Numbered from the stretch's first letter, positions 1 to 64,000 are shown. The stretch: DNA of 64,000 nucleotides from Lytechinus pictus (GCF_037042905.1 NC_087250.1:12154001-12218000), one strand, 5' to 3'. Notes: a model not told the origin generated them from the sequence alone. Numbers and translations: made by a program.

Positions 1-170
1 GGGGGTTTCGGATTCCGGTGACCCGAGTTCGATTCCCAAGTGGCAGGTACGCTAAGTGCCCTTTGGTATAAGGCATTTATCCTCATTACCAGTTCCCTCG
101 GAGAGGACCTTAAGCCGTTGGTCCCATGGTTGCTTGCTCACAGGCATTTGTTCTTTCGTAGCAATCAGGT
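1..170 (+). mobile_element. tRNA-derived SINE, 5'-truncated by the window edge
   Basis: Pol III B-box-like GAGTTCGATTCCC near position 25, followed by a SINE-type body (GAGGACCTTAAGCCGTTGGTCCC) and an A-rich end. A similar core motif occurs on the minus strand at ~52535-52570. Confidence 0.55.
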
Positions 171-1902
171 AAAAAAACATCGATAATTTTTTTTTTAAAG
201 TTTTTTTTCTTGGTCGTGAAAAAATTGGGGGGGGGGGGGGGGAGAAGCGCCTCCAAGCCCTACCCAAATCTGTAGACTGAGTAATTTGGAGGGGGTTGCA
301 ATATGGCATATCGGGTAACCTTTTTTGTTTATGCGAGGGAGCGAAGCAAGCGAGCAAAAAAATCTACCTTTTTTAAATACAAAAATCCAATATTGTCAGA
401 TTTTTGCACATTGTTCAACAAATAATATGACATTTCAACTTTCTGTCTTTCCACTTCTCTGTTTTTCTTGGTCGTGATTTTTTTTTCTTTCTGTAGACTG
501 AGATCGTGTAAAATAGAAGTCGGATAAAATGCAAGGGCCAGCTATAATAAGCAGGAAACCGCTTGAAACAATATAGGCCTACATATTTTAATGAAATGAT
601 GTCACGAAGTAGAAAATATATATTCTAGAAACTTAAGTAGGTATATAAGGAGTGACATGCAAAATAGCGCATGCAACTTTTGAGTGCAGGTGTTTTTGTT
701 TGTTTTGATTGATTGATTTTTTTTAATTGTTTTCTTGCATGGGTTTTGTTCGGTTTGGTTTTATTTCATTTGTTTTGCCTGGTTTTTTTTTTTTTTTTTT
801 TTTTTTGGGGGGGGGGGGGCGACCTGTTTGATAATGTACGCTGCTTTGATTTCTTTTTGTTTTATTTCGGGATAGGCTAAAAGATACATGTAGGCCTAGC
901 GCATACACTTGGAACGTTTTTTTAGGGGTTACTGGTTTTTTGGGGAAAAAATTACAATAAGCAAAATAAAAAGGAAATTTTTTCCGAAATGAATGGCATT
1001 TTGGTCGGGAACTTTTTTAAAAAGAATAACGAAAGAAAAAACGATTTCACTCCAATAGTAAAGGTGACTTTGGTTACATTTTCATTTGCTTCGCATCACA
1101 CTTCCAGGGGGTGCTGCCCCTAAACTGCTTTAGGGGGTTATTTTGCACACAGAGAAAAACTCGTTTAGGGGTGTTAATTGGAAATTATTTGGGCACGCGT
1201 GTGTACAGCAATACATTTGACTGCCCCTCCCTCCGGGGTGCTGCCTAGGCTATACATGGTCACATCCAGCCCCCCCCCCCCCCACCCCAGCGCCCTGCCG
1301 CTTCCGAGGGCCATGCATAATTATTTTACGCGTTGACTGGGCAAGAAGTCTACTCACTTTTAGTCAATCAGTTATGCAAATTATTTCGAGGCACGCGTCA
1401 AGATATTGCGTAATCGCTAAATTGACGTTAACTTTAGACAGGAACCTGTGAAGTAAATATTACACGTGACGGCGTGAGTAATAAAATCTTTGAATAAGTT
1501 ATCATCGTTAGTCCGACTCTATTGGAGGAGGAGGCCAATTTGTGATAAGTGCGTGTGTAAAGTCACAGTATTTTCGGATTCGGTAGAGTAAAAAATGTCG
1601 TATGATCCTTTGTGTAGTCCCATGAATGTGCATTTTTGTAAGTTGCGCCATATTACTTAGCTGCTGTGCATCACTGCATGCAATGTGTGTGAATATGTTC
1701 TGAACTGAAGGCGTAAGTGAAGAGAGAGAGAGAGAGAGAAAATAATGATCACTAACTAAGAGGTCAAGATTTTGTCACCTATGACCTCGGTCACACTTCA
1801 TGGCTGTAGATTAAAGACTATATGAGATAATTCATAATTATCGTTAATCAGAAGTCAAATTCAAGACCATGTAACTCGAAGTCGAACTTTGACTTAGTTT
1901 GA

Positions 1903-3255
1903 GTGAGTCAAAGACAAAAGTCAAGTCAAAGAAACGTCTGTAGTAAAATGGGTAATATTTACAAGATTGCGCAATTCCAAGCATTACTAGAAACTGAGAA
2001 ACCGGATGTGGTTGTTGGAACTGAAACATGGCTTCAGGGGTCAATATTCTCATGTGAACTTTTATTACCATCATCATATCAAGTATATCGCCGTGATCGA
2101 AACTCTGACACTAATGGAGGAGGAATCTTAATAGCAGTGCGTTCAGACTTAATTGCAAAGGAGGAGCACACTTTTTCACATGCCTCCTGTGAAATGTTAT
2201 GGGCTAGTATTCACATTAAAGGCCGCCCTACTCTATTTATAGGCGCTTTTTATAGAAAACACTTTGGTTCATCGGCCTTAGACCAGGACCAGCTTAAGGA
2301 ACTTGAGACAGCAATTACTAAACTTCCTCCAAACAGCCAAATTTTCCTAGCTGGCGACTTTAACCTTCCTGATGTCGATTGGTCAAGAAATTGTTTTATA
2401 AGCGGTGGAAGATATCCTGCTACTAGTAAGCAGATGATAAGCATAGCGGAAGAACAAAATTTACATCAAATTGTGGATAAACCGACAAGAAACAAAAACA
2501 TTTTAGACTTGGTATTCACGAATGTTCCATCTTTACTACAAAAGATAGAGGTTCTCCCAGGCATTTCAGACCATGATGTCGTTTCTGTTCTGATAGAATG
2601 GCCTCACAAGAAGATTAAAAGCAAACGTAGAGAAATTTATTTGTTGAAAAGGGGAAACTTTGCTAAAATAAGTGATGATCTGGATGAGTACGCAAATTCA
2701 CTTACTGATGAGGTAATAAGAAGTTCGAGTGTTAATGATTTGTGGATAGGTTTTAAGAACTCCTTATCTTCTTCAATGAAACGGCACATACCAACAAAGT
2801 TGATTTCGTTAAACAACGACTTGCCTTGGCTCAAACATGCTCACAAAAAACTCATTAATTTAAAGAGGAAAGCATATGATAAAGCTAAATGCACGAAATC
2901 TGCAGACGACTGGACTATTTTCCGACACCTACGCCGAAACCTGGATAGAAGTCTAAGGAAAGCACGCAGTGTGTATCTACATGATATGGGGAAAAATTTA
3001 ACTACAGAAAACAAGAAGTCCTTCTGGAAATTCATAAAGAGCTTAAGACAGTGTTCTACAGGAGTAGCCTCTCTGAACACTTCAAGAAGTATTGCCGTAA
3101 CTCCGCAGGACAGGGCAAATGTCCTCAACTGCCAGTTCGAGTCTGTGTTCACTCAAGAGGACTGTCACAACCTACCTACACATATAACTTCTTCTTGTCC
3201 ATCTACATGTATCAGTCAAATTGTGATAACTGATGAATATTCTTTACATGATTAA
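1903..3255 (+). mobile_element. Non-LTR retrotransposon (LINE) ORF2 fragment: apurinic-like endonuclease domain plus linker, no reverse transcriptase
   Basis: Uninterrupted 450-codon ORF (first ATG at 1948) with ordered APE motifs PDVVVGTETWL, YRRDR..GGGILIAV, GAFYR, AGDFNLP, PTRNKNILDLVFTN and GISDHD, then LPWL, KSFWKFIKS and LNCQFESVFT linker motifs. It ends before the RT domain. Confidence 0.88.
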
Positions 3256-3316
3256 CTTTTATTCAGTCTTACCAATCATAACCCAGGTTTCTTTGTTACA
3301 TTTCAGGTGACCACCT

Positions 3317-3508
3317 AGAAAAATATGATGAGAAGATAGGGAAAAACTTGCCAATGTTTACATGGCCATCTTGTTCTCTTTGTTAGTAGCTAAGCTTCGA
3401 AACGCATATAGAGGGCGGCAGACAGTGTATGCGTCTCGTAGCTTAAGAGAACAAGATGGCCATGAAAACATCAACAATTTTTTTCCTGTTTTCTCATATT
3501 TTTCTTGT
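3317..3508. mobile_element. Fold-back MITE-like inverted repeat
   Basis: Left arm AGAAAAATATGA...CATGGCCATCTTGTTCTCT...AAGCTTCGAAACGCATA (~3317-3410) is the imperfect reverse complement of ~3428-3508. Confidence 0.7.
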
Positions 3509-4129
3509 TTTTTAAATGAATGTTTATTTAAAAATGAAATAATATTGTATAATCTGTGACTTCTTTGTACTTCCCATTTCGCAAATTCATTTATCGGGAT
3601 ACTGGATTCTGACCGCTGCAACACAGGCGAATTTGGAACAAAAAATTCCTACATGACTAGGCCAAAAGTGAATATTTGATAAAGTTTCATGTTTTTTATT
3701 CATGAAAATTTGGTCCTACACTTCTGTCATATTTTTATTTTATTATTGTCGATGATTTCACTGGAATAAGCGCAGTTGTGTGTTAGTGCCCCCAATATTA
3801 ATATTATGATTGGAAAAAAATTTATTTGGCAAACGAAATCAGAATTCAAACCCATGACCACAGTGCAGCGTATTGCTTTGACCTTACACTTAAGCACTTG
3901 ACAGCAAATTGAGTCTTGCACATGATTTTTTATGAGTATTGTGTCACAACTTTTAAAGTTGTATGCACTTTACAAACATTTTTATGAAACCACCCTACAT
4001 TGAGGATTTATTCCAAAAATTAATAAGATGCTTTATGCACTAAAAATATTTTTGTCCCTCACAAACTTACGGTTACACCCCTTAAGATATGGTATTGGAA
4101 ACCAATTGTAATCCCTCATTTATTTTATT

Positions 4130-4292
4130 TTCTTTCTCATTGTCACTTTTTCCCCACCCATCTCTATCTCACCCTCTCTCTCTTCCCCCTCTCTCTTCAC
4201 CTTCCCCCTCTCTCTTCACCTCCCCCCCTCTCACTCTTCACCTCCCCCCCTCTCACTTTCTCTCTCCCCCTCTCTCTCTTGCTGTTAAGCAG
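4130..4292 (+). promoter_or_regulatory. Long polypyrimidine tract and 3' splice acceptor of the TSSC4 coding exon
   Basis: About 150 nt of C/T sequence ending in TGTTAAGCAG (AG at 4291-4292), 31 nt before the TSSC4 ATG. Confidence 0.6.
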
Positions 4293-4323
4293 ATATCATA
4301 TGACTGGATGGAATCAGAGCTAG

Positions 4324-5283
4324 ATGTCTTCTTTCACGCTCAACACGGGCCATGGCCAATCTCTCAGCGGGTTTACGAACAGAACTAGCGACGTCTTCGG
4401 CTCCCTCGGCGGACTCGAAAAGAACTACGACGAAGCCGTGAAGGAGAGGGGACCCGATGAATTCTTGGACGAAGACAGAGAAAGCCCAGAGAGGGAATTC
4501 AAGAAACCTGCCCCTCCCCGCCACGATAGTGGTAGAGGCCAGAGAGAGCATGGACATGATGGAGGCAGACGGGGTTGGGATCGTCCACACTCGAGGGGGA
4601 GGGGTGGCAGGTCGTCATATCGTGAGGGGCAGAGGAGGCAACAAAAGACGCCGGATTACAAGATGCACCCCGAACGATGGACCGAATACAGCCTCGAGGA
4701 CACCGACGTATCGGGAGAGTCTGCAAACAAGAGAGCAGCTGTAGACTTTTTCAGGGATCTAAGGAAGAGAAAAGCAGAAGAGCAGAGGGAACAGGCATGG
4801 GATGCCGACCTTTATACAGGGAAATTAGAGTACAAAAAGCCTGTCTTGAAGTCTAATACTGAACAGTCCGATCAAACAGATAAAAAACAAAGCTATGGCG
4901 ATGTTCATAAGATGGCCGAATTTCAGTTTGGACAGTCTAAACCAAAGGTGAGGAAGCTGCCATCTGAACGGGCATCAAGTAGCCAGGGCAGTGGCTCATC
5001 GATATCGGACTCAATAAGCTTGGGGCATTTGGGTGAAGAGGAAGATGGTAGCCAGTCAGAAGGCTCCATCAAAGAAACTGACCAATCATGCGATAGCAGC
5101 ATTAAGATTATCCAATCAGATTCTTCTAAGACTGTAGGGAATGATGCTGAAGATGGAGATGAGTTGAAAGAAGCCACGGGCGATGGAAGAGGTAAAACCG
5201 AAAAGCCCGTTTTCCAGAGAAAAACGGGGAAAGGAAAGAGGCACATTCGAGGGAGAAAAACCACAGATGAAAATGATGACTAG
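4324..5283 (+). CDS. TSSC4: TSSC4-like protein (U5 snRNP / tri-snRNP assembly factor), single coding exon, 319 aa
   Basis: Low-complexity charged ORF containing the TSSC4 hallmark PDYKMHPERWTEYSLED..S..AN.RAA..F, an N-terminal F..R.SDVFGSL motif and a later HKMAEFQFG motif. Confidence 0.85.
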   Translation: MSSFTLNTGHGQSLSGFTNRTSDVFGSLGGLEKNYDEAVKERGPDEFLDEDRESPEREFKKPAPPRHDSGRGQREHGHDGGRRGWDRPHSRGRGGRSSYREGQRRQQKTPDYKMHPERWTEYSLEDTDVSGESANKRAAVDFFRDLRKRKAEEQREQAWDADLYTGKLEYKKPVLKSNTEQSDQTDKKQSYGDVHKMAEFQFGQSKPKVRKLPSERASSSQGSGSSISDSISLGHLGEEEDGSQSEGSIKETDQSCDSSIKIIQSDSSKTVGNDAEDGDELKEATGDGRGKTEKPVFQRKTGKGKRHIRGRKTTDENDD

Positions 5284-5410
5284 ATAAGAATGTTCATAGA
5301 TTTCAAGGGAATTAGTTATGTAGAGAGCCATTTTACATGTACCGGTATCTCATCCTTCATATTTTGATCCTACTTATTTTACAGTCAGTTTGCCTGCTGA
5401 CCATTTAATT

Positions 5411-5788
5411 TCACAATACGGTGCGCCATCATTCGGTTGCAGTGAACGGGCCAAATTTCTAACTTCGGGGTCGACATCGATGCCCACAGGCAGCGCACAG
5501 TGCCAGTGTACAATGTGACTGTGATGCTTCAAAAATGAAGACCATATGGCAAGAATTGGCGAAAAACGTCTAAATTTCTCAAAGAAATATGTGGGCAAAT
5601 TTCTCTCCCTCCTACTGGACCTTAGTAAACAGCATATTCGGTCGAGTGGAGTTGGCCAGCTCTGAATAATCACAGGCATGAATGCACTTTAGTATTAGCA
5701 CACGCAACAGATTTCAATTTTTTTCCCATGAGGCATGGCGAATTACGGTCTGTCCGCTGCAACCGATAGATGGCGCACCGTATTGTGA
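5411..5788. mobile_element. MITE with CAC-starting terminal inverted repeats, just downstream of the TSSC4 stop
   Basis: TCACAATACGGTGCGCCATC..TCGGTTGCAG at 5411 is mirrored by CTGCAACCGATAGATGGCGCACCGTATTGTGA ending at 5788. Confidence 0.75.
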
Positions 5789-6144
5789 TTCCACCGAATT
5801 GTCATATATATCACATTTACCATTTTGACTAATTTCCAATGAGGCTATACCCACTTTTGACACCAATTTATCTTTTAAAATTGTATTTAAATGAGAAGCT
5901 TATTTAAATTTTGTTTGACAAAGAAAGGGAAGTGGATTATTAGGCTTTAGACTGATAGTACCTTGGATGTTGTCTTGTAGAACATTTCGATCATTATTTT
6001 CAACTCCATGTAGGATTACCCCAAGGTTTGATTATAGAAGTGTAGTAGCCATTGATTCTGTTTTTAAGTACCGATTCTCTGTGAGAATGAAAGTATTCAT
6101 TTAGATATCTAGCATCCTCCCTCTGATACATGTATGTAAATTCT

Positions 6145-6750
6145 TTAAACTGGGATTCATCCTTGGTCATTAATGTTGTGTGGGAAGGAGAACAATAAAT
6201 AAAACAGAATGGTGAGAGTTTGAAAGAAATCAGACAAGCAATAGGAAACTTATGGCTACCATACTTAAAAATTGAGATCCCTAAGACTGCAATTTTCCAA
6301 TTTGCGACTGGGTAAATGAATTATGCAGGGGTAAGGACAACTTTCCCATAGGCCATTTACTTTATTCTCAGGGATTTGTGGTTGTCTCCCAAGTTCCCAT
6401 TCCCCTGGGGCAGTAATCTAATTATATCCCAGGTTGCATATTTTATGTCCTCTTGAAATTAAAATATAATTGGAAGTAAAATTGTTCAAAAAATGAAGTT
6501 TTAGCCATTACATGTATTTGTATTGGAGTACATGGAAGAGTAGTCCTTAATACCTTACATCACTATGATATCACAAATGAGGCCGGCCAATTTTAAGTCT
6601 CCATTGGGATATTGATTACCAATTTTTACAAATTTTAAAAATACATACGTGTAAATTTCTTATTGTTTGTCTGATATTATTCAAACTTTCCCCTATTAAC
6701 TTGTCTGATTTTTTTATCTCTTTCCTCTAAAAACAAAAAAAGGCCCCTTG
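6145..6750 (-). mobile_element. TTAA-flanked (Kolobok-type) MITE, inverted paralogue of 50775-51383
   Basis: Internal sequence (GGACAACTTTCCCATAGGCCAT, CCCCTGGGGCAGTAATCTAA) is the reverse complement of the 50775-51383 copy. One end is degraded. Confidence 0.7.
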
Positions 6751-6804
6751 AGCAAAAAAAAGTTACTGAATATCAGAAATCTATAGACAAAGATTATTCC
6801 TTGA

Positions 6805-7677
6805 TTTTTGTCTCACCTGCGAAGCAGAGTGAGACTATAGGCGCCGTTTTTCCGACGGCGGCGGCGACGGCAGCAGCGTCAACACCAAATCTTAACCATA
6901 GGTTACGTTTTTTTAATGACAGCATAACTTAGAAAGTATATGGACCTGGTTCATGAAACTTGGCCATAAGGTTAATCAAGTATTACTGAACATCCTGCCT
7001 TAGTTTCAGGTCACATGACCAAGGTCAAAGGTCATTTAGGGTCTTTGAACTTAGACCATGTTGGGGGAATCAACATCAAAATATTAACCTAAGGTTAAGT
7101 TTTTTAAATGTCATCATAACTTAGAAAATATATGAACCTAGTTCATGAAACTTGGACGAAAGAGTAATCAAGTATCACTGAACATCCTGTGCGAAATTTC
7201 AGGTCACATGACCAACATCAAAGGTCAATGAACTTTGGCCATAATGTGGGTATCTGTTGAATTACCATCATAACTTCGAAAGCTTATGGATCTGATTCAT
7301 TAAACTTGGACAAAAGAGTCATCAAGTATCACTGAACATCTCATGCGAGTTTCAGGTCACATGACGAAAGTCAAAGGCCATTTAAGGTCATTAAACTTTG
7401 GCAATTTTAGAGGTAATTATTAGATTGCTGTTATAACTTTCAAAGTCTATAGATATAGTGTATAAAATGTGGATATAGGGGTAATCAAGTATCACTGACA
7501 AGTTTAAGGTCACATGATCAAGGTCAAATATCAATGAACGTAGTATTGTATCATTATATGAATAGTGTTTTTTGTGAATAATTATTTTATAGTACATGTA
7601 GTTTTCAAAGTCAGCACTACTGCTATGTATATTGAATCGCGTGATGCAGGTGAGACCACCAGAGGCATTCCACTTGT
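6805..7677 (+). mobile_element. Helentron/DINE-1-like non-autonomous element with internal tandem repeats (copy 1)
   Basis: T-rich start, subterminal inverted motif TCTCACCTGC...GCAGGTGAGA, a short GGC microsatellite and ~4 units of a 150-190 bp repeat containing AGGTCACATGACCAAGGTCAAAGGTCA. An inverted paralogue lies at 26854-27837. Confidence 0.7.
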
Positions 7678-9169
7678 TAGTTAGCCCTTTCCATGCTTTG
7701 GAATAGGATTTGTACAATAAGATAGAACATTCAGATATTTTATTTAGATCGCAAACCTGATCAAATGCAATCTTATATAAAACTGCAACATTTATACTTT
7801 TAAACAAATTCCATGCTAGTACATACATGTATCCCCCACCTTGTAACTGTTGTAGGGTATATACAGTGTGTCCCACAAAAAATATTAGTGGGACTAGATG
7901 GGTATAATATTAAAATTACTACATTGTATTGTTTATATTTTTACACCCATAATATAAATTTCATTTTCTACATCTGGATTTATTTTATGTGATATAATCC
8001 GCTTTAATATCACAAAAATACGACAATTTGTTCATTGCACAGTAGGAAACCCCTCCATCCAAGTTTTGTATTAAGTAATATGTGTAGTCAGGATCATCAT
8101 CAGCTATTAAACAAGATTTGTTATCCATCCAAGTGGTGAAAATTATATGTATTCTTGTTCAGACATTGGCGTTAATCTGTAAGGATTTTCTTTAATTTGT
8201 TCAGGACTTGGGGATGATCTATTCATTCATTCCCTCTGATGAATAAATGAGATCAAGATAAGATCATAGATTCATGGGGGGGGGGGGCACTTACATTGAC
8301 GAGTAGATACCATGCGCGACCAAAAAAACACGTAAAAGGATGTCTTTTTTAAGATAGGGCATGTTACGTATGTAATGTAAAATTTTAGGGTGTCAAAAAC
8401 ACTAAAATAATGAAAAAAGGGTACATGTCTGTATTTCGCTAGGAAAGCTACATGTTTAGGGTCAAATTTGCGAGGGTATTAGAAAAGACTAAAATGTTTT
8501 ATTAAGAATGTACTTTCTGCCCCAATAGTCAACACTACATTTTAGAGTCCGATTTGCGCGAGTTGTGGGTGGGGCCGTACTAAACCCAATGATGGGGCAA
8601 GCTTTACAATCATTTCAAAAGCATAATGAATTCAAATAGTGCTAGAAAAAATTTGGGATACACCAAACATTAAAGGCTACGGGCTTTGATATATTTGTAC
8701 ATATCACAGGAAATTGATGGTCATTACATGTCTATTTTAATGGAAGAATTATCAGGTTGATGTGCTAAATAAAAGCTTCTGTGAAGTATGTATAAAATAA
8801 TGCCTTGTATTTTTACGTTATTTATTATAAAAATGTGTTAATTTGACCCTTTTTATCAGAACTCTAAAATATAAATTTACTAGTGTTATGATGTCCATGG
8901 ATGTGTCTTTTAGCATACCAGCCATAACTGCATGGGCTGTGGAATACTTTCAAGTTTTTGTTTATTTATTTTTCATTATTATTATTTATGTATATATTTT
9001 TCATTATTATTATTTATTTATATATTTATTATTATTATTTTTTGTTGAGGGGAGGGGGGAACATGCATAGATAACAATTAGATGGTACATTTCCTGATTT
9101 TTTTTTTACAAAAAAGTGTGGGGGGGGGGGCTTAATTTGCTGAAGCAATTTTCCTCTTAAGTTCTCTAA

Positions 9170-9720
9170 TTATCCACTCTTCTCTCTCTCTTACTTTCAT
9201 CCCTTTATCTCTCTATTCTTTCTTTATGCCTCTCAGCTTGCTCCCTCTTCTATTTTCAAAATAAAAATCTGTTGTCTTCATTTCTTTCCTCCCTTTATCT
9301 CTCAATTCATGTTTCTCTCTCTCACACTTCTCACTTTTTTTCAATTTCTATCTCCTTATCTTTCATCCCTTTTCTATTCCCCTCTCTTCAGTTTTCCCCT
9401 CTAGTCTTCTCTGTCCCACACATTCTTTCATTCTCTTTCATTTCTCCCTTTTCCAACCTCTATCTTCCTATGTTTCGTATCTTCATTCTCCTATTCCCCC
9501 TCTCTCTCTTTAGTTTGCCCCTCTCTTCTTTTCTCTACAAATTCTTTCATTATCTCTCTCACTTCCCCCCTTTTTCAATCTCAATCGCCTTATCTTTCAT
9601 CTCTCTATCCTTTTATTCCCCTATCTCTCTTCAGTTTGCCACTCTTTTATTTTCTCTGTCCCACAAGTTCTTTAATTTTCTTTCTCTCTCTCACTTGTAC
9701 TTTTTTTCAATCTCAATATA
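9170..9720. repeat. CT-rich low-complexity tract with an internal duplication
   Basis: Polypyrimidine sequence. 9315-9430 resembles 9555-9685 (TCTCTCACTT...CCTTATCTTTCATC...TCTCTTCAGTTT...CTCTGTCCCACA). Confidence 0.8.
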
Positions 9721-11847
9721 AATAGTAGACTTTTCATTGGTTTTGTGTTTCATGGTTCTGAATGTACATTACGTTGTACTCTAGGCTTAATATGATTATA
9801 TCAAATTAAAAAAGAGTAAAATTCACTGAGAAAAGTTCTGATAACAACGTTATTGAATTTCAAAGTTTAGCAATATTTTGTGAAAACAGTTATGCACATC
9901 ATGAATATTCATTATGTGGGCTGATGATGTCACATCCCAACTTTATCTTAAGTTATTACATGAAATAATCATTATTTCATATTTTCAAACCATGGTATGG
10001 TACATGTATGTCTCCCTCATAAAATAAGGTTGCAGTATTGAATATCTACTACAGTTGTCAAACATTTCTTTTTTTTCTTGGATGATAAAATTTGAATAAA
10101 CACAAATTCATATAATAAAATACAAAACGGGTGGGAATATGACATCAGTTTGCTCATTCAATATTCATGTAGACATGCAATAAACTGTTTCTCTGAAATA
10201 ATGCAAAACTTCATTATTCAATGTCCGATTTTGAGGAAATTTTCAGTGTTTTGGTCGTCCGATTTTTCATTAAATCTGTTCAAATCATATATTTTCACCA
10301 TGGAGTACTCCTTTTAACTACAAGGTAGATAATTCCACACACAAACTCAAAAGGGCTTACATTTTTCTTTTACAATATCCACATACATGTATGTGCATTA
10401 TTATTGCCAATTTGAAAATTCTTTACAGACATACAGAATACAGGACAATTGCAAACTTCCCTTATATAAGCCAATACTTGACGAGAAATGGCTATTTTAA
10501 GCTAGATTACATGATTTTGATAGTTTAAGGATGTACTTGAATTTTTATCGTAGATTAATCAGCAGATACAACTTAATTAGCTAGAAATCATTATTTCAAA
10601 CTACTCTATGTAATGTTTGATAATTGAAAAAAATTGTTAAAATCTAAATCTATCATTATAGCAGGCCTGTACAAATCAACTATGAAGTATTATTTCAAAC
10701 TGATTTACATAATTGTTAACAATTGAAGAATTTACTTGAAAAATCTAATTTCTATCATTACAGCAGCATACCAATTGACAAAATTTGTAATAATTGAAGA
10801 ATTGACTAAAGTTGACATTTCTTATACAAAATACTAATGCATTGTTTCTATGGCACGATTCTCAAATTTATGAACATCTATAATAAAATTAAAAAATTGC
10901 AAAAATGACAAAAGTATGATCACTGACTGCAGTTCAGATATCACTGAATCATTACATTATACATCCCCTCCTCAAACTTGATAAAACATAATTTTTAAGG
11001 CTAATCTTAGCTTTATAATTAAGCCTACGCCTCAGTAAATATAGGCAACAGTCCTATAATTTTTTACTTGAGTATACCATTCCTACATCAATCAGTATTT
11101 GCCCTTCATTTTTTTTTAATTGCACTTAAAAATACAACTATTTTTTGCAACGGGCCTCCTCAGGACTTCTTTTCATGATTGGCTGGCCAAGGACCACTGT
11201 TGCTATGGTAACAACAAATGAATGGTGATTTTCGAACTCATAACCACATATATACACCTATGGGCATACATGTACACCAACACATTTTCCTATTATACAT
11301 AAACTCCTTTTATAGATACATAATTCCCAATTTATATCTGGAAAATTTAGATGATTTTGTTCAAAAATAGGAAAAGCAGCATTTTCAATAGAATTGCAGA
11401 GAATTTATCAAGAAACATAGGAAATATATATATTTTGAAACAAAGATGTCGAAACAACATTCATATTCTTACTAAAAATTCAGAATGGTTAAGACGGCTG
11501 TTGATATACATGTATCGATGCAAAGAAGGATTTTATAGCAAAGCTGAAAAATATAAAAAGCAGGACGTTTCAGTACTACTCTTCAGGACATGGATAGCAC
11601 TATCAAAACAGTCCTACAATTTCAGAACATAATATTTGGTTTAAAAACATAAAATTAACTTGAGATGCAGCATAAAAAAACAATGGTTTTAAAATAATAC
11701 AATCAATGTTACAAGAGCACCACACCAAGCCACCAGTGTTAAGTGTTTTAGTTCAGCACTAATTGTTACACCAACTGGTGCCCTCATAGCACATTGTTTA
11801 TTAACACAATTAGGTGTTAAAACGTTAACACTAAATAGCATATTTTT

Positions 11848-12198
11848 GTAAAGGAGAAGTCCACCACAACAAAAAGTTGATTGGAATAAAAAGAGACGAA
11901 TCCAACAAGAATAACACTGAAAATTTCATCAAAATCGGATGTAAAATAAGAAATATTGTATATTTCAAACAATAAAAAAAAAAGAAACAGTGAGTGAGGG
12001 ACATCATCGACTCTCTCATTTGCATGTCACTGAGCAGTTCATAAGTATTTGTGAAAAATAAGCAAAATCTTTAAAAATGTTTTAACTTTCTTATTCTAAA
12101 TCTGATTTTGATGAAATTTTCAGCGATTTACATGTACCTGTTTGATTGTTCTCTATTTATTCAAATCAACATTTTTCTGGGTTAGACTTGACCTTTGA
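11848..12198 (+). mobile_element. Internally deleted TTAA/Kolobok-type MITE (family of 13818-14428)
   Basis: Starts AAAGGAGAAGTCCACC, ends GACTTGACCTTT and shares CACTGAAAATTTCATCAAAATCGGATGTAAAATAAG with the 13818 copy. Confidence 0.7.
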
Positions 12199-12971
12199 CC
12201 CCTGTGGGAGCGGTCCTCGAACAGCCACTGGTGCTGACATTAACACTAAAATCTTACAGTGTAAAAAAATGAAATAAAAATAATGACAATATATAAGCGT
12301 AAGCATTGTAGTCTTCTTTGCACAATATTACATTAAATAACGGGAAATGAGATGTACTTTAATAATAATAATAACATAGTAATTTATAATTAGCGCAAGA
12401 CATGAAGCTGTACATACATGTATCTTAGCGCTTGCAGATTTTTTTACAAATAAAAAAATAATTTTACGAGTGAAACTAAACAATAATTATTTTTAAAAAA
12501 ATTTGGCAAAGGATTTGATCATAAAATCTTAAGTCATTTTATGAGTGACTTGGCTGATCACTGGTATATTAAACCATTTTAGAAATATTGGACAAAAATT
12601 TGGCTTACAATTTGGCTCTAATTTCAGAATTTTTCTTGGTTATATACTAATCCATCGTACTATGATGCTATCCTAAATAAAAAGAGCAAAATATAACCAG
12701 CAAGACTACTACATGTATATAGAAAAAGGAAATGAATAAAATCATCAATTTTTATTTAGCGTACAGTTAAGTCTCTTAGCGCTCTTAAATGGTAGTGAGA
12801 AAGAAGGATAAAAAGTCATATTGAAACTAAAAACATTATACAAATTTTGAGACTGAATTCAGGGAATTTGTCCCCTTCCGTAGTCTCCTTTAAATCTCTA
12901 TACAAATATCTCATCAAATATACAACGTAACTTCTGAAGGTTTTCATGGTGAAGAAAAGAGTAGTACTGTT

Positions 12972-13149
12972 GGTTTCACGGTACACCATGTATCTTTCTT
13001 GGGCAATTATTGGTCCTGAAAAGGACCACCGAAAATCAAAGTTTTGACAAGTGTGTTCTTGTCGTCTTCAGGAGAATCGGAGTTTGGGTGTTCATTTTCA
13101 GGACCAACAATTGCCAAAGAAAGAAAGATATATGGTGTACCGTGAAACC
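12972..13149. mobile_element. Fold-back element with ~50-bp arms
   Basis: GGTTTCACGGTACACCATGTATCTTTCTTGGGCAATTATTGGTCCTGAAAA is mirrored by TTTTCAGGACCAACAATTGCC...ATATGGTGTACCGTGAAACC. Confidence 0.75.
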
Positions 13150-13817
13150 TACTACACTAAAATGTATAACATTATGCTCTATGGCTTGCTGGGGGTGCTT
13201 GAATAATATTAAAGATATTTCTAACTTGCACCAGGAAATTACACTGCAGGTGTGATCTTAAGAAAATGAGATTTTTTAGACCAAACATGCCAGGCGCAAG
13301 CTAGAAATACCTGGTATATACATGTACATTAAAGGAATTTCCCCTAGGATATAAGAGTGCGCTGTTTAGGTGGTATACGAACACACTGCAGAGAGCGCCA
13401 GCTGCCCATTGACAACAACGTTATATGACACTTGCGCAGATGCCACGTTCCAACCTCTGACACAGTGCTTCCACTCTTCCAGGAAATTCCAGGAAGTTTT
13501 GCTATTTTCCAGGAAGTGAGAAATTCCAGGAAGTTACCATTTCCGGGAATGACATTATCTGAATATTATGTCAAACTACATCATAAAATCGGATCTTTGT
13601 AATTAAAATGTCAACATTTTTCGCTCGCTTGCAACTCTTTACTAAATTTTGCCCGATACGTCATATTTCGCCCCCTCAAAATTTTTGGCTCATTACGGCA
13701 CTGGGCCCTTTTTGTCTAGAAGAGAATTATAACATCTCATGGAAGAATGGAGAGCATTTGTAAAAATTCCAGTGGAAAAATGGAAGCACTGCTCTGACAA
13801 TTCTTAGTCGCGTATGC

Positions 13818-14428
13818 TTAAAGGACAAGTCCACTCCAACAAAAACTTGATTTGAATAAAAAGAGGAAAATTCAACAAGCATAACACTGAAAATTTCATC
13901 AAAATCGGATGTAAAATAAGAAAGTTATGACATTTTAAATTTTCGCTTTATTTCACAAAACAGTTATATGCACATCTCAGACGGTATGCAAATGAGGGAA
14001 CTGATGACCTCAATCACTCACTATTTCTTTTGTATTTTATTATATAAAATATGAAATATTTTGATTTTATCGTCATTGTCATGTGAAATGAAACTTCATT
14101 CTTCCCTGAACACGTGGAATTCCATTATTTTAACATATTGTGCTTCAGGCAAGGAGGTCCTAATCATCAAATTCGTAAAAATTGAAATATTGCATAATTC
14201 AAACAATAAAAAACAAAAGAAATAGTGAGTGAGTGACATCATTGACTCTCTCATTTGGATGTAACTGGCTCGTTCATATAACTATTTTGTTAAAAATAAG
14301 CGAAACTTTGAAATGTCATGACTTTCTTATTTTACATCCAATTTTGATAAAATTTTTAGCATTGTGCTTGTCTGATTTTTCTCTATTGATTCAAATCAAC
14401 ATTTTTCTGAGGTGGACTTGACCTTTAA
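13818..14428 (+). mobile_element. Complete TTAA-flanked (Kolobok-type) MITE
   Basis: TTAA|AGGACAAGTCCAC ... GTGGACTTGACCT|TTAA with long imperfect TIRs. An inverted paralogue lies at 36788-37379. Confidence 0.8.
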
Positions 14429-14599
14429 GCTGCTGTTCGAAGATCCTGGCAGGATGGCTCTGCCTCATGCCGTGTGAAATGATGTCAGCAGATGTCCGAG
14501 CCAGCGCCGATGTAGCCAAAAGCAGCGCAGCATATGCGTACCGAGCACGTGCTACATGACTGGCAGATAATTGAAAGCTGCATGCAAATGAGAGAAAAA

Positions 14600-14850
14600 A
14601 AAATGAAAATCAATATTTCTTATTGTGCGAAATAGAAATCTAAAATAGTTATACTCCAAAAATTAATTTTGCCCAAATGGTCATGAGCCCGGCAGCCACC
14701 GTGCAGCGCCAGATCGACGTAAATGTAGCTCTATCACTTACATCGTTGACCGTTAAACAGGGTAGCAGCAACTCCCATCTTTTAACGTCTTTTGGTCTGA
14801 CGCGGCTGGGGCTTGAACTCCCAGCGTACACCCTACCAACTAAGCAAACA
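14600..14850 (-). mobile_element. tRNA-derived SINE (MetaSINE-like central domain)
   Basis: Minus strand reads A-box/B-box head, then GTCAGACCAAAAGACGTTAAAAGATGGGAGTTGCTGCTACCCTG. The 3' part is shared with 57625-57863. The domain assignment is from memory. Confidence 0.65.
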
Positions 14851-15817
14851 TACTGGTTGATAAATGCATCATTGATCTTTGTAATGAAGATGGCGGCGAG
14901 TGCAGCATGCAGTAAATCCGCCCAACAGCGCACTCTCAAGTTCACATGATCTATACCTTTCACATACAGCACACTCTTAAAAAGACATAAAATGTAACCA
15001 ACCACCCCATAACCAACAATAGGTCGCCCAAAACAAATTTTGATATTTTTATTAAATTTGAATAAGCACATCCTAGTAAGCTTTAAAATGATATATGATT
15101 TGTCAAACGTGATCAACAATTAGTCACTCAAATACAGAGAAAACAAAGCGAGAGCTTCAGAAAATAAAGAGAAAATAGTGTTTTAAGTTGGTATTCACTC
15201 AAGCAATCTATGTGCACACTACAATTTCTATGAAACTTCCAAGCAGTCCTTCAAAACTTGTGTTCAAAGAAACTCTTGCATCTTGTTTTCTATTCAAATT
15301 AACAACTCGAAAGTTTTTGAGTGTAAAGATTGGCCTGTTTGCTGCAACCAATAGATGGCACACCATATCGCGAACCCACCGAATTAACGTACTTTTAATT
15401 TTGTGCATACTCCAGTATATGTGACAACTGTGAATTAACTCCACAAATGAAGATCTATTCTATAGTGCGTACAATGTAAGTTCACATACATGTACATGTA
15501 CTTAGCAAAATACACAACCATACGGGTGAAGGGACGGACTAAAATCCAATCAGTACGTGATTTCTACAACTTCTGACTATTAAACTATACGGCAGTATTC
15601 TAATGAACGGAATACACACATACATATAGACATCGAGAGATCACACACATGGTGCATTAATCGCAGCGCTCAAGGTTAAAGATTTCTAAAGGCCTGTTCA
15701 CAAATGGTGCAACAAATCTCAACGACAAAGCTTTATCAAGGTTGAACACACATCGCAGCAGCTGTATATTTTGGGTCTGGTAAAAAAGATGAAATAAAAT
15801 AGCGACCCTGTTATGAT

Positions 15818-15972
15818 AGGTTTATCGCTAAGAGCCGCAATGCGTTATGGGATCGAAAAGGAGGCAATCAAGCTAGCTCCGCGCACTACAGACAGTGCGC
15901 ATGTGCAGAGATAGCTAACAGCCCCCTTTTCGATCCCATGATGCATTGCGGTTCTGATTAGCGATAAACCTT
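15818..15972. mobile_element. Short hairpin MITE
   Basis: AGGTTTATCGCTAA.AGCCGCAATGCGTTATGGGATCGAAAAGG is mirrored by CCTTTTCGATCCCATGATGCATTGCGGTTCTGATTAGCGATAAACCT. Confidence 0.75.
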
Positions 15973-16036
15973 ATTATTTTTACATGATAAGGTCGGTTGG
16001 AAAAGGGCAACATCTTTTTTAATTCTAGGCCTTATT

Positions 16037-16292
16037 TATGCTTTTCACACTGCACTTTTTTTCCTTAAGCCAATCACGGAAGTCGAATTGCACGTTAATC
16101 ACGCTCTGTATGGTAAAATCATCAATATTCATGAGCTGAGGGATAGTCCGGGGTTAAGGCATTATCCCCGGCTGAGCAGATAGTATGGGGTTAAGAAAGA
16201 CAGTGTGAATTGAAAAAAAGATAGTATGGGGTTAAAGATAGTCCGGGGTTAAGGATAGTATGGGGTTAAGGAAATGCAGTGTGAAAAGCATA
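16037..16292 (-). mobile_element. PIF/Harbinger-type MITE with GGGGTTAA internal repeats (short copy)
   Basis: TIR TATGCTTTTCACACTGCA / TGCAGTGTGAAAAGCATA. Inverted paralogue of 43607-44086. Confidence 0.75.
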
Positions 16293-19200
16293 TAAATCAG
16301 TGATACATGTAGAAGTGATAGGAACTTGTAGGATGTGTCCTTTCGGCTTTCCGCGACCATTGGTCAATGGGTCTTTAAATTTTCTTGTATTTGTAATTTC
16401 CTGTATTCCTTTTGCCACAAATAAAATAAATAAATAAGTTGTCAGGTAAATTATTGTACAGGCAGACAATAGACATCTTAGAGTACCTCATTGATACGTT
16501 TAACAACGAAAAAATACCCAAAATGAACAAATAATCCGCAAGTGTAAAGAATCTACTGTTTTTGGCTTACTATTTGAAGTTGATCTTCATACAAAATAAG
16601 AATACACATTATCACAATCATAAATCGTACTATCACACATTGCACAATTTCATGTCATACTGTAGACCTACATGTATGTGCAGAGTGGATATCACTCACA
16701 GACATGATTCTATTGATTTGTGCCTCTGATCGGAATGTAAAGGGGTCTGGCCATGATACTGTTAAATCTCCATGGTAACATAACTTATTACACATATGTA
16801 ATGATCAAATTACTGCACAGTCATATACCGTAACGTAGGTAGATGTATTACACAGTCTCATTTTCAATGGTCATAGAAATGAAATATACATGTACAACAA
16901 AAGAAAAAAATAACTGAATACAAAATAAGTACAGATAGTATAGGCATAGTATCAAAGTTACAAATACATGTAACAACAAGGGCGATTAATACCCCAACCA
17001 AGTCAGAATCAAAGTTCAAGCAATTAAACAAAACAATGAATTACTTTTAAAAATGAGAAATCAATTAACCTGTGATTATTTTTAGAAAAATCAATCAAAA
17101 TTACAAATATCACAAAGGGTGATCAATCTAACATTAAAAAATAATTAAATGACATTTACAGAAATAAAACAAATGAAGTACATACAAAATAATTTAAGAA
17201 TATCAAAGCAAAAAATATGAATGAGGGTGATTAATTACACGCAGAGTATCACGACCGCTGCATGTGAAGAACTTTTATTTACATGACATACATCAATAAT
17301 CATTTTACAAGAGATATCAAAATGTTAGACTTTAGTTTGAACAGATGTGGTCGAGGATGCCACTGAGAAGCGAAAGTTTTTTTCTTTATATTTCACTTAA
17401 ATTGCCTCTTTTATCACATCTATCAGTAGATCATGTGTTCTTTCTAAAGGAGGGCATGTAAAACAGATTTTTAAAGAACACATCACGGATAAAGAGTTTG
17501 TACCACCATCAGAAAAAGCAAAAAGAGACATTTTGAGGGTATTTTAAAGTCCATCAAAGGGAAAGTTGTTCACATGTGACATCACACATCCTTGTCGCAT
17601 TGCCAATAGGAGGATCTCCATAGCATTAGTGTTTGCAATATTCAAATGCTCATAACGTTCTCATTGTTTGTCCGATTTTTCTCAAACTATCGTTGTTCTA
17701 TTTCTTTGATTTTTCTGTTTCGACAGAAACCTACTTATTCTAAAGGTTTCATTCCCCTTTAAGGAATAAATCACCTAGAAAAGAACGTTTTGTAAATGTA
17801 GACAAGAATTGGAAAAATGCAATTCTTACTTTGGCCAAAAAAATGTGCTATCCTTGTGCACAATGTATACCTTTTTTTAATGATTTCCAACATTACTTTC
17901 AGCAAAAGATTCAGCCTTAAATCACTCCATATGCAGGAATCTGATGATAGAAATACTATGCACCTCTTTGCATAAATCCATATAGCAAATTACAAAATAT
18001 TTTTGTGGAAAAAAAGGTCCAACAATATTCACCCCTTATCTTTGCATTTGGACACGACTATCATTCAAAGATAGACTATTGACTTTTAAGATCCTTTCCA
18101 ATTGAAGGATCCACATACATGTATGCATGACTTTTCTTCCATAGGAGAAAAGAGATCTGCAAAGGATAAATTACAACATAGCAGTTTTCATTGCAATTGC
18201 ACGCTTCTCAGAAAAATGAATTACACATTTTGGTGAATACAACAAATGGGGCAGACCATTTTAAGGTAAAAGTTTAGTTCTAGAGCCCACTATTTTCGTT
18301 TTTGGTGCGGTATGCAGGTATCACGTTATAATTCGAGTACCCCCCCTCGGGCACTAGACATAACAAAAGAAAAAGGTTGCCAGTAATAACACCTAAAGAG
18401 AGTGACTACATGTAGTCTGAGTTTTTTTTTTTTTTATAATGAAATGACATTAAATGACTAGCGACCATCTTCTTCAATTACGGTGTAACCATGTTGATAA
18501 ATGAATGACAGAAATTACATGCACAATCCTTGCACACCCTGTCCAACTTTAGAGACGCAACGTTCCTGACAATGTCTTAATCACTCACCTTTACATTTCG
18601 TCAAAGACAAATCAAAGGGGACTATTAAAAAGCAGCGCCTTTATAACAGGATCTTGATGATAAAAGTAGCAGACATTTGGTTCAGTGTCTTACAGAAAAC
18701 ACATATTTCATTATAAATAAAAAAAAACATATGCATCAACCTTAATTCTGGAAAGTTATTTCAGTAAAAAATAATAAATATAAAGTATTCCAATTATCAC
18801 ACACATAATTGTTAAACAGGGAGGGGTGAGGTGAGGATCTTCACCAATCCAATACTTTTTTTCATTACTGTGCAATGCCAGATTGTAAGCCTCTTCAGTG
18901 TAAATAAAAAAAGATATATATGCATCACAGTGGTTGAATAATACAAAACATTTAAACAAATATCATTGCAATTGTCAATTTGATTAAATTTCCTTGCATG
19001 ATGTTGTCCTAAGCCTCTTAAAAAAGTGACATCTTTAAAACAAAACACACATTTAATATAAGTGATGTAGAAAAATGTATCTGTTCATCTGGACTTTACT
19101 GTTATTGAAATGGAGAGCAGTTTCACGTCCGATCCAGGACGCTTCGTCAGCTTGTCTGAACTGAACATTTCATATATAAGATATCTCCTGCACCGTGTTT

Positions 19201-19925
19201 GTATCATTTTTAATCATTTATGTTCTTCTTCAGCAGTTCCTGTCAAAGAGCCTGCAATCCATTAAGAGGAAGAGTGAGGATGTTTTCTACATGGCTCTGA
19301 AGATGGAAATAATCAGCTAGGAGTTTAGATGGACTGCTCGTAGATGTGTTCGCTGAACAGTTTCTGATGTCGTAGACCTTTAAGCATATGACGTCATATC
19401 TCACATCGCCCTCCCTCAGAGGAGATGGAAATTTGCGAAAACGGAGTTGTCAGCGATGTTCTGGTTAAAACTAAATTGGCATTGATGCAGCAGACTCATA
19501 AACATACGATAAGGGCTAACTGTGTTTTGGAGGCTTTGAATCAGACTACAATCCTTGGACTTGTAATTTTACGGAGTCTTGTCTCAATTTTTTTTTATAA
19601 AAAAAGAGAACTTTGACAAATCGCGCAAGGCGACTCTCGAAACCTGCATCAATGATCTTGACGGCAGTGAACTCGCAATACAGCAGCGTTGGAAATTACG
19701 CTACATGTATATTCCGTGACATAAATATTCATGAGGCGTAGTCTGACTACATAAACCCTAGTTGGTACTGAATCTGCCGAATCGACGGCAATATAGTCTT
19801 GACCTTATGTTCTAGCTGCAGATCACGAACGCATGCAAAGCAATAATTATAGCTTCAGCCTCTAAGATGGCGGCGCGATGACGTCCATGAAGAGCGACCC
19901 TTTGCGGTCCCCCATCTGACGGAAG

Positions 19926-20270
19926 AGCTGTGGTCTAGTGGTTCTGACTCTCGCCTTGTAAACAGTGGGTTGTGTTCAAATCCCACCGCGGTCCAGCGTC
20001 CTTGAGCAAAGCGTTAATACACACTTTGCCATTCTAGACCCAGGTGCTAAATGGGTACCCGGTAGGATGTGAAAGTCATTGTAGCTTGTCCAGTGCTGTG
20101 TGCGCCCGAACAGCGACCGACTGGAATACTCCCTGGGGAGCGGAGGATGTGCATACATTGAGTGCGGGAATGACTGATTGAATCCGATGAACGGGGTAAT
20201 AATATATCTGTAAAGCGCTTAGACACGTCGTGCCGATGTATCAAGCGCTATATAAAAGCGGATCATAATT
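19926..20270 (+). mobile_element. tRNA-derived SINE with central ACCCAGGTGCTAAATGGGTACC domain and L2-like tail
   Basis: A-box TGGTCTAGTGG, B-box GTTCAAATCCC and tail GTAAAGCGCTT...AAGCGCTATATAAAAGCGGAT. A closely similar copy lies at 58609-59050. Confidence 0.8.
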
Positions 20271-21018
20271 ACAAACTGAGCTTCCAGAGTCATATTTCAT
20301 CTTTCTAACACAACTTCCAAACTCTGTACACTCCCATTTGGTATGACTTCAAATGTACTCTTACATAATAAAAAAATTCTATACTGGGATCTCTGTGTTT
20401 TTTTGTCCTGCAAATCAATAAATTTTTATCATGGGAGAATCATTATGTCACAAGTTTCTGTGCAACTAGTGCAGTATTCATTGCACTCAGAAACTCAATA
20501 AGCAGACATTTGCCTCACTATAATCTGAACATTGCAAAACTGTTGCTGAACTTCATCACATTATATGTGAACGAAGCTTTAAAATCCTATATTTAAGACA
20601 CATGTAAGTGAATGGTATACACGGTGAAAGCCCATATAACTAATATTAAAAAACAATGTATAACAAAAAAAATGACAAGTGATTAGCCCTATATTCACAC
20701 ACAATAATCATTGATGACGATGACACAGATGAAATTATACCCGATGGCAGAGATTATAAAGTAATCCTTGAATAAGTAAGAAATCACTGCGAGGTAATAA
20801 AATTACTGTTGCATGAATAGCAGACGGGCATTAGGAAATACACATCCATCAATCGCTGTTCCTGTTGGGAAGCCAGAAGGACTTTCACTCTCGCGCACAC
20901 TGTACATTTCGCATAGCACGCGCTAGAGATATCGCTCTTATGCCAGCCGCACAAGAACTGAAAATCGACAGCACACGCAACCTCCCGCCATTCCTTCTGC
21001 CTGTCTGCCAGGCCACAA

Positions 21019-21951
21019 TACAGTGAAGCCTGTCTATAGTGACCACCCAAGGGAAACACAAATTGTGAACTTTATAGACAGGTGGCTGCTATAGACATAT
21101 TCTTATACACACAATCTTCCTTCATGGGAATTAGTTTTAGTGGTCACTATAGGCAGGTGGCTGCTATAGACAGGTTCTTATACACACAACCTTCCTTCAT
21201 GGGAATTAGTTTTAGTGGTCACTATAGACAGGTGGCTGCTATAGACAGGTTCTTATACATACAATCTGCCTCCATGGGAATTAGTTTTAGTGGTCACTAT
21301 AGGCAGGTGGCTGCTATAGACAGGTTCTTATACACACAATCTTCCTTCATGGGAATTAGTTTTAGTGGTCACTATAGGCAGGTGGCTGCTATAGACAGGT
21401 TCTTATACACACAACCTTCCTTCATGGGAATTAGTTTTAGTGGTCACTATAGGCAGGTGGCTGCTATAGACAGGTTCTTATACACACAACCTTCCTTCAT
21501 GGGAATTAGTTTTAGTGGTCACTATAGGCAGATGGCTGCTATAGACAGGTTCTTATACATACAATCTGCCTCCATGGGAATTAGTTTTAGTGGTCACTAT
21601 AGGCAGGTGGCTGCTATAGACAGGTTCTTATACATACAATCTGCCTCCATGGGAATTAGTTTTAGTGGTCACTATAGGCAGGAGGCTGCTATAGACAGGT
21701 TCTTATACATACAATCTGCCTCCATGGGAATTAGTTTTAGTGGTCACTATAGGCAGGTGGCTGCTATAGACAGGTTCTTATACATACAATCTGCCTCCAT
21801 GGGAATTAGTTTTAGTAGTCACTATAGGCAGGTGGCTGCTATAGACAGGTTCTCATACACATGATCTGCCTCAATGAGAAACAGTTTTAGTAGTTACTAT
21901 TGGCAGGTAGCCACTATATAGACAGGTGGCCACGAACAAGGTTTGACAGTA
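21019..21951 (+). repeat. TA-flanked CAGT-terminal MITE containing ~11 tandem 75-bp units
   Basis: TA|CAGTGAAGCCTGTCTATAGTGACCACC at the left end and GGTTTGACAG|TA at the right. Unit CAGGTGGCTGCTATAGACAGGTTCTTATAC...TAGTGGTCACTATAGG recurs every 75 bp from 21079 to ~21904. Confidence 0.9.
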
Positions 21952-22568
21952 TTTCTCTTTAGAAATGACTCCACCACTCTTAGGGCTATAAACTTATCGT
22001 CAATGAAAATTCAAAGAAAAAAATAAAAACAAGACATTACTTCTACTTGTAATGGTAGAATATGATACACATACATGTATGAGCACATCATGTTGTGAAT
22101 AATAGAAAGCACAAATAAAAATATGTACAAGCACACAAATAATAGATTAGACAAATTTACAAGATCTAGATGTACAGTATTACAAACAAATTACAGAAGA
22201 GAAGACGTTATACAGCATAACTTCAGGTATTCTATATCCAAAAGCGCTTCCTCTATACAATGTATATTTCATTCAATGATAAGAGGGGTGTAGAAAAATA
22301 CTTGAAATAACTTCTCTTGATTGTACATGTATGTAAATCTTTGATTGGAAGAGAGATATGTTACACATTATGTATGAGAAACAAAAATATATCTGCCCTA
22401 AAATGTAGTCAACGCCATATTTTGAAGACTAGGATTCCGATAGCGAACAAGGCCAGAACCAACTAATCTGGTCGGGGCTACATGCATGCTTTGAAGTTAG
22501 GCCTCGATCTCACCTACGTACGTAGCTTGGACCAACATATGTGTTCCAATCGAGACCAGTCTTTGAAG

Positions 22569-22718
22569 TTAGACCTGGATCTGGCCTGCAAACAAGGCCA
22601 GGATCAACATTAGACCAAACCCAGAAAGGAGTCCAGCGTTCTGAATGAAAAAGATCCTGAAGCTTCTCTGGTCCTCATCTGTCGGGTCTCCGCCTCCAAC
22701 ATTATTAATCTCGGGCAG
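22569..22718 (-). CDS. SLC39A14: ZIP8/14-like last coding exon (LPEINN...[24 protein letters not shown])
   Basis: Acceptor CTTTAG| at 22719-22720, phase 0, TAA at 22571-22569. Encodes TM8. Confidence 0.9.
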   Translation of the reverse strand: MPEINNVGGGDPTDEDQRSFRIFFIQNAGLLSGFGLMLILALFAGQIQV

Positions 22719-22854
22719 CTAAAGTGGAATAAGAAAAAATAAGAAAATGTATGTAATTATCATCATCATCACTAAATATCATCATCATTATCATCATCAC
22801 CATCATCATCATCATTATCATCATCACCATCATCATCATCATCATCACCATCAC

Positions 22855-22892
<38 letters not shown>

Positions 22893-25800
22893 CCATCACC
22901 ATCATCATCATCATCACTAAATATCATCATCATTATCATCACCAACATCATCATCATCATTTCATCACCATCATCTTCACCATCATCATCATCATTATTC
23001 ACATCATCATTGCCATCAACACCATCACCATCATCATCATCACCATCATCACTACATATCATCATCATTATCATCATCATCAACATCGTCATCATCATCA
23101 TCACCATCATCACTACCACCACCACCACCATCATGATCACCACTTCTTCCCTTGCCAAGTCGTAGTTGGCCCTTATTTCTACTCACCATATCCACCAACG
23201 AGATATAAAGAAACATGCCGCCCGCCAGAGCAAAGATCCACTCGCTGGCGTGGAAATTCTCCCCGAGGACAATACCGAAGATAAGGCCCAAGTAACACGT
23301 ACACGCCGACAAGAAGTTTGCAAGGACGGCTTGCTTCACAGTCATCCCAGAGTTCAACAAGATGGCAAAGTCACCTGAAATAGTGTTGAGTAGTGTTGAA
23401 AAAAAAAACATATTCTGTTCAAAGACATTTAAAGACTTCTTTACACTACTCATATTAAAGCTCAATCATATAAAGCAGGGTTCCCAGCTTTTCAAGAAAA
23501 CAAAATTCCCTGATTTTTCCCTGATAATTATTTCAACCCATTCCGAGTTTTGCATGTTTTCTAAGTTGTTGCAGTGAATTACATGTATTTTCAGTATAAA
23601 ACAATAATGTACATGTACATGTAAAACTAATTAGTACCACCATAACCAGTCATTCAATGGATGTTAGTTTGATATTCAACAAACTATAACGGATTCTGAC
23701 AGACTACCGTGCTTTTGACTTTTGGGCTGATCAAAATTCCCTGATTTTTCAATCATTTGAGGCATTTTCCCCTGATTTGAGGTAGTTTTAATCACATTCC
23801 CTGATTTCCCCTGACTGGAAAAAAGGAAAATCATTTTCCCAGATGGGCTGTGAACCCTGTGAAAGCCTATCTATAGGGTTTTGGTAAAGAGTCAATAAGG
23901 TGAATTGGATTAAACGTTTGTGGCTGCTTTTTTATCTGAACCGTTGATCCTTTGCCTTGAGGGAGACTTCTTCTTGCGATATAATATAATAAATACTTCT
24001 ATCATGAAGCCCTACATTATAACTCACCTAGCTCATGGGGAAATTCTTCACAAATGACCGCCACTGACGTGCTGATCCCCTGGTAAACGGAATTCGTGAA
24101 CGACGCCCCGATCGCCAGCCCGTCGATAAAATTATGAAGGCCGTCACCAAAGATGATCATATAGGCCACGGTGGCGATCATGTTCGATCCATCGTATATC
24201 GGTGCGTGGGAGTGGCCGTGATGGCTGCCGTTGCCATGTGCGTGGCCATTGGGTTTGCCATGGTGACCGTTGCCATGGTGATTGGTGAGGTTGGAATCAG
24301 GTCTCAGGTTGTCCTTCTCGTTACTGCTGAGGTAGACATCCCTGAGGGATGATGCCTGAGTGACAGAAAAAAAAAAATGTGGCGTTACGATAAAAGGCAT
24401 TTATATAGCGCCATCTATCATATTTTCCATTTTGAGGCGCACAAGAAAATGGAAAGAATAAGAGGGTTTAGAGGTACTTTAAGTGACATTAAAATCAATA
24501 TTGAGTGACCTTTACTTACAAAAAATTGCTATTTGGGTTTGCTAAAGAGTTATTTCAAAGCTTCCTTAAGTTAGCATTTCCAAGTTAACCCTAACTAAGA
24601 GTGCCTTTTTTGGCTGTTTTCTTGGTGTGAAAATTAGCATAATAGAAGTGTGCAATGTAATCTACAAGTCTGTATTGTTACTGTTTCAGAAATAATTATA
24701 TTTTTTTTTATAGATGAATTATAATTCAATGAATTTGCATTTACATCTTACACAAAATCAAGATTTAGAGCAATTTTGGGTAGGACATGCACTTGTATAA
24801 TGTTGCATAACTTTGCAACTGCTTACACGAGCATCACAAATTTGGTGTCAAAAGATGCGAAAGACTTGAAAGGAGAAAGTCAGCGAGCGGCATTCTAAAA
24901 AAAATTTGCAAGGTGGAATGGTACCAGAAAATGGTCAACCGTCCCCCTCCCCTCCTCCGGTCGTTTTTAGGGCGAGGGAGAGGGCAATAGATTTCAATGT
25001 CGAAATGCAATATACAAAAATACAATTTAATACAGATATCAAACATGCATAATTACATTACTATCCACTTACCTTTTTATCATCGCCCGATGGTGTAGAA
25101 TAAAGCAAACCATTTCCTTCCTCTAAAGCCTACAAATGAGATGGAAACATAACATACGTGTAATATATCTGAATGAATACCGTTTAAATCATTACTCTTA
25201 TTTGTCTCATAGTATTACAATGGGAATCATATAGGAATTGTTAGGGCTCATTTTAAGTTTTCATTTTGGGTAATTTTTATTTTATTATTTTGTTTTGGGG
25301 GGGGGGGGGAGCATTGCTGTGCCCAAGTGTAACTTTTCCCTCTTTTTTATGCAGGGGAGCATTTCATCAACGTTTTTGTCCGAGAAGTTGTCAGATCTGA
25401 AACCTTTCCTTGATTCTGATTGGCTGAACAGCAATGTTACTATGGCAACTGTCGGATAAAACGTCTGACAATTGCTTTCATGAAACGCTCCCCAGATCTC
25501 AATTTATTCCCAAGCATAACCATAAACGGATATCAATGCATTAGGAAATGCCAGTAGTAAGCTCCCCCCCCCCCTATATTAAATGTTTTGTATTATTATC
25601 ATCATTATTACTGACATATGTGTATCATTACAGAAATACGGCTATACACAGAGTATTCCATTTCAGATTGATCACTTCAAACAATAAAATATGGATTATC
25701 ATTCTTTTTCTTTTCATGTTTCATCACACAAGAACTACATGTAGTATGTCAAAAAAATTTGTTCAAAAAGACAGCCAACATTCACGGTTAAAGTTCAAAG

Positions 25801-28800
25801 ACGGGTCCAAAGTTGGGATAGAATGACAAACCTCCCGGCTAGCTCGTTTCTCCCGCTCCGCTTCCAGGTCCTTCGCGTCCGTCATCGCCAAGGCCTCCGT
25901 TGGGGATGTAAATTTATAGCCTATTCGGTCTGGGTTGGAGTCTAAGTTGTGCATTGCCGTCACCACCATGCCCGATCGCCGCGATAAATCAGAACTACTC
26001 CTTGATCTGGCCTGTATGGAAGATGAATATCAAGAGTATTTTAAGGCCCTGTCACATTGTTCTGTGAATATCTTGCGGGTGAGTCACGGGTGAATGCCCG
26101 CAATATGAACTTAAATGGCTACTGGACCAACTGGTTTTTAGACAGAATGATGAATGGATGAAACGTCATTTAGACCATGTGGATAGTGGACGAACTGATG
26201 GTAGACCAAATGATAGTAGACGAGGTGGTAATTGGATAAATTGGTATTAGACCAATTGAACATAAATTCTCTTAAAGGGCGAGTGAACTGTGTGTGGTCT
26301 CTCATTGACTGTGTGTTATAAATACATAGTCTTAAAAATATACGTTTCCAGATCTCTACTAATTAATACAACAGAGAATAAACTGACCTGTAAATGTATT
26401 TGTAATGAGAAACTAAAATGTTTTGAGAGGAAAGTAATTCTTTAGCTACTTGGTAACATAATTATTGTGGTATAAATGTATTGAGTAGTTACAATGTAAT
26501 TAACATGTTATAATTCAAGTGGGTCTATATTACTAGACTACACTAGCATGGGTCAGGAAACTGGCCAGATAGGAGTAGTTGAGGACTCGAGATGGCGCTA
26601 TTGGTTTGTATCTGCTTTAAGTAGCGTATGGGAAAGGACAACTGAGTTTCTCACCCTTCGTCTGCTAGCAATGATCTTGAGTAAGCGTTCTGTGTTGAAG
26701 AACAGATAGATGCCTCCTAGGACGACCATATTCTTCCAGATAAAATCATGGCCGGCCTCGTCCAGAAAAATACCTTGAGACTGTAAGGGGGTATTAAAAG
26801 AAGAGACAAAGAAAACTGGTTACAGGTGATGGATATACAGAGTTGGGTGTATTACAAGTGGAATGCATCTGGCGGTCTCACCTGCATCATGCGATTCAAT
26901 ATAGCAGCAGTGCTGACTTTGAAAACTACTATAAAATAATTATTCACAAAAAACACCATTCATATAATGATACAATACTACGTTCATTGACATTTGACCT
27001 TGATCATGTGACCTAAAACTTGTCAGTGATACTTGATTACCCCTATATCCATATTTTATACACTATATCTATAAACTTTGAAAGTTATGACAACATTCTA
27101 ATAATTACCTCTAAAATGGCCAAAGTTCATTGACCTTAAATAACCTTTAACCTTGGTCATGTGACCTGAAACTCGGACGGAATGTTCAAAGATACTTGAT
27201 TACTCTTATGTCCAAGTTTCATGAATCAGATCCATAAACTTTGAAAGTTATGATGGTAATTCAACAGATACTCCCATTATGGCCAAAGTTCATTGACCTT
27301 TGACCTTGGTCATGTGACCTGAAATGCGCGCAGGATGTTCAGTAATACTTGATTACTCTTATGTCCAAGTTTTATGAAATAGACCAATAAATTTTCAAAG
27401 TTATGATTGTAATTCAACAAATACCCCAAATTTGGCCAAAGTTCATTGACCCAAAATGACCTTTGACCTTAATCATGTGACCTGAAACTTGCACAGGATG
27501 TTCAGTGATACTTGATTACTCTTATGTCCAAGTTTCATGAATCAGATCCATAAAATTTCAAAGTTATGATGGTAATTCAACAGATACTCCCATTATGGCC
27601 AAAGTTCATCGACCCTAAATTACCTTTGACCTTGATCATGTGATGTGAAACTCAAGCAGGATTTTCAGTAATATTTGATTAATCTTATGTCAAAGTTTCA
27701 TGAACTAGGTCCATATATTTTCTAAGTTATGCTGTCATTTCAAAAACTTAACCTCAGGTTAAGATTTGGTGTTGACGCTGCCACCGTCGGAAAAGCGGCG
27801 CCTATACTCTCACTCTGCTATGCAGGTGAGACAAAAACCGTTGTAGGAAATAATTTTTAATTTTTAGGGTCAATTTTTTTTCCACATTGGGGTGTTTGCA
27901 GAATTTGGGGGCTATTTCTTTCAATCGAAGGGCTACTTTTCAAGTGGTAAAAAGTATTGTACCAGAGTTCTGCCACCAGAGTTGGAATGATCTTGAATAT
28001 TGCTTAGAAAAGATCTTGGGGCGACTCTACAAATAATGGTCGCCCTAAAGCATGTTAATTGAGGGGAATTCTAGGGGTAATTTGGGCAGTCATGAGGGCA
28101 AAATCACCTATCGCCCTCATTTCCTATGCTGGTATTAAAGAGAAATGCCAGTAGTTGCAGTAAACACTGATTTCATGAGAAAGTCTGTAAACCAGGCTTA
28201 ATTGTCAGTATATCATCGAGGATCTAGATCTGGTACAGTTACATAAACTGAACTTTGTGAAAACTTGAAATCTACGCTGAAAAATGTTCACACTGAAGAT
28301 CACCAATACAGATTAGCGCACGTGGGACAGTGTATTATTATTGCCTTGAATATCGGCCCGACGCTTGACCCGAATCCTGTGCTTATTTACTGATTTCTCA
28401 GCAATTACACAATTTCTTCCAGAATTCTTTGGCACATATGTTTTATTTATACAAACAGACACTTTGGTGGTCATTTCATTGGATTCTGTACGAACTCATT
28501 TTGATATCGTTACCACAACTGGCATTTACCTTTAAAACATAAATCTGATTTTGATACTGTGTACACACCTGAAATTAGGTTCCAATCTGACCAATCACAG
28601 TATTATATATTTTTGACAATTATTTCCATCAAAGAAAAATGTTGGCTTTAATTTGTTTCACATTTCACTTTAAGGGCTTTAAACTCTTTGGCCCTTATTC
28701 TGAACTCAGGTTTAACTTAGTCCATGGTCTAACTCTGTGCTAAAATTATGGGAAGCCAAAAATGTCAATTTTTTTATTAAGTTGTATGTTTCTTTAATAT

Positions 28801-31800
28801 GTTTACTGTGCTCTTTCCTCATTCATCGATGGTGAAGACAGTCATCTTTTTATACTTCCTAGACAATTATGAATGATTTTAGAGCCAAATGAGGTGAAAT
28901 ATTACATCTCTACTGTTAGTGATTTATGTAACAATTGGATATCCATACTTAAACCACAACTTTAAACCTGAGTTTAAGTTAAGCCCGACTTCAGAGTACG
29001 GGCCATTGTGTGCTGGGCCATGGACCCCTCTGTGCTGAATTATCATCAGGGAGGGAAAGAATGGATTGTTTGTTTGAGCGTGGAATGCGAAGTGCACACG
29101 GCACCGAGTGCGCATTGGTGCAAAGTATATGTACAGTGTACGTGCAGAAAGGGGTAAAGTGGGGAGGGGTGGGGCTGGGAATGGGACAGTAATGTTGATT
29201 ATGAGATGCCAGACATATAGGCCGGTATTCTGAAGTCGGGTTTAACTTAAACTCAGGTTTAAAGTTGTGATTTAAGTATGGATAGCCAATTGTTACATAA
29301 ATCACTAACAGTAGAGATATCATATTTCAGCTCATTTAGCTCTCAATTTATAATTAATTGTGTAGGAAGTGTAAATAGATTACATTGTCTTCACCATCAC
29401 TGAATCAGGAAAGAGCACAGTAAACATAAGAAACATACAACTTAATGAAAATTTTGACACTTTTGGCTTGCCATAATTTTAGCACAGAGTTATACCATGG
29501 TCTAAGTTAAACCTGACTTCAGAATACATGTAGTCAATAATATTTTGTTTCCTTATTTACTTTGCTCTAACAGTGCCCAATAGTTAGCAATCAAAGTGCC
29601 CACATCTCTTTTCACGATTCCCGGGAAGCCTTTAAAGTGATTGGGAAACATCATTGGATAGGATAAAAAATAAAAAAAGGTTCAAATGCTGGTCCTTGTC
29701 AGACCCCCCCCCCAAAAAAAAAGCCATGAGCCTCTGAAAATACATGTATGTACAAACCAAACATAGTTCTCTTTTTAAATGTCAAAGTCAAATTCAGGCT
29801 ACATGACATTTTGGGTATTGAGATTTTAACACTAGTTGTAAAAACCACTTATGGTGATATATCATCCCCAATGAATAAACAACAAAAGATAATGAAAATA
29901 TCAGGGTATGTTCTTCCCATCCATATTGTTCAAAGTTTTACAGACTACATGTAGCTTAAGTTAAGTTCACACACGACTATCGTGAGCTTTGGGTAACACG
30001 ATATATGCTCCTGCGACATTTGCTCTGGTCTTTTTTTATCTCTCAGAGCCATAGGGTTAGGGTTAGGAGTGTAATAGACTTTTTGGTTCAAAGTTCAATG
30101 TTTAGATTAGGATTAGGGTTTATTAAGTTTTGGAGGTTAGGTTTTATGTTTGGCTTAACGTGGAGATTTTACTTTAGAGCAATTGTGGCCAGAGCAAATG
30201 TCGTTGAACCAGGTTTGATAGTGTAGTAACCCCACAAATTTAAAACCTGATTGCTAATTTTCAATCGGGTTCGCACTGATTGCATGTGCAAGATAGCGAG
30301 AGGCTCGATAGCCAGAAGTACTACGGAGCGTGCACTTCTTATTTCTCTGTGCTGTGCATGTGATGGAAGTGATCCAGTACAGTAGAAAGTTCATTTTTCA
30401 CAAGAGGTCACAGTCACACTTATTCTCAAGAACACGAAAGTGGTGTTCACACGCACAAACTTTCGATCAGAGACCACCTACTGCTTTGGGTTGGAGCCTG
30501 AAACCCTAAGATCTATTTGATTCTCGAGAACATGAAAGTTAAACTTGTGTCCGCATGTACTATCTCTCGTTTGGCAACCATCCATCACTCAGGGTTTAAT
30601 ACATGTATACAGCACTAATGAGGTGCCGATTATCCAGTTGCCTATTCAGTGACGCACTTTGTATTATCCCGGCTTTTAGCTCCAGCCGCGAAAGGCGCTT
30701 GGTTGAGTGCAGCACAACGAAAAGTAAACTTTTCTTCTGGGTGAACTTCCCAGATAACTTGGGGTTACCTTTGAGTTTTATACATGTAAGGCTGGCCGTG
30801 TGAACGTAGAGCTTCTAGAACACATTTCGGAGACGGGAGGATATGTCATGTACACATTATTATAAATAACCTTTATTATATTTGTTTATGATGACAGGTT
30901 TTATGATCCTTTCCTTGGGACCATGTGAGTTGGATTGGAATAATATCATCAAATTTCAATCTGCAAATAGAGTTTTATTTCTGAGACATGAAAAACCTCA
31001 AATATTTACAATGTAACATGAGGCAATATAATCGAAGGCCTACTTCTTGTCGCGGGTCGAACAGGACCAGTGGCCCAATTCATAACAGTTAAAAGCTACT
31101 GAAATCATTCGATCTGATTGGCTGATAGTAAATTTGTAGTATAAATTGTAATACATGTATGTCTTTATGAAACATCACCTTGCACTCGAATGAACCTATT
31201 TTCTGGTATCGGAACAATGTTGTAGCTAGATCATATTTAGTGCTATGGCAAAGTGTAAATGCTGGTGCGGAATGAGCGAAAGCATTACAAGCAAAGCGTT
31301 CTCTCTCCCCGCCCCAAAAGCCAGGGGTCCAGGGTTATAGGATGAATAGTGGCTTACAATCATCAAATTGAGGGGTAGATTTTGTAACAAATCGAAGAAC
31401 ATAATACTTCCAAATCTAGCATAATTCAACAACCTGATTGGCCGGAATTCACAAAGGTGGTTTTTAAAACCAACGGTTGAACCCATGGTTTCTGCAGATT
31501 TCCTGTATGAATTACGCTTATTTACCGTGTACAATGTATATTAAAAAATGTCCAATGCTGGGGCCCGTTTCATTAAGACTTTTAACTGTTTTATTCATGA
31601 GTCCACTATTTTGAATTAATGAGTCCACTCTTCAAACAGTTGACTCATAAATGAATAAAATAGCATACTTAACCATGGCAACAGGCGCCAATTTGGCGCA
31701 CTGTGAGAAAAGCATTGGATATTTTTTAATATACGCACTAAATATAGCATATAAGCATTATACAGGAATAACCATCCCCGACGGTTTTCAAAACTACTTT

Positions 31801-34800
31801 TGTGAATTCAGGCCATTGAGGTCATTATTGGCAAATTTCTCAAGCAATCCAGGGAGATTTTGATTTCTTTCCTACCTTTCTAAACAGGGATTCCCCCTTT
31901 TTTAATCCATAATTTTGTTTAACCTTAATACAGCTGTTTCCAATGAGTCACAATGCCTGTTAATAATGATCACAAAATTGTGCCTAGTACTTGTACATGC
32001 CTGGCCTCAGTCTAACAACGAATGTATGATATCAAACTTATTCTGCTACTGTTTTGCGAATGTTCTATTTCGCTTCTTCCTACTGAATGGAAAACTTATG
32101 TCTAGCGACAATAGAGGCAAATAATAAATGCTTCTTGTTCAGTCAAATAATGTATTCATTTTATTGTTCAGATTTCCCTAAAATGTTCTGTTTAGTATTT
32201 CATTTCCCCCAAAATGATCTAAATATGTACATTGTATGAATATTCAACAATTCTGGAATGCAGGTATTTCATAACACTGCAGGCCTCAAATATTGATATC
32301 TTTAGGACAAGGTCATTTTTCTACCTACAGGGAAAATTTTTATATGACAGCACAAGAGAAGATATGCACATCAAGCATGGCCGTCACCAAGGGGGTGCAG
32401 AGGGTTGAATGAGTCCAGGGGAACATTTCCTGGTTTCATGAAGTTTTATCTGACAGTTGCCATAATAACAGTGCCTCTCAGCCAATCAGTATCAAGTAAA
32501 GTTGTCTTGACAACTTGTTGGACATAAATGTAAATGTTGATAAAACGCTCCCTGACCACATTTTTTTTTTTTGAGGGGGGGGGGTGGGATTTGGGAGGAT
32601 CATCGCCGAGGTTGGGGGGGGCAGAACTGCCTGACATCAGAATTTTTTCTCTTTTTACCCTGAAGGCACCCCCCCCTTGAAAAAAGCTGGTGACGGCACT
32701 ACACGTCATGTCATCAAGGCCAAATGAAAGGCACATTGAGGCGAGCATTGTACGTAGTCTAGTGGTTCTGACTCTCACCTTTGACGCACAGGGTTGTAGG
32801 TTTGAATCCCAGCCATGGCATGATTTCCTGCAGCAAGAAATCAATCCACATTGTGCTGCACTCAACCCAGGTGGGTGTTTCATAAAGCTGTTCGTAAGTT
32901 AAGTGCGACTTTAAGAATGACTGGTGATCCTTTCTTATGGCAAATGGTATATTCATTACCGATGGATTTGCGCGTAAGAAAGGATCACCAGTCGTTCTTA
33001 AAGTCGCTCTTAACTTACGAACAGATTTATGAAACGGCCCTGTGTGCACCAAACGGCTTTAGAAGCTGGAGCAACAGCTCGGGTAATACACAGGGTGATT
33101 TAAAGTCCGGTGTCGGCGTTGGTGTTGGAAGCACAATGTGGATTGCTTCCCCTAGCTCCAAAACCTATTCTGAGTTTGTTAAACTGATCCAGATCACATC
33201 ATTGACATCTCAACAACTAGTGAGTGACTTTTCAGGACCATCTTCATTTTATGTTCGGTGTTATACTCATGTAAAAAATGACCTTACACCAACACCAAAA
33301 GGTCAACACTGAACTTTAAATCAGCCGATGTGCGCCATGGACTAGGCAATTACACAATCAGCGCCTCATAAAAATGCAATACTAAAGCATGTTATCATTC
33401 ATTATCACTATCAGGCGCCCATCCACCCCTCCCCCATAGAATAACACAAATAAATAAATTTAAAAAATTCAAACAGGAAGCCAAAACATCTGTGGGATCC
33501 TTACACTGTATAAAAACGGTGTTTAAGTAATTTTTTACACAACGCTGTTTACTACAAATCTCTAGTTATTTAAACAAGCTTTAAGATCTTAAACAACAAA
33601 GTTTAATTTTTCAACATTCAATTCTCAATATATTAAAATCAAGCATGGTTGTTTAAAATGATAAACAACTACTGTCCGGTTCATATAGTAAACTGCGTTG
33701 TATAACATTTTAAACTCTTTTACTATGTACTTACCTCTGGAATGAGACTAAGTAAAGCATTGCCTGCGAGCGTTCCTACGGCGAGGGATACTAGATACAT
33801 GATGACGTTCTTATACATCCTCTTGTCCATAAGAGGGATTATCCACACCCCGGCGAATGCTCCCATATTGATGATTGTCACGAAGAGAAAGCCATAACCC
33901 CATACTGAAAAGAAAAAGGAGGAAAAAAAGGTGTTGCTATTGGCCCATTCTTGGTCACGTGTGTGACTGATATTATGACAAATCTTGACTTTAAAGGAGA
34001 ATGAAACTCTTGGAGCAAGTTAGCTTTTGTGAAAGCAGAAAAATCAAAGAATAAGATCAACAAAAGTTTTAGTAAAATAGGATTAGCAATAGAAGAGTTA
34101 TGAGCATTTGAATGTCGAGATCACTAATGCTATGGAGATCCTCCCATTGGCAATGCGACCAAGATCTATGATGTCACAGATGAACAACTCTCACCTTTTG
34201 GACGCTAAAAATATACCCCAAAACATCTCTTTTTGCTCATTCTAATCATATGACAAACGATTCATCAATGATATAATGTTGTGAAACCTCGGTACTTGTC
34301 CTCTCATAAAGAGAACACCTCACCTTGTGATAGACTCTATAAAAGTGAGAATATAAGTGAAATAAGTACTAAAGTAATGAGGGAGTTGTACGTGTGTGAC
34401 ATCACAGATCTTGGTCGCATTGCCAATGGGAGGATCTACATGGCATTAGTGATCTCGATATTCAAATGCTCATAACTTTCTTATTATTCATTCAATCTTC
34501 CTCAAACTTTCAACAATATGTTTCTTTGATTTTTCTCTTTGATATGGATTCAGCTGGTTTGAAGGGTTTCATTCTCCTTTAATTAGTTATAAATCTAAAT
34601 ATTTGACAGATTTATAACTACATGTAATTATGATGATTTTGAAAGTCTAATTCAATTTTGAAATTCACTGGAGTTTTAAAATGAAATTAAACTTTTAAAA
34701 CCATGTTCCCGTTTGAAGTCACAGACGTGACCAACTTCTTTTAACCTCTGACCTTGAACCTGCATATTGGAGACAGCAAAAAATATTTCCAAATGATAGC

Positions 34801-37800
34801 CGACTATAAATAAACATGTCAATGTCATATACTGTACATGTATCCTTTGAATTACTATATCTCTAAATGTTTTAGATTTATAAAATAAGTGAAGATTTGT
34901 CATAATTTCGGTCACACACGTGACCAAGAATGGCTCTGATTATTAATGTTTATTTTCCTCGCAATGTATCTCTGATTCATTATTATAATAGCATTGGGTA
35001 GCATTGAATATTGTTACGAAGAGAAAGCCATAACCCCATTATGATTAATACTACATATAATCATTTATTACTTTTTATCATTATTCTTACCATAATAATA
35101 ATAGGCATTTATATAGCGCCATCTACCTAGAAATATTATATTCCGAGGCGCGATGTTATTATTAATATTACCCTGGCTTTAGCTCGAGCTGCCTTTCAGC
35201 ACTCATGCATTCAAGGAATAAATCCTGCTGGGTACCCATTCACCTCACCTGGGTCGAGTGCAGCACAATGTGGATACATTTCTTGCTGAAGGAAATTATG
35301 CCATGGCTGGGATTCGAACCCACGACCCTCTGTTTCAAGTCAGAAGACTAATCAACTGGGCCATAACGCTGCACAATTATAATCTTCATCATTATCATTA
35401 ATATTTTTACTATGATTACAATTATTAATATTATCATTATCATCAATAATTTTATTTTTATCATTATCTTACATCATCATTAAAAATATTAATTTGGAAA
35501 AGTATAATTACCTTGAGCTGACGGCACTTTTGTACCTGTTTAACAAAGAAACAAAATAAAAGAGAGAAATTGAAACATATTTTATAGTGGAGATAATTAG
35601 GTCCCAGAGAAAGAAACATTCATGAAATCAACATCATAGAATAAGTGGACTTTGACTGAATGACTAATTGTTTGATTGATCATTGTTTTTATTGTTTGAT
35701 TGAACGATATACCTGATAAACTGATCATTTGCAGACTGATATAATTGTTAAATAGTCAATTTATTGACTACTTGGAGATTATTTGATAGAATGCCCGATT
35801 TGAATACTTGATGATTTCTCTAATTGATTGCCTGATTGATTCGTTATTTGGAGATTGTGTGGAATGAATGTCTGATTCATTGATTGATGGAATCCCTTGG
35901 AAATACACTGGCCACAAAATGGCAAGTTATTTCACTGTGCTCGGTGGAAGGGATCATTGAATAGGCCTAGTGTCATAATGAACCAAAAATCTTGAGGAGG
36001 GCAGATACATCTATGGCATACTGGGCAAAATTTCTAAAAAGTTGCGAGCAAACAAATCAGTTGAGCAAACATTTTGACATTTTTAATATTACAAAAATCA
36101 AATTTTGTGATAGATTTTGACATACTGTAATATCCAAAAGATAATATCATATGTCACCCTTCTCTTTTTCCTTTTTTTTTCTTGTAAATGATTTTTTCCT
36201 TCGGAGGGGGGGGGGGGCCCCAACCCTCCCCCCATAATCTACGCCACTGTTCATGCCCACTGTATGTGTTGATGATATTGACCATTTTTAAATAAATGAC
36301 AGACACATTTTCATGAACAGATTCTTACTTTAACTCCTTTTTTTAAGATTGCATTTAGTTACTTAAGTACAAGGTAAGACGTTAAATGTAGGCTTAAAAG
36401 TTTGGCATACATGTACATGTACATGTATGCTATCAAACTGTGTCAGCTTGTTATAAACTTGACAAATGAATTATGATTTATGCACAATTTTTAATGATAC
36501 ATCAATGTATACCCTGATTCCCATAAAACTTGGGTCACGTCCGACTCACAAGTTTACAGGTTATTTGCATATGTGCCAGACAGTATGAGAGTTACATTAT
36601 TTTATGGCCTTAAGAAACATGACAGCAAATACCATGAAGGGCACAGCCCCCATCGGCCCATCCTCTATTTTTTCCCCCAATTTTTTAAGTACATGTAAAT
36701 GTAATATCATTAAATGTACATGCAAACTATAAAAAAGAATTGCTGAAACATCAATAGCATACATGTAATATGATTTGGGTACTCTATTTAAAGGTCAAGT
36801 CCACCCAAGAAAAATGTTGATTTGGATAATTAGAGAAAAATAAAACTAGCATAATGCTGAAAACTTCATCCAAATCGGATGTAAAAAAAGAAAGTTATGA
36901 AATTTAAAGTTTCACTTATTTTTTTACAAGACAGTTATATGAACTACTCAGTGACATGCAAATGAGACAGTGGATGATGTCACTCACTCACAATTTCTTT
37001 TGTTTTTTATTGTTTAAATTATACAATATTCCATTTTTACAGAATTGACAATTAGGACAAACTTGACTGAACCATATCAAACAATGCTTATTCCACATGT
37101 TCAGGGTGGAATTCATGTTTGTTTCACTTGACAATGAGGAGAAAATTATTATGTCATATAATGAAATACAAAAGAAATAGTAAGTGGATGACTTCATCAG
37201 TCTCCTCATTTGCATACCAACCAGGATGTGCATGTAACTGTGAAATTAAACGAAACTTCAAGATATCATAACTTTCTTATTTCACATCCGATTTTGATGA
37301 AATTTTCAGTGTTATGCTTGTTGGATTTTTTCTCATTTTATTCAAATCAACTTTTTTTTAGGGTGGACTTGTCCTTTAAGCACCTACATGTACATGAAAA
37401 AAGAAAATATAAGGACCATTAGAAAAGTTTTTATGTGCATACTGTATGTTCCGGTATAGTAATAAAGATAACACCTCAGTAATGTGACAGTAAAGACCTA
37501 CAAGTATGCGACGAAAGGAATAATGAGTATTATTAGAAAAGTTTTTATGGGCATTTATTCTACATGTAGCACAGGTAGTAATAATGATAACACCTTGGTA
37601 ATGTGATGGTAGGGCTTAAATTGTAATAGAGGTAAATGTAGCATGATCACATGTACTGAAAGATACACGAGGAGTTTGAAGATAAATACATGAATAGGGT
37701 ATGAAATTATTTTTGCTTTTTAGGGGTTATCGTTTTCTCCACATATATCAGGGTGATTGCAGAATTTGGGGGGCTATTTCTTCCATTTTAAGGGCTTCTT

Positions 37801-40800
37801 TTTTATGCGTAACAAGCAGTTATGAAGTGAAAGCAAATATCATTATTCTGCCACAGTCATTTTTTGTTGTTGACATATATGTAGAATATTAATTATCTGA
37901 ATAATCTTGAATATAGTTTGTGACAGATCTTAGGGCGACTCTAGAAAGAATGGTGGCCCCAAAGCTTGCATTTTGTGGGGATTTTAAGGGCAATCTGGGC
38001 TATCGCCCTTATGTATTTCCCACCCTGCTTGGTGTTAAGAATACCTTTCAGTGTTGGTGTTGTTGAAATAAAAATGTGTTTTCAATGCGTATTATTGTTC
38101 AAATAACACTAAACTCTGGTGTAGAATGCTTGGTGTGCTGTTTTGAGGTTTACACAATCTTCGACTGACTTGAACAAAACAACACCACCTCTGCCCTGTA
38201 TGTAGCTCAAGCACTGAGTAATTACATATTTTTAAAGCTTCCCTTATTTGCACACGCACAGGTAAAATTTGTACTTTATCCAAATCATGAAAGAGCAGGA
38301 AATAATTTTCCTGGTATCGCATCGCAATTTGCTCCACATTTTTGAAAGACTGCTATGTATTAATAAGTCTTTTGTATAGCATATTTTTACATAGGACTGT
38401 ACACTAATGGTTGAGAGCTTTTCTCTTATGACCAAAAATGCTATTCAAATTTGTAAAGCAAAATTATTCCCTAAAGAGTCAATGAGTGATTTCAAGTTCA
38501 GTGTTGACCTTTTGGTGTTGGTGTTAGGTCATTTTTGACACAAGTATAACACCAAACATGAAATGAAGGTGGTCCTAAAAAGGTCACTCACTAGTTTTTG
38601 ATGTGTCAAAAAACTGTCAATAATGTGATCTGGATCAGTTTTACAAACTCAGAATAGGTTTTGGAGCAAGGGGAAGCAATCCAAATTGTGCTTCCAACAC
38701 CGATTTGTTTTGTCCTTTATGACATAGGCCTATGGATTTCGCCTCATCCTAATGTGAATTAAGGTTCGATTAAAACTTATCTCCTAGTGTTGTGTTGAGT
38801 AAACGCAATAACGTTACCCTTTAATAATTAAAACTGTAATAGTTGTAATAATTGCAAATAAGTAATGACCATTTTATAGGCTTAGATCCTTTTTACGTTG
38901 AAGTTCACAGTTCATATATTCATTGATGTTTTGTGATATATCTATAATTCGTGGACCCGGCCGCAGAGGATACTGTCTGTTGCTGTGCCGAGTTTGTAAG
39001 TCGATGTGCCGAGTATTATTGCCAAAATACCCCTGTGGTAGTGGATGGTTCTCCTTGGTCATGTTATTGTGATTATGGGATAATTTAGGTATACTTATGA
39101 TTAACTTACAGGATTCTGTTATCGTGGCTGTTATCCTTGCTATTTTTACATTTTCGTAACGACCATTTTATTTATAAATTTAAATTCATTAATATTGACA
39201 TTCTAAGTTAAGATGAAGTGACATCAAGTAGACCTATGTTATTCTATTATAATTGATCTTAAACCTTTTTGTTCATGCTCACTCTCTTATCCGCTTCTGT
39301 TTTATGTAAGCACCCACTGGATAGGGTCAAATGGTCTTTATTGACTATGTACAGTAATTCAGTTAACTTTATTTGACCCTGGCAGTCCAGTGGGTGCTCA
39401 ATATATACTCTGTTATGTTTATTATGTGTTGTACTACACTGTACCAATTTCTTATACTTTTCAATGCCGAAATAAATAATAATAATAATAACAAATTCTG
39501 AAAATCAATAACTTTCTTTATATTGTTTGTTTGAAAACTTTCACCGATATGATTTTCCTTTTTCCTCTATAAAAACAACTTTTTATTCAAGTTTAATTTC
39601 CCCTTAAACACAAATCAAGAGCATATAACTTTTGATAGAGCCTTGAATCTGCATTCCATTAAGTTTTTTACATACCTGTACCTTAACATTAATACCATTG
39701 ACTAATTTCAATTATAGGGGTAACAATTTACTACCAGCAGAAAATGAAAAATGAATAAATAAATACATTCCAGTTCAGTAAAGCTGATTAAAAAGTTTTG
39801 TGTGACATTGTCAACTTTTTAAAACAAATTATCATTTCATCTTGCACAATCTTTGTAATTTGAATCATTCAAAATAATACATTTAAATTATTAAAGCGCA
39901 TGAAAGATGAAATCAGGGGTGTGAGTGGGCACAAATAAAAAGATCTGAAAAAAGCTAAAGAGTGTTGAAAAAAAGCTGAAATAGAAAGAGCTCCCACATT
40001 TTTTGCACAGACTCAGAGGAAAACTAAAATGAACTGAAAGTAAGCTGAAAATCAAAACCCCAAAATATATGAAATCAGCTATTTAAAGGGGAAGTTCACC
40101 CTGAAGAAAACTTTGTTGAAAAAGTAGCAGAAAAAATAGTAAAAAATATAGGCAAAGGTTTGAGGAAAATCCGTTAAAGAATAAGAAAGTTATTAGAATT
40201 CAAAGTTTTGGATTTGTGACGTCATAAACGAGCAGCTGCCCCATGTGTTATGTATTTAAAATGCATGAATTTCAAATTTTGTATGGTTCCTGATGACTTA
40301 ATTTTGTTTTCTATTCATGATCGGGTGAAAAATGAATTGATTTGTCTATTGATATACAAAAGGTACAGTGAAAACCATTTTCAATTTTCTGAGAAAATGA
40401 CATTTCATTGATTATTTACCATTCGCTATGTAGGAATGCTGCTCGCATATGACGTCACAAATCAAATAATTGAAATTCTAATAACTTTTTATTTGATGAA
40501 TTTTTCTCAAACCTTCGGCAATATTTTTTATCATTTTTCTGCTATTTTTACAATAAACTTTATGTCAGGGTGAACTTCCCCTTTAAAAGCTGAACTCTCT
40601 CACCCCTGTATTGATTGTGGGGATTTTTCTGGAGATGTGGTGAACTATTAAGGGCATTCTACTTTGAACATCAGGTGCTCTAAAATAAATCAAAGCTACA
40701 ACTACATGTATAAAAATAACATTTTTTTTTTAAATCAAAGCAATGGTGCATTTCATTTATTTAACATTCATTAACACATTTTATTTGCATAGAATGACAC

Positions 40801-43800
40801 AATTAAAAATAAAAGTCTATAAAAGATAGACAAGTTAATAACCAATCTTCAATTGAAAAGCCATAGATCTGTGACAATATTTTTTTCTAAACCTGGTAGC
40901 TGTACATTTTGAAGTTTACCTGGTGCTTTGAATAAACTGGAAATGGCCTTGATTTTATTAAATCATTTTTTAAAGGCTGAATCTATTTACATGTACTTGT
41001 AATTAAATCAATCAAAGTGAAAAGATGAGGGTTATTTACTAATCAATCATGAATGCCATCAGTATAGACTTGAATAGATCAAATTTATTCAAGTCTATTT
41101 CTGTCCCCTTTTTTCCCTGATGGTACAATGGTAGTCTGTAACCCAGTAAGATAAATCTAAGTTTTAATTTTTTTTTTTTTTTGTGACTGCAGGGTGTTGA
41201 AATTTATAATGTACATGATGTGTGTGAACAGTCAGACGGCAGGTCCTAAGAAAGTGGCTTCTTTCATCCAAGTGATATTCATGACTTGAGATGTTTTGCA
41301 TATTTAATGAGCTTGATGCAGACCAAAACATCTCTTTTCATTCGGTCATTGCTGCTCTAATTGTGCATCGAATTTCATGAATTTGGTATCATTGTAAAGA
41401 AGATGAATCATTCTTTCAGGTCATGTGTTTGAATTTATTCAAAGATTTTGTAATGTAGGTTAAAATTTTGATCTAAAATATGCTACAAAATAATTATTTT
41501 CACCTGACAAAAGCTGCTATTTTCACACTTTATTTTTGTTTGAGCCCAAATGATTTTTAGATCATGATAAAGCTGAATATGTATGCTTTAAAATGATATA
41601 GGTTTCAAAATAAGAATTGGTTTAATCGGGTCAAGATCACACTTTTAATTTGCCAAGTACATAAAGCAGCTTGAAAACAAGAATACTGCACTCTGATCGG
41701 TCAAAGAGACCACACATTGGCAAATTCCAACGGTTCCAGTGCCTGGGTTCATGGGAAGGTCACACTTCCCATGTGGTAATATCCTCAAATACCCCGCGCC
41801 TGTTGTTATGTGAACCTTATCCAGCCAATCAGAACTCTGGATTTCATGCAAGTACAACATTTCAGAAATCTCGTCTTGTACCTTGGTGGGAAAAGTGTGA
41901 TCTTGACCCGATTAAAAGGTGCCGCATATCAGGAGTGGCATTGTGAGAAAGTACAGAAGTTCAGCTTTATGTTGATATAGATATCATTGAGGCTCAAAAT
42001 AAAAAGTTTTGCACAATTTGCAAAAGGAAACAGAGGAAGAAAATTCAGTTTTGAGGCACATTTTCAGGCCAGAAATTTACTTATTTAACAAAATATTGTA
42101 TACAAAATAAATGACCAATATGAAAGAGTAACATTTACTCTATCCGATGGTGCAATAATATTTCATTTAACTTGAGGTTAAAACAGGTAAATTCTTAGAG
42201 AAAGAAAATCTCACGAATCACGAGCAAGGAGGAGGATTCAGCCACGAGATGATTTGGATGAATCTGGCCTTTTTGCTCATTAGCATAGGGACCTGCGGTC
42301 TGACTGTGAAATGTGTCATGGATCTTGAATATCAAGCTTAGATTTTCTGACATATCAGCAGACAATGGCTCGATATCTCTGTTGTGTTTAATTTTCAACA
42401 TTATTCATAATCATATCCAAACTATTCCAAATTAATAATTTCCTGGCCTCTTTTCAAACCCCCTTGTGTTTGTGAAATTTCCTTGAGAAATTACGTAAAG
42501 CCATTGTTAGCTGCCAAGTAAGGAATCGTAAATGACTCCGTATTGAAATATCCGCTAACATATGTACAACTTAATGGCCCGTATTCTGAACTCGGGTTTA
42601 AGTTTAACTTAAACTCAGGTTTAAAGTTGTGGTTTAAGTATGGATAGCCAATCGTTACAAAAATCACTAACAATAGAGATATCATATTTCAGCTCATTTG
42701 GCTCTCAAATCATTCATAAAATTTGTCTAGGAAGTAAAATAGATGATTGTCTTCACCATTGAAGAATCAGGAAAGAGCACAGTAAATATAAGAAGCATGT
42801 GTTAACAACTTGAATTTTTTTTTTTCGTTTGGCTTCCCATAATTTTAGCACAGAGTTAGACCATGGTCTAAGTTAAACCTGACTTCAGAATACAAGCCAA
42901 TGTATCTGGCAAAGAGAATTTAATCAACTAAATTCTTGAGCATGCAATGATCCTTTTTTAAGCAAAAGAGTTGTCATACTTAACTAAATTTATGAAATGG
43001 ATATTATTCATGTTTTGCTACATGTATATACAAAATATCACTGAAAAACCCTGCAAATCACAATGTGCTATTTGCCAAATTGATCGCCTCATTTCAGGCA
43101 AGATTTGACGGAGTGATTTTTCACAATAAAATGGCACAACTTACTTCATTTCTAAACTTTGGTAATAATAATTACAAATTTTTCACTAGTCGTTGACTCA
43201 TGCAATTGATATTTTCAAGCAGGTTGAAAAATGACCTGCCACCCCGAAACCAATACAAAAGCTTTGATATATCTTTAGACTTGTGGCAACAGCGGCATAA
43301 CTGGGCACTGCCGGGGAAGCGTTCTGCAGTATTGCGGTCGTCACCCAAAATGCCCCTATAAGAGCCCTGGAAATTCCCAAATGATCCAAAACATGAATTG
43401 AAATACAAATTATTGAAACAAGATATTGATGATGAACTCAGAAAGTAGACCTGGGGTGTGTTTCACAAAGATTTAAGTATGACTTTACTTAGATTCATAC
43501 TTAAATGCCAAACGTGCAGTCTTATTGATCAATATGCAGTAGTGCTCATCCTATGTGCTGATGTCTTTAATACCAAGGACAACAAGGCATTTAAGTACGG
43601 CTCTAATATGCTTTTCACACTGCATTTTCTTAACCCCATACTATCCTTAACCCCGGACTATCCTTAACCCCATACTATCTGCTTAGCCGGGGTTAACGCC
43701 TTAACCCCGGACTATCCCACAGCTCATGAATATTGATGATTTTACCATATAGAGCGTGATTAACGTGCAATTTCGACTTCTGTGATTGGTTATTGCTTAG

Positions 43801-44202
43801 CCCCACTTTTCCTTAGCCCGGTTTCGTTTCACACTGCATCTCTTAGCACCGCAATTGTGGTGCTACATGTAGCACCACAATAAGCCGGCTAACCCTGCTT
43901 TTTTGCGGGGCCAGATAGTACCGTACTATTTACCGTGCTAGCCCACTTTGCTAAAACGTAGTGTGAAAACGAAGTGGGCTAAGCTTAACCCCGGGAAATT
44001 GGTGGGGCTAAGGCCCCCCCCCCCCTTAGCCCCACCAATTTCCCGGGGTTAAGGAGTAGTAGTGAAAAAGTAGTGTGAAAAGCATATAAGTCATACTAGA
44101 ATCGTTGTGATTTTTTTTTTTTGGGGGGGGAGGGGTTAATTCATTTACTACCCCAGACTCACCTGGTAATGAAGTTGCTGTTGAATTAGCTTGATCAATC
44201 AT
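22569..44202 (-). CDS. SLC39A14: ZIP8/ZIP14-like metal cation symporter (SLC39A, LIV-1 subfamily). Coding exons: 44202-44163, 35535-35512, 33904-33735, 26780-26655, 26011-25832, 25129-25073, 24355-24028, 23374-23187, 22718-22569. 420 aa.
   Basis: All introns are GT-AG with compatible phases (1263 nt in total). Motifs include VWGYG..LAVGTL.GNALL.LIPE, a His-rich loop [40 protein letters not shown] (E instead of H, typical of ZIP8/14), [21 protein letters not shown] and [13 protein letters not shown]8 versus ZIP14 orthology cannot be resolved here. The first two exons are less certain. Confidence 0.88.
22752..23140. repeat. (CAT/CAC)n microsatellite filling the last ZIP intron
   Basis: Visible imperfect trinucleotide repeat of about 390 bp. 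Confidence 0.95.
23187..23374 (-). CDS. SLC39A14: ZIP8/14-like exon ([10 protein letters not shown]...LYISLVDM)
   Basis: TTTCAG| acceptor, ATG|GTGAGT donor. Encodes TM5-TM7. Confidence 0.92.
24028..24355 (-). CDS. SLC39A14: ZIP8/14-like exon (His-rich loop, TM4, EEFPHEL)
   Basis: ACTCAG| acceptor after a poly-T tract, G|GTGAGT donor. Confidence 0.92.
25073..25129 (-). CDS. SLC39A14: ZIP8/14-like cytoplasmic-loop exon ([19 protein letters not shown])
   Basis: TTGTAG| acceptor, AAG|GTAAGT donor. 57 nt, phase 0/0. Confidence 0.7.
25355..25491. mobile_element. CAG-flanked short MITE (GGGAGCRTTTCAT TIR family)
   Basis: CAG|GGGAGCATTTCAT...ATGAAACGCTCCC|CAG. Relatives at ~32418-32552, 32871-33040, 57867-58025, 59760-60103 and 62302-62456. 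Confidence 0.7.
25832..26011 (-). CDS. SLC39A14: ZIP8/14-like cytoplasmic-loop exon (ARSRSSSDL...EKRASRE)
   Basis: ATACAG| acceptor, GAG|GTTTGT donor. 180 nt, GC-rich and open, phase 0/0. Confidence 0.75.
26120..26265. repeat. Degenerate ~15-bp minisatellite (TAGACCAAATGGTAG-like)
   Basis: Recurrent T(A/G)GAC(C/G)A..TG motif at roughly 15-16 bp period. Confidence 0.6.
26655..26780 (-). CDS. SLC39A14: ZIP8/14-like TM3 exon ([37 protein letters not shown])
   Basis: TTACAG| acceptor, AGG|GTGAGA donor. Contains the WK...LGGIYLFF..E motif. Confidence 0.9.
26854..27837 (-). mobile_element. Helentron/DINE-1-like element with ~5 internal tandem units (copy 2)
   Basis: Reverse complement of 6805-7677 with one more internal unit. 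Confidence 0.7.
28135..28535. mobile_element. TTAA-flanked MITE
   Basis: TTAA|AGAGAAATGCCAGT ... ACTGGCATTTACCT|TTAA. Confidence 0.75.
28690..29527. mobile_element. Two inverted copies (28690-29004 and 29220-29527) of a ~310-bp MITE; third copy at 42576-42898
   Basis: TIR GGCCCGTATTCTGAA. The internal AACTCAGGTTTAAAGTTGTGGTTTAAGTATGGATA is shared by all three copies. Confidence 0.85.
29991..30211. mobile_element. MITE with internal telomere-like TTAGGG degenerate repeats
   Basis: Subterminal repeats CGACATTTGCTC / GAGCAAATGTCG flank AGGGTTAGGGTTAGG...TTAGGATTAGGGTT. Confidence 0.6.
33735..33904 (-). CDS. SLC39A14: ZIP8/14-like TM1-TM2 exon ([13 protein letters not shown]...[10 protein letters not shown])
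   Basis: TTTCAG| acceptor, GAG|GTAAGT donor. 170 nt. Confidence 0.92.
33944..34933. mobile_element. MITE (TIR CCATTCTTGGTCACGTGTGTGAC) with a nested TTAA-flanked MITE at 33991-34582
   Basis: Outer arms at 33944-33990 and 34887-34933. Inner element TTAA|AGGAGAATGAAAC...GTTTCATTCTCCT|TTAA has a partial relative ending at 17762. Confidence 0.8.
35095..35372 (-). mobile_element. tRNA-derived SINE
   Basis: Minus strand has B-box GGTTCGAATCCC, central GACCCAGGTGAGGTGAATGGGTACCC and a GCGCTATATAAATGCC-(TAT)n tail. Confidence 0.75.
35512..35535 (-). CDS. SLC39A14: ZIP8/14-like 24-nt microexon (GTKVPSAQ)
   Basis: Pyrimidine tract plus AAACAG| acceptor and AAG|GTAATT donor. It supplies the PS...VWGYG junction typical of ZIP8/14. 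Confidence 0.7.
36788..37379 (-). mobile_element. Complete TTAA/Kolobok-type MITE
   Basis: TTAA|AGGTCAAGTCCACC...GGTGGACTTGTCCT|TTAA. Inverted paralogue of 13818-14428. Confidence 0.8.
40083..40586. mobile_element. Complete TTAA/Kolobok-type MITE
   Basis: TTAA|AGGGGAAGTTCACCCTGA ... TCAGGGTGAACTTCCCCT|TTAA, with perfect terminal repeats. Confidence 0.85.
41228..42308. mobile_element. Non-autonomous DNA transposon with a nested MITE at 41622-41915
   Basis: Outer TIR ACAGTCAGACGGCAGGTCC / GGACCTGCGGTCTGACTGT. Inner perfect TIR TTAATCGGGTCAAGATCACACTTTT / AAAAGTGTGATCTTGACCCGATTAA. Confidence 0.75.
43607..44086 (+). mobile_element. PIF/Harbinger-type MITE with TAA TSD, nested in an older MITE (~43453-44110)
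   Basis: TAA|TATGCTTTTCACACT ... AGTGTGAAAAGCATA|TAA with internal TTAACCCC/TTAGCCCC repeats. Confidence 0.8.
44163..44202 (-). CDS. SLC39A14: Putative first coding exon of the ZIP8/14-like gene ([14 protein letters not shown]); the exon probably starts at 44368
   Basis: ATCATG start and strong CAG|GTGAGT donor in phase 1, matching the microexon. In-frame upstream TGA and a TTTTTAACAG acceptor at 44370-44369. Confidence 0.6.
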
Positions 44203-45041
44203 GATTACAGTTGCCTCTAGTCCTTTCCCTCTCAGAAAAAAAAAAAAGAATCTCACGTAGACCCCGGCTCAGGTCTGGATAGTGTATGAGGAAAAAAGAT
44301 AGTACAGCGGACTTGCGGCTACAGCCTACAGGTAGAGTGGCAGTCTGGCAGACGCTAATGTGATGGTGCTGTTAAAAAAAAAGAGACAATTTTGATAATA
44401 ATGTTTTGGGTCTAATTACATTTTTATAGCGCTTAAGAGTGCAACGTGCATTACAATTACATTAAGAGAAAATACTTACAGTGAAACAAAACAAATGCAA
44501 AAAAGTACTTGCAAGAAATGACTAAAGTCAAAGATTAAAAATTTTAATCTTCATTTGCATAAAACATGTAGGCCTAGATCTATATTTAAAACGTACATTA
44601 TCGTCAATACAGCAAGTGAAAGAAATCAATTCTCCTAACAATCAACCATGAATGATCAAATCATGAATAAGAAATCGGTAGTGAAACCATACAAAATAAA
44701 AGGAGACAACTTGAGTCTACTCTATATCTTCATGATCTTGAAAGCAATCTACAGCCAGCCCACAGGATCACGTAAAGAAGCAATTTGTGTCCATGCCAGA
44801 CTCTTCAACTACATCACTGCCTAGTAGTAGTACATGTAAAGTAACATGGTAGATCAAAGACAAAGTCTTTATTGACTTGATATCTAATAGTAATACAGAT
44901 GGAGTTGAGAAAATGAATGTTGATCATGCGATCACTCAACTTGAGTGATCGCATGATCAACATTCATTTCAAGTGCAAAATTCTAGACAATCTTTTCTAC
45001 TGCAAGTGCATGAACTGAAGGCAGACATGATACCGCCTTAC

Positions 45042-45600
45042 CGGTACTAGTACTATTTAGCTGAATGATTCACCGCCAGGCCTGTCGGCGTAGTTTGATG
45101 ATTCGTTCGGCTCAACTTGTCTTAGTCTCGGCTGAGCTCTGCTGGAGTTGGAAAGCAAATGAAAGCAACACGGGTACACCGCTGACACGTCACTGCCCCG
45201 CCGCTAATCCCGGCACAAAACCGCAGCAACAGACCGTGAAGAAGAAGAAAAAAAAGGAGGGCCGATGCATGCGACGTGGCACTTCAACTTGAAGTTTGTG
45301 TTTACCAATACATGAATACCCACAAAAGATTAGCGAACTGGGCAAATGACTCTCCGCATTGGCATCACCAAGAGTCAAGACCATGTTAAGATAAATAAGA
45401 TCACGGTAAATACTGACGTAGGCCTGGCCCTTCTGAGCTGAGGTAATTTATAATTATGCAGATTACCGGCTTCATTTGCACATGCCCTACGCACGTTTGT
45501 ATACACACATTGCGTCATTGACTGAATTAAGAAGCAACTTAAGTTATGAACACCCATTTCGGGTATTTGAATTGCCAAACTAAGCACCACGTCTATTGGT
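45042..45600 (-). promoter_or_regulatory. Putative non-coding first exon and promoter of the ZIP gene
   Basis: CpG-rich island with a CCG|GTAAGG donor at 45041, CRE-like TGACGT (45415) and TGCGTCA (45511), and a CCAAT box near 45595. The TSS is not determinable from sequence. Confidence 0.5.
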
Positions 45601-47302
45601 TAAGATTTTTTACTTAAAAAATATTTTTAAAAAAATTTAAAAAGCAAATTTAGCCCTCAAATTATTTTTTCCGTTTGTTTTTTAATTTTTTAGTACATCA
45701 TTATTTTTGTAATTAATAGTTAAATGGTTAAATGTGATTTTATTTTTATTTTTTATTTTTGTTTTACATTCCCCGAAAATCGGCAATACGGAATTTCTGC
45801 TCAATTTCAGTCCTGATCTGAGGTACGAAAGTGCTATCGACAATAAAGTCGATGATGACGTTATGGGTTTATGTCAACATGCCATGACTAGAAACTTATC
45901 TCTCCAAGTAAGTCGACAAAAAGTTGTATGTCGACATGGCGAGAAACAGTGGCCAAGTCGATTTGAAAAAAAAGTTGATGTGGCGAGATACGTTATCATA
46001 GCCAAGTCGACAAACAAAAAGTTTTAAGCTAGTCCACATTTGGCGATTCGTTGAATCCTCTCGCCATATATGCAAGTTGACTCAAAATAGCTCAAAAGTC
46101 TGCATGGGGCCACTTTTTTCCAAAACCATGTACAAAAACTTAAAAATGACCAAACGATTGTAATTTTTTTATATAGTCAGCCCCCCCCCCCCCCACACTT
46201 TGAAAACCGTTCCGCGGCCCCTGAAAGTTGCATGCCAACCATTGTCTGCATGGTAGCCTAACAACAGAAGAGATGAAGTGGCAGCTATATCCGAGATACT
46301 ACCCTTACAAATCACATATAGGCTAAAAGAGATTAAATACCAGCTAGTGCATGGGGGCACCAGGATTTTTAAGGTCATGGGGCCGGGGGTGGGGCGGCGT
46401 ATGTCATCTCCTCTTCTCTTTCTATATTTGATTCCTCGGAATATCATTCAACTTCGGAGCTTAATTTGGCGAAGAATTGAGGGGGTATACTGGGAGCCCG
46501 TCAGTCGTCAGATCTGTCTTCATAATTAGTAGGCCTACGGATTTATTTTTTGTTCCAGAATAAGCCGGTTGAGATCGAGGTACCCTTTTCTGGTCAGATA
46601 TGGAATTCCAGATATATATCCTATCCTATCCACCGGTAGTTTACATTCTACCCTCGAATTTCATCTTTGTGTTTTATTGATCAGTGTGACAGTTAATGAC
46701 ACTCGTGAGTCGAGACGGGCCGCGGAACGGTTTTCAAGGGGGGGGGGGGGCCGGGGGCTGACTATGCAAAAATCACAATCTTCCGCGGCCCCTGCGACAT
46801 AGAAAATGGACAATGTTTTAGGCGCGTGAATCCTGAGGTTCCATGAGCCAATTACAACAGGAAGGCTAAAGATATTCGTTTGATCCTAATTAACCCATTC
46901 AAAAAGAAAATTCAATTTGATACAGCTGATTAATGACAAAAGTGAATGAATATAATTGAAAATCTAACACTGATTCTAGAAATAGTAACTATTGAACTTC
47001 CTTTGCCCGAATTGGGAAGATATAAAGTGACTATTTTTTGACTGGCGGAAGAATTGGGGCTATTTTACTGTTTCAGTTGATAAATTTGATCCCATTATAG
47101 TTATCTTCATAAACTTAACTTAAACTTAACTTAAACTTGATATGGAATGTCAGATAAAAAATTCGACCCTCTAATTTCACGTTTATTTTTTATGAATTTT
47201 TCAAAAGTGCAATTTTAACACATAAGTCTATGGGGAATGTTTTACGCGCGTGAGACCCTGAAGTACTGTAGCGCCATCTACGATTACAAGTGTGTTGCAC
47301 AC

Positions 47303-47336
<34 letters not shown>

Positions 47337-48587
47337 CGATCGACGGTCTTGTGGTGTCCTTATTTACTCACAACGAAATAATGATGAAACCATGACACGT
47401 ACGTAGCGCATGCAAAGACAGCCTACACTATTGATGTTAAGCTAGGGTTATATACACCAAAACCGAATCCTCCCGAACAGGGGCGGATCCAAAATTTTCC
47501 AAGGGGGGGGGGCACATTTTTCCGAGGAAAATTTTCGTAAGGAAAAAAAGAAGGTTTTAACCCCTTCCCGGAGAATTTTGACAAGCTATGAAGCAAGCAA
47601 GCAAAAAAAAAAGAAAAAAAAAAGGGTCTTTACTTCCAAGCTGGGGGGGGGGGCAGACTTTTGTTATAATGCCATTTCTACATTACAAATTTTAATTTTG
47701 CTTCTCAAGGGGGGCCGGTTGTGCCTCCGCCCCTTGGATCCGCAAGTGTACGATTCCGCCCGAATACGGCCTGATTCGGATGGTTTCGGTGGATTCGAAT
47801 CGGTTCCCGAATCCCACCCGAATTTTCTCGCATTCGCGAAGGGAGAAAATGAGTTTAATCCCGAACGGCCGAATTTTGAATTTATTTTAAATCTATAACA
47901 GTTAACTTGAAAATCTCGAAAGATTTAGATTCAAATCTTTTATTCGGATGGTCACTCTTCACAGCCGATCTGGATTTGTTTTAAATCCTTGGAATTTAGA
48001 GTGTATTTATAATAATAATAATAATAACATCAAAATTCCTTGAAATCACAAAACAAACACTTCCAAATTACGTTCTTTACAAAAAAGTACAAAAAGACAT
48101 TTAATATCACATTTTCACAATATATCAGGAATTCTGGTCGAATGGTTGCAATAATGTTTACATAATATAGATAGCCTGCAAGAACTTCATAGCAACAAAT
48201 ATAGCAATCATTTTCCAAAGCAACAAAATAATTCAGATACAAATTAACGGATTGAAATCCAGTATGATAAATAAAGCGTATGGACATGAAAATAAAGGGA
48301 CCACTAAACATGCCAAAGACAGTTTTTGTATTATGGATTTCCTTTGAAAATGTAAAAAAAAAATATGGGTACTTGATATTATGCATATAGTATTTTTTTT
48401 AACGTCTTAAAACCATTTTTGTTTTCTTTTAAGCTGATCAGTTTGGTGTTTCCAAAAGCTGTTTATATAGTCAAAGGTGATTAACTTGAATGACACACCA
48501 GAACAGAGTCTTAAACATTTTCTTCATTGCTTCAACTAATAAGATTAAACATAATTTTAGAGTTGTATTAAAAATATTGTTTACAAG

Positions 48588-50396
48588 CATGGGTGTCGAT
48601 CACGGGGGGGATGGGGGGGATATATCCCCCCCAATATTTCAAGTGGGGGGGGGGGTGGCCTGTATTATCATCCCCCCCCCCAATAATTTAGGGTAGAAAA
48701 TTATAATAATGATGATGAAAAAATTAAAAGTTTGATCATGATAATTATAGTGATGATTATGTCATCAATCAGTTTGTTTCCTTCGCAATTTGTGTATATT
48801 GTTATTAATTAAAAACATTCTTTTTCAGGACTATTAAACAGATGCGTGGAGGTTCAGGATGAAAAAGAGTGAAATGTTTTTGTATATGATATTTTTAACA
48901 CATGACATAAAAGGACCCCAACGAAAAACAACTTTTGTTGATAGGGTGTTCCATCCCACCAGTGGTGAAAAAAATAATTTTAATACATCAATTAATTCAA
49001 AAGGGTGGACAATAAACGGGAGTAAAAGGGTGGCAAGATAAATCGTCTAAGGAATGACCATATAGCTATTACATACAGTAATAGCTCTATGGAATGACGG
49101 TAAGCCCGATGGCGCACGAGAAGCCACATAGTTTGTAATTTGTGCTAGTCTTAATTGGTCCGAATCTGCATGTTATCATCATGCATTAAGAAAAAAGATA
49201 TTGCCAGTCGGGTTAGATTTAAGAGAGACATTGTATACACAGAGGCGTCGATTCGGGGGGGGGGGCGATCACCCCACCAATGAAAATATTTGGGGGGAAC
49301 ATATCGTTTTGCCACCTCCCAATAATTCCGCATGTGCAACTAAAAAATAAGATTGTAATGCTACACTGAAACCAGCAAGCGAGATTGAGATACCAACTCG
49401 ATTTTGATTTAAAATCGTGCTCAAAATGTCTGCTTTTCAGATTGGAATATAAAAATTTTCAGCTCGCGCTTCGCGCTTGCATCATTTCTGTACCAAAACC
49501 CCATACTTTTCATGATTAAATAGGTGAATAGAATGTCCCGCTTTCAGTTCTATACCTCAAAAGAATTCCCGCTTCGATTTGCAATAATCTTTTGATGGAT
49601 ATATATATCTTGTTCTTTATTAAAAGCGTCCATTAAACTGTCTTTTTTTTCCAGATCGAAATATCAAAATTTTCAGCTGGCGCTTTGCGCTCGCATCTAT
49701 TGTTCTTCTAGATACCCATCTTAATCATTGGTACCAAAAATGCTTAGAATATCAAGCTTTCACGTCAGAATATAAAGAAATTTTTAGCTCGCTCTCTAGT
49801 GAGATTCATGTATTTATGCTCCTCATGAGTTACTACAAACAAACCTAAACAGGTACATTTTTCCTGTTTTCGTGTCATACTAAAAAAATTCAGCTCGCGC
49901 TTCGCGCTCGCATTGTTGGTGAGGGTAAGATATGTGTCTATTTCTCATGAGTCATATATATATGTATGCATATATATATATATAATATAGGCCTAGTGTG
50001 TGGGTGAGTTTGTTCGTTTTGTATGATCGAGCGCCTTTGGAACGTTGATTCATGATTTCCCCCCCCCCCAATCTGAAAAATGGATCGACGCCCCTGTGTA
50101 TACACCATGCTCAGTAAACAGATCACTATGCACATGGTCCAGACAATTTTTGTCATTTTTTTCTTTCGTATGAGTTTAGAATAGGCTTACTTGTAACACA
50201 AATTGAATTTTCAAAAAAAATTATATAAGTACAGTACACTACAACAATGAAGGAGTTTCCAAGAACACCATGCATATCAATTACTCCAAAATGTCCTAAC
50301 TTGTGATTTTAGTGGGGGTAATGTTGAAAGATCCCCATCCACAAGAACTTTTGTGTGAATCATCCCCCCAACCAAGAATACCGATCGACACCCATG
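48588..50396. mobile_element. Non-autonomous hAT-type element with 8-bp TSD, containing a second nested hAT-type element (49240-50096)
   Basis: Outer TTTACAAG|CATGGGTGTCGATC ... GATCGACACCCATG|TTTACAAG. Inner TGTATACA|CAGAGGCGTCGATTC ... GATCGACGCCCCTG|TGTATACA. Both TSDs are perfect. Confidence 0.9.
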
Positions 50397-50725
50397 TTTA
50401 CAAGCATTCTGAATGCAAACTATCTTTCTTAAGTTTCTGTTGACCCAATGTAACCAGCCACCCCCAAACCACCAATAAGTCGCCAAGGAAGGTTCTCTGT
50501 GATAGCCAAAAATAGTAAGTTGGTCTTCAAAAAGCCACAATTAAAAAAATAGCTTATCCGAAGGATTATTTTCTCCTTTATGCTGTAAAATTCCAAATTG
50601 TAAAGTTGATAAGAAAACAAGATACAAGTGTTTTTTTTTACACAAGTTTTTTTCTGGACTGCTTGGAAGTTTGGTTGAAATTGCAAAGTGTGCTCATGTT
50701 TGCAGGTTTAGTCACACGAAGTCGA

Positions 50726-52062
50726 TACACACTAAGAAATCCCGGTGCAAATGGGGTGTACATGCGTACACCCCTTAAAGGGGAATCCAACCCAAATAAA
50801 AACTTGTTTTTATAAGAAAAAGAAAAATCATACAAGTTGATAGGTGAAAGTTTGAACAATATTGGACGATCAACAACAAGAAAGTTATGATTTTTTTAAA
50901 GTTGTAAATATTGGTAATCACTATACTCATGGAGACTTCAAATTGGCCGCATATGGGATGTAATAGTGATGTAAGGCAAGGACTGCTCTTCCATGTACTC
51001 CAATACATATTATGGCTAAAATGTCATATTTCCCAAAAGTTTTACTTCAAATTATATTTTTCTTTCATCATGAGGACATAAAACAATATACTACCTGGGT
51101 TATATTTAGATTACTGCCCCAGGGGAATGGGTACTTAGGAGAAAACCACAAATCCCTGATAATAGATTACATGGCCTATGGGAAAGTTGTCCTTGCCCCT
51201 TGCCATAATTTACTTACGCAGTTGCCAATTTGAAATGTACATACTATTAGTGATCTCAATTTTATAACAGCTATAACTTTGTTATTGCTTGTCCGATTTC
51301 TTTCAAACTTTCACCATTCCGTTTAATTTATTTTTCTCCTTTCCAACAAAACATTTTATGGCCAAGGCTGGATTCCCCGTTAATACCATCGAGGTGCAAG
51401 TTAGCTCTTATGCAAGAGTACGTGTCTGTTGTACACCCTTGTACTCTTTTCGTGCGCCCCACCAGTCTCGCTGATAGACGTATGCCATGGTATAGATAAA
51501 TTTGATTTGTGATCGAAGATTACCCGAAAAAACGAAGCACCAACGCCACACTTTACCTAAGTGAAATGGTTTGTTATATATGTAATATTTATGTGATGAT
51601 AATTGTTTAAAAAACACATTTGATTACATATACATTTGGAGAAACAGTAAATAGAGCTACTTGAATCACAACCATCAGCACAAGTAAAAAAGGAATCGGA
51701 TCATGTCGCTAGAGACCTCATCTGGTTTCAGCGCTTCCTGCTGGCCTAGCGGGAAGAATATTGACTACAGATAAAACGAGGTGAGATCGAGTCCCAACTA
51801 AAGTAACTAAAAAAAACGATACAGAAAGTGAATGGACCGGAAGTCTCGACAATATTTTATGTTATTTTAGGTTGGGTTCATTATGCACCCTAAGGGGTAG
51901 ACGTGTACACCCTCTAAGGTGCAGATGGACACCCCAAATAGGGGTGCACACTGTACACCACTATTTGGGGTGTATACGTGTGCACCGCTAGGGGTACTCG
52001 TATAGGGACAAGCCTGTGCACCCCTAGGGGTGTAAAATTGAACCCGAATTTCTTAGTGAGTA
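50726..52062. mobile_element. TA-flanked MITE (CACTAAGAAAT TIR) with a nested TTAA-flanked MITE at 50775-51383
   Basis: CACTAAGAAATCCCGG / CCCGAATTTCTTAGTG termini with GGGGTGTAC repeats. Inner TTAA|AGGGGAATCCA...TGGATTCCCCG|TTAA. Confidence 0.7.
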
Positions 52063-52257
52063 TGATTAGATGAATTGTCAATGAATTCAACCTTTTATTC
52101 GACAAAATATAAAGACGAAGTGGGCTCCGCTGCATAAAAATTACTAAATATGGTAACTTTAATGGAATCTTTGATTTTGATTGGCTGATGGGCGCTGTAC
52201 CATGGTGATTGGTGAAATTACCATATAAGGAACAAAGTCCATCTAGGTTTATGCTTA

Positions 52258-52379
52258 TTAGAGGTTGACTGGTTTCTTAATTAATAAGGCCGGGAACATC
52301 AACAAGAACACAGCAATATCCACACCAGCTAGAAGTTTGAAAGTAGCGTCATACGAAGCAAAATGTTGAGCAACAACAC
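52258..52379 (-). CDS. SLC16-like last exon (GVVAQHFASYDATFKLLAG...KKPVNL*)
   Basis: TTCCGTAG| acceptor, TAA at 52260-52258. Encodes the last TM. Confidence 0.8.
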
Positions 52380-53662
52380 CTACGGAAAAAATAGAAACAA
52401 AAAAGCATTACATAATTACGTACTAACCGTAGAATAAGAGGGCATACCTCCTGGAAAAACACAGCGACGTACAGTGTGTGTTTGTGTGTATTTGAGTTTT
52501 GTCAGACGTGTATCAATAATATATGATTATTTACGTCTGGGACCGACCTTTAACGTCACCATCCGAAAGACGTGACCTCGAACCTCTGCATCAATTTGTA
52601 ACTTCCCCACAGCTTGGAAAACAGGCGCACGCCACAACGCCTAGTGTGTTCACATAGTGGACTTATATTGTTAAAATGCGCGAATTTAACAGTGTGAAGA
52701 CAATTCTACACTGTGTGAACATCTCCACAGTGTGTTGACATAGTATACTATGTGAACACACTGTGGAGATGCTCAAATTTAACCGTGTGAAGATAACTCA
52801 AGACTGTGAATACCTGCAGTGCGGGTATATGCCTATACACTGTTAAAACCCCCCTGATTTTACAGAAAAAAAGAGAAGAAATTGCAGAAAGCAATAACAG
52901 AATCATTCTGTAAATTCATAAAACATGAATTTTTCTGCAATTTAACAGAACAGGTCTGTTTAAAAAGGGGAAAAGGGTGTTTTATCTAAGGAAATTTGTA
53001 AGGTTCCATACACCAAATACCAATTTCCTGTAATTTTACATGATATAATGTAAGATTACGCCATCTGGTAAGATTACAGATGTTCTCGAGACTCTGCTGC
53101 AGGAACTTATTTGATTTTAAGGATAAATTTTCTAACAGTGTATACAGTGCCCTGGAAATAATATTTTTTTTTTACTGGGGGTGTTGATGTAGATTTGACA
53201 AGAAAAAAGAACAAGAAAAAAAAGGGGTTCACTACAAAATGAAGGTCATTGTTTCGTAACGAGAAATTTGACAAGCAAAAAAAAAAAGGTTTCTGTAAAA
53301 AATTTGGTCATTTTGGTAACAACTTCGGAAAGCATGTTCCATGAAAGCTAAACGATATAAGTGATAGACCCCTAGTAATATTAGTGGTTTTTGACAAGAA
53401 AGTAAATTTAGTAGTAGTAGGAGGAGTAGTCGTAGTAATAGTATTGGTAGAAGTAGAAGTAGTAGTAGTAGTAGTAGTAGCAGTTGTAGTAATAATGGTA
53501 ATGGTATTATCATCATAAGTAGTAGTAGTAGTAGTAGTAGTAGTAGATGAAATAGTAGCAGCAGCAGCAGTCGTAGAAGTAGTAATAGCGATGGTGTGGC
53601 TATAGCAATAGTAGTACTGTGTTAGTTGTAGTAGTAGTAGTAGTGGAGTAGTAGTAGTAGTG

Positions 53663-53737
<75 letters not shown>

Positions 53738-56700
53738 AGTAGTAGTAGTAGTAGGAGTAGTACTAGTAGTTGTAGTAATAATGGTAATGGTATTACTAAT
53801 TATTATCAACATAAGTGTATATATATAGTTGTAGTAGTAGTAGTAGTAGTAGTAGAAGTAGTAGTAGTATTAGTATAGTAGTAGTAGTAGTAGTAGTGGT
53901 AGCAGTGGAGTAGTAGTAGTAGTATAGTAGTAGTAGGAGAAGCAGTAGTAGTAGAAATAGTAGTAGTAGTAACAAGTAGTATAGTATATCCGATAACAAG
54001 CGTATACAGTAGGAAATATTTAAAAACCATTAGGAACTTCAGTTATAAAACATGAAAGTAATCAACACAGAATATAAGTAGAAGATAGATATCAATAATT
54101 GTATATGGTCCTATGGCCTATATTCTAAACTCTGTTTTAAATCTAATTTTGGTCTAAATCTGGGCGAAAATTATTGGAAGATAGCAGATTAGCAGATTTG
54201 TTTACACTGTATGTGTCCATTATCCCAGTTTTTAAAGGTGAAGTATTTTATTTATCATTTTCTAGACAGTTCTCAACGAACTGAATGATAAATATGATTG
54301 TGATTACCTACTAATGTATAAGATTTCCGTGTTGCGTCACGTTTCGCTATTCAGAGTTAATAAACGATAGATTTGGAACATGGTTTAAGTTCAATGGGAG
54401 CTCTAGGTAGCCATTGCAGTAGGTATGAACATGGAGCTTTCTACCTCCATGTATGAATGAGGCAATAGCGCATCTGCAGGGTATTTGAAGGTCGAGTTTG
54501 AGGATCCATCAATTTAATTTGACGTATGTTTCCTGGGCGATTTGGACTTTTTATAGTCTTGTATTTCAATCTTGAAACCGCCTTCATCCCGTCATCAACA
54601 AAAATGTGTTTCAAATGATATCCTTACCTGATAGGTAGCCACCAAGAAAAGTACCCAGACCAAAGAATTGTTCATCAAGCGAACACAACACGTCGAAATT
54701 TTCCGGAGAAGCCCGCTTTTTCATCGTAAGTAGCCCCAGGACAGACATTCCAGCAATGGTAAGAGCAGAAAGAAACGCCGTCACAAACATCAAGTAATAG
54801 AACCGGAGGAACGCATCGCAAAGAATGGTCAAGGCGTTTAGCAAGGCAGCACCAAGGAACAGGAGGATGGGTTTTGTCAGTCGGCCGGAGAGGGCTCCTG
54901 CTATGATTCTCCCTAGAAAGTTCCCCAACGCGGCGAACAGTGTCATCAAAATTGTAGCATGGATAGAGTAGCCCCTCTGGATCACAAGAGGCACAAGGAA
55001 CCCGTGCCAGCCACAGGAGAGGAGGCCGACAAGCAGTGAATCCACAAGCATGGCAACCATCACGGGGTCCCTGTAAAAATCGCTCTGGTGAATACGGTGG
55101 TTCATCCTCTCAAGGAATGACCTTGATTCGGAGTTTTGTTCATGAGACTGACATGGGATAAGGCCCATCGATGAACCCGATGGACAGTTGTTGTCATCGT
55201 CATCATCGACATCATCATCATCATCATCATCCTCATCATCATCAACACAATCATAACAATCAGGCATTTTCCTCGTAGGTCTATGGTTACTACAGCGAGT
55301 TTCTTCTGGGTACAACGGTGCTTCTTCATTCCCATCTTCTGATGCTGGACTGCCGCTGCAACGGCTGAAGAATCTATCCTCGGAGGGTCCACTGGGCTGA
55401 TTGTTTGTTCGATGGCTCGTCGCCGGTGCCTCCCTGGATGAAGTCTCTATGGCCATGGCGCAGGGAACCAGGTTGGCCATGAGAACCCCAAGAAGGAGTA
55501 GACCGCCTCTCCAACCGTAGCTCTCACTGAAGACCTCGGCAAGAAACGGAAGTAGAACCATACCTAGTCCAAAACCGCTCAATCCCACGCCGTATAATAT
55601 GTTGAAGTTCTGCTCGCTAGCAACATGGCTTAAGGCAACTGTAGAGCATATCCCAACCATGCAATGGCCAATACCTATTGATGATAACGATAAGAATAAC
55701 ATAAACTTAATAGTATGCTTTTTTGTGCCCAAATTACAACCTCTTATGCTCAGAATCTCAAGTGTTATTGTAAATTCTGTTGGAGAGTCCGTTGTCGTGT
55801 GAAAATGATTGATAACAGCATCACAACAACTGATGTCAGTTATAACTATTGTTAAATAATGGGGTGGGGGTGTGATATGTCTACCTCTGAATGGATTTCT
55901 TGAAAGCACCGGGGCTTCATCTTTAGAAAATATCACAGACAAAGACAGACGGCGTAGATAATGGGAGAGGGTGTGTGTGTGTGGGGGGGGGGGGGCATTC
56001 CCAATTTTTCCGAGTTGGAGAAACTGTGTAAAGTCGCTTACCAGAAATCGATAGATAGACGGCGATAAGAGCATTATTTGTGGCTAAAGCTGTGAGGATG
56101 ACACCGAGAGATATCAGACACGATCCCAAGATCAAGATCCATCGACGAATCGATTTCACCCGATAGAGGGCGACGATCAAAGGAGCTAGAAAATACATAT
56201 AAGAAAAAAAAAGTGTATACAGACTGAAAGAGTTGAAACTGTGGTAGCCGAAAAAACCGCACTCCAGATTTGCTTTATAGTTTAGTGCAACATGATTGAT
56301 TTGAATTCAATTCTTCAATTCATATCCATTCAAACGTGATATAAAGTAATCAATGCAATATAAATCCCAAACAAATTAATGGATCGGCATTTTGGAGAAA
56401 AAGTAGTATAAAATAGAGTATATGCAAATGAGGACCGGGATCCGGCACTAAAAAAATAAGTATGGACCTTTGCGGATTTCAAGGATTTGAAATTAGTCTA
56501 GATCGGCTGTTAGTAGTGACCAACCGAACACTGCATACAGACTTTAAACCTTGTGGATTTGAATTCAAATCTAATAGATTTGAACTTAAATCTTTTAAGA
56601 TTAAGATGTTAAACCATAGGATTGAGAAATAAATCTTATTTTCGGCTGATCATTATTCACAGTCGATCTGAATTTATTCTAAATTTTTGAAAGTTGGCGG

Positions 56701-58456
56701 GTTTTCTGAGGCACGGTGCAGCTGGGGTCAATCTCGATTTTTTTTCTCGTATATTTTTTTCTCCCTCTCTCAAAAGCTTACAACAAAGAGACAAATAAAA
56801 CATCAAGGAACCATTCGTTGCATCCACGTTTTTTTAAGGGGGCAGGAAGATTTTATTACTTTTGAATAATTTAGCCTTCAGAAACTTGAAGCCCTCTATG
56901 AATGACCCTAAAATTTTAATATTGCTGGTAATGTATATGGAACTTCATCCAAACACTTTATCTACGTCATAGTTCTAATTTAAATCAGATTTGATTTAAG
57001 ATGTAAAAGTCTCACTCGATGTGAATGAGCTCAATGTCTGATAACTTGAAGTACACTCTTAAAGTAGTTGGGCAAAACATGCCCAACTTTTAAACAACCC
57101 TGGATAATAATTGCCCAGAATAGTATTTTTTTTTACCAACATACATTACCCAAAACAGTGGACAGTATGGCGCCCAACATTTTAAGTGTACAATCACTTA
57201 ATTTTGTTCTTGATTTCATGTTTTTTAAAGCGATGGTCCAGGCGGGATATATTAATATCTCAATAAATAGAGTTATATTCACAAAGCAAATTGCTGTAAA
57301 TTTGATCAAAATCGGATAACAAATAACGAAGTTATTGAATTTTAAAGATTTGCATTATTCAGATGAAACAGTTCTAGGCATGTCCTTATGAATATTCATT
57401 AGGTAGGATGATGATGTCATATCCCCGCTTGTTATTTTGTATTTTATCATATGAAATTAGATTTATTCAACATTTTTTATCAAGAGCTACAACAATTGGA
57501 TTGGCAACTGATTAAGTGCATTAGTTATTCATTGCAGCAACCTATTTCATCATAATGGAGACACATCATTTACACATGTATGAAAAATGAAACATTTATG
57601 ATTTCATGCAATAATATGAAAAAAATGAAAATGAATATCCATATTTTATTGTTCGAAATAGACAAGAAATGAAATACTCCGTAAATTTGCTTTGCCCAAT
57701 TGATCACGGGCCCGGCAGCCGCTGTGCAGCGCCAGATCGACGAGGCTCTATCCCTAATTGTTGAACGCCAAACAGGGTAGCAGCAACTGTCCGACGCGGT
57801 CGGGGATTGGACTCCCGACTTCCCTGTTGTGAGACGGACGCTCTGGCCAACTGAGCCAACACACCAGGGGAGCGTTTCATGAAAGGGCTTGTCGGACGTT
57901 TCATCCGACAAGTACTGTTTTATCCGACAGTTACTATGGTAACAGTGACCCTCAGCCAATCATTATCAAGGAAAGTTGTCAGATCTGACAACTTGTCGGA
58001 CGAAAATGTTGATGAAACGCCCCCCAGTTGTGATGAAAAAAGAAAGTGGAGATGTGACATTATCAGTCCACCTAATGAATATTCATGACGATGTGCATAT
58101 AACTGTTTTCACAAAATATTGATCAACTTTAACATTCAATAACTTCGTTATTCGTTATCAGACTTTGATGATAATTTCCGAATTTTACTCTATTTATGTA
58201 GATATAAATATTTTCAGCCCGGACCTTTAAGGGTTAATAAAACTTTACCAGGAAACTTTCCGAACGCAATGAAGAGTCCGAGGGCGACTCCTATATCTGT
58301 CGAGGACGTTCCTATGCTCTCTGAGATGTCTTTGAGGTAAATCCCGATGGCCTGGATGGTTCCAACTCGAAAACATGCCGTCAGAAACAGCAGAAACACG
58401 ACAGGGAAACTCCGGGGAACCCCAACCCCACGACTCCGATTTGATGTCCGCTCCAT
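52258..58456 (-). CDS. SLC16 / monocarboxylate-transporter-like MFS protein. Exons 58456-58249, 56185-56042, 55674-54628, 52379-52258. 506 aa.
   Basis: GT-AG introns, all phase 1, 1521 nt in total. Motifs include GFGLGMVLLPFLAE...YGWRGGLLLLG..MANLVPCA, a long hydrophilic central loop, GNFLGRIIAGAL and GLGTFLGGYLSG......SYDATF. Confidence 0.85.
52836..53142. mobile_element. TA-flanked CA...TG MITE
   Basis: TA|CACTGTTAAAA ... TTCTAACAGTG|TA with internal TTACAG repeats. Confidence 0.65.
53405..53990. repeat. (TAG)n microsatellite array in the last SLC16 intron
   Basis: Three imperfect TAG blocks, about 580 bp in total. Confidence 0.95.
54628..55674 (-). CDS. SLC16-like exon 3 (1047 nt)
   Basis: CAATAG| acceptor, CAG|GTAAGG donor. 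Core of the 487-aa ORF in the track. Confidence 0.9.
56042..56185 (-). CDS. SLC16-like exon 2 (APLIVALYRVKSIRRWILILG...LSISG)
   Basis: TTCTAG| acceptor, CTG|GTAAGC donor. 144 nt. Confidence 0.85.
57225..58230. mobile_element. TTAA-flanked MITE with a nested SINE (57625-57863, -) and a CAG-flanked MITE (57867-58025)
   Basis: Host sequence matches the element at ~9800-10317 in reverse. The nested pieces match 14600-14850 and 25355-25491. Confidence 0.7.
58249..58456 (-). CDS. SLC16-like first coding exon (MERTSNRSRG...FIAFGKFP)
   Basis: ATG at 58456, two hydrophobic segments and a CTG|GTAAAG donor. Confidence 0.8.
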
Positions 58457-58608
58457 AAACCGAGTCCTCTTGTAAAGTCAATATATGGCCGGAAGGCTTC
58501 GAAATCTGAGGAACATTGCATGAAATGTGAAAGCATCAGTAGATCATGTAGATTGCCATATGTTAGTTGGCATAGAAGCAGTCAGAGGTGTGAGTCCTCA
58601 GTCAATTT

Positions 58609-59050
58609 GGATCAGCCGTGGTGTGGTGGTTCTGACTCTCGCCTTGTGGGCAGAGGGCCGTGTGTTCGAATCCCACCGCGGTCTGGCGTCCTTTGGCAAG
58701 GCGTCAATCCACACTTCGCCACTCTCGACCCATGCGCTAAATGGGTACTCGGTAGGATGTGAAAGTCATTGTAGCTTTTCAAGTACTGCGTGTGCCTCAC
58801 TGGCGACTGACTGGAATACTCCCCAGGGAGTGGAGGATTTGCATACATTGTGTGCAGGAATGACTGATTGAATCCCATGCCATGACCATGATGACTGGCG
58901 GGGTAAAAACATAATTGTAAAGCGCGTAGACAGTTGGTCCGATACATCCATGACATCGCAAAGTATTTAAGCGCTATATAAAAGCGGATTATCATTATTA
59001 TTACTATTATTATTGCCATTATTATTATCATTATTATTATTATCATCATC
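58609..59050 (+). mobile_element. tRNA-derived SINE (same family as 19926-20270) with (ATT)n tail
   Basis: A/B boxes, shared body and a GCGCTATATAAAAGCGGATTAT tail. Confidence 0.8.
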
Positions 59051-59192
59051 ATCAATATTACATTATTATAATATTAAATTGATTTTGAAATATAAGTCAG
59101 CGCCGAAGGTTCTCAGCAGATTGATGAAAGCCAGCACGGGTCTGAGGTTGGTTACAGAATCTTCCTTCAGATTATCTGATAAATGTAACTTA

Positions 59193-59355
59193 TACCTCGG
59201 TCACATTTGCTCTACGGCGGCCGTACGGCGAGTCGAAAACAGCCGTTGTATTCATTATTATTCAAACCACCTTATGTATAGCTGGTACCAAAAATGTTAA
59301 AACGGCTGTTTTCGACTTGCCGTACGGCCGCCGTAAAGCAAAAGTGACCGAGGTA
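59193..59355. mobile_element. PIF/Harbinger-type hairpin MITE with TTA TSD
   Basis: TTA|TACCTCGGTCAC...GTGACCGAGGTA|TTA with arms of ~55 bp. Confidence 0.85.
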
Positions 59356-59759
59356 TTATACAGTTATAAGGCGGACATAACTCGGGTGGGGAGGGGGGGG
59401 GGGGGGCTTAAAGGAATTTTAATGGTTATGCAATGAGCCAGGTCCGGTAAGATGCCAATGCATCACTGGCATAAATCCGCGATGAAGTTATACTTATCAC
59501 GTAGGAGGGGAATGACACAAAAGATCACCCCCCCCTTAACGATAGGTTCAAAGCACGGATTTACGCCAACTATGCAATGTATGCATTATCTTTTGTTAGA
59601 TATACATGAAGCCCCCCCCCCCCTCCCAGTTAGCGTATTTTAGCATCCAATTCACAGACGCTCTTTGGAACGTTGAGAATCTATTGGTAATGCTTGTCAA
59701 ATCACATTGGTCAGATTACAAGTCATTGTCGAAAGTTGATGGACCGCGCACCAGACCAG

Positions 59760-60103
59760 GGGGCCGTTTCATAAAGCTTTACGTAAGTTAAGAGCGACTT
59801 TAAGAACGACTGGTGATCCTTTCTTACGCGCTAAACCATCGCCTATGGTGTATACCATTTACCAAAAGAAAGGATCACCAGTCGATCTTAAAGTCGCTCT
59901 TAACTTACGAACAGCTTTATGAAACACCCACCAGGTGGGTGTTTCATAAAGCTATTCGTAAAGTTACAAACGACTTTATGCACGACTGGAACATGTTCTT
60001 AGGTCATAACTCAATTACATAGGGATATCACATAGCACAAGAAAGGATCACCAGTCGTGCGTAAAGTCATTTGTATCTTACGAACAGCTTTATGAAACAC
60101 CCA
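59760..60103. mobile_element. Two adjacent CAG-flanked MITEs
   Basis: CAG|GGGGCCGTTTCATAAAGC...GAAACACCCAC|CAG|GTGGGTGTTTCATAAAGC...GAAACACCCAC|CAG. The first copy is an inverted paralogue of 32871-33040. Confidence 0.8.
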
Positions 60104-60364
60104 CCAGACAAAAAACAAAACAAAAACAAACAAAATATATCGTTTGTCCATGGTCCAGGACGACACTGTTGATTTGATTCACCGATTCTCGCCAAAGGCT
60201 GTTTTTTTTTTGAGGGACTTTTGACAAAATATTGTCAGCGTCATAGAAAGCGTATGCGAGGTGATTGTTACAATGCCCTTTACTTACTAACTATCATCAT
60301 CCGGAAGGGAATTTCATGAGCAATGTGGTAAAAGCAAATTAAGGGTACGGCTGGACATAGAAAT

Positions 60365-60598
60365 ACTAATAGTAATAACGTTTTATTTACCCAGGGTAGC
60401 CACTTCAATCATAAGACTGCTCTTCCAGCGGGCCCTGCATAACATAATATGTTATTATTACCCTTCTCCAGTCTAAATGCTGAGCGCCATGCAAGAAGGC
60501 AGAAGGTCCCATTTTTATAAGTCTTTGGTATGACCAGGCCGGGGATCGAACCCACGACCTCCCGTGCATGAGGCGGACGCTCTACCACTGAGCCAACA
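60365..60598 (-). mobile_element. tRNA-derived SINE (MetaSINE-like)
   Basis: Minus strand reads TTGGCTCAGTGGTAGAGCG...GGTTCGATCCCCGG, then GTCATACCAAAGACTTATAAAAATGGGACC. Confidence 0.75.
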
Positions 60599-61330
60599 TG
60601 CATGTTCGAAATGAAGTATAGTGGGGTCTTGAAAGCGAATTTTCACGAATACTGCGCAAACCCTTTCTGGAACGCTGAGAGTCTGTCAAGGGTCCAGGGC
60701 GATACTGCTTTTTTTATTGACCGATTTTCGACAAGGCTGCTTTGTTATGAAGGGGCTTTTGACAATAGATTCCCAAAGCGTTTGCGTATATGGTTGTGAA
60801 AATTTTCCACTCTATACATATCATATGATGTATTGTGAATCAGTAAATACACAATGCAAATAGATATGATAGATCGGAATAGATCTATAGCCTGAATATA
60901 TCATGCTATATATGTCAAGCCACCCTGAACGTTCGCACGCTGACTGTTCACTCGATCATATAAAGCAATATACAACATGTACCTGGACATGGCTACTTAC
61001 AGCACTAGTCCTGTGGTGAAATCCATAATCTTAGGACATCGAATTATATGACAAGCATCGCAGGAAATATGAACGAAATAGGCTAGAAGGTTCCTGGAGA
61101 AATATAACAAGATCTCACATAGCAATAATGGAAACAAAAACATATGCTTAAACAGCATAAATACTAATAGAAATGAAGAGTTTTGTGGGCAGGCAGGCAT
61201 CCTTCAGGTGCATTTAACCCTCAATGAACATGATGAAAGAGAAAATGAAATAAAAAAAATGAATTCTATCTGTTCGGGAATAATAACTCGACTAGTTTTT
61301 TTCACCGCTGGAGCGTAAAACAGACTGCAG

Positions 61331-61594
61331 TAAACATATTAGAGACATAAGCACTGAAAAAACCCCGGTGTTGATTTAACACCAGCCCCGAATCTATATT
61401 ATGTCTACACCAGAGAAGTGTTAAACAACACCAGTTTGGTTTTGGTCTAACACGAGATATGTGTTTATACAATACCAATTAGTATTAAAACAACATTGGT
61501 TTCATTCCAAACTGAATTACTTCAATACTTCTCTGGTTTGGACATATGTAGATTCCGGGCTGGTGTTAAATCAACACCGGAGTTTTTGCAGTGT
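61331..61594. mobile_element. MITE with ACACC/GGTGT internal repeats
   Basis: CACTGAAAAAACCCCGGTGTTGATTTAACACCAGCCC is mirrored by GGGCTGGTGTTAAATCAACACCGGAGTTTTTGCAGTG. Confidence 0.75.
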
Positions 61595-64000
61595 GTGAAT
61601 ATTTTTAGGAAGAGTTAGCGCAGGGTTAGACCACGGATTATGTAAAACTTAGGGACAAAGTTTTTTAAACATTTTTTTTGGTCACATTTTAAGTTCAACC
61701 ATGATTTTATAGCTATTCATTTTCCCATTGATAAATTTTCAATGATCTGAAAGGGGAGGGGTTTATTACTCGTTAAAAATAACGCTAAAAATATTATAAA
61801 GGTTTTCCCCTCCCAATTTTGAAACCTTATTATAACAGACGATATAAAACAACTTCAAAATCTATAATTCATAATTTAAAATTCATTATTTATAATTCAT
61901 GATTTATAATTCAAAATTTATGATTCAAAATTTATGATCTAAAATTTATAATTTATAATTTACAGTTTATATTCATGATGTATAATTCATAATTTACATT
62001 TTATCATCTATAAAATTTGATTCTTAATTTTAAACCTTACCGTAACAGGCGATGTTTGCATTGAATTTAACATGAAATCGATTGACAACTTTGACTAACA
62101 TTTGAAAATCAAATTAGCGTATTCTAGCATCACTTCGCAGACGCTTCTTGGAACGTTGAGAATCTATTGAATATGCCCTTAAAATAACAATGGACCACTA
62201 GATCGAGGTCATTGTCGAAATGTGATGGACCGTCTTCAGACGTCTTAAGATTTGGACAGGATGAAAAATTGTCGCAAATATGTCGTTTGTTCAGAGTCCA
62301 GGGGCCCGTTTCATAAAGACTTGCAACTGTTGTAACTTTGCCATTGTGGCAACTGCCATGGTAATCTTGATTTTGATTGGCTGCTGAGCCCTGTTGCCAT
62401 GGTAGTAGCCATAATGGCAAAGTTAAAACAGTTGCAACTTTTTATGAAACGGGCCCCAGAACGGCACTCCTGTTGTGTCTAACCGATTTTCGACAAAAAG
62501 GGCTGTTTTAATACGAACGGGTTTTTGACAAAAGATTCTCAGCGTTATAAAAAAACGTCTGCGAAGTAATTGCTAAAATGCTCCAGTTTTCACAATGCGA
62601 TTAACTATTTTGATATCAAAAAGATGAACGCGTAGACGACAGCATTCGAATTCGCAAAAACAGCGTGTGAATTCCCCCAGGTCACGAGGGGGCGAGGGCG
62701 ATCTGGCAATCAATTTCACGAGCAAGCGTACAATTTTCTTATTTGAGCAACGTACTCCATCTGTTACCATAACACGTCATTTTTTTTTCTTGGCTGTGTG
62801 AGGGTTGAATCGTCATGTTTATATTAATCTAATTGTTTATTTTACACTTTGCTTTCCGTACTTCTCTTCACTTCCCATTTCTATGCCATTGTCACACAAC
62901 TTTTTCTCTCATTCCTTAGTTTCTAAATCACCATGATCACAAACATTGCCATAATGCCATTTCAAATCCATGCGCCTCCACATGTTTTTTCATCGTCCTT
63001 TTCTCATTTACATTCAGCACATTGATCTTCTTCATATCATCCTATCTTATCCTCATTATTTCATCTTTCACCCTTGGTTCTTCCACTTTTCAGGGTTCTT
63101 CCATTCTATATTTCTCTATTTGCTTGAACTGATCATGTGACACTATTTTTGAATATATCTGAATATTTGTAAAGGCAGTGCCTAGTGAGGTCTGGATTTC
63201 AGGCCAATAAATCAGAGCATCACTGGACTTCATTCTGTCGACATCTTTATTTTGTTATTTAGTTCAGCTACAATTATATTTTAGGCTCTTCTTATTTGGT
63301 GCTTCCGGTTGTTTGATGTGATTTGAGTTTGCTTGTTTACGACTGTTTTTGTGAGGTGTATCTTTGAACATTCGGCCATTCTACACTTGTATTGAAATTC
63401 TGGCTTCGCTTGAAAATATGAAAATAAGTGGGTAATTAATAAGATAAAATCGTTTATAAAAGGAAACTTTAAAAAAGAGGGGAGAAAATGAGAAGTTGGA
63501 CTGAGGTTCAGTAACTACAGTCACATGAAGAGGTCTCCGCGCCATGCATGATGCATGCGTATTGCGCATTAAGCCTCCTCCCCTTCAGAAGGGAGAGCGG
63601 GGCGAGTTGGCCCTCGGGGCGAGTCCGCCCACCACGTGATTTACCCCTTTGCTGTGATTGGATATAAGTTTTGCTTATATGTAATGACAACCTATCCATA
63701 AGTAACAACACACGTTGACTAGAGCTCACATGCTTGGAATCTGAGAAACTTACAACGAATTATACATTTCGAGGCCACGTAAGTAAAATTTAAAAAAATC
63801 TAAAAATCTAAAAATCCTTATGGACACTTATGAATGCAGTTTTAGTAAGTTTTGTTGTTCGAAAGGTGTGATGTTTAGCTACTGAAATATACCGTTGATA
63901 CATTGAAATACGTTGTACATTTTGCGTAGAACAAGAGAAAAGAAAATGGCTGCCCCTGGGGCGAGTTCGCCTACTTTGCGACGGGGCAGATTCGCCCGGG

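Follow-up and report, generated by a model that had tools for sequence, protein, structure and literature searches.

A recurrent octamer in the Lytechinus pictus genome as the probable footprint of transposon excision at TA sites

We analyzed a window of 64,000 nt, the whole stretch of Lytechinus pictus DNA under study (GCF_037042905.1 NC_087250.1:12154001-12218000), and all coordinates given here are counted from its first letter. A TSSC4-like gene lies at 4324..5283 on the + strand as a single 319-aa ORF (Pfam TSSC4, 3.5e-13), and an identical 319-aa protein is on record with PF15264. A ZIP14-like metal transporter gene occupies 22572..44202 on the - strand. Its coding exons, mapped by tblastn with protein P0001 (source name ZIP14-like of Lytechinus pictus), are located on that strand at 44202-44161, 33908-33735, 26783-26646, 26014-25832, 25129-25067, 24358-24020, 23375-23130 and 22712-22572. 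Between these two convergent coding regions, no coding exon was detected in the interval 5284..22571, which contained 60 ORFs with 0 Pfam families. To the right, the interval 44839..64000 has a CpG o/e of 0.84; within it lie an MFS transporter ORF on the - strand (54611-56306) and, at 49236-50100, a candidate element of 861 bases of the form TA-CACAG...CTGTG-TA with a terminal inverted repeat of only about 15 bases.

The most frequent non-simple 8-mer of the window was TACATGTA. It occurred in exact form 50 times, against 1.5 expected from 100 dinucleotide-preserving shuffles of the window (mean 1.50, sd 1.07, largest 4), none of which (0/100) reached 50. An earlier note on this DNA had roughly estimated one to two chance copies and had placed about 48 copies in a domain at 5334..44838; we counted exactly 48 there (1.2 per kb) and, as it had also claimed, found none further right, with zero copies in 44839-64000. 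Its single copy to the left, at 885, is present, but a second one was overlooked, a lone octamer at 3204..3211 within a LINE-like ORF region. The octamers of the domain start at 5334, 6127, 6509, 7593, 7824, 10001, 10384, 11267, 11507, 12129, 12415, 12710, 13319, 15487, 15493, 16304, 16669, 16887, 16965, 18116, 18407, 19702, 22072, 22324, 23580, 23610, 23616, 25736, 29525, 29741, 29946, 30600, 30781, 31152, 34619, 34835, 36408, 36414, 36420, 36690, 36760, 37385, 37561, 40703, 40988, 43019, 43864 and 44831.

The inner hexamer ACATGT was found 64 times in the window, preceded by T in 53 cases and followed by A in 55; the unit is the full octamer TACATGTA and not the hexamer. When all 16 octamers of the form TA-XY-Y'X'-TA were compared, TACATGTA (89 copies in 264 kb around the window; 5.7 expected) and TAGGCCTA (20 copies; 2.0 expected) were prominent, and no other was save the microsatellite TATATATA. 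TACATGTA was also the best word for separating the domain from the remaining 224 kb examined (48 vs 41). Single-mismatch variants numbered 56 against about 38 expected. Over 163 half-sites the flanks showed a symmetric bias, with T at -1 at a frequency of 0.15 vs 0.32 and CA at -2,-1 in 13% vs 7% (p 0.004). Across the genome, TACATGTA is present in 224,046 copies in 812 Mb, or one per about 3.6 kb, which is about 12 times an expectation obtained by extrapolation.

Several copies overlap one another. The tandem forms reported in the earlier note were confirmed at 15487/15493, 23610/23616 and 36408/36414/36420: a double form, TACATGTACATGTA, spans 15487..15500, another lies in a ZIP14-like intron (23610..23623), and a triple form spans 36408..36427, the identical 20-mer being found 449 times in the genome. 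At 885..898, TACATGTA (885-892) and TAGGCCTA (891-898) are stacked with a TA in common, as are TACATGTA (5334-5341) and TACCGGTA (5340-5347) at 5334..5347, 51 bases past the TSSC4-like stop codon.

Paralogous repeats indicate how the octamer arises. Nine of the 89 TACATGTA sites in 264 kb around the window fall in alignable paralogues, and all five sites aligned at >=78% identity are six bases longer than the paralogue, whereas the remaining four (66.7-73% identity) were too badly aligned to score. In three of the five, at 7593, 68138 and -10423, the change is a clean TA to TACATGTA, with TA on both sides of the inserted bases. The site at 7593..7600 is compared with 26854-27060 on the reverse strand (84.3% identity, 758 columns), and at -10423 four of five paralogues lack the octamer. 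At 6509..6516, the six extra bases relative to 50900-51130 (reverse strand; 78.7% identity, 606 columns) allow more than one gap placement. A rare four-base form, TA to TATGTA, was seen at 7624..7629 against two paralogues. All three examples that the earlier note had put forward, 7593, 7624 and 6509, hold in these alignments. An octamer at 12129..12136 in a foldback/MITE repeat arm represents a net gain of six bases over at least four paralogous arms, with untidy flanks.

The same change was observed in a large repeat-arm family. We identified 21,113 arms at consensus spacing, the consensus lacking TACATGTA, and 140 arms six bases longer. In our own reading of 100 of these 140 that were listed, 37 carried TA to TACATGTA exactly at a TA site, each with TA on both sides of the inserted bases; they used all three TA sites (11, 7 and 19) and came from many contigs. 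The other 63 listed arms carried insertions other than TACATGTA; 11 of them, by our own reading, belong to a subfamily whose interior differs. At the same TA sites TACCGGTA was found in two arms and TAGGCCTA in two. Among 100 listed arms longer by four bases, only one canonical case (TACATA) was found. The core CATG was constant at all 50 window sites whatever the flank, and in the three TA contexts of the arms. These observations strongly support TACATGTA as the derived state, a six-base insertion at TA that has recurred independently across sites. As a separate observation, TAGGCCTA and TACCGGTA are also built as 2 + 2, consistent with a two-base stagger.

It is extremely improbable that TACATGTA arose through point substitution, as when a CpG in TACGTGTA, TACACGTA or TACGCGTA decays, or through slippage in CATGTA/TGTA repeats. 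The domain is indeed CpG-poor (o/e 0.53-0.58), and tandem forms do exist, the triple one in 449 copies, so slippage may multiply scars once they are present. Against this, the CpG precursors occur 2, 0 and 0 times in the window, and the dinucleotide-preserving shuffles already cover the excess of CA and TG. The well-aligned paralogues all differ by six bases' length and none by substitution. Likewise, the 37 listed arm cases are length changes at TA, and the consensus has no CATG beside two of the three sites. Same-length variants, which the earlier note had set against its own reading, were looked for among the well-aligned paralogues and none was seen.

Selection for a palindromic binding site, or for another cis-acting signal in these gene regions, is also very unlikely to explain TACATGTA. 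Its perfectly palindromic form, its enrichment in three genes and their surroundings and its absence from their exons would suit such a site; yet fresh six-base TACATGTA insertions appear in copies of selfish repeats genome-wide, solely at TA sites, and tandem and mixed stacks have TA sites in common. Nor is there the tolerated degeneracy that is usual for binding sites, with 56 one-mismatch forms against about 38 expected beside the 50 exact copies against 1.5.

Single loci and engineered transposons have made excision footprints textbook knowledge. We consider it highly probable that TACATGTA is such a footprint in its canonical form, left by cut-and-paste transposons of the Tc1/mariner superfamily that target TA and have ends 5'-CA...TG-3', in line with the footprint reading of the earlier note, which is borne out by the six-base insertion at TA in paralogues and repeat arms and by CA...TG elements in the genome. 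In such a process, the target TA would be duplicated on insertion, and on excision the non-transferred strand would be cut two bases inside each end, as we infer from Tc1 and Tc3, so that each flank is left with TA and a two-base overhang. Germ-line end joining would then retain both overhangs, TA-CA and TG-TA giving TACATGTA, six bases longer than the original TA. In this scheme the stagger of two bases, the route of repair and the families responsible are all presumptive. Because the scar itself contains two TA sites, re-insertion and re-excision at these would produce tandems (TACATGTACATGTA) and mixed stacks (TACATGTAGGCCTA, TACATGTACCGGTA). Since every CA...TG family would leave the identical octamer, the scars of many families and ages could sum to about 224,000 copies. 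The one-mismatch variants suggest a range of scar ages, and the single burst proposed in the earlier note is unsupported.

Other transposons leave comparable marks. The footprint of Minos has a net gain of six bases and consists of TA plus four element-derived bases, which come from one end and are non-palindromic; the scar described here has the same net gain, and differs in its core of CA+TG, one dinucleotide from each end. The P-nucleotide footprints of hAT, Mutator and Transib elements are, like TACATGTA, small palindromic insertions at excision sites, but their palindromes copy the flanking host bases and vary by site. A footprint of this flank-hairpin type was rejected, as the CATG core is constant whatever the host flank.

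An alternative to the two-base stagger is a family with CATG...CATG ends and a Minos-like stagger of four bases, whose palindromic CATG overhangs would pair and be joined error-free. From full complementarity of the overhangs a uniform +6 form would be expected, and +6 does exceed +4 by 37 to 1 per 100 listed variants. We nevertheless regard this as unlikely. No element with TA-CATG ends was seen, the ends found being CACTAC, CAGTGC, CACAAC, CACTGT, CAACGC and CACAGA, and a four-base stagger on these ends gives words of the TACACTTA/TAAGTGTA type, for which the 264 kb showed no enrichment (0-4 copies). With TAGGCCTA and TACCGGTA also of the 2 + 2 kind, three families with palindromic four-base ends would be needed.

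For an excision footprint with a two-base stagger, the closest parallels are Tc1/mariner elements. According to PMC6943129, Tc1/mariner excision creates 3' overhangs, and NHEJ footprints consist of 2-4 terminal bases between TA copies. As in C. elegans Tc1 and Tc3, the TA target is duplicated, the ends are CA...TG and the scar is formed from terminal dinucleotides between TAs (PMC12632400; PMC2874221). PMC12632400 gives 78% of Tc1 somatic excisions as leaving TATGTA or TACATA. Unlike Tc1, which mainly yields +4 in that account, the sites described here retain both dinucleotides (+6), by 37 to 1 per 100 listed variants, and unlike somatic excisions these scars are inherited, at about 224,000. 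Because Tc1 has the same CA...TG ends and mostly yields +4, which is rare here, the repair outcome differs. TACATA and TATGTA, which the earlier note had expected as companion footprints, are accordingly scarce, and a Tc1-style +4 as the main outcome was rejected on one TACATA among the 100 listed +4 arms and one example in the window, at 7624.

The scars of Sleeping Beauty, TACAGTA and TACTGTA, are similarly composed of TA, terminal bases and TA, joined by NHEJ after a staggered cut (PMC6943129), and differ in being seven bases long with three-base overhangs. A Sleeping Beauty-style footprint was tried and rejected, since TACAGTA and TACTGTA were not enriched in the window (6 vs 4.15 and 5 vs 3.62) and showed no excess in the domain (0.07-0.12 per kb inside and outside).

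We also searched for elements that could have left the scars. A family of about 1.9 kb, with about 99.5% identity between copies and ends TA-CACTACTC...GAGTAGTG-TA, had its ends and TA flanks read in 5 copies. Its transposase matches Pfam HTH_Tnp_Tc3_2 (7e-19) and DDE_3 (4.7e-20); 150 DDE_3 matches in the genome were scored among 729 candidates, many with 364-aa open frames, and the DD34E spacing, with 34 residues between the last D and E, was counted by hand in the ORF. By its sequence, the family is a young DD34E Tc1-like transposon and a candidate source of scars. No copy was found in 264 kb around the window, and the family therefore cannot be tied to the scar domain. An 829-base Tc1-type element at -17091..-16259 has TA-CAGTGC ends with a TIR of 58 bases, and the 264 kb contain three or more other TA-CA...TG-TA elements. 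The terminal CA...TG of these resident elements equals the inserted bases of the scar. The elements that the earlier note had placed at 21019 and 52836 were not confirmed, each having one TA-CA end with no matching right end in 264 kb.

The scars are clustered well beyond the window. Across 264 kb around it, where the 89 sites lie, the stretch from -62,000 to +44,900 holds 78 (0.73 per kb; 107 kb with three genes) vs 11 in the other 157 kb; the right flank of 119 kb holds 9 (0.08 per kb) and the far-left 38 kb holds 2 (0.05 per kb). The domain density is far above that of the flanks, and TA availability does not account for the difference. The clustering is real across 264 kb, and the confinement described in the earlier note thus persists on this wider scale. 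The left edge is marked by the TSSC4-like gene, with no scar inside its ORF, and the right edge lies within about 640 bases of the first ZIP14-like coding exon. All 23 scars within the ZIP14-like span are intronic (23/23; 0 in exons).

One explanation of such clustering is local hopping, in which one or a few resident elements leave a trail by repeated short jumps and the domain edges are accidents of the walk rather than chromatin borders. Local hopping has been described for Sleeping Beauty (PMC2874221), and tandem and stacked scars imply site re-use. The 829-base element belongs to a small cluster, the 220 bases on its right side containing four scars, and its TATG-TA-CATG context resembles an older scar. 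Scars of the domain stand 170-300 bases from their neighbour 14 times vs 5.0 expected, a count reached by 0/5000 simulations. Genome-wide, however, the pair counts are flat (6,424, 6,149 and 6,309 for gaps of 70-100, 170-200 and 230-260 bases); they neither decay at short range nor repeat the spacing peak seen locally. Inside 5334-44838 we saw no TA-CA...TG-TA element that is a credible resident, and both domain edges coincide with gene starts or ends. We therefore consider hopping of this kind a rather doubtful account of the domain, and lean towards regional landing or leaving rates in long-term germline-active chromatin as the cause of the unevenness.

The link to gene-body chromatin drawn in the earlier note may hold in part. 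It agrees with the right edge of the domain, but 24 of the 48 sites (1.39 per kb) fall in the 17-kb interval that separates the TSSC4-like stop from the ZIP stop and in which the 60 ORFs match no Pfam family. About half of the scar domain lacks a detected exon. An association with CpG depletion is likewise modest: scar density correlates with CpG o/e at Spearman -0.33 (p 0.007), with autocorrelated bins and control words that reach -0.34, and scars are few (0.05 sites per kb) between -100 and -62 kb despite a low CpG o/e of 0.63. Genome-wide, the density of TACATGTA is not uniform, with a pair excess of about 3.2-3.4 times uniform; the control word ATGTACAT reaches 3.7-4.7 times, and this index is thus not specific to TACATGTA.

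Our literature search, with most subscription journals outside its coverage, returned no description of such octamer fields. Excision footprints here appear to form a genome-scale natural record, written as one octamer by uniform +6 repair. More tentatively, scar density may be a heritable fossil map of where transposons landed and left in the ancestral germ line, Tc1-like elements being either directed into, or released from, the chromatin of transcription units with long-term germline activity and of the 3' flanks of these units. Sharp steps in TACATGTA density would then mark the borders, here the ZIP14-like start and a bidirectional promoter region, and the scars, uniformly repaired to +6, would make up a sizeable class of germline indels, amounting if true to about 224,000 events and 1.3 Mb.

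If the pattern of this domain extends genome-wide, it would allow the ancestral traffic of transposons in the germ line, and end joining in an echinoderm, to be read from sequence alone, and would point to a process that repeatedly adds six-base indels to introns and the flanks of genes. Vectors based on Minos, a Tc1/mariner element, are reported to be in use now for stable transgenesis of Lytechinus pictus (PMC11361634). In that case the pattern would also be of practical interest for this species, whose own genome contains almost identical Tc1-like copies, with open frames, in the hundreds.

The octamer TACATGTA (TA-CA-TG-TA), which we read as the six-base scar of a cut-and-paste element leaving its TA site, occurs exactly 50 times in the window, against a mean of 1.50 and a maximum of 4 in 100 dinucleotide-preserving shuffles; the earlier note had predicted one or two chance copies and claimed about 48 in a single domain. 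Exactly 48 of the copies lie in that domain, 5334-44838, and none in 44839-64000. Left of the domain, the site at 885 had been recognized, but a second at 3204 had not. The tandem forms proposed at 15487, 23610 and 36408 are all present, the one at 36408 being a triple. The 50 sites have mutually unrelated flanks and therefore do not represent one repeat family. ACATGT occurs 64 times in the window, preceded by T in 53 cases and followed by A in 55, and the unit is the entire octamer. TACATGTA is the most frequent non-simple 8-mer of the window, with zero sites in mapped coding exons. Genome-wide, 224,046 copies were counted in the 811.7-Mb assembly (0.276 per kb), where extrapolation of the window's chance rate predicts about 19,000, an excess of roughly 12-fold by our own arithmetic. 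The density is 0.78 per kb in the window (C6:12154001-12218000) and 1.2 per kb in the domain, which thus marks a local maximum of a feature found throughout the genome. Long G/C runs and triplet repeats are also unusually frequent in the window (8-mers GGGGGGGG, 74 copies; CCCCCCCC, 40; AGTAGTAG, 72; CATCATCA, 59), for example in arrays at 22.7-23.2 kb and 53.2-53.8 kb.

All regional statistics were based on the 264 kb assembled around and including the window, with negative coordinates denoting bases left of its start. Nine of the 89 octamers in this region fall within alignable paralogues. All five sites aligned at 78% identity or more carry six extra bases; the remaining four of the nine were left unscored because their alignments were too poor. 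A clean change from TA to TACATGTA was seen at 7593, 68138 and -10423, where the insertion holds against four of five paralogues, and six extra bases were found in less tidy alignments at 6509 and 12129. The proposal of insertion at TA, made from 7593 and 6509, was thus borne out at both, more cleanly at the first. An origin by point substitution, such as CpG decay, found no supporting case among the paralogue alignments of the 264 kb, and the CpG-bearing precursor words are nearly absent from the window (2, 0 and 0 copies). Among 84 six-base indels in the 264 kb, the ACATGT rotation class was the commonest (6), although these events are non-independent, one site being aligned to several paralogues.

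The same question was addressed with a foldback/MITE-like repeat that is very abundant in the genome; its arms, each about 260 bases long, lie in the window at 11926-12196, 13820-14069, 14164-14426, 36790-37041 and 37140-37377. The arms occur mostly as inverted pairs about 100 bases apart, at about one arm per 11 kb, and some copies share 97-98% identity with the one in the window. A first anchor pair was without power, with 0 arms six bases longer versus only 17 at consensus spacing. The final two anchors, from a conserved block of the arm, enclose an interior of 21 bases that contains three TA sites. With at most 2 mismatches allowed, 21,113 arms matched one 48-base signature at consensus spacing, 140 were six bases longer and 167 were four bases longer. 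Among 100 of the 140 longer arms listed, 37, from many different contigs, carried TACATGTA exactly at a TA site, split 11, 7 and 19 over the three sites. About 6 more of these 100 had a one-mismatch TACATGTA at the same TA places, TACCGGTA and TAGGCCTA were each found in 2 at the same TA sites, and 11 formed a subfamily with a differing interior. TACATGTA is by far the commonest such TA insertion in the arms. These results therefore identify the octamer as a recurrent, independent and derived six-base insertion at TA. TATGTA and TACATA had been proposed as companion footprints, but such forms are rare here, with one canonical TACATA among 100 of the 167 four-base-longer arms listed. We also observed an arm subfamily whose first TA carries TACACGTA in three copies and TACATGTA in one (C15:21014502, C19:7724494, C29:1017068 and C1:31614204, by contig and position); it seems that a scarred arm copy was later propagated.

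Across 163 half-sites, T is avoided at position -1 of the scar (0.15 versus 0.32) and CA is favoured in the flank (13% versus 7%, p 0.004). Such a mild symmetric preference is what a dimeric transposase should show in its choice of TA sites. Beside the 50 exact copies, the window holds 56 one-mismatch octamers versus about 38 expected. The mean scar decay is about 4%, by rough arithmetic with a wide error, which places the scars at an intermediate age, neither very recent nor ancient; the single past burst envisaged in the earlier note is not borne out.

We further examined scar density relative to genes. A leprecan/P3H-like gene on the minus strand starts at about -2.3 kb in window coordinates and reaches -55.5 kb or beyond. 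It is followed by a LINE fragment at 1903-3255 (450-aa open frame; Exo_endo_phos_2, 1.8e-11) with endonuclease/reverse-transcriptase-type endonuclease domains, a single-exon TSSC4-like gene on the plus strand at 4324-5283, and a minus-strand gene whose protein the source names ZIP14-like; coding exons of this gene begin with the one at 44202-44161, and the stop codon lies at 22572. Sites per kb number 1.53 in the 6.5 kb past the last P3H exon found, 0.34 in the P3H-like gene body, 1.39 between the TSSC4 and ZIP stops, 1.06 in the ZIP14-like span, 0.00 in 44.9-64 kb, 0.09 in the 100 kb right of 64 kb and 0.05 from -100 to -62 kb. In 4-kb bins over the 264 kb, scar counts departed strongly from TA availability (chi-square 184 on 65 df), and their variance/mean ratio was 2.96, compared with a median of 1.25 for control 7-mers, whose 95th percentile of 15 derives from tandem repeats. 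The confinement to the domain is real in the 264 kb.

The domain's right edge lies at the ZIP start and its left edge just past the TSSC4 stop. The right-hand position agrees with the ZIP promoter inferred earlier, but the associated reading of gene-body chromatin is limited, since half of the domain scars lie in a stretch where no exon was found, the P3H body is heterogeneous, and the far-left stretch carries almost no scars despite its low CpG o/e (0.63). None of the 60 ORFs of at least 55 aa at 5.3-22.6 kb matched a Pfam family, a search that short exons would escape. CpG o/e and scar density showed only a modest negative correlation (Spearman -0.33, p 0.007) over bins that are autocorrelated, and values down to -0.34 were obtained with control words.

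Candidate source elements were sought in the region and the genome. A genome search with Pfam DDE_3 yielded 729 candidates, of which 150 were scored; most of the scores were near-identical, and many of the matches had 364-aa open frames. A young Tc1-like family of about 1.9 kb, with about 99.5% identity between five copies, is bounded by TA|CACTACTC...GAGTAGTG|TA, and its 342-aa ORF encodes HTH_Tnp_Tc3_2 and DDE_3 with DD34E spacing (counted by hand). Blastn found zero copies in the 264 kb, and the family was rejected as the local culprit; TACACTACTC at 23442 was a chance match. Genome-wide, the family often occurs in inverted pairs 0.8-1.9 kb apart, such as C4:487726(-)/489404(+), C10:17441027(-)/17442705(+) and C6:20053360(-)/20055005(+), and four loci (L024, L027, L029 and L030) hold inverted partial duplicates within 3.4 kb.

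Within the 264 kb, a non-autonomous Tc1-type element of 829 bases, whose TIRs measure 58 bases (TA|CAGTGC...GCACTG|TA), lies at -17091..-16259 (locus L012, C6:12134001-12144000), inserted in a TATG|TA|CATG context that looks like an older scar. Further TA|CA...TG|TA elements lie at 161502-163592, 117075-117249 and -90616..-90442, with a weaker candidate at 49236-50100. CA...TG ends are common to several families, so all would leave the same scar. The elements claimed to remain at 21019 and 52836 lacked a matching right end anywhere in the 264 kb. Immediately 3' of the ZIP14-like gene, 21043-21917 consists of about 12 tandem copies of a 75-base unit and reads open as a 273-aa frame. The candidate TA|CA...TG|TA pairs at 12982-13139, 59965-60075, -66752..-66510 and 129982-130231 were dropped, as the inverted repeat extends past TA or the duplication, judged by the flanks, is rather TTA/TAA.

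The confinement to the domain may be due to local hopping, to chromatin targeting or excision competence, or to a haplotype-specific history. Genome-wide, scar pairs separated by 70-100, 170-200 and 230-260 bases numbered 6,424, 6,149 and 6,309, versus 1,917 if uniform (own arithmetic), an excess of about 3.3 times. Pairs of the control word ATGTACAT, itself partly tandem scars, were equally clustered at the same gaps (1,119, 1,021 and 1,299 versus 279 expected), with repeats inflating both counts, and the index is therefore not specific. Scar pairs listed on contig 1 recur within the same few tens-of-kb stretches. The flat pair counts speak against short-range hopping, over a few hundred bases, as the chief cause. 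Around the 829-base element there is a small cluster of scars (-20 to -16 kb), with four TACATGTA in the adjoining 220 bases; local re-insertion therefore does happen. A preferred neighbour spacing of 170-300 bases in the domain (14 versus 5.0 expected, reached in 0 of 5000 simulations), spotted before it was tested, was rejected as a general rule given the flat genome-wide counts.

Finally, we considered the geometry of the scar. The form TA-XY-Y'X'-TA has 16 possible words, including TACATGTA, TAGGCCTA, TACCGGTA, TACTAGTA and the microsatellite TATATATA. In the 264 kb, TACATGTA occurred 89 times versus 5.7 expected, TAGGCCTA 20 versus 2.0, in unrelated contexts, and TACCGGTA 4 versus 1.5. 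TAGGCCTA, found in the window at 574, 891, 35962, 38725, 44569, 46530 and 49988, is distributed unlike TACATGTA and probably represents another type of scar, left by elements whose ends read GG...CC. Mixed stacks with a common TA occur at 885 (TACATGTAGGCCTA) and 5334 (TACATGTACCGGTA). Given a two-base stagger of the transposase cut, as in Tc1 and Tc3, the two terminal bases of each element end would stay between both TA copies, a "2 + 2" rule that the stacks and the enriched words fit. A four-base stagger acting on CATG-ended elements would produce the same word TACATGTA; no such element was seen among those found, and the words it predicts from the observed ends (TACACTTA/TAAGTGTA type) were not enriched.

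No comparable scar fields were found described in the literature searched. A passage of one study describes Tc1/mariner cuts as leaving 3' overhangs, with NHEJ retaining 2-4 terminal bases between the TA copies (PMC6943129), and an excerpt of another gives TATGTA or TACATA in 78% of Tc1 somatic excisions (PMC12632400). In contrast to Tc1, the sea urchin scar almost always keeps both dinucleotides. The reading of TACATGTA as an excision footprint is strongly supported, and its six-base 2 + 2 repair geometry differs from the classic Tc1 outcome.
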